A stretch of DNA of 64,000 bases from Blastocladiella emersonii ATCC 22665 (Eukaryota; Fungi; Blastocladiomycota), in assembly GCA_025594325.1 (NCBI GenBank), contig JANHCV010000015.1, positions 620,001 through 684,000 of the forward strand. The letters run 5' to 3'. Position numbers and translations under genes: made by a program. Within the stretch, counting starts at the first letter, position 1. The number at the start of each line of letters is the position of its first letter. The notes beneath the pieces are model-generated. The model was not told where the DNA came from and ran no database searches. It saw only the letters and a program-made list of their open reading frames with translations. Positions 1-64,000 of this stretch are shown piece after piece.

Positions 1-38
1 GCCCTCTGCAACTCATCGCAACCAACCTGATCCTGAAC

Positions 39-1360
39 ATGCCGTCAACGTGGTGCACCATTGAGTCGACGCCCGGTGCGTGCACCCCTCGCCGCTCGAC
101 CACGGGCCGTTCTGACGCGGATCGCCTGCGCGCTCAGGCATCTTCCACCACCTCGTCAGCTCCATTGGCGTCAAGGGCGTCACTGTCAAGGAGGTGTTCG
201 CTCTCGAGCCCGAGGTCGTGCAGTCCATCGGGTACGCGCTGGTGTCGCCCCCGCGCGAGAGCGTCGCTCACTCTTTGGGACTGTAGCGAGCCCCTCGCCT
301 TCATCTTCTGCTTCCCGATCGAGACCTCTGCCGACCAGCAGCCCGAGAAACCAACGTCGGCCACCAGCACGCCCGCCGTGCCCGACACGCTCTTCTTCGC
401 GAACCAGGTCATCGCCAACGCGTGCGGCACCCAGGCCGTCCTGCACGCGCTCCTCAACCTCGAGAACCTCTCACCGCACGTCGACCTCGGCCCGACGCTC
501 ACCGAGTTCCGCGACTTCACAAAGGACATGCGCCCGTCGGCGCGCGGCCTGTGCATCTCCAACTCGCCCACCCTGCGCCGCGTCCACAACGGGTTCGGCC
601 AGCTGCCCACCGACGAGGAGGTCGGGCTCGACGCTGCGCGCAAGGCCATTGAGCGTGCGGCGAAGCGCGGGAAGCGGAAGCGCGCGCGTGCGGGTGACTC
701 GGACGAGGAGAGCGAGTTTGACGACGACGAGTCGGACGAGGAAAAGGAGGAGGGCGAGGAGGGCGGCGAGTACATCGCGTACCACTTTGTCGCCTTAGTC
801 CCGCACGCCGGCGCCGTCTGGGAGCTCGACGGGCTCAAGCTCGCGCCCAAGTGCATCGCGCCCATGCCCAGGCCGTCCGCGGCCAAGCCGTGGTCGTCGC
901 TCGTCCTGTCCGAGCTCAAGAATCGTATCAAGAAGTACGTCCCACTGTGCTCGCCGTGTCCCGCGCGGTGAACTGACCGTTATGCGTGTAGGTCCGAGTA
1001 CGAAACCTTCTCGCTGCTCATGCTCACGCTCGACCAGCAGCCGATCCTCGAGGCCTCGCTCGCGGCCGCTGCGGCACCAAGCGCGGAACCCGTCGAGGGC
1101 GAGTCGCGCGAGAACCGCGACGCTATCGAGCGCCAGCTCCGCGAGCTCCACGAGGAGCGTGCCGGTTACGACGTACGCTGTTCTCTGTACTCGATGGATC
1201 ACGAACTCACTTGTTCTTGCGGATGTAGCGCGAGCAGGCCCGCGCGCGCGCCAACTACCTCCCCTTCATCGGCGCGTTCCTCGAGCGGCTCGCGGTGCGC
1301 GCGCCCGCCGCCGTCGTCGAGAACATGGTTGACCAGCACATGGAGACGCTCGACCAGTGA
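39..1360 (+). CDS. Ubiquitin C-terminal hydrolase (peptidase C12), UCHL5/UCH37-BAP1 type with C-terminal ULD; 5 exons (39-75, 138-231, 287-934, 992-1172, 1229-1360)
   Basis: N-terminal WCTIES.PG, catalytic Q..NACGT (Cys), YHFVAL (His) and WELDG (Asp), plus a ULD-like tail RARANYLPFIGAFLERLA. Four GT..AG introns join in frame. Confidence 0.88.
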
Positions 1361-1515
1361 TTTTGAAGGTGCAGTTTTGAATACAGAGCGAGTCTATACC
1401 CGCAGAGTGAACGCGTCGCTCTCACGGCAGCCGTCCGTTCTCCCCGCGACTTGAACGAAGCCCATGAACCCCGCCGTGTAAAGCGAGCGATACTCCCTGC
1501 AACGCATCTACAACC

Positions 1516-2262
1516 ATGCTGTCGACCGCGATCCCCGTCCTGCCCGGCCACTGCGGCTGCTCGCACGGTCACGACCGAGCTGGAGAGGAGGAGCAGTACC
1601 GCGACCCCGTGCAGCCCGACCCGCTGCCCACCGACACTAGCGACCTCCCCTCCAAGTCCGAAGCCATTGACGCCGTCGACATCTCGCGCCCGCTCTTCTT
1701 CTCATCGCCGCTCCTCCCCTCCGTCGTCCGCGTGCCCCACCTGCCCACCACCCTCCTCTCCCTCGCGCCGACCGCCCCGCTCGCCGCCCTCGTCGCGCAG
1801 TTCAAGGCCGTGCAATCGACCCGCACCGCCGTGACGCGACACGTGCTCGACCCCGCCTTCACCGCGTCCCTGACCCGCAGCGCCGCGGGACCCGACCACG
1901 CCGCGTACGCCGCCAACGAGTACGCGCGCGTCGCGGGCCGCGGGATGGCGGTTCTCGGCCAGGCACACGCCGCGATGCGCAAGTCGGGCTTGCTTCCGCC
2001 GGCCGAGGTCATGGGGGATGGGAAGCGCAGCGAGCTCGCGCAGTGGGTGCGCCAGGTCCAGGCGCTCGAAAAGCGGCGGATCGAGGTTACGGCGGAGTAC
2101 CAGGCCACCGCGGGTGAGACGGTGTATGGTGAGCGTGATTTGAGCGAGGAAGTTGAGGTCAAGGCGGCGATGCGCGACCGGCTGGTGGTGGAGATCAATG
2201 AGGCGCTTGAGGAGTTCCAGGCGTGGTATGCCGAGGTCGCTGATGACGAGGACGACGAGTAG
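1516..2262 (+). CDS. REX1-B / C19orf60-like helical protein (putative DNA repair REX1-B family)
   Basis: 248-aa ORF with ACCATG start and strong GC3 bias. Pattern FKAVQSTR...LAQWVRQVQALEKRRIEVTAEYQ...EINEALEE resembles the REX1-B consensus as I recall it. Confidence 0.55.
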   Translation: MLSTAIPVLPGHCGCSHGHDRAGEEEQYRDPVQPDPLPTDTSDLPSKSEAIDAVDISRPLFFSSPLLPSVVRVPHLPTTLLSLAPTAPLAALVAQFKAVQSTRTAVTRHVLDPAFTASLTRSAAGPDHAAYAANEYARVAGRGMAVLGQAHAAMRKSGLLPPAEVMGDGKRSELAQWVRQVQALEKRRIEVTAEYQATAGETVYGERDLSEEVEVKAAMRDRLVVEINEALEEFQAWYAEVADDEDDE

Positions 2263-2425
2263 CGTCAAATACACTCCTGTTCGGATCACTTGTTCACTGT
2301 TATGGGAAACTAGTACAGCAGCGCTTTCAGGCCCGTTTTCTCGCCAGCGGAAGGCAGCGAGAGTGAGTAACGAACCAGGCGGATGATTCTGATTGACGTG
2401 TGGTTCGGATACACAACAGCCTTCC

Positions 2426-2944
2426 TTACTCGAGCTCAACAAACCGGCCGTCGCTAGAACCAGCAGCGGGACTGGACATCATCGAAATCGGCACGCCATA
2501 CTCTGCCAGGACGCGTGCAACCTTGGGGTCGATATCCGCCGAGGACCCTGACGGCACGCATGCAATCGGCCGGAGCAGCTCGAGGTTAGCCTTGATGATA
2601 GTCTCGAACTCGACAATCGCCGCGACCGATCTCCGGTACTTGGCCAGCTCAGCCGCCGTGGTGCGTTGCGGGCGCATCGAGCGCGCCTCCTGGTGCAGCC
2701 GCTGGATGTCCGCCAGCATCGCCTCGAGTTTCGCGACGGCCACGGGAGCGTCGGTCGGGTCGTCGCCGTCCTCGTTGCGCTGAGCGATCGCGAGCATCTC
2801 ATCCAAGTTCTGGTCCAGGTCGGCGTAGGCCGCCTTGGCGGCGGAGACCGTCGCGTCGGTTGGGGCCGTCGGTGCGCGGGCCGCCGCCCACTTTTGCTTC
2901 GCGCGCTTCTTGGTGGCAGTTGCATTCTTCGGATTAAAGCCCAT
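2426..2944 (-). CDS. Hypothetical 172-aa helical protein with basic N-terminus
   Basis: ATG-initiated ORF with coding-like third-position bias. No recognisable motif. Confidence 0.45.
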   Translation of the reverse strand: MGFNPKNATATKKRAKQKWAAARAPTAPTDATVSAAKAAYADLDQNLDEMLAIAQRNEDGDDPTDAPVAVAKLEAMLADIQRLHQEARSMRPQRTTAAELAKYRRSVAAIVEFETIIKANLELLRPIACVPSGSSADIDPKVARVLAEYGVPISMMSSPAAGSSDGRFVELE

Positions 2945-4480
2945 GGTGTGAATCTTTTGCGTCGAGTCAAGTGTGAGCTGGGCGCGAGGGCGAATCGCTT
3001 TGAGAGGGGCAAGGAAGCGTCCCGACGGCGCGCGGCGGCCGATGTGAACGACGCGTCTCCAAAACCGCCCACGTGCGCAAGGGGCACCCGCGTTCGTCGC
3101 GCCTCGGCATTGCTGGTTGGAGGGCCCAACCCAACGCTTGCGTCCCCGTCGCCGCCTTCTGTCATGGAACGCGACATGCCAGGGTCAAGTCGAGCTCGAT
3201 TCGGTCGAGGTTCCGTCGTTCGGCCGTACGTCCTTGCGTGATCGCGGCACGCTTCTCACTCGAGCGGGTTCTCGTCGTCGTTCTATCGAGTATCAACTGC
3301 CTGTAGCACACTCATATCAGCCGGGTGTTGGTGACTCCGCGAGAGCACGCCGGCTGTTGAATGCAGTCCCGCGTTCGAACCTTAGCTGAGAGGGCTCGCA
3401 GGATGGTTGGGTTTTGCCCCCCCCCTTTTGTTACGCGTTGCGCCACGCAGGTGACGCGACGCGCGTGGCTGACCGTTCGCGGTCGCGTTGACTCCTCTCC
3501 GCTCTCCCGCATCGCCGATGAAACACAACATGAACGACCATAACACCATGCAACGCCTTCCGATGGAACTCTTGGAGGACATTCTGGTCCACGTCGTTCT
3601 TTCCGACATTCGCAGGGTCGACCCGCTGCCGCCTTTGCGCGTTGCACCTGGTCTCACACGGCTGCGCCGCGTCGTGCTCCAGCTCTCGCTGCACCCGCGA
3701 ATGTACCATGTACTCCCTCACTTCTCGGAGCCGTTCCTCGACGAATTCATCCAGTGCCGTCGGGTCAAGCTCGCTTTGGAGGATGATCCGGTCGTGTTGT
3801 ACCTGACGGCGCTGTGCGTCGCGGGCCGCATCGATCTCTTGGACGAGTGGATCGAGATGGGTTATGAATTTCCAACTTCGACGCAGTACATGGACTTGGC
3901 CTCAGCGTGCGGTCAGACTAATGTTCTCACTTGGCTAGTCGCGCACGACCTGGCGAACGAGTACACGGAGGCGGCCATAGATCGCGCCGCGGACGCGGGC
4001 CTCATGGACGTTCTCGATTGGTGGGGCAGCGGGAAGCTCAAGCTCAAGTACTCTTACGAAAACTATGAAATGGCGATGGAGCGAGACGACCCGGATCTTG
4101 TCAATTGGTTCCATGGCCACAATTGTGAGTGGGGCCCTGAGTTTTGGGACGACTGGACCCTCTCTCAGCGTCTGGAGATCAATTTTGAGTGGAGAAGCGG
4201 CTATATCAATGAAGCGTTCTATCACGGAAGCGTCAAAATCCTCAATATTTGTGCCGAGTACGTCATGATGGAATCGCTGGACTGAACGGACTACGTCCGG
4301 TTCGCCATCGAGAAGGAGCAGGTTCCCTTGCTCCGTTGGATACACGACAACGTCCGCGACGGCTTCGAGAATGCTAATTACAAGGACCCGAGAGACGAGA
4401 GCGCGCTTTATGGCGTGAACTGGGCCCAGAGCGAGGCCGACGAAGGCGACTACGGCTTCCACGAAGACTTCGATGTATAT

Positions 4481-6504
4481 TCTCAGCAGTAGGCTGAGTT
4501 TCTGTGGAGCTGAATTCGCGCTCAAGCTGGGCCATTTGGCACGCCTGACTTTTCTGCCACTCCCATCAACACGCGTCGCGACGCGTCTCGGTCGAGCTCG
4601 AATTATCTTCTCCTCAGTTTTCTCCAAATCCTCTTAATAAATCTACCCTCTAACTCCATGCAACTCAACTAAAATCGTCTGGGGCACAGTTCGACGTCGG
4701 AATACTCTCCGTGTACCTGACCTCTCGCTCTTCCCGCTCCTCCCGCGGCCACTGTGCATATCCTCTACATTTCCTCCGTCCTTCATGTCCTACGTGGGCA
4801 TCCACACGCTTCCCTGACGCTTTGATTTAATTCACCGCTTGCGCGTATTGCGTATTGCGTCTCGCGTTTTTTGTCTCGCGTCTCCTGTCTCGCACTCGTG
4901 GCGTGCGCGAGACACATCGCGTCTCTTGTGTCTCACTAGCACGAGACGCGCACGAGATCTCCTTGGTCGGCGCCGAGCTGTTCGCCGCAATGCACTCGCG
5001 CTTCGACGCGCTATACCCGAGCCGCGACCATCGTCCGTTTGGCGGCCTGCACGTCCTCGCGTTTGGCGACTTTTCCCAGTTCGAGCCCGTCATGGCCCGC
5101 TCGCTCACGGTTCCATCTGAGCAGCCGGTCGAACGCGCACCCGAGCCCGAGGTGGATGCAGCTCATGATGGCGACTCGATGCAGGTCGACGGCGAGCCTC
5201 AGCAGCAGCAGCAGCAGAAGAAGCGCGCGTCCAAGCGCAAGGAGCGGCCAGCGGTCAGCAGAACTCGAACTGACGCCAACATTGGTCGCGATCAATGGCT
5301 CGCCTTCGACTCGGTCTTCTTCCTCGTGCAGCAGATGCGGCAGTCGGGCGACGCGAGCTTCCTCAACGTGCTCCAGGACCTGCGCAACTGCATCGTCTCG
5401 CAGCGCGTGATCGAGTGCCTCGGCTCGCGGCGAGCAGACGTCGTACTGGGCCAGCACCCAGGCCAGCTCGACGACTGGAGCGACCAGGTCCTCATCACGG
5501 CGCAGAACTCGGTGCGCGACGCGTGGAACTCGATGGCCGCCGCGAAACACGCGCGTCGCCTTGGTCTCCAACCCGACGAAATCTTTGACCTCGAGTGCGT
5601 CGATCTCGTCCGCAAGCCCTCCACAACCGGACCACTCCTTTGGCGGCAGCTCGTCATTGAGAGCAGCAGTCAGAGCGAGAGGACCAGCGCATACTTAACT
5701 TCGCAAAACTGCTTCCCTCGAGCAAGACGGACCACATCCCGTCTACCCTCAAGCTGTTTGTTGGCGCGCGTATCATCGTGACGCGGAACATCAACACGCC
5801 GTACGTCTCCGCGTCATGTTCGCCGGCCATTAGGCGCGTGGACTCACCAGCGCTTCCTCGCTTCGCATCGTGTAGTCGCGGCATCGTCAACGGCGTCATT
5901 GGCTGTGTTGAAGGCTTTGCCACCAACGCGAACAACGACATTGATGCAGTCATCATCCGGCCCAACAAGGATCTGGGTCGCATTCCCAAGCTACCCGGGA
6001 TCCCCGACGGCTGCTTCCCGCTGCGCCGCGAGATCGCCTCGTTCCGCCTCAAGAACAAGGTGGCCGGCACATCCAAGACGATCCATCGAGCCCAGTTCCC
6101 GCTCGAGCTCGCGTACGCGCTGACGTCGCACAAGGCCCAAGGGATGACCCTCGAAAAGGTCATCGTTGATCTCGCTGACATGACGCGTGGAGCGTTACCG
6201 TCGCGCTTCCTGTACATGATCCTATCGCAAGTACGGCGCGGTGACGACAGCCGGATTCTGCGTGATCCAGGTATTCAAGGCCTGAATCAAACACAGGATC
6301 AACATTAACTTGCCGAGTACGCTCGACTGCAAAGTCTGGCGGAGGCAACCACTACCTAGTCCTTAGCTCATCAATACATAGCGATTTTGACACGTCATTC
6401 ACTACTCGCCTTTCAACGCGGACGGAACTTGACGTCCAGCATATTTTTAAGTCAGCCTAGTCGCCTACTGCTGAGACAGAGTGTGCAAAGCACACACCCC
6501 TAGT
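4481..6504 (+). mobile_element. Helitron2-type non-autonomous element, copy A (2024 bp, both ends intact)
   Basis: 5' TCTCAGCAGTAGGC (4481-4494) is the reverse complement of subterminal GCCTACTGCTGAGA (6463-6476). 3' hairpin GTGTGC-AAA-GCACAC (6481-6495) and end CCCCTAGT. Contains a PIF1 remnant. Confidence 0.9.
4954..6359 (+). pseudogene. PIF1-family helicase remnant of Helitron Rep-Hel (C-terminal part, frameshifted)
   Basis: Motifs EIS(L)VG, GGLHVLAFGDFSQFEPV, QQMRQSGDASF, GIVNGVIGCV, RAQFPLELAYALTSHKAQGMTL and YMILSQVR lie in shifting frames. Premature TAA at 6306-6308. Confidence 0.88.
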
Positions 6505-7203
6505 GGCGAAATCTACAAAGATGACAAGGCTGCAGGCTCGTTTTGGTGGTACATGACCGGCTACGCGAGCAAGCTGAACCGGATCGCGGTGCTTGACGGG
6601 TTCAAGGCGATTTTTCCGCCCGGCGACTTCTCGTGTCCTCTTGGGTGGTCCGTTGTTGAAGAAGAAGACGACGACGAGGACGCGGCTCTCGCGCGACTCG
6701 AGTGGTGGAAGCAGTCTGGCGTCCCGCTCAAGCTCGCCCCCAGCCACCTCCAGTGCGCGCAGCGCTTCGCGGAGAAGCTTGGCTTCGACCGTATCGCCCA
6801 GTGGTGGCGCGAGTCGGAACTTGAGAACCGGACCCTGTAAGGAGGACGCTGTATGAGTGTCGGTTTATCATACAACTACTTTGATCCACGCCTGTCCTGA
6901 GACGCGTTTCACAGCGCGTCGAACATTGCGGCGTGATCCCAACGTGTTGCCGTTGCGCCACAGAGAGGCCGGGTCGGGCCAGCAAACGCGTCCCGTTTCA
7001 GGGTTCTCCGGCGGCGCAGTCGCGCTTTTGGGGGCTGACCAAGCGTCGCGCCCTCAAGGTTCCGGCGGAGCGCTCGTAGATTGTTGCGTCGAGTGGCCCA
7101 GGGGCTCTCTGCTCGCCGTACAAAAGCGGGCGCGTCCCCCGCACACCCTCCCTCGTCGAGCTCACGGATCAGTCAGTACACGCAACGGATCTTCCTCTAC
7201 ACC

Positions 7204-8289
7204 ATGTCATCGACTACCAGCACCGACCGCCCCGACGCACACAAGATGCAGTACATGCGCCTCGGCAAGACGGGTCTGCAGGTTTCCCGCATCTGCGTCG
7301 GCATGATGTCGTACGGGTCGCCCGAGTGGCAGCCGTGGGTCCTCGACGCCGACCAGTCGCTGCCGCTCCTCCAGGCCGCGTGGGATGCCGGGATCAACTT
7401 CTTCGATTCCGCCGATATCTATTCGAATGGGGAATCGGAGAGAATCCTCGGACGCTTCATGCGCGAGTCCGGCATCAAGCGCACCGAGATTGTTGTCGCA
7501 ACCAAGCTGTTTGGCCATGTTGCCGACTCGCCCAGCATCAACACGTTCGCCGTCCCGCTGCCCAAGCACGCGTCGGTCAACCAGATGGGCCTGTCGCGCA
7601 AGCACATCTTCGACGCGGTCGACGCGTCGCTCGAGCGCCTCGGCACCGACTACATTGACCTGTACCAGATCCACCGCTGGGACCACAACACGCCCATCGA
7701 GGAGACCATGGAGGCGCTCAACGACCTGGTGCGCATGGGCAAGGTACGGTATATTGGCGCGTCGTCCATGTACGCGTGGCAGTTTGCCAAGGCGCAGGCG
7801 GTCGCGGAGCGCAACGGGTGGGCCAAGTTCGTCAGCATGCAGAACCTCGTCAACCTGCTGTACCGCGAGGAGGAGCGCGAGATGCTGCCGCTGTGCCGCG
7901 ACCAGGGCGTCGGCGTCATTCCGTGGTCGCCGCTCGCCCGCGGCATCCTGTCGGGCAAGGGCAAGCAGTCCGACTCGGTGCGCGCCCAGACCGACCGCGC
8001 CCGCAAGGCCCAGGCCGACGGGAACGCCGCCGAGGACGTGGCCGCCGCCACCGACGACCGCATCCTCGCCGCGCTGCGCAAGGTCGCCGAGGCCCGTGGC
8101 GCGCCCATGTCCCAGGTCGCGCTCGCCTGGGTCCTCGCCAAGCCCGGCGTCACGGCACCGATCGTCGGCATGAACAAGGTCGAGTACCTCCACGACGCGG
8201 TCGCTGCCCTGTCCATCAAGCTCACCGACGACGAGATCAAAGAGCTTGAGGCGCCCTACTACCCTAAGGCCGTCTACGGAAACCTCTGA
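7204..8289 (+). CDS. Aldo-keto reductase (YajO/aryl-alcohol dehydrogenase-like), intronless, 361 aa
   Basis: MQYMRLGKTGLQVSRICVG, DSADIY (Asp/Tyr), VATK (Lys), LYQIHRWD (His), GASSM, SMQN, PWSPLARG. ACCATG start. Confidence 0.93.
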   Translation: MSSTTSTDRPDAHKMQYMRLGKTGLQVSRICVGMMSYGSPEWQPWVLDADQSLPLLQAAWDAGINFFDSADIYSNGESERILGRFMRESGIKRTEIVVATKLFGHVADSPSINTFAVPLPKHASVNQMGLSRKHIFDAVDASLERLGTDYIDLYQIHRWDHNTPIEETMEALNDLVRMGKVRYIGASSMYAWQFAKAQAVAERNGWAKFVSMQNLVNLLYREEEREMLPLCRDQGVGVIPWSPLARGILSGKGKQSDSVRAQTDRARKAQADGNAAEDVAAATDDRILAALRKVAEARGAPMSQVALAWVLAKPGVTAPIVGMNKVEYLHDAVAALSIKLTDDEIKELEAPYYPKAVYGNL

Positions 8290-8497
8290 GCGGACCGCTG
8301 CCCGTGTGCAAAATGTATAACTGGTTCATTGCGCCCATTCCGTCGTCCGTGTAACTTGAACGTCCGGTGAGCAACGAGAGAGGGGGAGAAAAGCGCGTTC
8401 AAGAATCATGTGAGATCACCTTCGCGCGGGCGGCGACGCATTTTCGCCCCAAACGAGCCTCGTTGTCTCTTGCTCTCCCTCGACGAATGCCAAACAA

Positions 8498-11400
8498 ATG
8501 AAGAAGAAGCAAAATAAATCAGCAACTAACCGCAAACGCTCCGGCGCTGCAACCGGCGGTGGCCGCATCATCGAGTCGTCGGCGCCTGCCGAGTTCGCGA
8601 CGCCCGGCCTCCCGACGCTCACCTGCGCTTCAATCGTCGGCGAGGACCGCGCGCTTCACTTCTCGCCGTACGGGCGCACCTACCCGCGCGACCTTATCCT
8701 GCACCACCTCCCCGTCGTGAGCAAGGAGCTCAACCTGCTCGTGTTTCAGTGCGGCGACCTGCGCGACGTTGCTCGCACCCTCAGCGACGCGAAGCGCAAG
8801 TAAGCTGAGTCCAACCTCAACTTTGTGCTCAGCGACACGCACCCGGAGGTCCTCGCGCGCAACCTGCTTGTTCTTCGCGCTATCCAGTCGCAGCCCAGCG
8901 GCGATACCTCGCTTCTCGAGTGGCGCATTGCGCAGCTGCTTTACTCGCATGCCCTTGACGCCGACACTCTCGCGTATTGGCACGATGCGATGCGTGGGCC
9001 TCTTTCAGCTGACCTGCTTCCGAACGACCCGATTCGTCTGTTTGACGACGACACACAGCGTGCGATCCGCCATTGCTTCACGTCCTGGCTCGCCGCCGGC
9101 TGGTCTGTCGAAAAACTGGAGGAGGTCCGGAACGCGCACCTCGCTCATGTTCGCGACCCGGCCGACGGCCGCAGCAACCTGCAGCGCATGGTTGACCAAC
9201 TCATGACCCGAGCGCTTGATGCCGAAGGCTGGACGCCGCTTGATAGTGCTGCACAGCGTGCTCTCAAGCTCGAACTTGAGCAGCTTGTTGCGCACGGCAT
9301 CAAGTTCGATGGACCAACGACTTCTTCGGAAAGCGCGGCCTCGGCGCGTGTTGTGAACCCGACTCTGCTTCTCGTCCGCGGCGACGGCTCTCTCGAGTTT
9401 GGCGGGACCGAGTCCGTTTCACCCCTCAACTCGCTAATCTTGGACCCCGAGGACGTCATCGGCGCCACCCAGCACGAGGTTTTGGTGCTCGTGTCGACTC
9501 TCGCTGAGAGCTTTGGTCCCAGAGCCGGACTGCGCCGCAAGGGCTTGATCAGGGCCGTTCCTTACGTGGACATCCAGTCGTGGGCGGTCCACCCGTGCGA
9601 CCCGAACTTCCATTCCGCCGTCACGTTCGTCGCCGGCAATCCGCTCGCTGTGATGGAAAAGCTCGTCGCGCAGGAGCGACGCTTCGATGTCGTGGAGACC
9701 GGGACCATTGCGGACGATCACGGTCTCTTCAACCTGATTGTGCACGCGACACCGCTTCTGAACAGCCACGTGGGATGCAGCCGCAGCCTCATCCACGTCG
9801 CGACCGAGCGCGCTTGGGACTCGCGCGACGACTATCTGCGCCGCAACCTTCCGCTCCCGCTCGAGGCGTATCCGACCTTGCTTGGCGTCAACCTGTACGA
9901 GCGCTCAACGAACGAGGATTGGTCGACGCATGCGAGTCGCTTTGCGTGGAGTAAGGCGCGTGTCGAGGGCCGTGATGAGCCGCACCGCGAGGAGTTTACC
10001 TTCTACCGGCTCGAGTTCCCGACGGTCCCGATCTCGCTCTCCGTGTCGGACTTTGTCACCGACTCGCTCGCGCAGTGTCTTGAGGCGCTCTCTCAGACTC
10101 CGGGTGCGTCTTCTAGCATCCGATTCGAACGATCAGGGTCCGTTTCAACTAACCCTCGCGCCTCGCCTACTACGCTATAGAAATTTCGCACCTCACTGGT
10201 AGCGTCATCCCGAAACTCCTCGGATTCGCGCTCGCCGCGGGCCGCATCGCCTGGCAGGGTCCAACGGCGATCACGCCGCCGTGACCTGAGCTGCCGAGTG
10301 TTTGGGCTTCAATTCTTCCCAGCCCGCTCCTCGCCTCGTACACGGCCGAGATTTTGGTACAGTCGCATCTGTACGGCTTCCCGATCGACTTTGTTGGAAA
10401 GCCGCGCGACACGTTCGTGATTCAACTTGATGGACTCGTGGATTGTCCAGCTGCGGCCACCGGTCTTCCGATTTCGCTTCAGATTGCCGGGGACTCGACG
10501 ATCTTTCGCTTCCGAAGCCTGCGCCTTGCGCCAGGCGAGACCGGCGGGCAGCTGCGCGTCATGACCTTCGTTTCGCGTGACTTTGGCGAGAAGATCGCAT
10601 CGGGCAAAATGCCGATTTCCGTCTGCTTTGGCGATTCCTTACATGTGCCGCTTACCCAAATCAATACGACGCGCGTCCTGACCAAGTCTCTCACCACCAC
10701 TTTCACGAGCTCCATCAAATTTGCGGCGGAGCGGCGGTACTTGCAGTCGCGCGGCGAGAAGCCCGTGCTCACGCCGCCGAGCCAGCAGGTGCTTCCCGTC
10801 CGGTACGCGTACGAGGAGCGCGACTCGATTAAGCTCCTCGTCTCGGTTCCCACGAGTCAGCGGTACGTCCAGGTCGGCAAACTTGCGATCGGCGATGATT
10901 TGTTGCGCTGCGCCGAGGGCGGCGCGCTCCTTCTCTTTGGCAAGAAGGTGCAGATTATGCAACTACCTTGCCGCGTCGGGGTCGAGTCTTTCGGCGTCGC
11001 TCCCGGCTCACGTCTCATCGTGACCCTCTCGCGCCAGCTATCGCCGGTTGACGAAAGGGTTGCGCTGGGCGACATTGACACGCATCTTGCCGATTACTCA
11101 GACCGCTACCGGCTCGGTAAGGTTGAGACGTACGACCAGGGCCTCGCTCTTGCTTCGCTGCGCTACACGATTCCTGGCGGCGACGTTGCCGCGCTTGTTC
11201 AAACGCTTGACTCAACGCACCTGGGCGACGCTGACCCCGGCCGCGCCGTGGCCCTCGCGCGTGCTCCGTCGGCTGCTGACCAGGCGCGCTTCCTCTCCGA
11301 GACCGTCAAGCGACTTCTCGCCGAATTCGCCCGAGGCACGCTTGTCGTCGAGTTCGTCTCCGGCAACGACCCGACCCCCATGGCGGCGGTCCTGCTCTAC

Positions 11401-11958
11401 CACCTGACCGTCGTCCCGGCCGCGAGCACCGCGCGCGCGCCGACGCCCATGCTCTCCATCGAGTTCATCCTGCACCCATCGATTGCGTGCAAGGCGCCGT
11501 TGCATCTGTGGATCGTTGACCAAACCAACGCCCGCGTCCTCAGCGAGATCGGGCGCAAGGCGGAGCGCGGCCGCGCCAAGGTGACGCAGCTTCGGGTGCC
11601 CCGCGAGTACCTTCCTTGCCTCGTTGACCTCTTGATGCAGGCGTACACTTCGGCCCCGCACAAGATCTCGTGGAACGAGGCCAATTTCGATCGTGATTTC
11701 TTCGACGGGTTCCTGCTCAAGAAGCGGCTCTTCCCCGCGCACCTGCTCCCGCTGTACCACCCGCCGGGCGCCGAGTGCCGCGTCGCGAAGCCGAAGCGCG
11801 TCGTCCCGGCCACCGACACGAGCAAACCCGCCGCGAGTAAGGCCGACGTGATCAAGTCTAACGCGACGACCGGTACCCGCGGCGGCGAGGCTTCCGGGGC
11901 TGCTGCCAGCTACGACTACGACTTCGACGACGATGACGTTCGCATTGAAGACGTCTGA
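8498..11958 (+). pseudogene. DUF4470 (SAM-MTase-like) family copy 1; intron 10104-10180; nonsense codons TAA 8801 and TGA 10282
   Basis: FSPYGRTYPRDL...LLVFQCGDLRDVARTL...FVLSDTHPEVLARNLLVL matches the DUF4470 pattern (P.GN.P..L...LL.GCGD.R.....D..PE.LARN.LL). Paralogues have TAC and TGG at the two stop positions. Confidence 0.78.
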
Positions 11959-12097
11959 AGCTCGTGCGGGTTCGCGTCGCACTGGGTTCGGATTGGCCTT
12001 GAGTTTTCTTGTAATAAATGTTTTCGCTGGTTTGTTTCATTCCTTGAGCGTACAAGTAATAGCCCGGTTGAGGGGGCGAACACGCGAGAGACAGTTT

Positions 12098-12121
12098 GAG
12101 ACGCGTCGATCAATCATGTGA
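12098..12121 (+). promoter_or_regulatory. Composite motif GAGACGCGT-N8-CATGTGA (MluI/MCB core + E-box-like); best-conserved copy
   Basis: Related copies at ~8393-8413, 17108-17131, 18311-18334, 46655-46677 (minus strand, 23/23 identical) and 42420-42444 (minus strand, N9). Confidence 0.5.
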
Positions 12122-12236
12122 TTCATATGGTCGTGTGGCGTTTCCCGTTCCCATCGCGAGGCTGAACGCGAGGCGAGGTTCACACGCTCGGGCCGTGCTC
12201 CCCTCGTCCTCACTCACCACGGCCCATGTAAAACCA

Positions 12237-13657
12237 ATGAAGAAGAAGCAAAAGAAGTCTAACACTACCCGCATCAGCTCCACCGCTGCGGGCAGACCTG
12301 CGAACGCGGCCCCGTCTGCGCCGCCCGCACCGCCCGCCCTTCCGACGCTGACGTGCACCTCCGTCGCGGCCGAGGACCGCGCGCGCCACTTCTACCCGCT
12401 CGGGCGCTCGTACCCGCGTGACTTGGCCATGAACCACTTCCCCGTCGGACGCGAGGATATCAACGTGCTTGCGTTCCAGTGCGGCGACTTGCGCGACGTG
12501 GCGCGCACGATCAGCGACGCGAAGCGTAATTATGCCAAGGCGAACCTCAATTTCACGCTTAGCGATACGCATCCGGAGGTGCTTGTCCGTAGTCTTCTTG
12601 TGCTTCGCGCCGTCCAAGCGCACGACGACAGCGGCGGCGGCAATATCTCGTTTCCCGACTTGTACGTCGCCCAGCTGCTCTACTCGCACGTCATTTATCC
12701 CGATGCCCTCGCGTTCTGGAGCAAGCACATGCGCGACCTCCTCTCGATGGACTTGCGGGCGGCTGGCCCGATTCGACTCTTGGACGACGGTACGCAGCGC
12801 GCAATCCATCATTGCTTGACGTTTTGGCTCGCCGCCAACTGGTCAGTCGATGACCTGGACAACACGCGCGACGCTTGTTTTGGTCGCGTAGGCGACCCGG
12901 TGGACGGTGGCGCGGATCGGCAAGATTCACTCCCGCGCCCAAGCAATTGCGTTTAACTCGCTTCGCTATGCACTTCCTGCCAACATGGCCGCGCTCGAGC
13001 GGGACCTAGACCCGCTGAGTATCCGCGATGCAAGCGGCGCCGCGTCAAGCACCGGGCCTGAGCCATCCGCTGCAGACCAGGTGCGCTTTCTCTCGAATAC
13101 CGTCATTCGGCTTTTTATGGCATTTCAAGCACGGCTATCGTGTCATCGAGGTCGTGACGGCCAAGGGCACAGCGCCGGTTGCTGTGACTCTGCTTCACCG
13201 CGTGCCAGTCGTCCCGCCTGCAAGCGTTGCCCACGGCCCGACGCTCGTCCTCTTGATCGAGTTCATTCTGCACCCGTACATCGCGCGGCGGCCGCCGTCG
13301 CCTTGCTGGATCATCGACAAAGAAAACGTGCGGCTGCTCCGCGAAATAGGAGGCAAAGCGCTCCGCGGCAACGCGAAAGTGACGCAGCTCGTTGTCCCAC
13401 GCGCATACCTTCCTTGCCTTGTCGACTGTCTGCTGTTTGCCTTCTCTTCCATCCCGCGCAAGGTTTACAACAACGAGGCCAACTTTGAGCCCGCGTTCTT
13501 TGAAGTGGTCAAGTCGCGGCTCTTCCGCGCCCACCTGCTGCCGCTGTTCGCACCTCCTGGCAGCGAGCGCGACGGCTCCGTCGAGCGTGACAACGAGGAT
13601 GCAAACGAGTAAAGCCCCGATTTTGGTGTAGTTGACGACCGGATCGTCGAGGTTTGA
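12237..13657 (+). pseudogene. DUF4470 family copy 2; about 2-kb internal deletion at ~12915, frameshift at ~13115, premature TAA at 13610
   Basis: The N-terminal DUF4470 part (HFYPLGRSYPRDL..QCGDLRD) joins directly to the C-terminal part (RIGKIHSR..., EANFEPAFF). The canonical end DDRIVEV* is at 13634-13657, in frame after the TAA. Confidence 0.78.
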
Positions 13658-16600
13658 ATGAACGATGGTACGTGCGCGTCGACGACCGACGAGGACCGCA
13701 CGCATAACTTCTTCCCGTTCGGCCGCTCGTATCCTCGCGACCTTCACATGCACCACTTGGCTGCCAGCTGCAAGGAGCTCAACACGCTTGTCTTCCAGTG
13801 CGGCGACCTGCGCGACGTTGCCCGCACGATTGCCGACTCGAAGCGCAAGTACGCCGATGCCAACCTCAACTTCCTGGTCAGCGACACGAACCCGGAAGTC
13901 CTCGTCCGCAGCTTGCTCGTGCTTCGCGCCGTCCAGACGCACCGTGACAGCGATATCTCGACCCTCGCACTGCATGTGGCCCAGCTCCTTTACTCGTGTA
14001 AAATCTATCCCGACGCGCTCGATTTTTGGCGCAAGCACATGCGCGACCTCCTCGACATGAAATGGCCTTCGGATGTCGCTGTTCGACTCTTCGATGCCGA
14101 GACGGAGCGCGCGATCCATCACTGCCTTACGGCTTGGCTCGCTTGTGACTGGTCTGTCGAGAAGTTGGACCGTAAGCGCCGAGAAGCGCAGCTTCACTTC
14201 GAAGATCCGGTCGTTGGAAGCGAGCGCCTTGACCGGATGGGCGACGACTTGGATCTCCGCGCCATCGACGAGAGCGGGGCCGACCCGCCCAATGCTGCGA
14301 AGAAGGAGGCGATTGCCATCGAGACTTTTGGGCTGATCGCAATCGGTGTCGATTTCATGCACCCACGTGGTCGGCGCCGCGTTGGTGGCTATGTTGGGAC
14401 GACCGAACCTTATAAAGCGCCCTCTGTCAATCCGACCTTGCTTCTCGCTCGCGACGACGGCTCGCTCGAGTACGGCGGCCCCAACACGCTTGCACCGCTC
14501 CATCAGCTCGTTCTTGACTTTGACGATATTCTCGGCGGTATCCACCGCGATGTGGTGCAGCTTGTGTCGATTCTTGTCGAGCAATTTGGGCCCAAGGCCG
14601 AGCTGCGCCGCCAGGGCAAGTCGAAGGCCGTTCCTTACGTTAGCGTTCACTCTTGGGCGAACCGGCCATGCGACCCGGCCTTTCATTGTAGTATCGCTTT
14701 CGCGTCTGGCCAGACGCTCGCCCTAATGGAAAAGCTTGCCAATCGGCCGCAGCGCTTCCATGTCGTGGAGACCGGGACCATCGCGGATGACCACGGCCTT
14801 CTCAACGTTCTTGTGCACGCATCCCCGCTTCTCGGCAGCAACTGGCAGTACAATCGCAGCGTCGTTCGTGCTGCAACCGAGCGCGCTTGGGACTCGCGCG
14901 AGGATTTCGTACGCGACGCGGTTCCCCTCTCCTTCGAGGCGTACCCTACGCTGCTTGGTGTCAGCCTGTACGAGCGAGCTTCCGATGATCACTGGTCGAC
15001 GCACGCGAGCCGGTTCGCCTGGAGCACCGCGCGCGTCGAGGGACGCGACCAGCCGCACCGCGAGGAGTTTACCTTCTACCGCCACGAGTTCCCGACGGTG
15101 CCCATCTCGCTTGCCAAGTCGCCCTTCCTGCTCGACTCGCTTGTGCAGTGCATCGAGACGCTTGCTTGTTCACACGGTACGTGCGCCTTCGTTTCTTTTG
15201 AGGTATTGGGTATATATCTCGCTTCTCACCCATGTTTCCATCGGAACCGTGTAGAGCGTTCGCGCCTCACGGGTGGGCTTCTCCCGAAGCTACTCGGGTT
15301 TGCGCTCTCTGCTGGTCGAATTTCTTGGGATGGCCCAACAATGGTTTCGCCTCCATGGCCGGATATGCATCAGCTTTGGACCATGGTCAATACTTGTTCA
15401 TCTCTTCTTCCTCACGCAAGTGAAATCTTTGCACAGGCGCAGCTTCACGGCTTCCCGATCAGCGTGCACGACATGCAGCACGATGCGCACCTTTCGCGCC
15501 TCGAGTGCATTGTTGAATGCCCATACTACGCTGCGGGGTGTCCGCTGATGCTCCAGCTTGCTGCTGATGGTAAGCTCCACGAATTCCACAGCCTGAGAGT
15601 TTCGCCTGGTGCGGATAGCAAACAGCTTCGCCTCTCGACGTACATTCCGCAGTACCTCGCGGACAAGCTTGCGACCCCGCAGAGAAAGCTCTCCGCTTAC
15701 TTTGACTACAGGCACACGATGCCAGTTTTGGATTTCAAGACGGAGCGTGTTCCAGTCGGTGCGCTTTCCAGTACTTTTGTGAGCAACATCAAGTTTGCGT
15801 CAGAGCGCCGCTACCTTCCTCCTCGCGGCGGCGAGCCTGTGCTTACGCAGCCGGATAAGATTATCTTGCCCATCCTGCATGCGACGGAGGAGCGCGACGT
15901 GATCCGCCTCGTACTTTCGGTTCCGCCGTCGCGGCAGCCGCTTCGGTTTGGGACGCTTGCTATCGGAATGGAGGAGGCTCGCTGCGCAGAGGGCGGTGCG
16001 ATTGTCGTTTCGGGCCCCGATTTGCAGATCATGCAGTTCTCGTACCGCGTCGGCGTCGTCAGTGTCGCTGCTGCTCCAGGCTCAATCTTCAATGTGACGG
16101 CTGTGCGCATCCTGTCGCCGGTGAACGAAGCGGTCGCGCTGGGTGAGATGTACCCGAATATTGCTGATTACTCAGACCGCTTCCCGCTTGGCAAGGTCGA
16201 CTCGCGCGACCAGATGACCGCGCTCGCCTCGCTCCAGCACGCGATCTCGACGGGTGAAATTGACGCTGCGGCGCTCGAGCATGCACTCAAGTCGGCCCGT
16301 GTGGATGATTCGAGTGGCCCTGCTTTGGCGGCCGCGAAAAAGCCATCGGCGGCAGACCAGGCGTTTTTCCTCGGCATCCTCGTCTGGGAGCTGTTCGTCG
16401 AATTTGTTCGCGGGGCTCGCGTCATTGAGCTTACGGTATCGGACGATTCTTCACTCGTCGCCGTCATCCTGATGCACGGCGTGACCGTTGTGCCACCCGC
16501 GAGCCACGCACATGCTCCCACGCCCGTCCTCAACCTCGAATTCATTCTGGACCCATCGATTGCGACTCCTACTCCTTCGCCCGAGTGGATCATCGACGAT

Positions 16601-16975
16601 GGCAACAAGCGCTTGCTTCCGCTGATTGCGGGCAACGCGCACCGTGGCAAGGCGAAGGTGCGGCGGCTCAAGGTCCCGCGCGCGTACCTTCCCTGCCTCG
16701 TCGACTGTCTCATGCTTGCCTTCTCGTCGATTCCGTTCAAGATGTCCTTCAACGAGGCCAACTTCGAGCCCGCGTTCTTTAAGCAGGTCAAGTCGCGTCT
16801 CTTCCGCGCCTACTTGCTCCCGCTCTACCATCCGCCAGGCGCCGAGTGTCCTCGTGCCTCAAGCCAGAAGGGCGAGGCTGACGACGGCAACGCCGCCGAG
16901 AGCGAGACCATCGATGCGGGCGGTGCTGACGACGAGCAACCTGGTGCTGGAGACGATCGGATCGTCGAAGTTTGA
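13658..16975 (+). CDS. DUF4470 family copy 3, the only uninterrupted full-length-domain member (1105 aa unspliced; in-frame 78-nt intron 15177-15254); lacks the MKKK leader
   Basis: Single long ORF colinear with copy 1. A GTACGT..GTAG intron sits at the family's conserved phase-1 position. Ends DDRIVEV*. Confidence 0.72.
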   Translation: MNDGTCASTTDEDRTHNFFPFGRSYPRDLHMHHLAASCKELNTLVFQCGDLRDVARTIADSKRKYADANLNFLVSDTNPEVLVRSLLVLRAVQTHRDSDISTLALHVAQLLYSCKIYPDALDFWRKHMRDLLDMKWPSDVAVRLFDAETERAIHHCLTAWLACDWSVEKLDRKRREAQLHFEDPVVGSERLDRMGDDLDLRAIDESGADPPNAAKKEAIAIETFGLIAIGVDFMHPRGRRRVGGYVGTTEPYKAPSVNPTLLLARDDGSLEYGGPNTLAPLHQLVLDFDDILGGIHRDVVQLVSILVEQFGPKAELRRQGKSKAVPYVSVHSWANRPCDPAFHCSIAFASGQTLALMEKLANRPQRFHVVETGTIADDHGLLNVLVHASPLLGSNWQYNRSVVRAATERAWDSREDFVRDAVPLSFEAYPTLLGVSLYERASDDHWSTHASRFAWSTARVEGRDQPHREEFTFYRHEFPTVPISLAKSPFLLDSLVQCIETLACSHGTCAFVSFEVLGIYLASHPCFHRNRVERSRLTGGLLPKLLGFALSAGRISWDGPTMVSPPWPDMHQLWTMVNTCSSLLPHASEIFAQAQLHGFPISVHDMQHDAHLSRLECIVECPYYAAGCPLMLQLAADGKLHEFHSLRVSPGADSKQLRLSTYIPQYLADKLATPQRKLSAYFDYRHTMPVLDFKTERVPVGALSSTFVSNIKFASERRYLPPRGGEPVLTQPDKIILPILHATEERDVIRLVLSVPPSRQPLRFGTLAIGMEEARCAEGGAIVVSGPDLQIMQFSYRVGVVSVAAAPGSIFNVTAVRILSPVNEAVALGEMYPNIADYSDRFPLGKVDSRDQMTALASLQHAISTGEIDAAALEHALKSARVDDSSGPALAAAKKPSAADQAFFLGILVWELFVEFVRGARVIELTVSDDSSLVAVILMHGVTVVPPASHAHAPTPVLNLEFILDPSIATPTPSPEWIIDDGNKRLLPLIAGNAHRGKAKVRRLKVPRAYLPCLVDCLMLAFSSIPFKMSFNEANFEPAFFKQVKSRLFRAYLLPLYHPPGAECPRASSQKGEADDGNAAESETIDAGGADDEQPGAGDDRIVEV

Positions 16976-17229
16976 ATGGTGAGCGAAGAGCGTGCCTCGC
17001 GAAGTTGTGTCACATTTCAGTTTACGAACGTGTAATTTTTATTCCATGGCTCTCGCTTGAAGTAGCTCATCCGCGTGATTGATGCGGCGACTCGTGCGAG
17101 ACAATTCGAGACGCGTCGATATATCATGTGATGTCAGCCTCCTGGTCACTTGATCGCCTTCGGGGTCAGCCCTCACTTTGCTCGCTGCCGAACGGCAACG
17201 TTTCCCTCCCGGCGACGCATGCTACACCA

Positions 17230-18179
17230 ATGAAGAAAAAGCAAAAGAAACGCAGTACTTTATGCAACCGCTCTGCCGCTGCAGACGGGTCGACTTCCTC
17301 GGCTTCCACGGCGCCGCTCGCGCTTAGGACATTGACATGCACGTCGACCGCTGGCGGGGACCACTCGGTCGACTTCTTCCCGTTTGGGCGCTCTTATCCG
17401 CGCAACTTACTCATGCATCACTCGCTGGAAGGGTGCAAGGAGCTTAATGTCCTCGTGTTCCAGTGCAGCGATCCCGGTGCGTTGACTTTTGCCCCCTGCC
17501 TGACTCTATGAATGTTCGCTGACACTCATCCCTCGACCAGCTTCGAATGCGACCGGTAATCTCGTTGCAAAACTGCTCGGCTTTGCCCTTTCCGCCGGCC
17601 GTATCGCGTCGAGAGGGCCACCGCCATTTTCCGACCCTTTGCCCGGCTTGCGTGAACTCTGGATCTCGATTCGTAGCAGTCATTTGCTCGCGCCTTTCGC
17701 CAGCGAGATCTTTGCACAGGCGCGGCTCTGCGGCTTCCCCATCGATTTCAGGGGTCCGTGGGGCGAGAGCGAACTCCATCGCATCGACGGTGTGGTGAAC
17801 CGCCCTGTAGCGGCGAGCGACGTCCCACTTTCCCTTCAAATCGATGCAGGCGAACTTGTCCATGAGTTCCGCAGCTTGCGAGTTGCTTCCGGCGGCACCA
17901 GCGAGCGGCTGCGCATATCGACGTATGTCCCGTATGAGCTTGCCAGGCAAGTCCATTGGGGTCAAGTTGCGCTTAGCGTTCACTTTGGCAATGTCTGCCA
18001 GCTCCCGCTTGACCAGATCACCGCGACGCCCGTTCCGTTCGGCGCTCTCTCGAACACTTTCTCGTCCGCTTCGAGCCACTCAAACCACGCTCATTTCCCG
18101 CCCATGTTCTTTCCCTTGCTCAGCCACCAGGCGCCAAACGTCACCTCCACTCGCTGACAAGCGGATCATTGAGGTTTGA
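17230..18179 (+). pseudogene. DUF4470 family copy 4, doubly internally deleted mini-gene (intron 17477-17540; spliced frame open to 18157)
   Basis: MKKKQKK...FFPFGRSYPRNL..QCSD jumps to the conserved intron and then LVAKLLGFALSAGRI. A second jump after SNTFSS leads to DKRIIEV* in another frame. Confidence 0.7.
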
Positions 18180-18788
18180 GCGACGGTCGGTCGCGTTGTG
18201 TCGTGTTGCGTCGTTTCGCGCTGGAATCAGTACACGTAGTTATATTTTTTGAGTTATTTCCTAATCGCGCGATGACCCGGTTGAGGTGCTCCGCGCACGC
18301 GAGGCTTTGAGAGACGCGTCAAACAATTATGTGAGGTCGTTCGACCTACTTGAGCCGCGGTTGGGACAAAGTAGCTGCTCGGGAATCGCGGGTTGGCCGT
18401 GTCCGCTGTTCACTTAGCGACCCGTACCCAGGCCCAACTCGATCACCATTCGCATCAAACCGGCGAGCGCTGCTGGCGGACGAATCATGCAACAATCAAC
18501 ATCTGGCCTCATCAAACATGACTACTCAAGCCGAGGTGCTTCAGAAAAGCGGTTATTACTGTACTCGAGTGCGCAGGAGTGACAAACTGACGCGTCGTTC
18601 ATCTGCCATGCGCCTCACCTGACTGTTCACCAGCTGTCCACCATGGGCAAGTTCATGTCCAGATCGATCACAGGCGATGGCCAGCAGCCCTACTCAAGAC
18701 CAGGCTCAGTGAACCGACTTGCTCCGGCACAAAAGCAAGCGCGCGCGAAAACATCGTTTGTTCTCTCTCTCAAACTCAACGACAAGCC

Positions 18789-20564
18789 ATGTATCGCTTC
18801 CCGTCCAGTAATCGCAGCAACCGAGGCCGCGGCGGCCGTGGCGGCTATCCCAATCACTTCAACAAGCCGCCCATGTCGCTGGTCTGGGAGTCGCCATCCT
18901 TTCCTGGCGCGTACACCGGGCGTGTGATCGGCCCCAAGGCCGCGTACTTCAAGGCGGTGCAGGCCAAGTTTCCTGGGCTGCGCCTCCGCGTCGAGCCGCA
19001 TGGCGAGCTGTCCGCGACCCAGGGCAACGACAATGCTTTCTTTGATTCCCCGCACGTCGTGCGCGTTTTTGCGCACGCTGACGCTCTTGTGTCTGTGGAC
19101 TGCGTCCAGCGCATTTTTGAGCCGTTCCTTGCCCAGCTTGCCACAGCATTTCCAGCTACGCTTCACGCCTTTGAAGTGGTTCCCGACGACAAGTTTGCGC
19201 TGCAGCTCGAGCTCATTCCCGACGGCGACCGCTTTATTGGTGTCTTTGATACCCCGCCGCCCTACTATCGCCTCGTACCTGCTGCCGAGCACTGTCTTCC
19301 GCTGGCAGCGGCCCCGATCTCAGCCGACGACTTGATGGCCAGCGAGATGACCAAGCTCTCACTCCATCGCACCGTGGGGCAGCGTCGTCCTTACATTGAC
19401 GTGCTCAAGGACGGCACGCATCGTGACATCGCCGTCACGTTGGTCAAACGTCGGTCCGAGATCCTTGCGTGGGCCGCGACTCGAGCGCCCAAGGACTTCA
19501 TCTCTGGAAACATTGTCCAGCTCAAGGCTTCGCTAGGCGAGCTGATCTTCCACGGACCAATGAAGGGCCGCATGCACGTTGCTGCACCTGCTCCCTACGC
19601 TCTGCTTGAAGAGCCGGCGTACAAGTTTCTGGTCGGCGATCTTTCCAAGGCGCTCGAGGGCAAGGAGCTGAAGACCGCCTTCAACACCAGTATGCCTGAT
19701 TCTGCAACGGACGCCGTCTTGGACCTGCTTAAACATGCTTCACTTGGTTTCGAGTGCACTTCGAGCGGCGAGATCAAACTGATTGCCAAGTTCCGCTTGC
19801 TCACCGCCGACATGGATGCCCTCGCGCCGCACTTCAACCCGTACGCCGTGCAGAACGAGTACCGCGCCGAGTTCTCGTACGAGCCCGCGACAGCCAAACG
19901 CCCGGCACGCATCGGCTTGGATGGGGTGCGGCTCAACCTCGTGTCTGTTGACAAGTACTCGGTGGCGACGCCGGGCGGGATCGGGTTCCGCGTGCGCCAG
20001 GCGGTGCAGATGTGGGACTCGTCCACGGCCAACGGCAGCGTGCACCCAGCTGCGCTGCAGGTGGCGGGCCGCGTGGGCGAGTACTTGACCGAAAATATCG
20101 GGGTGATCGCCCAGCTCGCTTTCGAGATGCGGGATGGGGTCACGACAAATCTCACGCTCCCCGTACTCGATGATTTGGCCATGGCTGGCTGTGCTTCCAT
20201 GGTGATTCTTCTCGAGGTCGGCTCGCAGTACGTCCGCGACGCCACGGCCGTCTCAGTGACGCGCATCACGTCCATTGTGTCGCAATACGATCGCCAGCGC
20301 CTTCAGAACCTTCAAGTGATGCCCACGGGCGTCATGGGCGACGAGAATATGGTCCCGCTGTACCATCAGCCAACGCCAGTGAACACGCAGATCACCGCGC
20401 ACCGGTTTGGCTATGGGGACCTGTCGGTCATCCACGAAGGCGCTGGGACCGACACGAGTGACGCCGAGGAGACGATTATCGAGTTCATGCAGCTCCTTGA
20501 GCTCCTCGCCGCTGAGGCGACCAAGGCCACGGTTGTGGATGGGTCGTTGCACCCTGCCGCTTGA
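18789..20564 (+). CDS. Orphan 591-aa protein with N-terminal RGG segment and KH-like motif
   Basis: Intact intronless ORF. RGRGGRGG is followed by TGRVIGPKAAYFKAVQAKFPGLRLRV (KH GxxG loop varied to GPKA). The remainder is unrecognised. Confidence 0.7.
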   Translation: MYRFPSSNRSNRGRGGRGGYPNHFNKPPMSLVWESPSFPGAYTGRVIGPKAAYFKAVQAKFPGLRLRVEPHGELSATQGNDNAFFDSPHVVRVFAHADALVSVDCVQRIFEPFLAQLATAFPATLHAFEVVPDDKFALQLELIPDGDRFIGVFDTPPPYYRLVPAAEHCLPLAAAPISADDLMASEMTKLSLHRTVGQRRPYIDVLKDGTHRDIAVTLVKRRSEILAWAATRAPKDFISGNIVQLKASLGELIFHGPMKGRMHVAAPAPYALLEEPAYKFLVGDLSKALEGKELKTAFNTSMPDSATDAVLDLLKHASLGFECTSSGEIKLIAKFRLLTADMDALAPHFNPYAVQNEYRAEFSYEPATAKRPARIGLDGVRLNLVSVDKYSVATPGGIGFRVRQAVQMWDSSTANGSVHPAALQVAGRVGEYLTENIGVIAQLAFEMRDGVTTNLTLPVLDDLAMAGCASMVILLEVGSQYVRDATAVSVTRITSIVSQYDRQRLQNLQVMPTGVMGDENMVPLYHQPTPVNTQITAHRFGYGDLSVIHEGAGTDTSDAEETIIEFMQLLELLAAEATKATVVDGSLHPAA

Positions 20565-20870
20565 TTTCTGCAGGTACCAGAACATCGAGTCAAATACAGA
20601 CTATTTTTTTAACTTTGTTTTGTCAGCACCGGCTTCGGAGATTGGGTCAGCGGATGCGCGGATGAGCATCGCGTCGGTTGACGTGTTTGGCAGGGTGCTG
20701 ACTCTGCGCCATCGAGTCGACGTGGCGCGCCGTCGTCATCGCCGGTTCGCTTGCCGCGCCAGTAAGCACCGCTCCCTCCTCTCTCCCGCGAGTCCAACTC
20801 CATGCAACGCGTCTCTCACGCACACGAGAACACATCCGCAAACCACCCGAACCTCCACACCAACACCCTC

Positions 20871-23800
20871 ATGGACGACGACTGGCTTCCCGCGGCCGCT
20901 GTCGCCGGCGCCGACCCGTTCGCCCACCTCGCGCGCCTCGCCGGTCTTGGCGACGCCGCTCACCCGCTCCCCGTGCGTGGCGACGCGGCCGGCTGGTCGT
21001 GGACGAGACCCGCGCGCGACGCCGACCTCGACGGCGACATGGACGATCTCGCCGACATGGACGATACGATCGAGGGCGACGGCGACTGGGCCGTCGAGGG
21101 CATGGGCGACGAGGACCGCGACGAGGCCGGCGACACCGCCATGCTCGACAACGAGGTGGTCGCGTCGCTCGAGTCCGCGCTCGCCGACTCGGCCAACGCC
21201 GACCCCGCCGCGCAGCAGGGCGAGGATAGCGGGCTCGCTGGCCGCGACGCCACGTCGCCGATCCCCTCGGGTGCATCGGCAACGACGGGCCCCGCGCTCC
21301 TCGCGCTGCCCCTCCCGACCAAGCCCGGCCGCCCCGATCTCCCGTTCGAGGCCCACTTCCACCTCGCGTCGCTGCCCTACGCGACTTCGACCGAGTTCCG
21401 CGCCGAGCCCGCCCGCCACATCCGCCGCATCTACGCCGAGCTCGCGGCAGCCGCCGCCGACGGCGACGTGGCGACCGGCGTCATCTACTGGACACGCCGC
21501 CTGCACGCGTACCTCGACACCAAGTTCCCGCTCGCGCTCGACGACCGCGTCGCGTTCGTCCGGTTCTACTACGAGCTCATCATCACGCCCGATATGGACA
21601 TGTCGCTCATCGAGGCGTGGGCCAACATGGCGACGCGACTTCTCAAGTACGTTCTTGCGCGCTGCCCGCTTGAGAGAACCCGACTCACATCATCCCTGAC
21701 CTACTCGTAGGAAAAAGGAGCTGCTCAAGCCGGCCGCCGACACGCTGCGCTTCGAGTGGCGCCCGCTCGCCGACCTGATCGTCACGGTGCGCCGCAAGTC
21801 GCTACCGCCCGTCCCAACCACCTTCTGGCAGCAGCTGCTCGCGCTCGGCCGTTTCCTCGACCTCGCTTCGCCCTACTTTGACGCGTCCGCCGCCGACGAG
21901 GTGATGCGCGAGTACATCCCAAAGATCTCCCTGTTCGAGATGCAGTACCTGGCGCCGCCGCTCGTCATGATCAATTTCTTTGTCCCGACGCGCCACGCGA
22001 CGCGCGCGCACGTCGACTCGCTGCTCGGCATCTGGCGCCAGGTCGTCCACTGCCCGCCCGTCAACACGGTCATCATGGAGTGGCTCGTGCGCGTGGTGCA
22101 GGACCACCCGTGGGCGACGCACGCCGACTGGTGGCGCCCCGCGCACGACCTGCCGGAGCTGTACGCGATCGGCATGCGCATGCTCGACCTCCCCGTCGGG
22201 TCCTCGGACACGGGCGGCACCACGGTGCGCGCCGGCGGGTCGTCGACGCTCAACCTGCCGCCCAAGTTCGAGCTGTCCGAGAGCGTCGTCATGAAGCTTT
22301 TCCAGCGCAAGCGCCTGTACACGCGCATGCGCGTCCTCGCCGCATGGATCGTCGCGACCATCGACTTCCCCGGCGCCATGGACCACCTCACCTCGCTCAT
22401 CCGCGCCGTCGAGCCCTTCGCGCACCCGAGCAACCGCGGCGCCTGGACGCCCAACCTCAGCAAGCTCATCCACGCGCTCGCGTCGCGGTTCATCCGCCGC
22501 ATCTCGGACAACGACAACCCGCCGTCCGACACCCTGCGCGCGTTGACGCGTCCGTTCGTCGAGCTGCTCCGCGGACCCGTGTTCCAGCTGCTCCACGCCC
22601 GCGACAACAAGGCCGCGTCGACCGCGCAGGGCGCGATCCGGTACCTCGCCACGCTCGACGCGTCGTCCATCATGCCGACGCTGCTCCAGGAGCACGTGTA
22701 CCCGGCGCTCGGCGGCGACTACCCGGGCGCGGGGATTGCCGGGATGGCGGCCGCGGCCGCCGCGGCGGACGCCGGTGTCCACGCGCACCGCACGCTCACG
22801 GCGATCGTCGCGGCGCGCGCGTCCGTGTGGGCGCTCACGCACCCGACGCTGTGGCCACCGGGCCCGCGCGACCACTTGCTCGAGCTCCTGTTCCTGGTGC
22901 TGCCCGGCATCGACGTCAACGACCACAACAAGACGCTCGCGACGCTGTTGTTCCTGTCGGACGCCTTTTCCGTGTTCCGGTTCGACAACGACGCGCGGTT
23001 CCCCGGCGCCGCGGCGTTTGCCGAGGACTGGATCGCGCAGTTCCTCGCCAAGGTGTTTGCGCTGCTCGAAAACATTGACGCGGCCGGGCCCGACGCCACG
23101 CAGTCGGGCCAGTCGAGCGCCGCCGCCGCCAAGGGCCGCGGGCCCACGGGGATCGAGGGCAACATGGTCCAGTCACTCGTCTACACGTGCACCATCGTCT
23201 TCGCGCAGCTGCCCGCGGACCTGCACGGCATGGCCGCGCGCAAGTTCACCAACTGGGTCCAGTCGCGCACCTTCGCGCAGGCGAGCGACGCCGTCAGCCG
23301 GCTCGTCGCCAACGTCGTATCGCGCGACCCCGCCGCGCACCTGCCGCGCTGGCTCGAGTGGCTCGACGAGCGTGTCGCCGACGAGGTCCACCACGGTGCC
23401 GGGTCCCGCGCCACCGTCCACTCGTCGTCCGTGTCCGAGGGCACCGGCCCGCTGCTGTGGTACCAGACCCTGCTCAAATCGCTCGCCGCGGTTTCGGGGA
23501 CCGCGATCCTCGCGACCGCGCCGCTCTGGGAACGCATCGTCGCCCGCCTTGACCCGCTGCCAAACCGCGCCTCGTTCCGCCACACGCACCGGATCACGCA
23601 GCGGCTCATTGCCGGGCTCACGGGCGTGTACCCCGCCGACTACAACAACACGGACTGGGAGTCGGAGACGGCGGCTGCGGGAAGCACTGGAGGCGACGCC
23701 CTGTTCCCGGCGCCCGGCGACGTCGCGTACCGCTGGCACATCCCGTCCGACGACGAGGTCAAGCTCGCGACCACGTGGCTGACCACGGCGCTCGACCGCG

Positions 23801-26800
23801 TCGGCGCGCAGATCCGCGCGCTCGTCGCCGCGGCGCAGGCCGCCGCCACCGCCGCGCCGCCGCGTCCCGAGGACGCCATGGACCAGAACGGCGAGCCGCG
23901 CGCCAAGTCACCGACCGTCGGCCAGCGCAAGGCCGGCGTGATCGCTCACTTTGACGCGTTTGACGTGCAGCACGCGTGGATCAAGGCGATGTCGGAGCTC
24001 AACCACCTCGTCGCCGCGACCACGGGGTGGACCTGGGATTCGGAGGTTGCCGACGCCCCGCGCCCGCGACCCGTGTACACGATCGGCCCGCAGTGTAACG
24101 CGACGGCGGCGCGCGCGACCATCGTCGAGCTCCTCATGGCCGCGTGGTCCGTGCTCAAGTACGCCGGCGACGCGGCGCCGTCGATCCAGTTGTCGGCCGA
24201 GGTGCGCCACGCGACGACGGCCGGCGGGGTCGCCCCCGCGGCCGCGGCTGAGGCTGCGGGTGAGGCAAAGCCGCCCGCCAGCGCTGCCGCCGCCTCGGGC
24301 AGCTCCGCGCCCAACGTCAACATCCTCGCGATGCTCGTGCAGACGACGCGCGGGTTCCTGGTCTCGGGCCGGACCGCGGGCAACCTGCGGCACACGGCGC
24401 ACGCGCTGAGCGTGCGCAAGTCGCTCGCGCGGCTGCCGCTCGGGATCGGCGCGGGCGCGGCGTGGGACGAGTCGGACCCGGATGCGGGGCGGCAGATCGG
24501 GCCCGCGTACACGACGGCCAAGCTCGCGCCGCGGTCGGTGCACGTGCTGCGCGCGCACACGCTGCACCTGCGGCGCGTCAAGGCGGTCGCGCAGCGCAAG
24601 CCGTGGGGCAACGCCGAGAACGCGCTCGTCGCATACCTGTACCCGCACGCGCTGTCGACGTACTCGGGCGTCCGCAACGCCGTCCAGGGCACGCTCGTCT
24701 CGGCGGGTCTGTCGAGCGGCCACCCGGCGCTGCGCCGCGAGATCATGGACCGTGTGCTCGCCGCGACGACCGCGTTGCCGTTCGCGACTGGGCTCGATAA
24801 GGACGAGCGCGCGGCACGGCTCCGGTCCGCGCTCGCCTTCTTCCGCCACGCGAGCATCCTGCGCACGCTCACCAGCAACCCGCAGTACTACTGGCCGTTC
24901 GCCCGTACCGTCCTCACCGTCGCCATGCACCAGGACCAGCCCCACCTCGTCGACTCGTTCCGCACCGCGATGCTCATGTTCATCGCGTTCGTGTCCGCGG
25001 TGCCGTTCACCCCGACGCCCGCGCCCAAGGCCCGCGCCGTCGCTGAGGAGGTCGGGTGGACGCGGTTCTCGGTCGTGCGCAAGGAGACTGCGGCGCCCGC
25101 CGCTGGTGGTGATGCGATGGCGGTCGACGGCGCTGCCGCCAAGGAAGAGTACGTGCCGCCGACGCCCGACGAGAAGCGCGCGCTGCTCCAGGACGCGCTG
25201 CACAAGATCCTCGCCGTGTACCTCACCGACGGCGCGTCGCTGCGCGCCGAGACCGAGGATGCGGGTGCTGCCGCGGCTGCGACCCCCGCCCCTGACGCCG
25301 CGCCGAGCGGCCCGATGACCATGACCAAGCTCCACTGGCGCGTTTCAACCGCGGTCCTGTTCCTGACGTCGGCGCTCATGGTGCGCGCGGACCTCGACAT
25401 GACGCCGGACCTCGTCCGCGTCATCACGCGGTCCATGATCCACCCGCACCCGAACATGCGCGCCATGGGCGAGGCGCTGCTGCAGAACGTGCAGTCGTGG
25501 CTCAAGAGCAAGGCGGGCAAGACGCCCGCGCGCGTCGAGCTCGCCGTCGACGACCAGCTGCGCGAATACCTGCGCAACGAGCGGGCGGTCCCCGGCGCCA
25601 TGCCGCCGCCGCCCGCCGGGACCGCGGCCGCCGAGCACCTGTTCCACTTCCACTCGACGGGCTGGCTGTGCTTCCCCGAGAAGATCACGGCGTACCGCAT
25701 CGGCGACCCGGCGGGCCCGCGGTACCGCGCCGAGGACGAGCTCGTCGCGGCCGAGATCCGCGCCGCGTTCGCCGACCCGCAGTGGGTCGAGCGCTTCTTC
25801 CACTTCCACACGCTCGAGCTCGCGACGCGGCCCGGTCAGCAGGTCAACATCTCGTGGAACTTCGCCAACCAGCTGCGCCACCTCGTCATGGTCCTCGGCC
25901 CCGCCGTCGTCGTCGACGCGGTGCTCCCGACCGCCGTCGCGCTGCTCCAGAGCCCGCACGACAAGTCGTTCAAGCTCAAGTGCGGGCTCGAGTGGGCGGC
26001 GGCGCTGCTGCGCGGGTCCAAGCACTGGGCGCAGGACGACCGCGACCGCGTCTATGCCACGTTCGTCCCGCACTGGACCGCCGCCATGACGGCCGCCGGG
26101 CCCGACACGTACTACATGTTCTATCACGCGCTGCGGTTCGTGCTTGGCAACCGCGACCCGCGCCAGACGCAGCCGCTCGTCGACGCCGTGATCCGGCTCG
26201 GCCGCGCCGTCGTCGCACGCCACACGGCGTCGACCCCGCCCGCCACGCCCGACGTGCCGATCCCCGCGGGCACCCCGGCCGTCGCTGCGGCTGCCGCGAC
26301 GGCGTCCTCGTCGGCGTCCGCGTTCGGCGACGCCAAGCGGCTCGTGTACTACCGCGCGCTCGTCGAGGCGTACGGCCCGCGCAGCCCCGCTGACGCTGAG
26401 GAGTGGGTCCACTCGATCATGCTGCCCGTCCTCAACCACCCGTTCAAGCTCGCCCGCGACACGCTCAGCCTGCTCCTCTCGCAGTCGATGCTCGCGGTCC
26501 ACCGCCTGATGCTGCGCGACTACGACGCGTGGATCGTCGAGGCCACGGCTACCCGCGAGCACGGGTGGGGCGAGGGCGACGGGTCCGCTGTCGTCGATGC
26601 GTCGCTCGACCCGATCTGCCGCGTGACCGAGGGCGTCGTCGCCGCGGTCGCCCGCGCCAACGCCGAGCCGCGCGTGCCCGGGACCGCGCCGAGCGCCGCC
26701 AAGAGCGCTGTCGTTCTCGCGCTCAGCGTCATCAACTCGTTCCGCGGCGCCGTCGCGCAGTGCGTCCTGCCGTCGCTCGTCCCCGTTGCGCTCCGGCTCG

Positions 26801-27600
26801 TACCGTCCGACGATGCCGAGGCCGCAGGGCTCGCCGCGCACGTCGTCGGGCTCGCAGCGCAGATCGAGCTCGTGTCGCGCGACGAGGTGTTCCGCATCAT
26901 CGACACGCTCGTCGCGTACGTCCGCGCGCCGCCTGCCGCCGCGGACCGGCCGGTGTCGCCCGTGGGCCCGAGTGACATGGATGTGGACTCGCCCGCGTCA
27001 CCCGTCGCGACGACGACGGCGGGCACGTCGTGGCAGATCCGGCTCAAGGTGCTGCGGTACATCCAGGTGGTCTACTTCCGGCACCTGTTCCTGCTGTCGC
27101 CCGCGGACCGCGCGGCCGTCCTCGATACGGTGTTCACGTTCCTGCCCGACCCGCACGTCGAGGTGCGCGCGCTCGCCGGCGTCACGGTCGCCGGCCTGCT
27201 GCAGTGCACGGGCGGGATCCGCGGGCCCGACGCGGCGCGCGTCCGCGCCCACGCGGCGCAGCTCCTGACGCAGTACCGCGTGCTCCCGAAACGGCGGCCC
27301 GGGCAGCCCCTGCCCGCCGGGTACGCGGACGCGGTCCGCATGCGCCACGCGGGCGTCCTCGCGCTCGCGGCGGTCGTCCGCGCGCACCCGTACGACGTGC
27401 CCGAGGGCATGCCCGAGATCCTCGTCAAGCTCGCGGCGTACGCCGAGGACCCCGTGCCGATCGGGACGGGTGTGCGCGGGATTTTCGCGGACTTCAAGCG
27501 CACGCACGCGGATACCTGGCACGTCGACGCCATGATGTTCGACGCCGACCAGCGCAGCGTGCTCGCCGACATGCTCGTGTCGCCGTCGTACTACGCTTAA
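20871..27600 (+). CDS. BLM10: Proteasome activator Blm10/PA200 (PSME4); intron 21647-21710
   Basis: About 2200-aa HEAT-type protein with HPSNRGAWT, LPGIDVNDHNKT and AHPYDVPEGMP motifs and the diagnostic C-terminal SPSYYA (HbYX). The splice gives LLK|KKELL. Confidence 0.96.
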
Positions 27601-28118
27601 GGGTGATATGTTTTGTTTGATACACACACGCGTTTTGCCGTTTTGAATGCCCTCATGAACACGACCGTCGTGATGGCATGCTCACCGGCGTGCCGACCCG
27701 TTTGCGTGTGCGAGGCGCGTGGCGCAGTGCCCGGAATCAGTGCGCCAGCCGCGTGGTGACGATGGCCCATGTGGCTTAGCCCATGTCTCCGCCGCGCTTG
27801 TCCCTCAGCGGGGGCCGTGGCTGAAGCGCTCGACCACGCGCCGCGCCGCTTCGCTCATCTTCTCCCCGCTCTCGAACGCTTCTCGGTGCCTCGCCACACG
27901 CCTTGGGCAGGGAGTGCGCGAAAGGTCGTCGGCGAGTACAAAAAGGTCGGCCGTCCCCGCCCATTCCCCCTCTCTCGCTCGGACCACACATCCCATCGTC
28001 GAGAGTCTGCCGGTCAGCTCTTCTTCATCTCATCCACCTTCCTCTTCCCTCCCTGTACAATCTCTCTTGCGTCGAGCTGGCTCGAACGATCCCATCCCAC
28101 ACCACCATCACCATCACC

Positions 28119-29153
28119 ATGCAGACCTCGTCCTCCATCGCCACCCTCCTCGCGCTCCTCGTCGCGACCATGACCGCGTCCGCGCTCGCCGCGAGCGTCG
28201 GCGGCGGCAGCAGCAAGGCCGTCGAGTGGGGCTACGAGGCGCTCGACGGGCCGAGCAAGTGGGGCACGCTGAGCGCCGACTTCAAGATGTGCGACGCGGG
28301 CCGCAGCCAGTCGCCCGTCAACTTCAAGGGCAACGACGTGCGCAAGGACGGGTTCCCGGACTTCAAGCTGGCCAGCATCTCCAAGTTCAACATCAGCAAC
28401 CTCGGGCACACTCTGCAGTTCACGCCCGTCGACGCGGCCGCCAAGGACCGCGGGCTGACCGTCAACGGGACCAAGTTCACGCTACAGCAGTTCCACATCC
28501 ACACGCCGTCCGAGCACCGCATCGACGGCCGCTTCTTCGACGGCGAGTTCCACCTGGTCCACGCCTCGCCCGAGGGCAAGATCGCGGTCCTCGGCGTGTT
28601 CATTGACCAGACGGCGACGGACAACCCGAAGTGGACCGAGGCGCTCGCCAAGATCCCCGAGGGCGACAAGACGGCCACGCTCGACGCGCTGCTCGACACC
28701 CAGGACATTGTCGCGCTGACCAAGGGCGGCCACTTCTCGTACTCGGGCAGCCTCACCACCCCGCCCTGCACCGAGGGCGTCACCTGGTTCGTCGCGTCGC
28801 AGCCGCTCACCATGAGCGTGAGCCAGCTCGAGAAGATCACCAACGTTATCGGCTACTCGTCGCGCCCGACCATGTTCAACTCGGGCATCGCCCAGCGCTA
28901 CGGCCTCAAAGCCCCCGCGCCCGCCGCGGGCGCCGCTGCTGGCGGCTCGTACGCCGGCGCGCCGGCCATGGGGGGTTCGACCGCGACCAAGTCTGCCGCG
29001 CCCGCCAAGCCCACGGCCGCGAACGTGCAGGCGGCTAAGGACTCCAAGGCCACCGAGCAGTCGGCCATGGCGTCGTCGGCCGACCCCGCCGCCCGCGCGG
29101 GCCTCGCGGCCGTCGCCGCGATCGTCGCGTCGCTCGCCGCCTACATGGCCTAA
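28119..29153 (+). CDS. Alpha-class carbonic anhydrase with signal peptide and probable GPI-anchor signal (344 aa)
   Basis: WGY, QSPVN, NLGHT, QFHIHTPSEH (two Zn His), EFHLVH (third His) and YSGSLTTPPCTEGVTW. Hydrophobic N-terminus, Ala/Ser linker and hydrophobic C-terminal tail. Confidence 0.93.
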   Translation: MQTSSSIATLLALLVATMTASALAASVGGGSSKAVEWGYEALDGPSKWGTLSADFKMCDAGRSQSPVNFKGNDVRKDGFPDFKLASISKFNISNLGHTLQFTPVDAAAKDRGLTVNGTKFTLQQFHIHTPSEHRIDGRFFDGEFHLVHASPEGKIAVLGVFIDQTATDNPKWTEALAKIPEGDKTATLDALLDTQDIVALTKGGHFSYSGSLTTPPCTEGVTWFVASQPLTMSVSQLEKITNVIGYSSRPTMFNSGIAQRYGLKAPAPAAGAAAGGSYAGAPAMGGSTATKSAAPAKPTAANVQAAKDSKATEQSAMASSADPAARAGLAAVAAIVASLAAYMA

Positions 29154-29585
29154 TGACGGATATCTCTTCATCATCGCCGTGGTCGATCATCCTCTTGTAC
29201 ATACTCTTGAATAAAGTGATCGCATGGTGAATCATCCCACTCGATTGAACGTGAGCGGAAAGGGAGCGGTCTACTTGTTCAGGCTCGCGGTCGCGAGCGA
29301 GGACGGCAAGTTCAATGTTCAGCAACTTCACGTCGAAGCTGTCCTCGCACACTCGCGACGAAGGGCTCGATGTGGACCCGGAGAGAAAGAGGGCACAATG
29401 AGCTCAGCTCGAGTCGCACGAGGAAACCGGCCACTCAAGGACTCGATTGTAGTCGTGTAATGCGCAACTCTCAGCCAGAATGGGAATAAGTGAGATGTGA
29501 AGAGATCGATTCGAATGTATTCCGGATACGCTCGAACCGCAGAGTATGAACAAAATGAACAGCTTCGTGTCAAACGAAGGCGCGC

Positions 29586-30185
29586 TTAGGCGATGGGCGA
29601 GGCGAACGTGGCCGCGGCCTCGGCCTGGGCGTGAGCATCGGCGGCCTGCGAAACCGACGAGTGATCAGCAGCAGCAAACTCGTCAGCGCCAGTCGAGACG
29701 GACGAGGCGCCGAAGGCCTCGGGCTGGACCGCCGTGTGGAAGACGTCGCCGCCGGCCGACTGGAACGCGTCGCCGCCGTTGCTGTCCGTCGACTGCAGGT
29801 ACGAGCCGTCGTCGTCGCGCTGGCAGCGGCCGCCGCGGCCGTAGCCGCCGCCGGTGTTGCTGCCCCAGTTCGAGCCCCAGTTGGACCCCCAGTTGCTGCT
29901 CCAGTCCGACGACCAGTCCGAGTTCCAGTTGCCGCCGCCCGAAGAGTGGCCGCCGCCGTTGTACGAGCCGCCGCCGCCCGAGTGGCTGCCGCCGCCGTTG
30001 AAGTTGCCGCCTCCGTTGAAGTGGCCTCCGCCGTTGTAGTTGCCGCCCGCGTGACCCCCGCCGTTGAAGGAACCGCCACCGTTGAAGCCGCCACCAGCGT
30101 GACCACCACCGCCAACGTAGCCGCTGCCGCCCACGTGCGCCCCGACGACGGCGCCGATCTTGCCGCTGATGAGACCGAAAGTCAT
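29586..30185 (-). CDS. Gly/Ser/Asn-rich low-complexity protein with WxS(D/N) repeats, paralogue 1 (199 aa)
   Basis: ACCATG start and upstream GTATAAAG. Shares GRCQRDDDGSYLQS and HSSVS.AADAHAQAEAAA with the gene at 56367-56864. Confidence 0.75.
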   Translation of the reverse strand: MTFGLISGKIGAVVGAHVGGSGYVGGGGHAGGGFNGGGSFNGGGHAGGNYNGGGHFNGGGNFNGGGSHSGGGGSYNGGGHSSGGGNWNSDWSSDWSSNWGSNWGSNWGSNTGGGYGRGGRCQRDDDGSYLQSTDSNGGDAFQSAGGDVFHTAVQPEAFGASSVSTGADEFAAADHSSVSQAADAHAQAEAAATFASPIA

Positions 30186-30303
30186 GGTTGAGGAGGTGTG
30201 GTTGGAGTGTGGGGTGTTCGAAGAGTGGGTGTGAGTGAGGCCTGCTCGCTCTTACTGTTGTTGCTGATGCTGATCCGACTCGAAGTGCGAGGACGCGACC
30301 GCT

Positions 30304-30311
30304 CTTTATAC
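30304..30311 (-). promoter_or_regulatory. TATA-like box GTATAAAG about 120 bp upstream of the 30185 start
   Basis: The same octamer lies upstream of the paralogue (56263-56270). Confidence 0.5.
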
Positions 30312-31679
30312 TTTTCCCCGTCGCGACGTCGGCCGAGCTCAAGTTGCGCAATCCGCTACTGATCGCGTCCAAAATAGCGACAACCCTGACACGATCCCGC
30401 GGCGTTCTCGTTGTCTTCGGCCGCGTCCGCAGCAGCACTTGATCGCGCTCCGCAGCGGAGACGCGTCAGCCAGGCTGGGTGGCTCAGCTTTGACCCCGCA
30501 GTCGCAGTGTGGCTGAGTTCGCGCCTGCGGCTCGGCGCCCACTGAACGCGACGCCACCGGTCGCGCGTCACCCCGCGTGGCGCGACGCGTCGACACTGAC
30601 TGCTGCGGTTCGCCGGCGCCCAGGGTCAAACCGGCTGTCGGAACGACGTGAGCCAAAATTGGTCGCGGAAGATGACGCAAGCGCTCGTCATTGCCCCGCG
30701 TGTGAGGCGCGATCCGCACGGGAGATGAGCGTCGCGCTCGAGCTGAGTGCGTGTAACGGTCGCTCTTCGCCAACTTATACCACAAACCTCCACAGTTGGG
30801 GGATATCGGAGCGTTTCTTAACCCTCAACTTGCATGACAGGACTACTGATGCGACCAATGATGGCGAAGCGATCCGTCGCGTAAGGCGCCTCGGCTGTTA
30901 CGGCAAGGGACCATGGAACAAAAACTGGTGCTCCAAGTAGATTCTGTCGATAATCGCCAGTTTAGGTAGCTTCCTTCTGCACAAGTTGACATTTCACGTG
31001 TCCGCGTCCAATGTCTGTTGAATGTTGGTCGTCGCTCTCTCTCCTCGACGCAAGTTGCTTATGAAACATTAAAGTATCGAACCAAATGTCGTACCCGGTT
31101 GCATTTCAATTTCTACCTGTTGTCCCAGGACTGGAAGATTCGCAGGACCCGCAACACACGTTTTACTTCCAGGCCTTACCTTCGGCTATCGTGCAACACC
31201 AAGGCATCGCCGAAACGGCTCCGGCTGCGCGACCCTTTGCGCAAGGGGGTCTGCGCAAACTCGGCCGCGGCGCCAGCTAAAGTGGCGCAGGAGTTTGTGC
31301 AAAGGGTCGCGCGAACCGGGTCGGTGCCCTCGCCGTCTCCGAGTTCCCGCTCCCCACGCACGCATCGACCAGCATGAACCATGAATTTTCTGCTCCGGCG
31401 ACTTGATGCAACCTATTTATGAACAATTGCCCGAGACTTTGACGCGGTGAAGAGAGGTTTTGCGCTTTGACTCGTGTTCGACCCGTGAGACTGCGTCGCT
31501 CGCGAGCGCGAAACGCGTAAAGTCACCGATGCGGCAGCGAGAGTGATGATCTGAGAGAACGAGGTCATGTATTTCGACCAGCGGCGCCCGCCACGCGCCG
31601 CAGCTCGTTCTCGTCGCGAATACTGCAAGGGACGGCGCTCGCTACGCGCCGCCGCGGGATCCGACGGGTCCCCTACACA

Positions 31680-33010
31680 ATCACCTCGAGCAGGTCGCGC
31701 TCCCACAGGAACGCCATGAGCGCGGCCGACCCAGCGCAGTCGAACGGGTTGAGCAGCCACTCCCTATACTCGCTGTCGAGCAGGGCGTTTGCTCCGCCCG
31801 CGCGCGTAGGCGCCGCGGGCCGGTCGTAGTTGGGCACGACGTGGACAAAGGTCTGGAAGGCCGCCACGTCCAGAGCGTGGTAGCGGCCGAGACCCATCCC
31901 CGGCACCGCGGGATGCAGGGCAAGAACCTGTACCGGAATGTTCGTGTACTTTTTGCCGCCGCCCGGCGCGTCGTCCTGGACGCGGAACTGCTCGACGATG
32001 GCCACGTCGTGCTCGGTGCCGTTGTGCGTGAAGTGCAGCGCGGCGGCCAGCTTCCCGACGCGGTACTTCTTGTCCGACGTGAGATACTACCGTACGCGAG
32101 ATAATAGCAGATGTGAGCGACCGAACGATTCGGGTATGAGCACAGCCAGCAGCGTACCATGACCCAGTCCGCGTGCGTCTTGCCGCGGGTCGGGAACTGG
32201 CACTTGCCCGTGAGCTGCTCGTTGCGGAACCCGCCGAGTGAGAAGGCCTCGAACGAGATTGCCTTGGACATGAGGAACTACACGCATCGCGAGCCGGGGA
32301 GCGTCAGTTCCTCGTCACGTTGATGCAGATCGCGCGCACGCGGGTAACTTGCCGTCGTCAGGACCCAGCAGTGGATCGTCAGCCGCGCGCTGCGCCGAGA
32401 GTGCAGCGTCCTCGGCCAGGTAATCATGGAGGATCTGGGCGAGGAACGGGATACGGGTCGAGAGCTGGCCCACGCTCGAGCTCTCGGTCGTGCCGAACGA
32501 GAAGTGCACCTCGCGGCCGGGACCAAACTTGATGCGGTCAAACGTCGTCGCCTTGAGCGTGGTCAGGCGCACGTCGGTCAGGTTATTGATGATCTCGTCC
32601 ATGCCCTCGTATTCCTGTGATGCGATGGTTACGACGCGAGCGTTAGTGATGCTCCACGGCGCGCTAGAGTCAGCGAATCTGAACCGCGGGGTCGCACTCC
32701 CTCACGAGCGTGCGCACGATCGCCTGCAGGGCCTCGCACGAGGCCATGCGCGAGAAGGTCTGTTCGGTCGAGGTCGCCGTGTGGTTCGTGAACTTGACCA
32801 CGAGCTTGGCGTTGAACTTGTACATGCGCTCCCTCGCCTCGGTCGACAGGTTCGTGGTGGGGCCGAAGCGCTTGATGAACTCGACGTACTCGCTCAGGCA
32901 GTGGTAGTTGGGCGTGTGGATCATGGTGTAGTTGTTGAGGCGCGCACACACAAGGCGAGCGGCCTGGTCGAACCAGCCGAGGGCCAGTTCAGCTTACTCG
33001 GGCGACCGGT
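31680..33010 (-). pseudogene. Plavaka-like (CACTA-superfamily) transposase, C-terminal half, with stops and frameshifts
   Basis: HTPNYHCLSEYVEFIKRFGPTTNLSTEARERMYKFNAK...TN resembles the Plavaka HY...I..FG...YNTE..ERLH...AK...TN block. C-terminal FVHVVPNY...WLLNPFD. Confidence 0.65.
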
Positions 33011-33029
33011 CGCTCGGCGCTGATCCGCG

Positions 33030-33731
33030 GAGCAGAGTGCAGTGGAGCTCATGGCCAAGCTCGACTCGATCATCCTCATGGACATCAAGAACCCGTCCAC
33101 GACGGTCGTCGAGACGTCGAGCAGCGTCAACCACGACCTTGACCATGACCATCGATTCTGACGTGCTGTTCCTCGGACTCGAAGGCGTTCGAGGTCGAGT
33201 ACAGCGAGACCCAGGTCATGCTCGGTCACGGTGCGTACTTGACCTGGTTCGCGGTCTTGGACGCGCACCTCGAGCTCCTCGCTGACGCACACACCCCGCT
33301 GCACATCAAGCTGCCGGTCGCCGGCACCGAGATCGACAAGTCCAAGTTCCTCGACTCGCTGTCGTGCACGGATAAGTCGCCCGCCGGCCACCAAGACCAC
33401 TCGGAGCGTCTCTTGCGCTTAACCACCGCTTCGCCCCGCCTCGCTGACCCCGCGCCCTTCCGCACCAGGGCAACGACACTCGGCGGCGCGAAAGTCCAAG
33501 CTCGACTCGCTGCGACGGTCGGTGACCGTGGCCATCGCCGACGCCAAGTGCGAGATCACGTCGGTCAAGGAGATCAAGGGCGCCAGCCTCCGCGCGGCCA
33601 TCAAGCGCGCCCGCTCGGCCCGATCAAGATCGAGTGCCACGTCGAACGTGGGCGGGTGGCCACGGGTCGGCGGCATCGAGAACGAGCTCAAGCACTCGTT
33701 CCCGCGCATCAAGGAGTGGCGGCGGCGGTAG
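33030..33731 (+). pseudogene. Decayed coding fragment of unknown function inside the Plavaka-like element
   Basis: Frame-hopping runs with strong GC3 bias (VELMAKLDSIIL.., AFEVEYSETQVMLGHG.., AIADAKCEITSVKEIKG..SFPRIKEWRRR*). Confidence 0.4.
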
Positions 33732-34150
33732 TGGTCGCGGACGAGCTCGGGCCGCGAGAGCCGGACGGGCGCGGTGGCGGCCGCGAGCAGTGGCGTATTA
33801 TAATCAGTATAGCGCTATTATTCGAATCGGTCTATCGGTATGCCTATCAGGGTGAGCACGTGAACTATTCGGGAGCGCGGCGCGTCTGGCGGCGCGAACC
33901 AGGCGCGACCTCTTGCGCCAACGTTTGCGCGAACCGAGGCCCTGGTTTGCGCATACATGAGGTCTCGATGGTGCCCAACATCGGCCCCTTTGCGCAAACC
34001 TTCGCGCAACGGGTCGCGCAAGGGGGGTTCGCGCAAGGGTTTGCGCCAACCGATGCGCAAAAGAACCAATGGCTGGGAGCTGTTTCGGCGATGAAGCTAC
34101 GAGCTTCCGCACTCCGCAAGTCGCAGTTCAAACGCAGTTCGGAAAGATGG

Positions 34151-37100
34151 ACTAGGGGTGTGTGCTTTGCACACTCTGTCTCAGCAGTAGGCGACTAGGC
34201 TGACTTAAAAATATGCTGGACGTCAAGTTCCGTCCGCGTTGAAAGGCGAGTAGTGAATGACGTGTCAAAATCGCTATGTATTGATGAGCTAAGGACTAGG
34301 TAGTGGTTGCCTCCGCCAGACTTTGCAGTCGAGCGTACTCGGCAAGTTAATGTTGATCCTGTGTTTGATTCAGGCCTTGAATACCTGGATCACGCAGAAT
34401 CCGGCTGTCGTCACCGCGCCGTACTTGCGATAGGATCATGTACAGGAAGCGCGACGGTAACGCTCCACGCGTCATGTCAGCGAGATCAACGATGACCTTT
34501 TCGAGGGTCATCCCTTGGGCCTTGTGCGACGTCAGCGCGTACGCGAGCTCGAGCGGGAACTGGGCTCGATGGATCGTCTTGGATGTGCCGGCCACCTTGT
34601 TCTTGAGGCGGAACGAGGCGATCTCGCGGCGCAGCGGGAAGCAGCCGTCGGGGATCCCGGGTAGCTTGGGAATGCGACCCAGATCCTTGTTGGGCCGGAT
34701 GATGACTGCATCAATGTCGTTGTTCGCGTTGGTGGCAAAGCCTTCAACACAGCCAATGACGCCGTTGACGATGCCGCGACTACACGATGCGAAGCGAGGA
34801 AGCGCTGGTGAGTCCACGCGCCTAATGGCCGGCGAACATGACGCGGAGACGTACGGCGTGTTGATGTTCCGCGTCACGATGATACGCGCGCCAACAAACA
34901 GCTTGAGGGTAGACGGGATGTGGTCCGTCTTGCTCGAGGGAAGCAGTTTTGCGAAGTTAAGTATGCGCTGGTCCTCTCGCTCTGACTGCTGCTCTCAATG
35001 ACGAGCTGCCGCCAAAGGAGTGGTCCGGTTGTGGAGGGCTTGCGGACGAGATCGACGCACTCGAGGTCAAAGATTTCGTCGGGTTGGAGACCAAGGCGAC
35101 GCGCGTGTTTCGCGGCGGCCATCGAGTTCCACGCGTCGCGCACCGAGTTCTGCGCCGTGATGAGGACCTGGTCGCTCCAGTCGTCGAGCTGGCCTGGGTG
35201 CTGGCCCAGTACGACGTCTGCTCGCCGCGAGCCGAGGCACTCGATCACGCGCTGCGAGACGATGCAGTTGCGCAGGTCCTGGAGCACGTTGAGGAAGCTC
35301 GCGTCGCCCGACTGCCGCATCTGCTGCACGAGGAAGAAGACCGAGTCGAAGGCGAGCCATTGATCGCGACCAATGTTGGCGTCAGTTCGAGTTCTGCTGA
35401 CCGCTGGCCGCTCCTTGCGCTTGGACGCGCGCTTCTTCTGCTGCTGCTGCTGCTGAGGCTCGCCGTCGACCTGCATCGAGTCGCCATCATGAGCTGCATC
35501 CACCTCGGGCTCGGGTGCGCGTTCGACCGGCTGCTCAGATGGAACCGTGAGCGAGCGGCTCGAATTGGAAAAAGTCGCAAAACGCGAGGACGTGCAGGCC
35601 ACCAAACGGACGATGGTCGCGGCTCGGGTACAGCGCTTCGAAGCGGAAGTGCATGGCGGCGAACAGCTCGGCGCCGACCATGGAGATCTCGTCGATGAGG
35701 ACAAACTTGACGGGGCGGAACGAGGCCTCGAGCTCGGCCTTGGCTTTGTCGCTCATCAGCTTGGTCGCCGAGACGACAGTACCGATGCCGCACATGGCGT
35801 GGATCGTGGAGCCGCCGATGGGCGCCGCGGCTACGCCAGTCGGCGCGCAGATCTTGAGCCACAAGCTGCAGCCCTAGGTGGTGAACATGTCGCAAATCGA
35901 GTCGATGACGCGACTCTTGCCTGTGCCCGCCTCGCCGTGGACGAGCATGAGGAGCTGCTCGACGTCAGCGTCGCCGCGCTTGATGGCATCAAGCGTCGAC
36001 TCGACGTGCTCGACGTAGAGCCCCCGAAGATACGAAGCGAGCTGCTCCTGCTGCACGAGCTGTACATATACGGCCGGCGGTGCCACACCGTCGTCTGCTT
36101 GAACGAATCGAGCGCGAGGTGGCTCCGTCGAGCGGTTTGCGGCAAACCGACAGGCGTTCTCGTCGGCCTTTTTAGTCAGGTCGGTGTAGTTGACGAGTTC
36201 CGCGAACCACGTCCGATCTGAGTTGACCTTGAGCAGCTGCTGGCGAAGCTCGAGTGGCGGAGCAGGCACGGGCGCGTTCGAGTTTGGGAGCAGTTCGCAT
36301 TGTACTACTGAGATGAGGCCACGTGGTGGTCATTCATGGAGATGATTGACAGGATCTCGTGCAGGAACGCGTCGTTGCCGTGAGCTTCTTACGCGATGCC
36401 GACGGGCGTGATATCACCGTCAGCCTCGTCGTCGTTACCCATGCCAGCACCGCCAGCGCGTCGAAGGTCGACCTGCTCGGGCGTCGCGCTGTTGTCGGCC
36501 TCCGAGTTGTCGACCAGCTTGCCGGGCGACGTTCACGTATTCGCGGAAGTTGTTGATCCACCGGAGCCGGTCGATGCCCTGCTCGAGCGTGTTCTCAAAG
36601 AGATAGAGCGTCTGCAACCACATGTCGCCGCGAACCGGGATAACCATGTTCATGGTCGCGCGCGCATCGCAACGATGAGCTTGCCCACTGCAGAATGCGT
36701 GTCGCGGAACTTGTACCGCGGTTCGGCGTGGCGACCACGCTTGGCGGGTGGCGCGTTGCCGTCTTCAACATAGTCGCCAAGCAGCGGCCGCTGCGTACGG
36801 CCCTAAGTGGCCTTGATGGGCTCTACGCGACAGCATCGCACAAGGTCGTCGAGAAAGAGCGGTACGAGTTCGTTGGGCCGGTGCATGTCGTGGTCGCTGA
36901 TCGTGATCTTGTCGGTGATCGGGCAATTTGAAAACGTAATGCGCTCGTCGTCGTTCTTGTCGTACTGCCCGAGTATACGTTCATCGTCGACTGCCGCAGT
37001 GCCGTTCTCGCCGACGCGATGCACGTTGGCCGTGTTCCACGCTGCGTCCGAACCCGACGGATTTGTGACCATGCGCAGGAGCTGGTATAGGGGGACATGC

Positions 37101-37200
37101 ACGAAGCTGTGCGGCGTGTAGACCCAAGTCTCCTCGCCCTGGCGGATCAGGTCGAGCGCAATCCGTTGGCTATTGAACTCGCGCGCCGACGGGGAGCTCC
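34151..37200 (-). mobile_element. Helitron2-type element copy B (3' end intact, 5' truncated) with Rep-Hel remnant including Walker A and B
   Basis: ACTAGGGG end at 34151, hairpin, and subterminal IR at 34179-34192. LVHGEAGTGKS, APTGVAAAPIGGSTIH, VLIDEISMVG and the REFNSQRIAL Rep-linker motif are present, with stops and frameshifts. No 5' TCTCAGCAGTAGG end was found. Confidence 0.88.
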
Positions 37201-37535
37201 TGGTTGTGTCATCCACTCCTCCGATCCTCTCGAGCAGCGGGATTGCCACGCCAGTATTTTCTGCTAACATTGCGATCAATAATCAACACCGCCATCGTTT
37301 TGCTTCTACCAACATCGAACAAGTAGCGCTTCAGTATGAGGTCGCCGGACCGCCGCCACCTGTCTACTATCGCAATTCGGCCTGGCTGCTTGTCGGCGCT
37401 CAGCTGGAGTTCGCGGCGGGCCTGCGGGGTTTCTCTCTCACTCGGAACCAACCATGTCGGCCGCGACGGACTCTTCGACCGCCATCGCACTGCGCACCGC
37501 CTATCCCGCCAGCTGCTCTCGCCCGTCGACTCTGC

Positions 37536-37600
37536 TGCCTCGCTTGCGCACTAGAACCCGGCCAGCTGGTGCCTCGCTTGCGCACTAGAACCTGGCCAGC
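37536..37600 (+). repeat. Two-copy tandem repeat, 34-bp period (TGCCTCGCTTGCGCACTAGAACCYGGCCAGC)
   Basis: Units start at 37536 and 37570, with one mismatch over 31 bp. Confidence 0.8.
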
Positions 37601-37975
37601 GCTGATTTCGAGACGCCTTCGAGATGCGCCACGTAGGGTAGAAGAGGACCCCCAAGCGAGCCCGAGTATGCCGTCCGCAGCACACCGCTCTCGAAGGCCA
37701 ACCACGCGGTCGAGGCACCAACGAAGCCCGCTTCTCGCGCCTCAAAGATACTCGAGCACCACCCAGCAGTCGGTTCGAGTCGAGCAGATCAGGTCGGGAG
37801 CCATGACCATCAATCACAGGGCATTCATTGCTTTCAAACAGGCAGGCACGCACGAGGGAAGGATTGGGGAGAGGGGGATATTCGATACAGGGCAGTGCGT
37901 GCAGGACACAAAAAATCAGCAGGCCCGACGTCCAATGCACAAAACAACATGACACGACGCGGCGACGACATGACC

Positions 37976-38875
37976 TTAGGTCGGGACCGGGGAGGGCACG
38001 ACGGTCGGAACGAGAATGGAGCTCGGCGCCGTCGGCGTGGGGATCGTGGCCGTGGGCGACGGCACCGTCAGCGTCGGCACGCCCGACGTGGCCGTCGCCG
38101 TGACGGTGCGCGTGCGCGTGGCGACGGGCGGCACGAGGTCGAAGAGCGGGTTGAGCACGCGGTCGATGACGTGGATCACGCCGTTGCTGGCCGGCACGTC
38201 CGCGTAGATGACCTGCGCGTCGTTGACGTACACCTGCTCGCTGCCGTTACCGTCGCCGCCGGGCGACGACTGCTGGACCCGGGCAAACAGCGGGCTCGTC
38301 GCGCGGCCCGTCCCAGAACCGACCCCGACGCCCGACGTCGGCCGCGTCGTCGCCCGCTGCAGCGTCACGTTGAGCGGCGCCAGCGTCGACAGCGTCAGGT
38401 TGCCCGCGCCCAGGGGCGGCACCGCCGACGCGTTGACCGCCGACCCGTTGTGCGCGTGGTACCCGACCAGCTGCAGCCACAGCCGGTCAAACTGGGCCGT
38501 GCCGTTGGCAAACTGGAACAGCGGCTGCGCGACCAGTGGCGCCCACGCCTCGTCGTACGGCGCAAACACCGTCACAATGTTGTCGGTCGAGTTGAGCACC
38601 GTCACCGCACCCGCCGTGTGGTTGCGCGCGATCGACGTCAGGTTCGAGAAGCTCGGGTTGCCCGCGAGCAGCTCCCACACCGTCTGCGACCGCGTGTCCG
38701 AGGGGAACGGCGCGAGACCCGCGGGCGGCGGTGGAAGGGCACCACCGCCGCCGCCCTGGCGCTTGGCGAGGTGCGCGGTCGGGCGCGCGTCGACGCCGAT
38801 GCCGCCGAGGCGCGACGCGGTGCACGCGAGCAGCGCGGCGACGAGCGCGCAGCCGATGGTCGAGGCGAACTTCAT
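37976..38875 (-). CDS. Secreted single-domain fasciclin (FAS1) protein with Thr/Pro-rich tail
   Basis: Signal peptide MKFASTIGCALVAALLA, LAKR dibasic site, TVFAPYDEAW (H1), YH motif and ASNGVIHVIDRVL (H2). Confidence 0.92.
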   Translation of the reverse strand: MKFASTIGCALVAALLACTASRLGGIGVDARPTAHLAKRQGGGGGALPPPPAGLAPFPSDTRSQTVWELLAGNPSFSNLTSIARNHTAGAVTVLNSTDNIVTVFAPYDEAWAPLVAQPLFQFANGTAQFDRLWLQLVGYHAHNGSAVNASAVPPLGAGNLTLSTLAPLNVTLQRATTRPTSGVGVGSGTGRATSPLFARVQQSSPGGDGNGSEQVYVNDAQVIYADVPASNGVIHVIDRVLNPLFDLVPPVATRTRTVTATATSGVPTLTVPSPTATIPTPTAPSSILVPTVVPSPVPT

Positions 38876-40147
38876 CTTGCGGGTGTCGGGTAATTAGGTG
38901 GATAGTCGATGCGGGTGGATCTGCGGGACGGGCGGGCGCGTGTATCGTGGTGAGACACCGAGCGCGCGTGTGCGGGTCCGAGCCGATGCGCGCGGCGGCG
39001 GGGGCGGCGCGACGTACAAGGATACGGCGTCGACGAACGCGAGCGTGTGCGTGGGTGTCGATGCGTAGCTTCGTGGGCGATATCGGATACTCGCGGCTCC
39101 GGAACAGGAGGGAGAGCGGGGGCCGGCGGGGTCTCGGCCGCGGTTTTATCTCATCGGCGCACGGCAGGCGGCCGGCGGCGGCCCGCCCGCCATGGTGCTG
39201 AGACCGGGCGCGCAGATGAGCGCCCCTGAGGCAGCACCGGCCGCAAGTGCGTCCGCCGATCATCGGCGGTTCCAGAAGGACCGCGCGCGCGGCCGCACCG
39301 CCGTGGTCGCGCCGGCGCCCGTCATCTTCGAGTGGGAGACGGTCGCGGACTCGCCGTCATCATGGCCGCCGTGACCGATCCTTGCTCTCGCTGACCCAGC
39401 TCGCACGCGAGACACGTCGCGCGGCCGACTCGCGGCGACACGCACGGCCGTCGTCGGCGCGGAACCGCATGATCTAGCGTGCGCGGGGCCCGGCGCAGGA
39501 GCTGCTCGTTGCGCCGGCTTCGATGGTGCGCGAGTCCATGGTTGAGGTGCTCCCAAGGATGCCGACGGCGGCGACGCTCTCGCCGCTGCCACGTCGAGGC
39601 GTCGCGCGCCGCGCCACGCACGCTGATGGCGCATCCGGTTTTTCCGGCCCGGCGCGTTTTCGCGGGAAACGAGGTCACGTGCGCATAAACCCGGTCCGTC
39701 GGAAGGCCGGGTCGAGCGGGACGCGGAAAATATCGCGGGCGCTATCGGCCGCCATCGCCGCGAACCCGGGCAGGCCGGCGTGTGCGGCGTGCGGCGCCGA
39801 ATTCATGCTTCTGTTGACCACCGCGACCGCGACGTGGACCGCGACCCGCCCCGCTCGGTCGCGCCGCATACATAGCGTCCCCTCCCCTGGCCCGCGTCCC
39901 CCTCGCCCCTAGCCTCTCCCGCGGACTCTCGCTCCACGCAACGCATCGACAACAACGCACACCCACTGCCAGCAGAACGAGCAGCACCGACGACTAGAAG
40001 GCCTCTGCTCTCCTCCTGACCGCCGACCCCGATCCGCCCGCCCACGCACTCTCCGGGCTCTCCCACTGCTTCACGCATCGGCACCGACCATCTTCAAAGA
40101 CCGACTTCGCCCCTCGCACACGCACCGCGCCCACGCTCTCCTCCACC

Positions 40148-42329
40148 ATGGGCCAGAATAGCATGTTCGACGTGACCGACATCGTCATCCTGTCGTCGCT
40201 GGTCCTCGGCGGCGCCTACTGGCTGCTGCGCACGGGCAAGCCGGGCGACGGCAAGGCCGCGGCCGACCCGCGCCTCGCCCCGCGCGCAAAGACCCCCGCC
40301 GACAGCGGGCTCGTCGCCAAGTTCACCGTCGACAAGAAGGACATTGTGTTCCTCTACGGCTCGCAGACCGGCACCGGTACGTTTTCGGGGGGACTCGATC
40401 TGCGTCGCTCGCGATCGGGAGTAGTGCCTGACCTCTGCGCGCGCGTGCCTGTGTGTAGCCGAGGACTTTGCCACGCGCCTGGCCAAGGACGGCAACAAGT
40501 ACGGCCTGCAGTGCGTGGCGGCGGACCCCGAGGACTTTGAGCCCGAGGACCTGGCCAAGATCCCGCGCGACAAGCTGGTCGTGTTCGTCGTCGCGACGTA
40601 CGGCGAGGGCGAGCCGACCGACAACGCCGTGTCGCTGCACGAGTACCTGATGAACGCGGCCGAGGAGCACGCGGGCGGCGACGCCGACGACGCCGAGGGC
40701 AAGCCCCTGCACGGCCTGCGGTACGCCGTCTTCGGCCTCGGCAACAAGACGTACGAGCAGTTCAACGCCACGGCACGCAACGTCGACAAGTGGTGCACGG
40801 CGCTCGGCGCCACCCGCATCGCGCCGCGCGGCGAGGGCGACGACGACGATAACCTCGAGGAGGACTTTGTCCAGTGGCGCGACGAGTTCTGGAAGGAGGC
40901 CGCCAAGCACTTCAAGATCGACCTCGCCAGCGCGGCCGCCGCGGCTGCCGCCTCGGGCCTGTCCACGCGCTCCTTCTCGCTCACCGAGGGCCCCGCCGTC
41001 GAGGCCGCCGCCGCCCACGTGTACCGCGGCGAGCTCGGCGACCCGAAGCTGACCACCTTCGACGCCAAGAACCCCTTCTACGCCAAGGTGCTGCGCACGC
41101 GCGAGCTGTTCTCGGGCAAGGATCCCGGCCGCAACTGCATCCACATGGAGTTTGAGCTCGCCGGGTCGCGCCTGTCGTACCAGCCGGGCGACCACCTCGC
41201 CGTGTGGCCCGAGAACGCGGCCGCCGAGGTCGAGGCGCTCGCGCGCGCGCTGGGGATCGCCGACAAGCTCGACACGGTGTTTGCCCTGACGGCGACGGAC
41301 CCCGCGGCGCGCAAGAAGCACCCGTTCCCGTGCCCGACCACGTACCGCGCCGCGCTCACGCACTACCTCGACATCGCGGTGCCGCCCAAGGCGCATGTCG
41401 TGCAGTCGTGGCTGCCGTACCTCGACGCGGCCAAGCCCGAGGAGGCCGCGTCGCGCGCCTTCTACGCGCGGCTCGCCGAGTCCAAGGACGCGTTCCAGGC
41501 CGACGTGACGGACCGCCACGCGACGGTCGCCGAGCTCCTGATCGCGCACCCCGTCCCGAACCTCCCGCTCGACGTCGCCCTCGAGAGCTTCACGCGCATC
41601 CAGCCCCGCTACTACTCGATCTCGTCGTCGCCGCGCTACGTCGGGTCCAACACCATCGTGCACATCACGGCCACGGTGCTGCGGTACGAGGCAGCCAAGG
41701 GCGGAAAGCAGGTGCACGGGCTCGCCACGCGCAACCTGTTCGACGTGCACGCCCAGCTCGCGGCCAACCCGGGCGCCGCCGTCAAGCTGCCCGTGACGAT
41801 CCGCCACGCCGCCTTCAAGCTGCCGCGGCAGAACGCGACGCCCGTGATCATGATCGGCCCTGGCACCGGTGTCGCGCCGTTCCGCGGATTCATCCAGGAC
41901 CGGTGCGCGGCCGCCAAGCGGCTCGCGGCGTCGGCGCCCTCCGGCACGGTGCCGCCCGCCATGGGCCCGGCGCTCCTCTTCTTCGGGTGCCGGCACCAGG
42001 CGCACGACTACCTGTACGCGGACGAGTGGGAGACCTACATGGACGAGGGCGGGCTCACCGAGATCGTCACAGCCTTCTCGCGCGACGGACCCAACAAGGT
42101 GTACGTGCAGCACAAGCTCGCCGAGTACGCCGACGAGCTCTGGGACCTCCTCGGCAAGCGCGGCGCCCACGTCTACGTGTGCGGCGACGCCAAGAATATG
42201 GCGCGCGACGTCCAGGCGTTCTTCGTCGACCTCGCCACCACCCGCGGCGGGTTGCCTGAGGAGAAGGCGGCCCGGTTCGTCAAGGATCTCCGGAACAAGG
42301 GGCGGTACCTCGAGGACGTGTGGTCGTGA
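40148..42329 (+). CDS. NCP1: NADPH-cytochrome P450 reductase; intron 40377-40458
   Basis: N-terminal membrane anchor, GSQTGT|AEDFA, ATYGEGEPTDNA, RYYSISSS, IGPGTGVAPFRGF, YVCGDAKNMARDV and terminal YLEDVWS. Confidence 0.97.
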
Positions 42330-42936
42330 ACGAGATGGTGATAGTGATGGAGACGGGTGAGTGGTGTTGGGTAGTAGGTTTTATATAGCTTCCAGACTTG
42401 ATTCCCACACGTTTGCGAATCACATGTGTGGCGCAACGCGTCTCGCGTCCGCGCAGATCGGCTTCACACGGAGTGAATCCTGCCTCGTGCTCCGCATTGG
42501 CCCATGCCTTGCTCGCAAACCGAGGGATGACGAAGTCGCGCGGCTCGGCGCGACCTGGCCCTCTGCCGTAACCCTGTTCTGGCCGCTCAGAAGGTCTGCG
42601 TTGGCGCGACGTTGCGAGAGATCGAGATCGTTGGCCCGACCTCGTTCTTCTCCATGCCCACGCGGCGCGATGTCGCACGACCATGGGCAAGATCGTCAAT
42701 GCACGAACGAATTCAGCTCAAGTCGCTCCCGCGGATTCCTGATGCTGAAGAAAGAAAGCGAGAGTGGACTTAAACGCATGTGTCATGACACAGCGATTGC
42801 TTCAACGTCAAATGATTCATTCTCGCGCGGTCCCGTACGTGTCAGGCGACGGCCGGATAGGGCAACACACGCTCCCGCGTCCGCCCGGATCGGTCGTTGT
42901 CCCCGCCAAAGTTCAATGTATGCGCAACTGCACTGG

Positions 42937-44109
42937 CTACAAATCATCATCGCCGAAGCCAAGCCGCTCTGAGTACAGGGTGCGGAGAGGTAGCCCGACC
43001 TGCAAGAGCCGCGGGTCAAGCTCCGTGTCCTCGCGCTCGCCAAATTGCAAGCGAATACTGAACGTGAATCCCATGAGCTCGTTCCTCGTGGCCGATGCGA
43101 GTGCGGCGCGGTCGAAGCGGAGCAAGGCCTCGATGAAGAATTCGGGGTCATCACGTCCAAGCGTTAACTCGCTCATGAATTGTACGTCTTCGGTATAAGT
43201 GAGACCGTGCCGGATGAGCCAGTCAAGTTGAGTGAGAATCTGGTCGTTGCTGCACTTGGTGTGCCACGTCAGACCTAGCATGAGGGCGGCCGAGCCCCCC
43301 ACGCCATCCAGAAGGGCGTGGGTCACTGCACGGCCGTTGAGAGATAGCGGTGACGACTCGAGCAGCTGCACCTTGGCATCCGTGAACGACCAGTGTAAGA
43401 GGCCCCGGGCAGCCAAATACTCGGTCAGCGCCACGGGCGTTGGGATCGGGAAGTCCGTGTACCACTCCTTGAGGCGGAAGTTGAGTTCGTCTGGATAGCA
43501 ACAATCGATCGCGAGCCAATCTTTGCGCGGCAGGCGAGCGTCCAAAAGCAACGGGATCCGTGCGTGGAGCTTGTGCAAGAGCCACTGCAGCCGCTCGAGC
43601 GTGTCGGCGACAAAGAAAAATACGGCGATACGGAGCAGAACGAGAAACGGATCCCACGTCGCGGCAGAGAACGGCGCAGCTTCGGCGGCCCGGATTCGGC
43701 GTGAAGCGCTCTGCGCGAGCTTCTCGGCGTTGGTGATGTTGAGCCTGCCCGCATCGATGCGCGCCGCATGGATCAGGTGCGTGATGAACATGTCCGACAG
43801 GTGGTGCGTGTGGTTGCAGATGTGCGGCTTCTGAGCGGCATCCTCGCCTCCAGTCGCGATCGCGCCGTGCCACAGCCCAAGGAAGAAGCCGATCGGGTCG
43901 CACCCGAACCCCATGGAAGCGCCGTGAACGGGGAGGGTCTTGTTGCACTCGAGGATCAAGTGGCGCGTCCAAGAAAAACACACTGTGCGCTGGCGAGTGA
44001 CCTCGTGGCACGCGCGCGACGCTGCGGCGAGGGTCGAGCGCGGGCTGGCAAGGGCAACGACGAGCTCGAGTGCGTCGTCAGGAAGCGCGCCCAAAGCGAG
44101 TTGGTTCAT
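42937..44109 (-). CDS. Orphan 390-aa protein with F-box-like N-terminus
   Basis: Intact intronless ORF. LGALPDDALELVVAL...LAAASRACHEV fits an F-box pattern. The rest is unrecognised. Confidence 0.6.
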   Translation of the reverse strand: MNQLALGALPDDALELVVALASPRSTLAAASRACHEVTRQRTVCFSWTRHLILECNKTLPVHGASMGFGCDPIGFFLGLWHGAIATGGEDAAQKPHICNHTHHLSDMFITHLIHAARIDAGRLNITNAEKLAQSASRRIRAAEAAPFSAATWDPFLVLLRIAVFFFVADTLERLQWLLHKLHARIPLLLDARLPRKDWLAIDCCYPDELNFRLKEWYTDFPIPTPVALTEYLAARGLLHWSFTDAKVQLLESSPLSLNGRAVTHALLDGVGGSAALMLGLTWHTKCSNDQILTQLDWLIRHGLTYTEDVQFMSELTLGRDDPEFFIEALLRFDRAALASATRNELMGFTFSIRLQFGEREDTELDPRLLQVGLPLRTLYSERLGFGDDDL

Positions 44110-44277
44110 GTTGCAGCAAGTTTCATGCGTTACGTGAAGGTTTTTGATGTTGCTCTAGGGAGTGAAGGTCAACGCCCCAGGCGCGCCTCCAGGTGTGCGC
44201 CTGACGGCGTCAGCTGTCCAACAAAGCGCCTACCCGCCCTTTCTCTTCATCCCCACGCTTCCTTGAAATGAAAACAA

Positions 44278-46152
44278 ATGAATATTACCTTTAACTTGGC
44301 GCAACAAGATTTACCGGCCCTGATCAAGTTTCCTTGCGACGTCCAGCGTCACATCGCATTGTACCTCACCTTCGCGGAGGCCGCCACCTTGCGAGCGACG
44401 AGTCGCTCGGTAAACAGCTCGGACCTGTGGCGCGGCGAACCCACTTGGTCGGCGATCTTTGCCCTTGCAGCAGGCGACGAGGCCCGTTTCACAGCGGCGG
44501 CTCCGCCGTTCCCGCGACCTGATGATCCTATGCCCGACGACAAGCGCGAGCGCTTCCGACACATGTTCATTGACTTTTGCAAATCCTTGACCAACCGTGA
44601 CGTCGGAGATGAAGCACGGTGGCGGATCTTGATCAACTGGACCCACGGCCAGCATCCGCTTGACGCGAGCACGTTTTGGGAGCTTTACCAAAGCGCTTAC
44701 GATTCTTACTCTGCACGGGCCATGCTTGCGCTCGCTACACTTCCGTCGCCCTCGGGCGAGCCCATCCACAAAGTCCTAGTTGCACTCGACCGCCAGCGCT
44801 ACCTTGATCTGGATGCGGACGAATGGGAGCCGGTAGACATGCCAGAGCCACACGCACTTGACATTTTGAACCGCCCTCATTCACATACTAAAATCGCGCC
44901 TGAGGATGCCGCCGCGCTCTTTCGAGCGACCTTCTTTCACGCAGGCAGCACCAACCGCAACGCCGACTCACCTGTCAAACTTACTCATTTACTCTGCGAC
45001 CAGTCTGCTCCAAGTCTACTTGCCCTGTTTCTCGATTCGCCTTCTCAGCTCGTGCATTTCACAGAGTCGCCGATGTTTCAGCTCCTCATCAACTTCATGG
45101 ATGTCTGCTTTCGCTTTGATGACCCAATTTCGGACAGCAGAGCACTTTTGAAGGACCTCATTATGCTCGCTCGCCATGCCGATCCACAGCTCGTCGTTGA
45201 GGACCGTGGCGTACGAATCGAGATCAGCCTGGTCAACGGGATCGACGACATCCGCGCGCGCGTCGAGGCCATAATGCCCAGCGACCGCACGCCCGCTGAC
45301 CTTGACGCCATTCTCCCCATGATCAACACGATTATGGAGGGCGGGAAGCTTTTCCTTGATTATCTTAAAGTGTTTACCAGAGGGTGGGCTCTTTCTGCGC
45401 CGGATCTTAACAGATTTTCCCGCATGGCGCGCCACTGGCGCCCAAACGCTACTTTGCTTCAAGTGATTCCTGAATCATTCTCGCCCACGGACTCCGACGA
45501 TGAGGACGGAGACGAAGATTTGGACAGGATTCTATTCAATAGCACTCATGTCACTCCCCTCGCCAAATGTGTTTCGTACTTTCCGCTCATGCCTGGCCTT
45601 GATGACTTGGTTCCACGGCTACCAAGCGTGTCCGATTCATGGATCCTGCGCTCCAAGCCGTACTCGGACAACGAATGGCACGCGCTTTATGCCCAGCTTA
45701 TGACCGAGTATCACGCTGCGCTCCAAGCCGCTTCGCCTAGCACGCTTGACAAAGTTGATCGGTGGTGGGCGAGCCGCGTCCCAGTCGACATCAGGGCTGT
45801 TCAGGAGCTGCTTGAAGTCAACTACCCCGGGGCACCGGTTATCTCAAGCGGCGAGCCCTTGGATGCGCGCCCAATTGGTGTGAATGGACTCGGGCTACGA
45901 ATGAGCCGCGTAGTCAGAACACTGTCGCCGGATCCAAAGCGCATGACGCGGCTTGGCGAGATCACCACGCTCCGCGGGCGTCCTTGGAAGATGTCGCTCA
46001 AGTGCTTGCAGGAGATCCTCGCTGCGCCGACGGCCTTGCAGAACAAGCCAAATCTCGCCCTGTTCTTTGAAGGTGTGCGCGCGAGCGGAGTGCTTGACCG
46101 CCCCGAGTGCATCAAGTTGCTGGACGAATGGCTCGGCACATCTCACTGGTGA
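44278..46152 (+). CDS. Orphan 624-aa protein with F-box-like N-terminus
   Basis: Intact intronless ORF. KFPCDVQRHIALYLTFAEAATLRATSRSVN fits an F-box pattern. Confidence 0.65.
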   Translation: MNITFNLAQQDLPALIKFPCDVQRHIALYLTFAEAATLRATSRSVNSSDLWRGEPTWSAIFALAAGDEARFTAAAPPFPRPDDPMPDDKRERFRHMFIDFCKSLTNRDVGDEARWRILINWTHGQHPLDASTFWELYQSAYDSYSARAMLALATLPSPSGEPIHKVLVALDRQRYLDLDADEWEPVDMPEPHALDILNRPHSHTKIAPEDAAALFRATFFHAGSTNRNADSPVKLTHLLCDQSAPSLLALFLDSPSQLVHFTESPMFQLLINFMDVCFRFDDPISDSRALLKDLIMLARHADPQLVVEDRGVRIEISLVNGIDDIRARVEAIMPSDRTPADLDAILPMINTIMEGGKLFLDYLKVFTRGWALSAPDLNRFSRMARHWRPNATLLQVIPESFSPTDSDDEDGDEDLDRILFNSTHVTPLAKCVSYFPLMPGLDDLVPRLPSVSDSWILRSKPYSDNEWHALYAQLMTEYHAALQAASPSTLDKVDRWWASRVPVDIRAVQELLEVNYPGAPVISSGEPLDARPIGVNGLGLRMSRVVRTLSPDPKRMTRLGEITTLRGRPWKMSLKCLQEILAAPTALQNKPNLALFFEGVRASGVLDRPECIKLLDEWLGTSHW

Positions 46153-46381
46153 CCGCTTACTGAACCCAGTGATCAGTGAAAGGAAGCAAATGCGAGTTTG
46201 ATACTGTCCCGCGACGCGCGTGATGCTCGAGTCACGCGTGCACGCGTAGCGCCGATCGCGCCACGTTTCTCACCGCTGCGAACGTGGGCGTTCACGCACA
46301 GCTGCAGCCGGTGACTCGCCGCCCGCTCCTCGTCGCCCTCAGAAGGTGGCCGCACCCCCGCCACGGACGTGAGCTCTCCTT

Positions 46382-46496
46382 AGCTCACGTTTCCGGATCA
46401 TCCAGGTGCGTACGGCCGCTTCACCCTCCTTTTCCCTCTTGTTTCCTCTCCATCTTGTCCCCCATCATTCTCTTGAAGCTCACGTTTCCGGATCAT
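46382..46496 (+). repeat. 20-bp exact direct repeat AGCTCACGTTTCCGGATCAT (46382-46401, 46477-46496) around a pyrimidine-rich spacer
   Basis: Read directly from the sequence. Confidence 0.8.
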
Positions 46497-46654
46497 ACAG
46501 TTGTCTCGGGAATCGAGTGGGCTCGACACCGCCAGCGCCGTGTTCCCCCCACGGCACACTTCAATTCATCATATAGTTGTCAACGCCCTGATAAACGCGT
46601 CTCGGACCTGCGCCGGAATCGTGAGACAATGTCTCGCGCCAAGCACGTGGTTTG

Positions 46655-46677
46655 CACATGATTGATCGACGCGTCTC
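46655..46677 (-). promoter_or_regulatory. Exact 23-nt inverted copy of the 12098-12120 motif in a convergent intergenic region
   Basis: CACATGATTGATCGACGCGTCTC is the reverse complement of GAGACGCGTCGATCAATCATGTG. Confidence 0.45.
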
Positions 46678-47235
46678 CTTCACAAGGCAACCGACGCCTG
46701 CCCGTATTGACCATCGCATCCTGACTCCGGGCTGCAACGCGTGCTTCATTGAGACTCGCATCCGTTTCTTCACCGCGGCCAGAGCTGCACTTGGCGTTCG
46801 TCACGCGTCGTTCATGCGGTGGTGATCGTGGCGATCATCCACCTGATCGCGTGTTCCTTCCCGCTTTCCGCCTCGCCGCCCGCCGCGCCCCCGCGGCGGC
46901 GCTCCCCGCTTCTGTTATCCATTCTCCCTCACCCAGCCCTGGTTTGGGGCCGAGGCAGGAACACGCGTCCCTGAATAGCTGTATCGTGGTCTCGCGTCCT
47001 CCTTCGCCGCTCAATAGCGTTGTGTTAGCCATGGCCGTCGCTGTGGCCATCGCGACCAGACCATAATCAAATAGACCTCGCACGACTTTGGAGCGCGAGC
47101 GCGAGTCGAGCACCAAACACAAATCAGGACGGGGCAACCGAGCCGCTCTGAGCCAACTGAACGCGAACCGCGAGCCGTCGTAACATACACACAAACGTCT
47201 TTCTATACTCTTCACCCCACCCTGTACCCGCCCGT

Positions 47236-49701
47236 CTACTCCTCCCTATCCTCCGCCCTTGGCGGCGGCACCCACATCGCCTCGAACCTCCCACCATCCT
47301 GGACCGCCGGGTGGTTGAGCAGCCGCGCGGCGGTGATCCGCGCCGTCGGGTCCCACGCGAGACACGCCGAGATGGCGTCGAGGACCTGGAGGTCGAGCTC
47401 GGACACGAGGCACAGCTGCGACAGGAGCGGGTGGTGGTTCGGGTGCATCGGGAACCGCGGCGGCGCCTGCGCTTCGGGTGGTGGTGTTGGCGGGAGCGGC
47501 GGGAGCTCGTCCTCGTCAGGTTTACTTGACGGGGACTCGGTGATGATGGACCGCGGGACCGACTCGCCCATATCCCAGTTGAAGAACTGCGACGCGAGAT
47601 CGCCATCCTCGCCAGTGCCGCCGAGCTCGGTCGCGGGCGGCGTCCACCCGTCGAGCGACGGGATCGACACGTCGAGCGTGCTCCCGCCCAGCGTGCTGGC
47701 GCCGCCGACGCTGCGCGTGGACGGCGAGATGGACCGGAGCGAGCTGGGCGTCGCGTGGGCGAGGGTCGAGGACGACGTGCCGCTGCGGCCGCGCGCCGGG
47801 GTGTCGTCGGCGGTGGTGGTGGTGGCGCGGGACCGCCGACGACTGCTGCGCACGCGGCTCAGGAGCTTCTCGACCTTGGACGGCGAGCGTTTCGCGGTCG
47901 GGACGTTGAGCGCTGCGTACTGGCCCTACATGTTCGGGAGCGAGTGTGAGGAGCGAATTCAAGTGATGCAAGCAGCGGTAGCAGCGCGTACCAGGAGGAA
48001 GTAGAGCGACCAGACGTTATCGACCTCGGCGAACGGCTGGCGGCCGAGGACGGCCTCGTACATGACGGCGCCGAGCGACCAGACGTCCTGCGAGCCCGTG
48101 ACCTCGGTCTTTTGCGCGCCGAGGACGACCTCGGGGGCCATGTAGGCGGGGGTGCCGGCCATCTGTGAGTCGTGTACCTTCTTGCAGCACAGGCCGTGCA
48201 GCTTGGCCGATGAGAAGTCGGCGATCTTGAGGGCGCCGTTTTTGATCATGATGTTGCTGGGTTTCTACGCGGGAACGACAGGTGTCAATCGCGGGTGTAA
48301 TCAGTGTGAGCGGGAAAAGCGTACCAGGTCGCGGTGCACGACGCCATGCTTGTGCAAGAACTGCAGCCCGAGGGCGAGCTGGTACATCCACGCCGAGAGC
48401 CGCCACGTCTCTCTTACGGGCCCGTGGTCCTTGAGCCAGTCAGACAGCGTGCCCATATCGCAGAACTCCATGAACAGGAAGCAGTCCTCGTCGACGACGT
48501 GCGACCCGAAATACGAGATGACGTGTGGGTGCTCGATGAGCGAGAGCGCGGCGACGAGCTGCTCAAAGTTGCGGTGGTTGAGGTTCGGATTGGCCGAGGG
48601 GAGGTGCAGGTGCTTGACGGCGACCGAGATGGCCGGCGCCCCGCCGGGCGGCAGCAGCTCGGCCTTGTACACCATGCCGACCACGCCCTTGCCGATCAGC
48701 TCGTCGAGGCGCCACCGGAGCGAGTTGCCGAGGTCCATTTCGTCCTCGTGGACCGACTCATCATCGCTGTCAATGTCGAGCGACGCAGAAGGTGACGCGG
48801 CGTCGCCTTCAAAGTCCCAGTCGAGCCCGTCGAGCCAGTCGGACGACTCCTCGACGGGACTGATGCGGTCGCGGAACGCGCCCGTCGCGCGCGGGAACAG
48901 CGTGCGGAGCCACGCCGCGGGGCCCGCCACTCCGCTGCCGCCGCCCGCCGCCTTGGCCGCAGGTTTCGGCGGGTTGGCCGACGCGAACGGCGCCGTGGAC
49001 ATCCACGGGTTGCTCGGCTCGTACGCGGACGGCGACGACGCCGATGCAGCAGCCGCCGCCGCAGCGTAGGCGGACGGGATCGGCGGGGTCGGCGGGGCCG
49101 ACGGATCGGTCGTGGTGGCCGCGGGAGGGCGCCACGACTTGCGGCGGCCGGGCGACAGCGAGCGGGCGCGTTCGAGCGGGATCGCGGCGGGCGAGGGCGG
49201 CGCGGGCGAGGGCGACCTGCGCGAAGACCGGCCGCCGCGCGTTGACGATGGCGACCGGTGTCGCAGCGACCCGTTGCGCGTCAGCCCGCTGGTCGCGGAC
49301 GACGAGGACGGGATCGGCCCGCGCGACGGGAACTCGTTGGGCGACGTGGCGGCAGGCACTGCCGCATCAGCCGCGACGGCCGAGGACGACGACTCCTGGC
49401 GGTAGATGAAGAGCGAGCGCAGGTCGGCGGCGTGCGGCAGCTTGCCGCGGAAGTGGAACCGCTTGGCGCGCTCGGTCGGGTGGTACATGAAGATGGACAG
49501 CTTGAGCGCCGACACGTGCAACAGCGCCTCCATCCGGCGCTGCCGCTGCGCGTCCGCGGCCGAGGGCGTTGCGGGCGGCGGCGCGAGGTGCGGCAGTTGT
49601 GGAGGGTCGGCCGCCTGCGACGTGGGCGGCGACGACGATGGCGGAGCGCCCGGCCCGCGCGGCGTGTAGCGGACCTTGTCGATCAGCACGCCGCCGGTCA
49701 T
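47236..49701 (-). CDS. STE11-family (Ssk2/Wis4/MEKK4-like) Ser/Thr kinase with atypical motifs; introns 48265-48324 and 47926-47991
   Basis: GKGVVGMVYKA, VAVK, HPHVISYFG, FMEFCDMG, HRDL|KPSN, DFS, GTPAYMAPE, DVWSLG, DNVWSLYF and CLAWDPTARITAARLLNHP. Confidence 0.85.
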
Positions 49702-50598
49702 GTCGGGGGAGTGCAGTGCGCGGTTTTCTAGTTCTATCAGAGCAAGAGAGCGGGTGGGCGTCGAGAAGGGGCGAGAGAAGGCGGCGGCGAACCGGCGGCG
49801 ACCCGGTGGCCCCACGCTGGCCGTTGAAAACGAAAAGCGGCGCAGAGGACCCGCCGCCACAGTTCAAGTCCGTCACCTGACCGCCTGCGCCACACCCCAA
49901 AAGGGCGCAACGCGTGCGCGCGCGGGTTGCAACGGAATCCCTGCCCATCGCGAAGCCCTGCACTCGGACGTAGCAAATGGATCGAACGGACTTGATGCAT
50001 ATTGCTCGTTGCATGGAGTGTCTGCTGCGCGTAAGGGTTGATGAAGTGGGCGGAGGAGAGCGGTGCCCGCCGTCGCGCTTCGGTTCGCGCTCGCGCAAGC
50101 AGACTCGGTCGACCTCGACGTGTGATGCAAGGAAACCCCAAACTGTCGCTCTCTTGCACGCGCTAGGCAGTCAGCTCGGCGGCGCGCATGCGACTTGTCG
50201 GGACCTACGCCGCTCGTTGTCGCGGATGACAGCACTTCGCCGCCGTTGCTCGTCATCCAGCTTGACCCAACGCGCGCTTAGTCTTATCTTCACGGAACGA
50301 AATCTAGCGCGCGGAACGCGACGATGACGCGCTGATGCTCGCGATGGGATCGAGAAGCGTGCGCAAGCTCATGCACGGCTGAATGGCCGAACCGCCGCGG
50401 TCGCGTGCTTCGACGCCATCGCCTGCATCCTTCGGCAACTTTGCGCGTGCCGCTGCGACGTGTGACCGACGCGTCGCTTTCGACCCCGCCGACTCGCGTG
50501 CGACACCTGCGATCGGGCTATCCTGATACGTGCGCTTGACGCCATCCGCTCGTAAGCGCAAGTCGCGCCATTCCCCAACCGTGAGCGGCCGGCGATCG

Positions 50599-50605
50599 TA
50601 TAAAA
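50599..50605 (+). promoter_or_regulatory. TATA box (TATAAAA) upstream of the subtilisin gene
   Basis: Canonical TATAAAA ending about 74 bp before ATG 50679, in otherwise GC-rich DNA. Confidence 0.6.
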
Positions 50606-50678
50606 GCCGCGAGCGCCCCGCTCCTCCCGATGCCGTTCACCAAGCAGCCGCTAGACCTAGACCGACACCCTGCCCACC

Positions 50679-51950
50679 ATGAAGCTCCTCGCCGTCCTCG
50701 CCGCAACCGCCGCTCTCTTCTTCACCGCCGACCCGGCCACCGCCGCGCCCACCAACGGCGAGCGCGCCGCCGATCCGATCCCCAACAAGTACATTGTGAC
50801 GCTCAAGCCGGGCGCCGACGCCACGGCCTTCACGCGCGCCCTCAAGGCCGAGGTCGCTGCCGAGAACGCGCGCGAGTCTGGTTCCGGTTCCGCCGTTACC
50901 TCGGCCGTCGACCGCGAGTTCGCCATCGGCGCCAACTTCGTGGGCTACGCCGGCACCTTCACCCCGTCGCTCGCGCAGCGGCTCGCCGCGCACGCCAAGG
51001 TCGCCGCCGTCGAGCCCGACGCGCCCGTGTACGCCGCCGAGACCGAGTCCGAGACGTACGCGAACCCGCCGTCGTGGGGCCTCGCCCGCATCTCGCAGCG
51101 CGCCGCGCTCAACCTCACGGCGCCCGCCCTGTACTACGTCCCCGGCACCAACCTCGCCGGCGAGGGCGTGTCCGTCTACATTGCCGACACGGGCATCAAC
51201 ACGGACACCCCGCACTCGGACTTCCAGGGCCGCGCGTGGCTCGGGTTCAAGGCCGACCCGGCCTGGTCCGACAACGACGGTAACGGGCACGGCACGCACG
51301 TCGCGAGCACCATTGGCGGGCACATTTTCGGCGCGTCCAAACGTGTGAACTTAATCGCGGTGAAGGTGCTCGGCGACGACGGCAGCGGGACCAACGCGGG
51401 CGTGATTGCCGGGATCAACTACGTCGCCGCGCAGGCCAAGGCCGCGGGGCAGACCGTCATCCTGAACCTGTCGCTCGGCGGCGGCAAGTCGCTCGCTGTG
51501 AACGCCGCCATCGAGGCCCTGTACAAGGCGGGCGGCCTGCCCGTCGTCGCCGCGGGCAACTCGGGCGCCGACGCGTGCCGCTTCTCGCCCGCGTCCGCGC
51601 CCAGCGCCATCACCGTCGCCGCGTCGACCAAGTCCGACACGCTCGCGAGCTACTCCAACTACGGCGCCGGGTGCGTCGATATCATCGCGCCCGGGTCGGC
51701 GATCACGGGCGCGTGGAACGACGGCGGGAATAAGACGATCTCTGGCACGTCCATGGCTAGCCCGCACGTCGCGGCCGGCGCCGCGCTGTTCCTCGCCGAG
51801 GACTTTTCGCTCACGCCCGCCCAGATCACGGCTAAGCTGCTCGCGGCCGCGACCACGGGGAAGATTGCTAACGCCGAGGCTAAGGGGAACACGCCAAACA
51901 AGCTCCTGTACGTCGGCGAGGAGGCGTTCCCGCAGTGGCCCAAGGCTTGA
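50679..51950 (+). CDS. Secreted subtilisin-like serine protease (S8A, proteinase K type) with I9 propeptide
   Basis: Signal peptide, KYIVTLK propeptide, SWGLARIS, and the triad IADTGI / GHGTHVAS / SGTSMASPHVA. Confidence 0.96.
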   Translation: MKLLAVLAATAALFFTADPATAAPTNGERAADPIPNKYIVTLKPGADATAFTRALKAEVAAENARESGSGSAVTSAVDREFAIGANFVGYAGTFTPSLAQRLAAHAKVAAVEPDAPVYAAETESETYANPPSWGLARISQRAALNLTAPALYYVPGTNLAGEGVSVYIADTGINTDTPHSDFQGRAWLGFKADPAWSDNDGNGHGTHVASTIGGHIFGASKRVNLIAVKVLGDDGSGTNAGVIAGINYVAAQAKAAGQTVILNLSLGGGKSLAVNAAIEALYKAGGLPVVAAGNSGADACRFSPASAPSAITVAASTKSDTLASYSNYGAGCVDIIAPGSAITGAWNDGGNKTISGTSMASPHVAAGAALFLAEDFSLTPAQITAKLLAAATTGKIANAEAKGNTPNKLLYVGEEAFPQWPKA

Positions 51951-52060
51951 GGTCGCGGTCGCGGTCGCGATGGTGGCGAGAGTAGTACAAAACACTGTCA
52001 TGGTTTTGCTTCATAAAGAATGTTCGATTACAAATACGAGTCGAGTCACGGAGGGCAGGA

Positions 52061-55000
52061 TCGCTCAAGGCCGCGCAGACCTTCTCGTCGACTCGCTCAA
52101 TTGACAAGTTCACGCTGGTCGACCACTACATGGGCGGCTTCGTGTCGGCCTTCTACTCGCTCAAGTTCTCAGCAGTAGGCTGAGTTTCTGTGAAGCTTAA
52201 TTCGCGCTCAAGCTGGGCCATTTGGCACGCCTGACTTTTCTGCCACTCCCATCAACACGCGTCGCGACGCGTCTCGGTCGCGCTCAAATTATCTTCTCCT
52301 CACTTTTCTCTAAATACTCTGATACAATCTATCCTGTAACTCTATGCAACAAGGTTGGCACCATAGAAAACATCATCTAGCGGAGTCATGACCGATTTGA
52401 TCCACTTCTGTCTTTCGCCTTCTTCCCTACCCCCGTGTTCATCACAATCGTGAATTCACTTCTTTGACTGTTTTTTTTTGCTCAGATATCCTTCTCTTGA
52501 AGCGTTCTGTGTCCATTTTCTTCGCGTTACATGGAGCTCTGAAGGAATCCCAAGATCTGGTTTTCCGCTTCTTGGCTTCAACCCCGCAAACGTCATGTAC
52601 TACATCACCAACTACGTCGCCAAGGTGCCGCCGTACTCTTACAGCACGTACGCCCCCCTCGAGCGCGCCAAGAAGTTACGCTCCAGCTCTCTGTCAGCTC
52701 CATTCTGCGCGGCCTTGTCAACCGCTCGACCACGTCGCGCGAGATCAGCGGCCAGCAGATCGCGCTCGACCTAACCCGCAAGGGCGAGGAGACGTGTGTC
52801 TACACGACGTACAGCTTCGCCCACGTGTCGCTCTACCAGTTCCTGCGCATGGTCACGAACGCGGCGGGCTCAGACGCGGCGAGCAACACAACTGACGCGC
52901 AGCCCGTCGGCGAGGACGGCGCTGCGGCAGTCGACGATGAACGCGAGCTCGAGCAGGAGGACGACGAGAACGACGACGAGCGCATCACGTTCGAGAACCG
53001 CCCAATCACCGACAAAGTCACCATCAGCGACCACTACATGCACCGGCCCAGCGAGCTCAAGTCGATCTCGCTCTACGACTTTGTCTGGTGCTGTCGCGTG
53101 GAGCCCATCAAGCCCACGACGAACCGCTCGCAGTAGTCCGTGCCCGACGACAATGCCGACGACGGCAACGTGCCGCGCGCCAACCGCGGTCGCCACGCCG
53201 AGCCGCGGCACAAGTTCCGCGGCACGCATGCTTTATTTGGTAAGCTCATCGTCGCGATGCGCGCGACCAAGGTCGTTCCTGTGCCACTGTTCAAAAAGCA
53301 GGTCAGCCAGTCGTCCGATATCGGCAGCCTCGAGACGCATGCCATGATCTCCATGATCCTGTTCAAGCCGTTCCGCGCCATGAACGAGGTGATCCGGGCT
53401 CGCGGCGAGACGTGGTCGCAGACGCTCATCTCTTCAAGAACACGCTCGAGTAGGGCAGCGACCAGCTCCGGTGGATCAACAGCTTCCGCGACTACGTGAA
53501 CGCGTCGCCCGGCAAGCTGGTCGACGATTTGGAGGCCGACAACAGCGCGACGCCCAAGAAGGTCGACCTTTGACGTGCCGGCGGTACTGTAATGGGAAAC
53601 GATGACGAGGGTGACTGCGAGATCATGCCCGTTGGCATCGCCCAGGAGGCCCACAACAACGACGCGTTCCTGCACAAGATCATGTCAATCATGTTGAGAA
53701 GCGACCAGCACGTGGCCGAGCTCCTCACCTCGGCTGTAAACTACGGGCTGCTCTCAGACTTGAACGCGACAGTGCCCGTTCTGCCACTCGAACCTCGACA
53801 GCAGCTGCTCACGGTCGACTCGGAGCTGGCGTGGTTCGCGCAAATCGCCAACTACGCCGATCTGGCCAGGAAGGCCGACGAGGATGCCCGTCGGTTTGCT
53901 GCAGAACGCTCCGCAGAGCCACCTCACGCTCGACTCGTTCAAGCAGACAGTGGTGTCGCACCGCCAGCCGTCCGGGTGCAGCTCGCGCGACAGGAGCAAC
54001 TCGCTCCGTACCTTCAAGGGCTCAACGTCGAGGAGCGCCGCGTCGTCGAGCACGTCGAGTCGACGCTCAATGCCATCAAGCGTGGCAACGCTGATGTGCG
54101 GTATCGGTACCATCGTCTCGGCGACCAAGCTGATGAGCGACAAAGCCTAGGCCAAGCTCGAGGCCTCGATCTCCATGGTCGGCGCTGAGCTGTTCGCCGC
54201 AATGCATTTGCGCTTCGACGCGCTGTACCCGAGCCGCGACCATCGTCCGTTTGGCGGCCTGCACGTCCTCGCGTTTGGCGACTTTTCCCAGTTCGAGCCC
54301 GTCATGGCCCGCTCGCTCACGGTTCCATCTGAGCAGCCGGTCGAACGCGCACCCGAACCCGAGGTGGATGCAGCTCATGATGGCGACTCGATGCAGGTCG
54401 ACGGCGAGCCTCAGCAGCAGCAGCAGCAGAAGAAGCGCGCGTCCAAGCGCAAGGAGCGGCCAGCGGTCAGCAGAACTCGAACTGACGCCAACATTGGTCG
54501 CGATCAGTGGCTCGCCTTCGACTTGGTCTTCTTCCTCGTGCAGCATATTCGGCAGTCGGGCGACGCGAGCTTCCTCAACGTGCTCCAGGACCTGCGCAAC
54601 TGCATCGTCTCGCAGCGCGTGATCGAGTGCCTCGGCTCGCGGCGAGCAGACGTCGTACTGGGCCAGCACCCAGGCCAGCTCGACGACTGGAGCGACCAGG
54701 TCCTCATCACGGCGCAGAACTTGGTGCGCGACGCGTGGAACTCGATGGCCGCCGCGAAACACGCGCGTCGCCTCGGACTCCAACCTGACGAGATCTTTGA
54801 CCTCGAGTGCGTCGATCTCGTCCGCAAGCCCTCCACAACCGGACCACTCCTTTGGCGGCAGCTCGTCATCGAGAGCAGCGGTCAGAGCGAGAGCGACCAG
54901 CGCATGCTCAACTTCGTAAAACTGCTTCCCTCAACAAGACGGACCACATCCCGTCAACTTGACTTTGACGTTCAGTCATTTGCCAGCCAGCCCAGTCACC

Positions 55001-55710
55001 TACTGCTGAGACAGAGTGTGGAACGCACACACCCCTAGTACCCAGACCGCCTCGACAAGACGGTCCTGCTGTCGCCCATCGGCCTGCAGGGCTTCACTGC
55101 GAGCGGCGGGTTCCGAGGCGCGAGCCTCGGCCAGTGCCTGCAGACGGAGCTCCTGCACCGCGCGTGGAACATCACCCCGCAGCGGCTCCTGTCGCTCGCC
55201 GGCGAGACCCGCGCGCGCGCCGTCATGTCGCGCGTCCGGTCGCGCGTCGCCAACGTGTTCGGCACCAACTCGGTCCCGCCAGAGACCCTCGTCGAGTACC
55301 TCCTCGCTGGCGTCCAGCGGTCGCCCGGCCGGTCCGGCGAGGCTGCCTTCACCGCCCTCATGTCGCCGTTCCGCGGGTGGACGCTCCCGCTCGACGCGCA
55401 GCTGCGCGAGGCGATTGCGGGTGGCAAGTTCCCGCCGCTCGTCCTCGCGTACGGCGTCGCGGACTGGATCGACCCGCGCTACGCCGTGCACACCCTCGCT
55501 CCGGCGGTCCCGCACGGACGCGCGCACGCGTACCTCCTCGACGGCGCGGGGCACCACGGGTACGTCGAGGCCGCGCACGAGTTCCACCAGGTCGTCCTGC
55601 GCGGCGAGCTCGGGTCCAGCGGGTGCGCCGTCCGCGAGGCCAAGGACGACCCCAATAAGGTCGCGGTCATGGAGGCCGCGCGCAGCCCGTCGTTCATGTC
55701 CATTGCGTAA
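52061..55710 (+). pseudogene. ABHD4/5-Cld1/Ict1-like alpha/beta hydrolase, 5'-truncated and split by Helitron C (parts ~52061-52166 and 55040-55710)
   Basis: The empty-site join reads IDKFTLVDHYMGGFVSAFYSLKYPDRLDKTVLLSPIG, with the GHSMGG elbow mutated to DHYMGG. Later motifs SGEAAF, YGVADWID and AGHHGYVE. Confidence 0.82.
52167..55039 (+). mobile_element. Helitron2-type non-autonomous element copy C (2873 bp, both ends intact)
   Basis: 5' TCTCAGCAGTAGGC, subterminal CCTACTGCTGAGA (54999-55011) and end CCCCTAGT. Rep catalytic motif YYITNYVAK (52598-52624), REISGQQIAL and PIF1 fragments with internal deletions. Confidence 0.9.
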
Positions 55711-55793
55711 CCAATTGCTGTACAACCTATTCCCATAGCATATCTATCGCCATGAAATGGGTGCAGTCCGTCGTGGAGCGCGTCCGAAATAGC

Positions 55794-56050
55794 GTTCCAG
55801 AAGCCAAGACAGGTTGTGAGATGCGCCGTGTTTCACGCATATACGACGCGCATGTCACGCAGGCAGGTGCTGCGGTTACGATTGCGTAGTGGCGCAGCTA
55901 TCACACGGCTGCGGTCCGTCGCAAAGCGCGTCCGAGAACTTGTTCCAGAAGCCGAGACAGGTCGCCGGCGAGGTGCAACGTGTTTCACGCATGTGCCAGG
56001 CAGGCAGGCAAGTGCTGCAGTTACGACAGTGTAGTGGCGCAGCTTTCATG
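55794..56050 (+). repeat. Diverged tandem duplication with ~148-bp period upstream of the Trp-repeat gene
   Basis: GTTCCAGAAGCC(A/G)AGACAGG at 55794 and 55942. TGTTTCACGCAT and GTGCTGC.GTTACGA...GTAGTGGCGCAGCT repeat in the same order. Confidence 0.7.
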
Positions 56051-56262
56051 AGCCGAGCGTCGTGCGACTCTCGGCTGAGCCACACGCTCCTTGGACGCGC
56101 CGCGCTGCGCCACCATCGCGCCGTGGCTGGACCGCCCCGGTTCTGGAACTGCACCGTCGTCCGACGCAAAAGCCGCGCGACAGAGTGTCACCGCGATGGA
56201 CTCGTCATCGGTCGCTGCGGTCGGCACTTGCTCGGATCAGAGAGCGCGAGGGTCGCGCGAGA

Positions 56263-56270
56263 GTATAAAG
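56263..56270 (+). promoter_or_regulatory. TATA-like box GTATAAAG about 100 bp upstream of the 56367 start
   Basis: Shared with the paralogue's upstream region. Confidence 0.5.
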
Positions 56271-56366
56271 CTGACCGTGTCCCCGCGCTCCTTCGACTTG
56301 ACCAGCATCCCACAGCTCTCCAAGCGACTTCTCCCACTCCCTCCATCTACTAGACGCATCAACAAC

Positions 56367-56864
56367 ATGACTTTCGGCGCCAACTGCAACTCGGGCTACT
56401 ACAACGGCGGCAACTGGGGCAACGGTGGCCAGCACTACAACAACGGCGGCCACTACAACAACGGGCACAGCAGCAACTGGAGCTCCGAGTGGCGTTCCGA
56501 GTGGCACTCGGAGTGGTCGTCCGAGTGGAGCAGCAACTGGAGCTCCAACTGGGGCGGCAACGGCGGCCACGGCAACTGGGGCTACGGCCACGGCGGCCGC
56601 TGTCAGCGCGACGACGACGGCTCGTACCTGCAGTCGGCCGACAACGCCGGCGACGCGTTCCAGTCGGTCGGCGATGCCTTCCAGGCCTCCTCGGCTCAGC
56701 ACCAGCAGCACGCCGAGTCGTTCTCGGCCGCCGGCGCCTCACACAACAGCGTCGACGAGTTCTCGGCTGCCTCGAACGCCGACCACTCGTCCGTCTCGCA
56801 CGCTGCGGACGCGCACGCCCAGGCTGAGGCCGCCGCGTCGGTATCATCGTCAACAATCGCGTAA
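56367..56864 (+). CDS. Gly/Ser/Asn/His-rich low-complexity protein with WxS(E/N) repeats, paralogue 2 (165 aa)
   Basis: AACATG start with MTFG N-terminus, as in paralogue 1. Conserved GGRCQRDDDGSYLQS core and C-terminus. Confidence 0.75.
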   Translation: MTFGANCNSGYYNGGNWGNGGQHYNNGGHYNNGHSSNWSSEWRSEWHSEWSSEWSSNWSSNWGGNGGHGNWGYGHGGRCQRDDDGSYLQSADNAGDAFQSVGDAFQASSAQHQQHAESFSAAGASHNSVDEFSAASNADHSSVSHAADAHAQAEAAASVSSSTIA

Positions 56865-57117
56865 GGTGGTCGGACAGAGGTGCTGGCCTCCTCAAACCAA
56901 TTTTGTCTCGTAGAATAATTCTATAGTTGGTTTCATATCATTTGACGCGTGAGTTGAGTGACATATGATAAAACCGGCTTAACGGCGGGTCCAGGGTATC
57001 GCAACGCCGCCGATGAAGTCAGCTGATGCTTCGTTTCGCAACCCGAGAGTTGAAGTCGTCAAAAGCGTTCAGCTCGCCCTCTCGCTCCCGCCCTACACCT
57101 CACTCCATGCAAAACAA

Positions 57118-60100
57118 ATGAAGAAAAAGTCCAAGACTAAGGGCAAAGCGTCCCGAGGCAGCGGTACTTTCTCGCCGTCGCCTTCGTCAGCGGCTTCGAT
57201 TGAGCCGACCATGCCGGGTCCTGTGCTGCTTGGCGACGATGCATCGGATCCTTATTACCCTTACGGACAGTCCTACCTGCGCGACTTGCTCTTGTACCAC
57301 AACCCGCGACTCGCAAAGCAGTTTGACGTTCTCGCTCTTCAGCACGCCAACCTACGCGACGTGGCGCACACGATCGGCGAGGCCAAGCGCAAGTACGGCA
57401 CGGCCGACCTCAACTTTGTGCTTACTAACACGCACCCCGAGGCCCTTGCGCGCGACTTCCTGGTGCTCCATGCGATCTCGACTGCCGAGTTTGCCAATGA
57501 CCGTGTTCCTGCGCGCTTCATCAGTCAGCTGTACTTTTCACTTCTTCTCGACCCGGAAGCCCGCGCTTTTTGGGACGCCCAGATGCGCTCGTGCCTCTTG
57601 GTGAACTGGAATCGCCCGGCAGACCGGATCCGCGTCTTTGACGACGACACCCTTCGTGCGGTACGCCGCTGCTGGGAGTCGTGGCTCGCTGCCGACTGGT
57701 CGCCCGAGCAGCTCTTTGCCTGCCGTGATAAATACTACGAGGGCGCCCGCGATCCGTCTGAAGCTCGCAGCCACGCACCCTCCTTGATGGCGGAAAAAAG
57801 CGCTGAATATGAATCGACCCATCCCAACGCCGTTGTCAACCGGACCATGCTTCGCGTCGCTCTTGACGGTTCACTCCGCTTCTCAATGCCACCCGGACAC
57901 ACACCGTTGCTTACTGTCCACGTCGCCGAAAAGAACCTGTTTATTGGAACGACGACGCGAGCTGGTGCTGCCCTTCTTGATGCACTTGCACCCGTTTTTG
58001 GCCCAGGGTCCGAGACTCGACGCGCAGGTTCGTATCCACTTGTCACGGAATGGGACAAGACGCCCACTCCGCCGCTCTTCCAGTGCCACATTGCATTCTG
58101 CGTCGGCCACCCGCTTGCGGCCATGGAGTCGCTGGTCATGCGTGAACAGCGGTTCAACGCGATCCACACGGGCTCAGCGATGGACACTTGCGGCCTGCTC
58201 AATCTTCTCGTCCACGCGTCGCCGCTTCTCGCCGTCTCTTCGGGCGTCTTCCGTTCGCATGTCTACACCTCGACCAATTATCGTTCAGCCGTCTCCTGCT
58301 CTCACAGCGAATTCGTTTCCCTTGCCACTGGCCTTCCGCTCGAGGCTTTCCCGACGCTCTTGGGACTCAGTTTCCATGAACGCGCAATTTATGAAGACTG
58401 AACTTCTCACGTCTCGCGCTTCGCTTGGAGCAAGAGCCATGTCGAGCAGTCCGATGGCCGGAGCAGCGAGCGGTTCACCTTTGTCAAGCTTGACATTCCA
58501 ACCGTCCCGATTGCGCTGAAAGAGTTGCCGTTCCTTCTCGAAGCTCTCATCAATTGCGCCGAGCGTTCTTGCCATTTCCCAGCTGCGGTGTCCAGCCAAA
58601 GCCTTGGTATGCCTCGCTCATACACTCCGCAATCGGTTGGCTATTGGTCGCTCACCATCGCCGAATACCATTTGTAGCTTCCTCTTGCGCGGCCGGCGCG
58701 CTTATCCCAAAGCTTCTTGGGTTTGCATTCGCCGCTGGGCGCCTTACGTAAAGCAGTCCTGCGGCCCAGTGCTTACCTCGGCCCAAGATGCCAGAGCTCT
58801 GGTCCACGTTTGCCAAAAACCCGCAACTCACAGCCGGAGCTGAGGAGGTGCTCGCTCAGGCCCAGCTCTACGGGTTTCCCATTGACGCAGTCGACACACA
58901 GGTCGATGACTTGTACCTCGTCGAGGGCACGCTTGATCGACCCAGCGACGCGACTTTCACGCCATTCTGCGCGTCGCTCGAGATTTGCGACGGGTCGTTT
59001 ACGCACGTGTTTTGGAGTCTCCACCTCTCCCAGCTTCCGACGGGCAACGAAATGTGTGTGGCCGCTTACGTCCCGGCTTACGTCGTTCAGTCGCCGACCG
59101 ACCTGAAGCCGCGACTCCGTCTTGACTGCGTCTTGGCCGGAACCGCGGTCGCAGCAACGACCTGGTTGAGTCTTTCTGCTGTCAAGTCGACCATGGTTCC
59201 TTTTGGATCGCTCTCATCCACCTTTCTTTGCGCAATCGACTTTTCTGCGGCTAATCGATGCGTCATTACGCTTCCCACTGACGTCCTCCAGAATCGCCCG
59301 ACATTGCCAGTTGTGAGCGCGGTCGAAGATGCTGGCTTTATTCGCCTCGTTCTTTCGCTTCCAAACAACAAGCTCCGTGCTGAGATCAAGGAGCGGCCGC
59401 CTCCGAGAGCCGGAGCCTGGCCTGGAAATCTTTCTCTCACAATGGGCCGGGCGAATCACGTATCCTATCGCTTTGCCTGCCCTGTCACGCTTGCCGAGCT
59501 TACAATCCAGCGCAATCTTCGCCGCGTCATGGTCACCGTCTCTCGAGTACTTTCGCCCGTCACGGCTACGCTTCCGTTTCTGCAGCTCGTTCCTTGCATG
59601 CCCGATTACTCGGACCTTTACTCCGCTGGTGATGCTAGTATGGCGGAGCATCAAGCTGCGCTTCACGCTCTGGATTTGGCGGCGACCGCGGAGGAGCTTG
59701 CAACTGTCAACCACTTGGAGAAATTGGCGACGCACGATCCATCTGTCACGGAGCAGGCCCGCTTCCTTCGTGTCACCATCAAAAAGCTCATGGTCGCGTT
59801 CAGCGATGGAATCGCCATGGTTGACGTCCGTGAAGCTGGGCGCGGCCACTATGCTGTGTTCCTGCTGAACCAGTTGATGGTGGTCCCCGCGCTTGATTCG
59901 GACCACGTCTCGACACCAGTGCTTGACGTCAGCGTTCTTCCTCACCCTGACAATGCAGTGCGATGGGGTCGTCTGGCACCCACTGGCAACCGCTCTCTCG
60001 TAAACGCGGTTTTGCCTGCGGCCATTCGGAAGCTCAATTTTGCCCCCAAGCAGACGATGGAGCTGGTCATCCCCTCGAACTACATCACTGTCTTTCAGGA

Positions 60101-60350
60101 GCTTATCGTTGACGGGTTCCTCTTGGCGCCCACCCGAACTGGCACCAACGATCGGGGTGGTCGTTCTGACCTTTCTGACCAGCTCAGTGAAATCATGCTT
60201 CGGACATTTCTCACTGCCTTCTTCCCAACAAACGGGGCCGAGTACCGCGTCCCAATCCAGAAACTCAATGATGGCAAGAGTGCAGAGGACGTTGACTACG
60301 GGATTGTGGATGATCGCATCGTTGAGCTCGACGACTATGATTTTTGTTGA
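57118..60350 (+). pseudogene. DUF4470 family copy 5; intron 58607-58677; nonsense TGA 58399 and TAA 58749
   Basis: MKKKSK..YYPYGQSYLRDL..LALQHANLRDVAHTI..THPEALARDFLVL. Both stops align to TGG in paralogues. Ends VDDRIVELDDYDFC*. Confidence 0.78.
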
Positions 60351-60534
60351 TTTGTTGTTAATTTGCACAATTTGTATTTGATTCATTTCCAACATTGCTT
60401 CGAGCATGGGTGCTGCTGGGAGAGCAGATGTCTACAAGCCGTGGTCGTGCTTATCAAATAGTGGTGCCATCACTTCAATTCACGCACGTCAAAAACATGG
60501 CGTGCTTGCGCTCAAATCCGGCAATATCCATTCA

Positions 60535-60690
60535 CGGTCAGCGAGGTGATGCGCAGGTACGCCACAGCCAAGCTTAGCTTCGCGCTCAGCAACCCGCATC
60601 GCGAGGTCCTCGCGCGTGACTTCATGATTCTCCACGCCGTTTAGAGCGGCGAGCTTGTCAATGACCGCATCCCCGTGCGCTTCAAGCGAC
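60535..60690 (+). pseudogene. Short DUF4470 family fragment between copies 5 and 6
   Basis: Translates SEVMRRYATAKLSFALSNPHREVLARDFMILHAV*SGELVNDRIPVRF, colinear with copies 5 and 6. Confidence 0.65.
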
Positions 60691-60959
60691 CAACAAGTTT
60701 TTGGTCAGCACTCCTTGGCGCTGCTCCTTGACACAGACGCCCGTTATAGCAATTTTTGATACACTGCCTCGCATCATCCGAGTGTCTATAGCAAGTTTAC
60801 GATGCTGAGGGCTCGGTGAGCCTGCCTGAGGTCGCTCGCCCGGCGCGCGCGCGACGCGACATTCACGTGCGCGTGGCGGACACGTGATGCGGTTCGTCAC
60901 TGCCGATCTTCGCGCTCGCGGTCCCGCGTCGCGCTCGCTCTCCGAGAACGGCCGTTTCC

Positions 60960-63672
60960 GTGTCAAACCAACGAAGAAAAAAATCGAAGACTAAGGGCAA
61001 CGTGCCCCGCGGCGCTTCCCAAACCCCGGTGTCGCCTTCATTCGCGCCGACCGTGCCGGGCCCTGTGCTTCTCGGTGACAAGACCTCGGACCCGTACTTG
61101 CCCTTCGGCCGGTCCTATCCGCGCGACCTGCTCCTGTACCACAACCCGCGCGTCTTCAAGAAGCTTAACGTCCTTGCAGTCTAGCACTTCAACCTACGCG
61201 ATGTCGCGCATACCATCGGCGAGGCCAAGCGCAAGTACGGCACCGCGGAGCTCGACTTGTGCTCGCCAATACACACCCCGAAGTCCTTGCGCGCGACTTG
61301 CTGGTGCTCCAGGCGATCTCCACCGGCGAGCTTGATGGCGAGGTCATCCCCGCCCGCTTTCTCGGTCAGCTCTACTTTTTGACGGTTTTCGAACCCGAGG
61401 CTCGCACTTTCTGGGATCAGCAGATGCGTTCGTGCCTCACCGTGGACTGGAGCCGTCCGACAGCCCGTGTTCGTGTGCTTGACGGGGAAACGCTCCGCGC
61501 GGTGCGTTGCTGCTGGGAATCGTGGCTTGCAAACGATTGGTTGTTCGAGCAACTTCACTCTAAGCGTGGTGAAATTTACGCGACTGTTCAACACGCTTCT
61601 GCTCGTCAGGCTCAGGAGCTTCTCTTCGCGACTTCAACTACGCGGTTTTTGCAACGCTACCACGATGCCGGATACCCGCGTCGTCCAAAGACTCGTGATC
61701 TTTTTTTTGCAACTTCTTGATGAAACGGTCTCTGGCATGTACTTGGGCGTCAAGTCCCCGGCCGGGGACGAACCGAACTTTGCCATCAACCCGAGGATGC
61801 TCCGCCTCGGTCCCGATGACAAGTTTCGCTTCTCAAACCAGCCTGATCTCTCGCCCCTGGATGTTCTCCACGCCAATGATACGGAAGCGCAGGCGCTAAT
61901 TGTTTGGACCAGCACCGCTTTGCTCGACGCCCTCTTACCCGTGTCTGGTCCTGATTGCGAGGCGCAACGCGACGGCGCTTACCCGCCAGTCACCGACTGG
62001 AGCGAGAAACCCACTCCGCCCAAGTTCCAATGCCGCGTCACGCTTTGCGCGGGCAATCCGCTGACCGTCATGGAGTCGTTGGTTGCGCGGGAGCAGCGGT
62101 TCCACGCGATCCACATGGGCTCGACCATGGATACGTGCGGTTTGCTCAACCTCCTCGTCCACGCGGCGCCGCTGCTTTCCAACAACGAGGCGAAAATGTG
62201 CTCTCGAATCCATGTTTCGACCGACCGTCTTCCGTCCGTCGCACCGACCCGCGACGAGTTCATCACCCGCGCGACCGGGCTTCCGCTTGAGGCCATCCCC
62301 ACACTTTTGGGCGTCAACTACCTCGACCGCCCCGCGGACGATGATTGGGCCTCGCACGTCACGACCTTTGCTTGGAACACCCGCCACGTGGAGCAGCGCG
62401 TCAGTTGCAGCAGTGAGGCGTTTGCCTTTTTGAAGCTCGACTTTCCGACCATCCCAATTGCGCTGGCGGAGTCGCCGTTTTTTTTGGACTCGCTGGTCCG
62501 CTGCGCCAAGCAGCTTCGCGATCTCCCTGCTGAAGTTTCGGACCACACTCTTGGTACGTGCTCCTCACCCAATGGACGCGGTTTCGTTCACTCACATCCT
62601 TAAAACGGCGTATGTAGCTTCTTCGTGCGCGGTCGGCGCCCTGCTGCCAAAACTAGTTGGGTTTGCGCTTGCCGCCGGTCGACTCTCGTGGAGCGGTGCC
62701 ACCGCTCACTGCTTGCCTTGGCCCACCATGCCAGAGTTTTGGTCCGCGCTTGCCAAGATTCCAGAGCTTGCAACCTCCGCTGCCGAAATGCATGCACACG
62801 CCCAGCTTTATGGGTTTACCGTCGGCGTCGCTGGATCGCGCATCATCAACGCGCACTTGTACCGCATCGAGGGCACCTTTGAACTTCCCGCTGATTCAAT
62901 CACGGCTCACACGCCGCTTTGCGTCTCGCTCGAAATCCAGCGCGGTTCGATCATGCACGTGTTCCATAGCGCGCGCGTTACCCGTCTTGCAGGTGACAAC
63001 GAGGCGCGCATTGCAGCATACATCCCGCGCTACGTTGTCGAGGGCTCGCTTGGCGATCTCAAACTTTGTGTCCGACTTGACCGAGTACTTTCGAAACACT
63101 TGCTCGTCGTTTCAGGTGATGCTGTGACGTCGATTCCGCTTGTCGCGGTCAAGACGACCCGGATTGCAGTCGGTTCACTCGCTTCCACATTCGGGAAATC
63201 GATTGACCGCTCTGCGGACCGTCGGCTTGCGGTTTCTGCTCAGCGCGACTCGGGCACTCGAAAACATAACGTTCTTCCTGTCGCTTACGTCGTTGAAGAC
63301 GTCCATTAGGTTCGAATTGTTCTCTCGCTTCCACGCAACAAGCTCCGCGCGGACGTCCAGCGTCGCCCCTCCACTCTGGACCGCAAGATCACGAATTCGA
63401 TCGAGCTCTCAGTCGACGGAGCAATCCAGGTCCACTCTCTATCGTATCCTGTTGAAATCACGGACATTGTCATAGAACACAGTGAGCGTCGCGTGACTGT
63501 AACGGCGACGCGAGAGCTTGCAAACTTCAGCCTTGAGCCAAACCATCTCTCACACATCCTTTACCTCGCCGAATACTCGGAAACTCATCCACCGAGTATG
63601 GTCATCCAGCCAGCTCAGAAAATTGGATTACGCTCACTTCGATGCGCAAATTTCGCGAACGAGACTTATTGA
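60960..63672 (+). pseudogene. DUF4470 family copy 6; start codon lost (ACG), TAG 61182, frameshifts, intron 62554-62617, TAG 63307, C-terminally truncated
   Basis: Colinear with copy 5 (YLPFGRSYPRDLLLYHNP, GSTMDTCGLLNLLVHA, LLPKLVGFALAAGRL, MPEFW). Confidence 0.78.
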
Positions 63673-64000
63673 GTAGTACATGTATCGTTTTCCTAGCATC
63701 TGACGTGTACATCGGTGTTCTTCTTTCTCCAACTTGATGGTGAGGCGTAACGTTGCCAGGTTGGTGACAATGATGTGGTTGTCCAGTACTAGTCAAGCGT
63801 ACGCGTAGCGTCACAGCGCGCCGCGGCGAGAAGTTGTGTAGTGTGGGACGCGCTGGTGGGCCGTGGTACTCGATTTCATGGTCGAAGAGGAAGCCGAGGA
63901 AGGGGATGATGCGCCGAAGGTCGCGTCGCGTGAAAAAGCGAGAGGCAGAGCGGGCGCGAACAGTGGGCAGATGATGGCAGCGGCGAGGGCAACGTCAGAG

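Follow-up and report, generated by a model that had tools for sequence, protein, structure and literature searches.

The window analyzed here, a stretch of 64,000 nucleotides from Blastocladiella emersonii, carries three related mobile-element copies (A, B, and C, Table 1) whose ends raise two questions: to which class of rolling-circle transposon they belong, and whether the Ts that flank them are part of the element or of the host. All three copies have in common a 14-nt asymmetric terminal inverted repeat (ATIR), a 3′ hairpin, and CCCCTAGT located 28 nt past the 3′ ATIR, an architecture already described in an earlier note on this DNA. The element begins with the ATIR, at its first base (or its second); the ATIR sequence, TCTCAGCAGTAGGC, occurs five times in the window, compared with 0.32 occurrences expected by chance. 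The 5′ hairpin, in which CTCAGC pairs with GCTGAG, has a predicted energy of −5.9 kcal/mol (z = −4.2 to −4.3 in folding against shuffles). The 3′ hairpin is modest, with a stem of 6 bp in copies A and B and of 5 bp in copy C; it is predicted in all copies, and in A and C its energy is no better than that of shuffles. In the 3′ string given in the earlier note, the dinucleotide AC that separates the hairpin from CCCCTAGT was missing. With ATIRs and two hairpins present and an endonuclease absent, the design of the family is Helitron2-type, as had been proposed; absence of an AP-endonuclease separates Helitron2 from Helentron. Both complete copies, A and C, read xT/TCTC...CTAGT/y (slashes mark the junctions), and the element read without its final T, TCTC...CTAG, has the 5′-TC and 3′-CTRR ends of Helitron1.

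Table 1. Positions of the elements, their ends, and the adjoining host sequences (numbering of the window; C2 denotes contig 2 of the genome).
Feature	Position	Strand	Details
Copy A, complete non-autonomous element	4481..6504	+	2024 bp; decayed PIF1-helicase remnant with intron-like gap
Copy A, 5′ ATIR within 5′ hairpin	4481..4498	+	ATIR 4481-4494; hairpin CTCAGC-AGTAG-GCTGAG; flanking T = 4480
Copy A, 3′ end	6463..6504	+	ATIR 6463-6476; hairpin GTGTGC-AAA-GCACAC 6481-6495; terminus ACCCCTAGT 6496-6504
Copy B, 5′-truncated	34151..~37190	-	~3.04 kb; 3′ terminus 34151; hairpin 34160-34174; 3′ ATIR 34179-34192
Copy C, complete non-autonomous element	52167..55039	+	2873 bp; RepHel remnants; flanking T = 52166
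Copy C, ends	52167-52180; 54998-55039	+	5′ ATIR 52167-52180; 3′ ATIR 54998-55011 (1 mismatch); hairpin 55016-55030; CTAGT ends 55039
Copy A, upstream piece of host ORF	4286..4480	+	ends ...HEDFDVY
Copy A, downstream piece of host ORF	6505..6837	+	GEIYKDDKAAGSFWWY...
Copy C, upstream piece of host gene	51986..52165	+	ends ...GGFVSAFYSLK
Host gene piece downstream of copy C	55039..55707	+	YPDRLDKTVLLSPIGLQGF...; 41% identical to P0001
ATIR TCTCAGCAGTAGGC	4481, 34179, 52167	+
ATIR TCTCAGCAGTAGGC	6463, 54998	-
3′ terminus GTGTGCAAAGCACACACCCCTAGT	6481-6504	+
3′ terminus GTGTGCAAAGCACACACCCCTAGT	34151-34174	-
3′ terminus GTGTGCAAAGCACACACCCCTAGT	55016-55039	+	2 mismatches
Sister element	C2:727234-733032		5.8 kb; T/TTTCAGCTGTAGC...GCTACAGCTGAGA, then 31 nt ending ACCTAGT

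Copies A and B are 100% identical across 1408 nt, the last 1408 nt of copy B; farther inward, copy B matches copy C at 78–91%, and unique DNA is found past ~37190. The copies are read as deletion derivatives because they retain remnants of RepHel, with protein identity of 25–46% to a sister element located on contig 2. Two genes in the window, as well as at least two elsewhere, have been struck by the family. The pieces of host genes flanking copies A and C gave no significant match in Pfam or solved-structure searches; the piece directly upstream of copy C bears, by eye, a possible likeness to alpha/beta-hydrolases.

Across the whole genome, at least 40 matches to each end are found, which puts the family at 40 copies or more, and tabulation of their flanks agrees with the fixed geometry claimed for the copies in the window. 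A spacing of 28 nt between 3′ ATIR and terminus is kept by 26 of the 28 unique 3′ ends, the 5′ flank ends with T in every unique case (29/29), and the 3′ ends read CTAG/T in 25/28 and CTAG/C in 3/28; in these three CTAG/C copies the 5′ flank is nevertheless T. The base that precedes the T is variable, as had been noted for the window (A or G), being A in 12, G in 13, T in 4, and C in 0 of the 29 flanks; insertion does not follow the strict A/T context of Helitron1. In the logo of the target, position −4 is W in 28/29 sites, position −2 is R in 25/29 and never C, and position −1 is T in 29/29. The target motif is thus W-N-R-T, which the element's own 3′ end, TAGT, fits as well. Recent activity of the family is suggested, because 17 of the 5′ ends show 97–100% identity over 200 nt and copies A and B are identical over their shared 1408 nt. 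Head-to-tail or circle-like junctions (CTAG, 0–4 nt, TCTCAGCAGTAGG) number 0 in the genome.

The claim that a T is present on both flanks although the empty site contains only one is supported at five insertions, of which four are judged by reading frames or by ungapped projection over 7 nt at 73–77% identity. In copy C, the 5′ piece of the interrupted gene aligns to residues 18–26 of P0001 and the 3′ piece resumes at Y27/N30, while in the P0001 homolog the segment FISASYALK-Y runs across the position of the junction. The two ORF pieces that embrace copy A (4286-4480 and 6505-6837) are in frame only with one T, with GC3 phase k=1; this phase is informative at copies A and C only, the other 18 pairs being weakly coding DNA. 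The insertions at C6:1016198-1018222 and C1:70300-73207 interrupt ORFs of 639 and 629 codons, respectively, which are open only with one T. At C20:797955-799262, a paralog near C20:518035 is matched by both flanks, and projection places the two Ts on one base. The nested copy C12:49994-52335, inserted in a decayed helicase, is ambiguous, its frames joining with two Ts. Stops and a deletion were already present in the host of this copy, which sits in a stretch of six consecutive Ts. An exact-pattern search did not find the empty site of C20:391111-394186, and no paralog was found for the 5′ flank of C20:342235. An ORF across the junction of the CTAG/C copy C21:1231925-1234258 looked like wrong-frame GC-rich junk and was left out of the evidence.

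According to PMC11417382, the insertion site of HLE2 elements is between T and T, and an insertion of that kind, placed literally between two host Ts, would account for the T...T flanks of nearly all copies and for the contig 12 copy, which is in frame with TT. It would also require the single T to be a product of misread frames, which is hardly credible given one T at five independent sites, the P0001 homolog that continues unbroken (...ALK-Y...) over the copy C junction, and the paralogous site in which both Ts fall on one base. The flanks do read T...T, yet the five empty sites have one T, and the T-T rule is valid here only as a description of the flanks. A T at both flanks and one T in the empty site would also result if a TCTC...CTAG element were inserted through a 1-nt staggered cut that duplicates the T, making both flanking Ts host-derived. 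Variable target-site duplications are indeed known from some Chlamydomonas Helitron2 elements (PMC3627910), but the published cases comprise 7–19 bp and are linked to one-ended events, single-strand rolling-circle transposition does not need a duplication, and in 3/28 copies the 3′ flank is C while the 5′ flank stays T, all of which makes this explanation very improbable.

The copies are most probably internally deleted, non-autonomous rolling-circle transposons of Helitron2 type (HLE2), which have kept as cis features the self-folding 5′ ATIR end on one side and the 3′ ATIR, short hairpin, and CTAGT on the other. The family is new, but the class of transposons to which it belongs is known, with both the design and the ambiguity of the T already present in the literature. 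An HLE2-group Rep-helicase would mobilize such copies in trans, its Rep tyrosine nicking one short motif in three places, namely the donor 5′ junction, the element's 3′ terminus, and the target. Each insertion consists of the element and exactly one T; no duplication would be necessary, with one of the two flanking Ts being borne by the element. The nick may be located before the T (R/T, defining the element as TTCTC...CTAG), as in canonical Helitrons and proto-Helentron, or after it (WNRT/, defining the element as TCTC...CTAGT), as assumed for FoHeli. We give the former about an even chance and the latter nearly as much, leaving very little for a true 1-bp duplication. We can speculate, with considerable doubt, that W-N-R-T is the single tetranucleotide recognized by Rep, whether in the donor 5′ junction, in the 3′ tip TAGT, or in the target, and that the T-T rule counts one T twice. 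The particular value for mapping the nick site that the earlier note saw in this family was not borne out. A circle junction would separate a 1-bp duplication from an element-borne T, but because it would be silent on the end to which the T belongs, the family offers no advantage over others for this purpose. As far as the cited literature shows, no biochemistry of an HLE2 transposase has been reported.

A search of the genome for an autonomous copy of the window's own family, the existence of which had been envisaged, found none that is intact. RepHel remnants at C2:630-646 kb, C16:384-400 kb, and C4:1236-1246 kb were considered for this role and rejected as fragmented or located in palindromes. 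Just one long RepHel ORF occurs in the genome, that of the sister element, whose ends have the same design as those of the family; it is an open frame of 1481 codons with Helitron_like_N and PIF1; the C terminus of its helicase is in a different frame, with an in-frame stop. No AP-endonuclease was found in this 5.8-kb element, the only domains being Helitron_like_N and PIF1/AAA, and DUF6570 was not detected in the ORF itself. The change in its 5′ ATIR is mirrored in the 3′ ATIR, and in the sister family the 5′ stem is kept with other bases, and the 3′ hairpin is an 8-bp version (z = −2.5). The protein identity of the sister element to the remnants of the family is only ~40%. The trans-mobilizer of the copies is therefore a putative one: the family has no intact autonomous copy, and the sister, in addition to its low identity, shows no DUF6570 in its ORF and has the helicase C terminus in another frame. 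A 5′ end of the sister family is nested in a copy-C-type element at C6:~1095877, where the host does not resume nearby, and a sister-family 3′ end is nested in a copy of the family at C4:~1012494; both hosts have many uninterrupted paralogs.

The Rep motif of the sister element is VEAQGWGSLHIH, of the G-S-L-H-x-H type (GSLHIH). A HMMER search with its RepHel yielded 1424 relatives, the best 150 of which all have G[ST]LH.H. DUF6570, a marker of the Helitron2/Helentron group (HLE2), is present in 27/27 of the nearest full-length relatives, and an endonuclease domain (Exo_endo_phos) in 0/27; DUF6570 is also found shortly upstream of RepHel remnants related to copy C, those at C2:633139 and C4:1241562. 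A word-indexed protein search with the RepHel gave no match at E ≤ 1e-5, a protein atlas returned weak Helitron_like_N neighbors only, and no match was found among solved structures (Helraiser included, if in the set searched). As judged by sequence, the relatives of this RepHel are plain HLE2, which places the window's family in that clade indirectly.

Canonical Helitrons (Helitron1, e.g., Helraiser) are similar to the family in the 5′-TC, in a CTRR-like 3′ end that follows a hairpin, and in the absence of a duplication, as well as in the R/T nick context, if the 3′ T is assigned to the host. Helitron1 lacks both ATIRs and a 5′ hairpin, and its target is strictly A/T; its Rep forms a separate clade with a G-L-P-H-x-H motif and no DUF6570. 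Both terminal inverted repeats and a 5′ hairpin are present in the family, and its Rep would not be of the HLE1 clade, the relatives being DUF6570-positive and solved structures giving no match. The earlier note had suggested that the mixed ends could be those of an intermediate lineage. A true hybrid or intermediate of this kind would combine Helitron1 nick sites (TC...CTAG, R/T), inherited from a common ancestor, with Helitron2 ATIRs, and would be informative on the split of the two groups. The R/T context and the CTAG end do match canonical CTRR/T and A/T when the T is counted with the 5′ end, and undetected DUF6570 in the sister ORF, together with identity of only ~30% to its best relatives, leaves some room for such a lineage. 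It is nevertheless not supported and quite improbable, since all 27 nearest full-length relatives are HLE2 proteins carrying DUF6570, no solved structure was matched (with the same proviso for Helraiser), the Rep carries a Helentron-type motif (PMC4067079), and the same mix of ends is known from the HLE2 members proto-Helentron and FoHeli1/2.

FoHeli1 and FoHeli2 of Fusarium oxysporum are Helitron2-type elements for which the ambiguity of a TC or TTC start has been stated (Chellapan et al. 2016, PMC5148889). They resemble the family in the TC(AG) start, the 5′ ATIR that forms its own hairpin, the absence of an endonuclease, the hairpin that comes after the 3′ ATIR, tens of nucleotides from the end, and the invariant T beside the 5′ end in a 4-nt target motif (TNAT in FoHeli, WNRT in the family). 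They differ in their end (ATATTTT rather than CTAGT), in the distance of the 3′ ATIR from it (38–51 vs 28 nt), in the length of the ATIR (12 vs 14 nt), and in the host, an ascomycete rather than a zoosporic fungus; the DNA is unrelated, in a comparison with the sequence quoted in PMC5148889 only. The family is thus not of the FoHeli1/2 type, since the start, hairpin, and type of target agree, whereas the CTAGT end 28 nt past the ATIR differs. Proto-Helentron of Phytophthora infestans, 5′-TT...CTAG-3′ inserted between A and T (Thomas et al. 2014, PMC4067079), shares with the family an HLE2-type RepHel lacking an endonuclease and, if the T is assigned to the 5′ end, the 5′-TT...CTAG-3′ boundaries and insertion before T. 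Unlike the family, it is ~14 kb long, with SET and other cargo genes, and its target is A/T, whereas A and G precede the T about equally here. A later re-examination revealed a 5′ stem-loop and short inverted repeats in proto-Helentron (PMC11417382), in a layout of the 'HLE2-reverse' kind that is also unlike the family. In Helitron2 as described by Bao and Jurka (2013, PMC3627910), a hairpin-forming 5′ ATIR is located 0–2 bp from the end, the element starts with a T, and the 3′ ATIR is found 20–30 bp from the end, directly upstream of a hairpin. The family agrees in the positions of the ATIRs, the hairpins, and the first-base T, whereas the Helitron2 target, TTTT/T or C as quoted in PMC5148889, differs from WNRT, and the family ends in CTAG(T).

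If the nick is located at R/T, canonical nick chemistry (CTRR/T, A/T) would be conserved across both Helitron groups, and this shared chemistry would be easier to see in the family than in other HLE2, with their T-run ends. HLE2 boundaries drawn by the T-T rule would place one end off by a base in this family. The match between the WNRT target and the TAGT 3′ tip offers a simple, testable idea of how an HLE2 Rep may recognize its sites.

The copies of the Helitron2-type family found in the window (A, B, and C) are listed below, together with a sister element of similar end design and two neighboring features.

Coordinates of the elements and neighboring features (C2, contig of the whole assembly; other positions refer to the window; RepHel, Rep-helicase transposase)
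Feature	Position	Strand	Description
Copy A	4481-6504	+	complete
Copy B	3' terminus 34151; likeness to copy C fades near 37190	-	5'-truncated
Copy C	52167-55039	+	complete
Gene split by copy C	51986-52165, 55039-55707		alpha/beta-hydrolase-like
Diverged paralogous gene array	8478-17282, 57191-61542		repeats D1-D11, 60-83% identical
Sister element	C2:727234-733032		5799 bp, only long RepHel frame, same design as family

Both complete copies start with TCTCAGCAGTAGGCTGAG, and their first 14 nt, the asymmetric terminal inverted repeat (ATIR), recur as the reverse complement near the 3' end (6463-6476 in A, 54998-55011 in C). Exactly 28 nt follow the 3' ATIR, consisting of CAGA, the hairpin GTGTGC-AAA-GCACAC, and ACCCCTAGT. 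The ATIRs, hairpins, and spacing are as claimed in the earlier note, although the 3' string quoted there lacked the dinucleotide AC that follows the hairpin. In single-stranded form, the 5' end folds into the hairpin described in that note (-5.9 kcal/mol, z ~ -4.3), and the 3' hairpin is also predicted, but is short. Copy B, considered truncated because the DNA past ~37190 is unique, shares an identical last 1408 nt with copy A. The window copies, which carry decayed Rep-helicase pieces, are deletion derivatives. The D1-D11 array lies between and beside them.

In the 32.6 Mb assembly (21 contigs), a whole-genome search gave at least 40 matches to each family end. The last base of the 5' flank is T in all 29 unique flanks, whereas the 28 unique 3' ends are followed by T in 25 cases and by C in three; the ATIR-to-terminus spacing is 28 nt in 26 of these 28. 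Elements with paired ends measure 1.3 to 4.2 kb, all too short for autonomy. The family moved recently, as judged from 17 of its 5' ends, which show 97-100% identity across 200 nt.

Several rearranged copies were also observed. Three 1308-bp copies (C20:797955-799262, C20:769254-770561, and C6:783355-784662) have exchanged flanks. The C6 copy is 99.9% identical to one C20 copy over a 5' flank of at least 1.5 kb, and to the other over a 3' flank of at least 1.5 kb, also at 99.9%; this pattern looks like inter-copy recombination or like a ~27-kb segment that is circularly permuted. For C20:769254-770561, a 97% paralog of the 3' flank is present at C21:1452575, beginning exactly at the junction T. 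At C1:~78826, an inverted sister-family 3' hairpin with CTAGG is followed by 4 nt (TTAT) and a family 5' end; on the opposite strand this resembles a 3' end made of a reversed 5' end, and the arrangement may be connected with palindromes in the genome. Tandem 5' ends at C6:~1095877, comprising the 18-nt hairpin TCTCAGCAGCAGGCTGAG, a T, and a full sister-family 5' end, lie within a copy-C-type element whose paralogs have ACGTTCGAG at the same spot; resumption of host sequence was not found near this nested insertion.

The proposal that the empty site holds one T, although T flanks both element ends, is supported at five insertions by reading frames, a homolog, and a paralog. The upstream host piece of copy C ends with FVSAFYSLK and the downstream piece begins with YPDRLDKTVLLSPIGLQGF; they align to residues 18-26 and 27/30 onward of P0001 (FISASYALK-YGINRLEKLVLLSPIGIQGF), the single database relative found. 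The frames join only as AAG-TAC, and thus with one T. The nucleophile elbow of this host gene reads D-H-Y-M-G-G instead of the expected G-x-S-x-G, and the gene may already have encoded an inactive enzyme or been decaying. The flanks of copy A form a single ORF only if one T is kept, with a GC3 phase offset of one between the sides, and at C6:1016198-1018222 and C1:70300-73207 ORFs of 639 and 629 codons, respectively, cross the site only with one T. The 5' flank of C20:797955-799262 (query 23-493 of 500) matches a paralog at C20:518042-518509 and its 3' flank, from the first base, matches C20:517954-518035, both Ts projecting onto base 518035 by ungapped extension. At C12:49994-52335, in contrast, the frames of a decayed host helicase join with two Ts; this case is counted as ambiguous, given that a stop and a deletion were already present nearby in the helicase and that the insertion lies in six consecutive Ts.

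A genome-wide Pfam search for Helitron_like_N gave 12 matches, of which only the one in the sister element has a long open frame. This element starts, after a T, with TTTCAGCTGTAGC, and its 3' part has GCTACAGCTGAGA followed by 31 nt that include the 8-bp GTGTGTGC/GCACACAC hairpin and end with ACCTAGT. Where its 5' ATIR differs by one base, the 3' ATIR has the matching change, as expected from functional pairing. The 1481-codon frame covers Helitron_like_N plus the N-terminal half of PIF1; the end part of the helicase lies in a different frame, with an in-frame stop within a conserved motif (...PYMVLS*ARR...), so that the transposase may not be intact. The protein is only ~40% identical to the window-copy remnants, and a transposase acting in trans is inferred for the family copies. 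An intron-like GTACGT...TAG gap (window 5805-5876) interrupts the copy A helicase remnant in a position shared with the sister element, which makes an intron at this point probable for the ancestral transposase gene.

The protein side points to HLE2 (the Helitron2/Helentron group), of the Helitron2 kind, given the following observations. The sister Rep motif is VEAQGWGSLHIH, whose S is the Helentron-side signature, L at that position being the Helitron-side one (Thomas et al., PMC4067079); G[ST]LH.H is common to nearly all of the best 150 of 1424 relatives (full HMMER search, best ~30% identical). DUF6570, an HLE2 marker in the HELIANO paper (PMC11417382), is present in 27/27 full-length relatives tested and directly upstream of the RepHel remnants at C2:633139 and C4:1241562, regions having internal sequence in common with copy C; it was not detected in the sister frame, although all its nearest relatives have it. 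No endonuclease domain was found in these 27 relatives or in the sister element, whose 5.8 kb leave no space for one. A solved-structure search with RepHel gave no match.

Helitron2 was defined by a hairpin-forming 5' ATIR 0-2 bp from the end and a 3' ATIR 20-30 bp from the end, preceding a hairpin (Bao and Jurka, PMC3627910), and all these features are found in the family. The earlier view of a Helitron1/Helitron2 hybrid is not supported, since every "Helitron1" trait has a precedent within HLE2. FoHeli1/2, which start with TCAG and target TNAT, close to the W-N-R-T discussed below, have the same two hairpins, and their authors state that TC and TTC starts cannot be told apart (PMC5148889). 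Proto-Helentron, with 5'-TT and 3'-CTAG ends and an A^T target (caret, junction), was described as a Helitron-Helentron intermediate (PMC4067079) and later put within HLE2, with short inverted repeats (PMC11417382).

The target of the family is W-N-R-T, because the 5' flank is non-random, with A or T at -4 in 28/29 cases and A or G at -2 in 25/29 (C in none), besides the invariant T at -1; the base 3' of the shared T shows no preference, except for few Ts. The final four bases of the element, TAGT, agree with this motif. In the simplest reading, Rep would nick W-N-R-T at the donor 5' junction, the 3' tip, and the target, so that one flanking T would be borne by the element, with zero duplication. 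Cuts before and after the T would look alike in sequence, because the T has the same position in each of the three substrates. A cut before the T would give TTCTC...CTAG, the published proto-Helentron ends, and an R^T nick, as in canonical Helitrons (CTRR^T, A^T). A cut after it would give TCTC...CTAGT, as FoHeli is drawn and in agreement with the element-borne T runs of Helentrons (PMC4067079). A cut before the T is slightly favored by the three copies with C after CTAG, given that all 29 5' flanks have T, though these numbers are too small for a decision. The combination of CTAGT, 28-nt spacing, and W-N-R-T target represents family-level variation.
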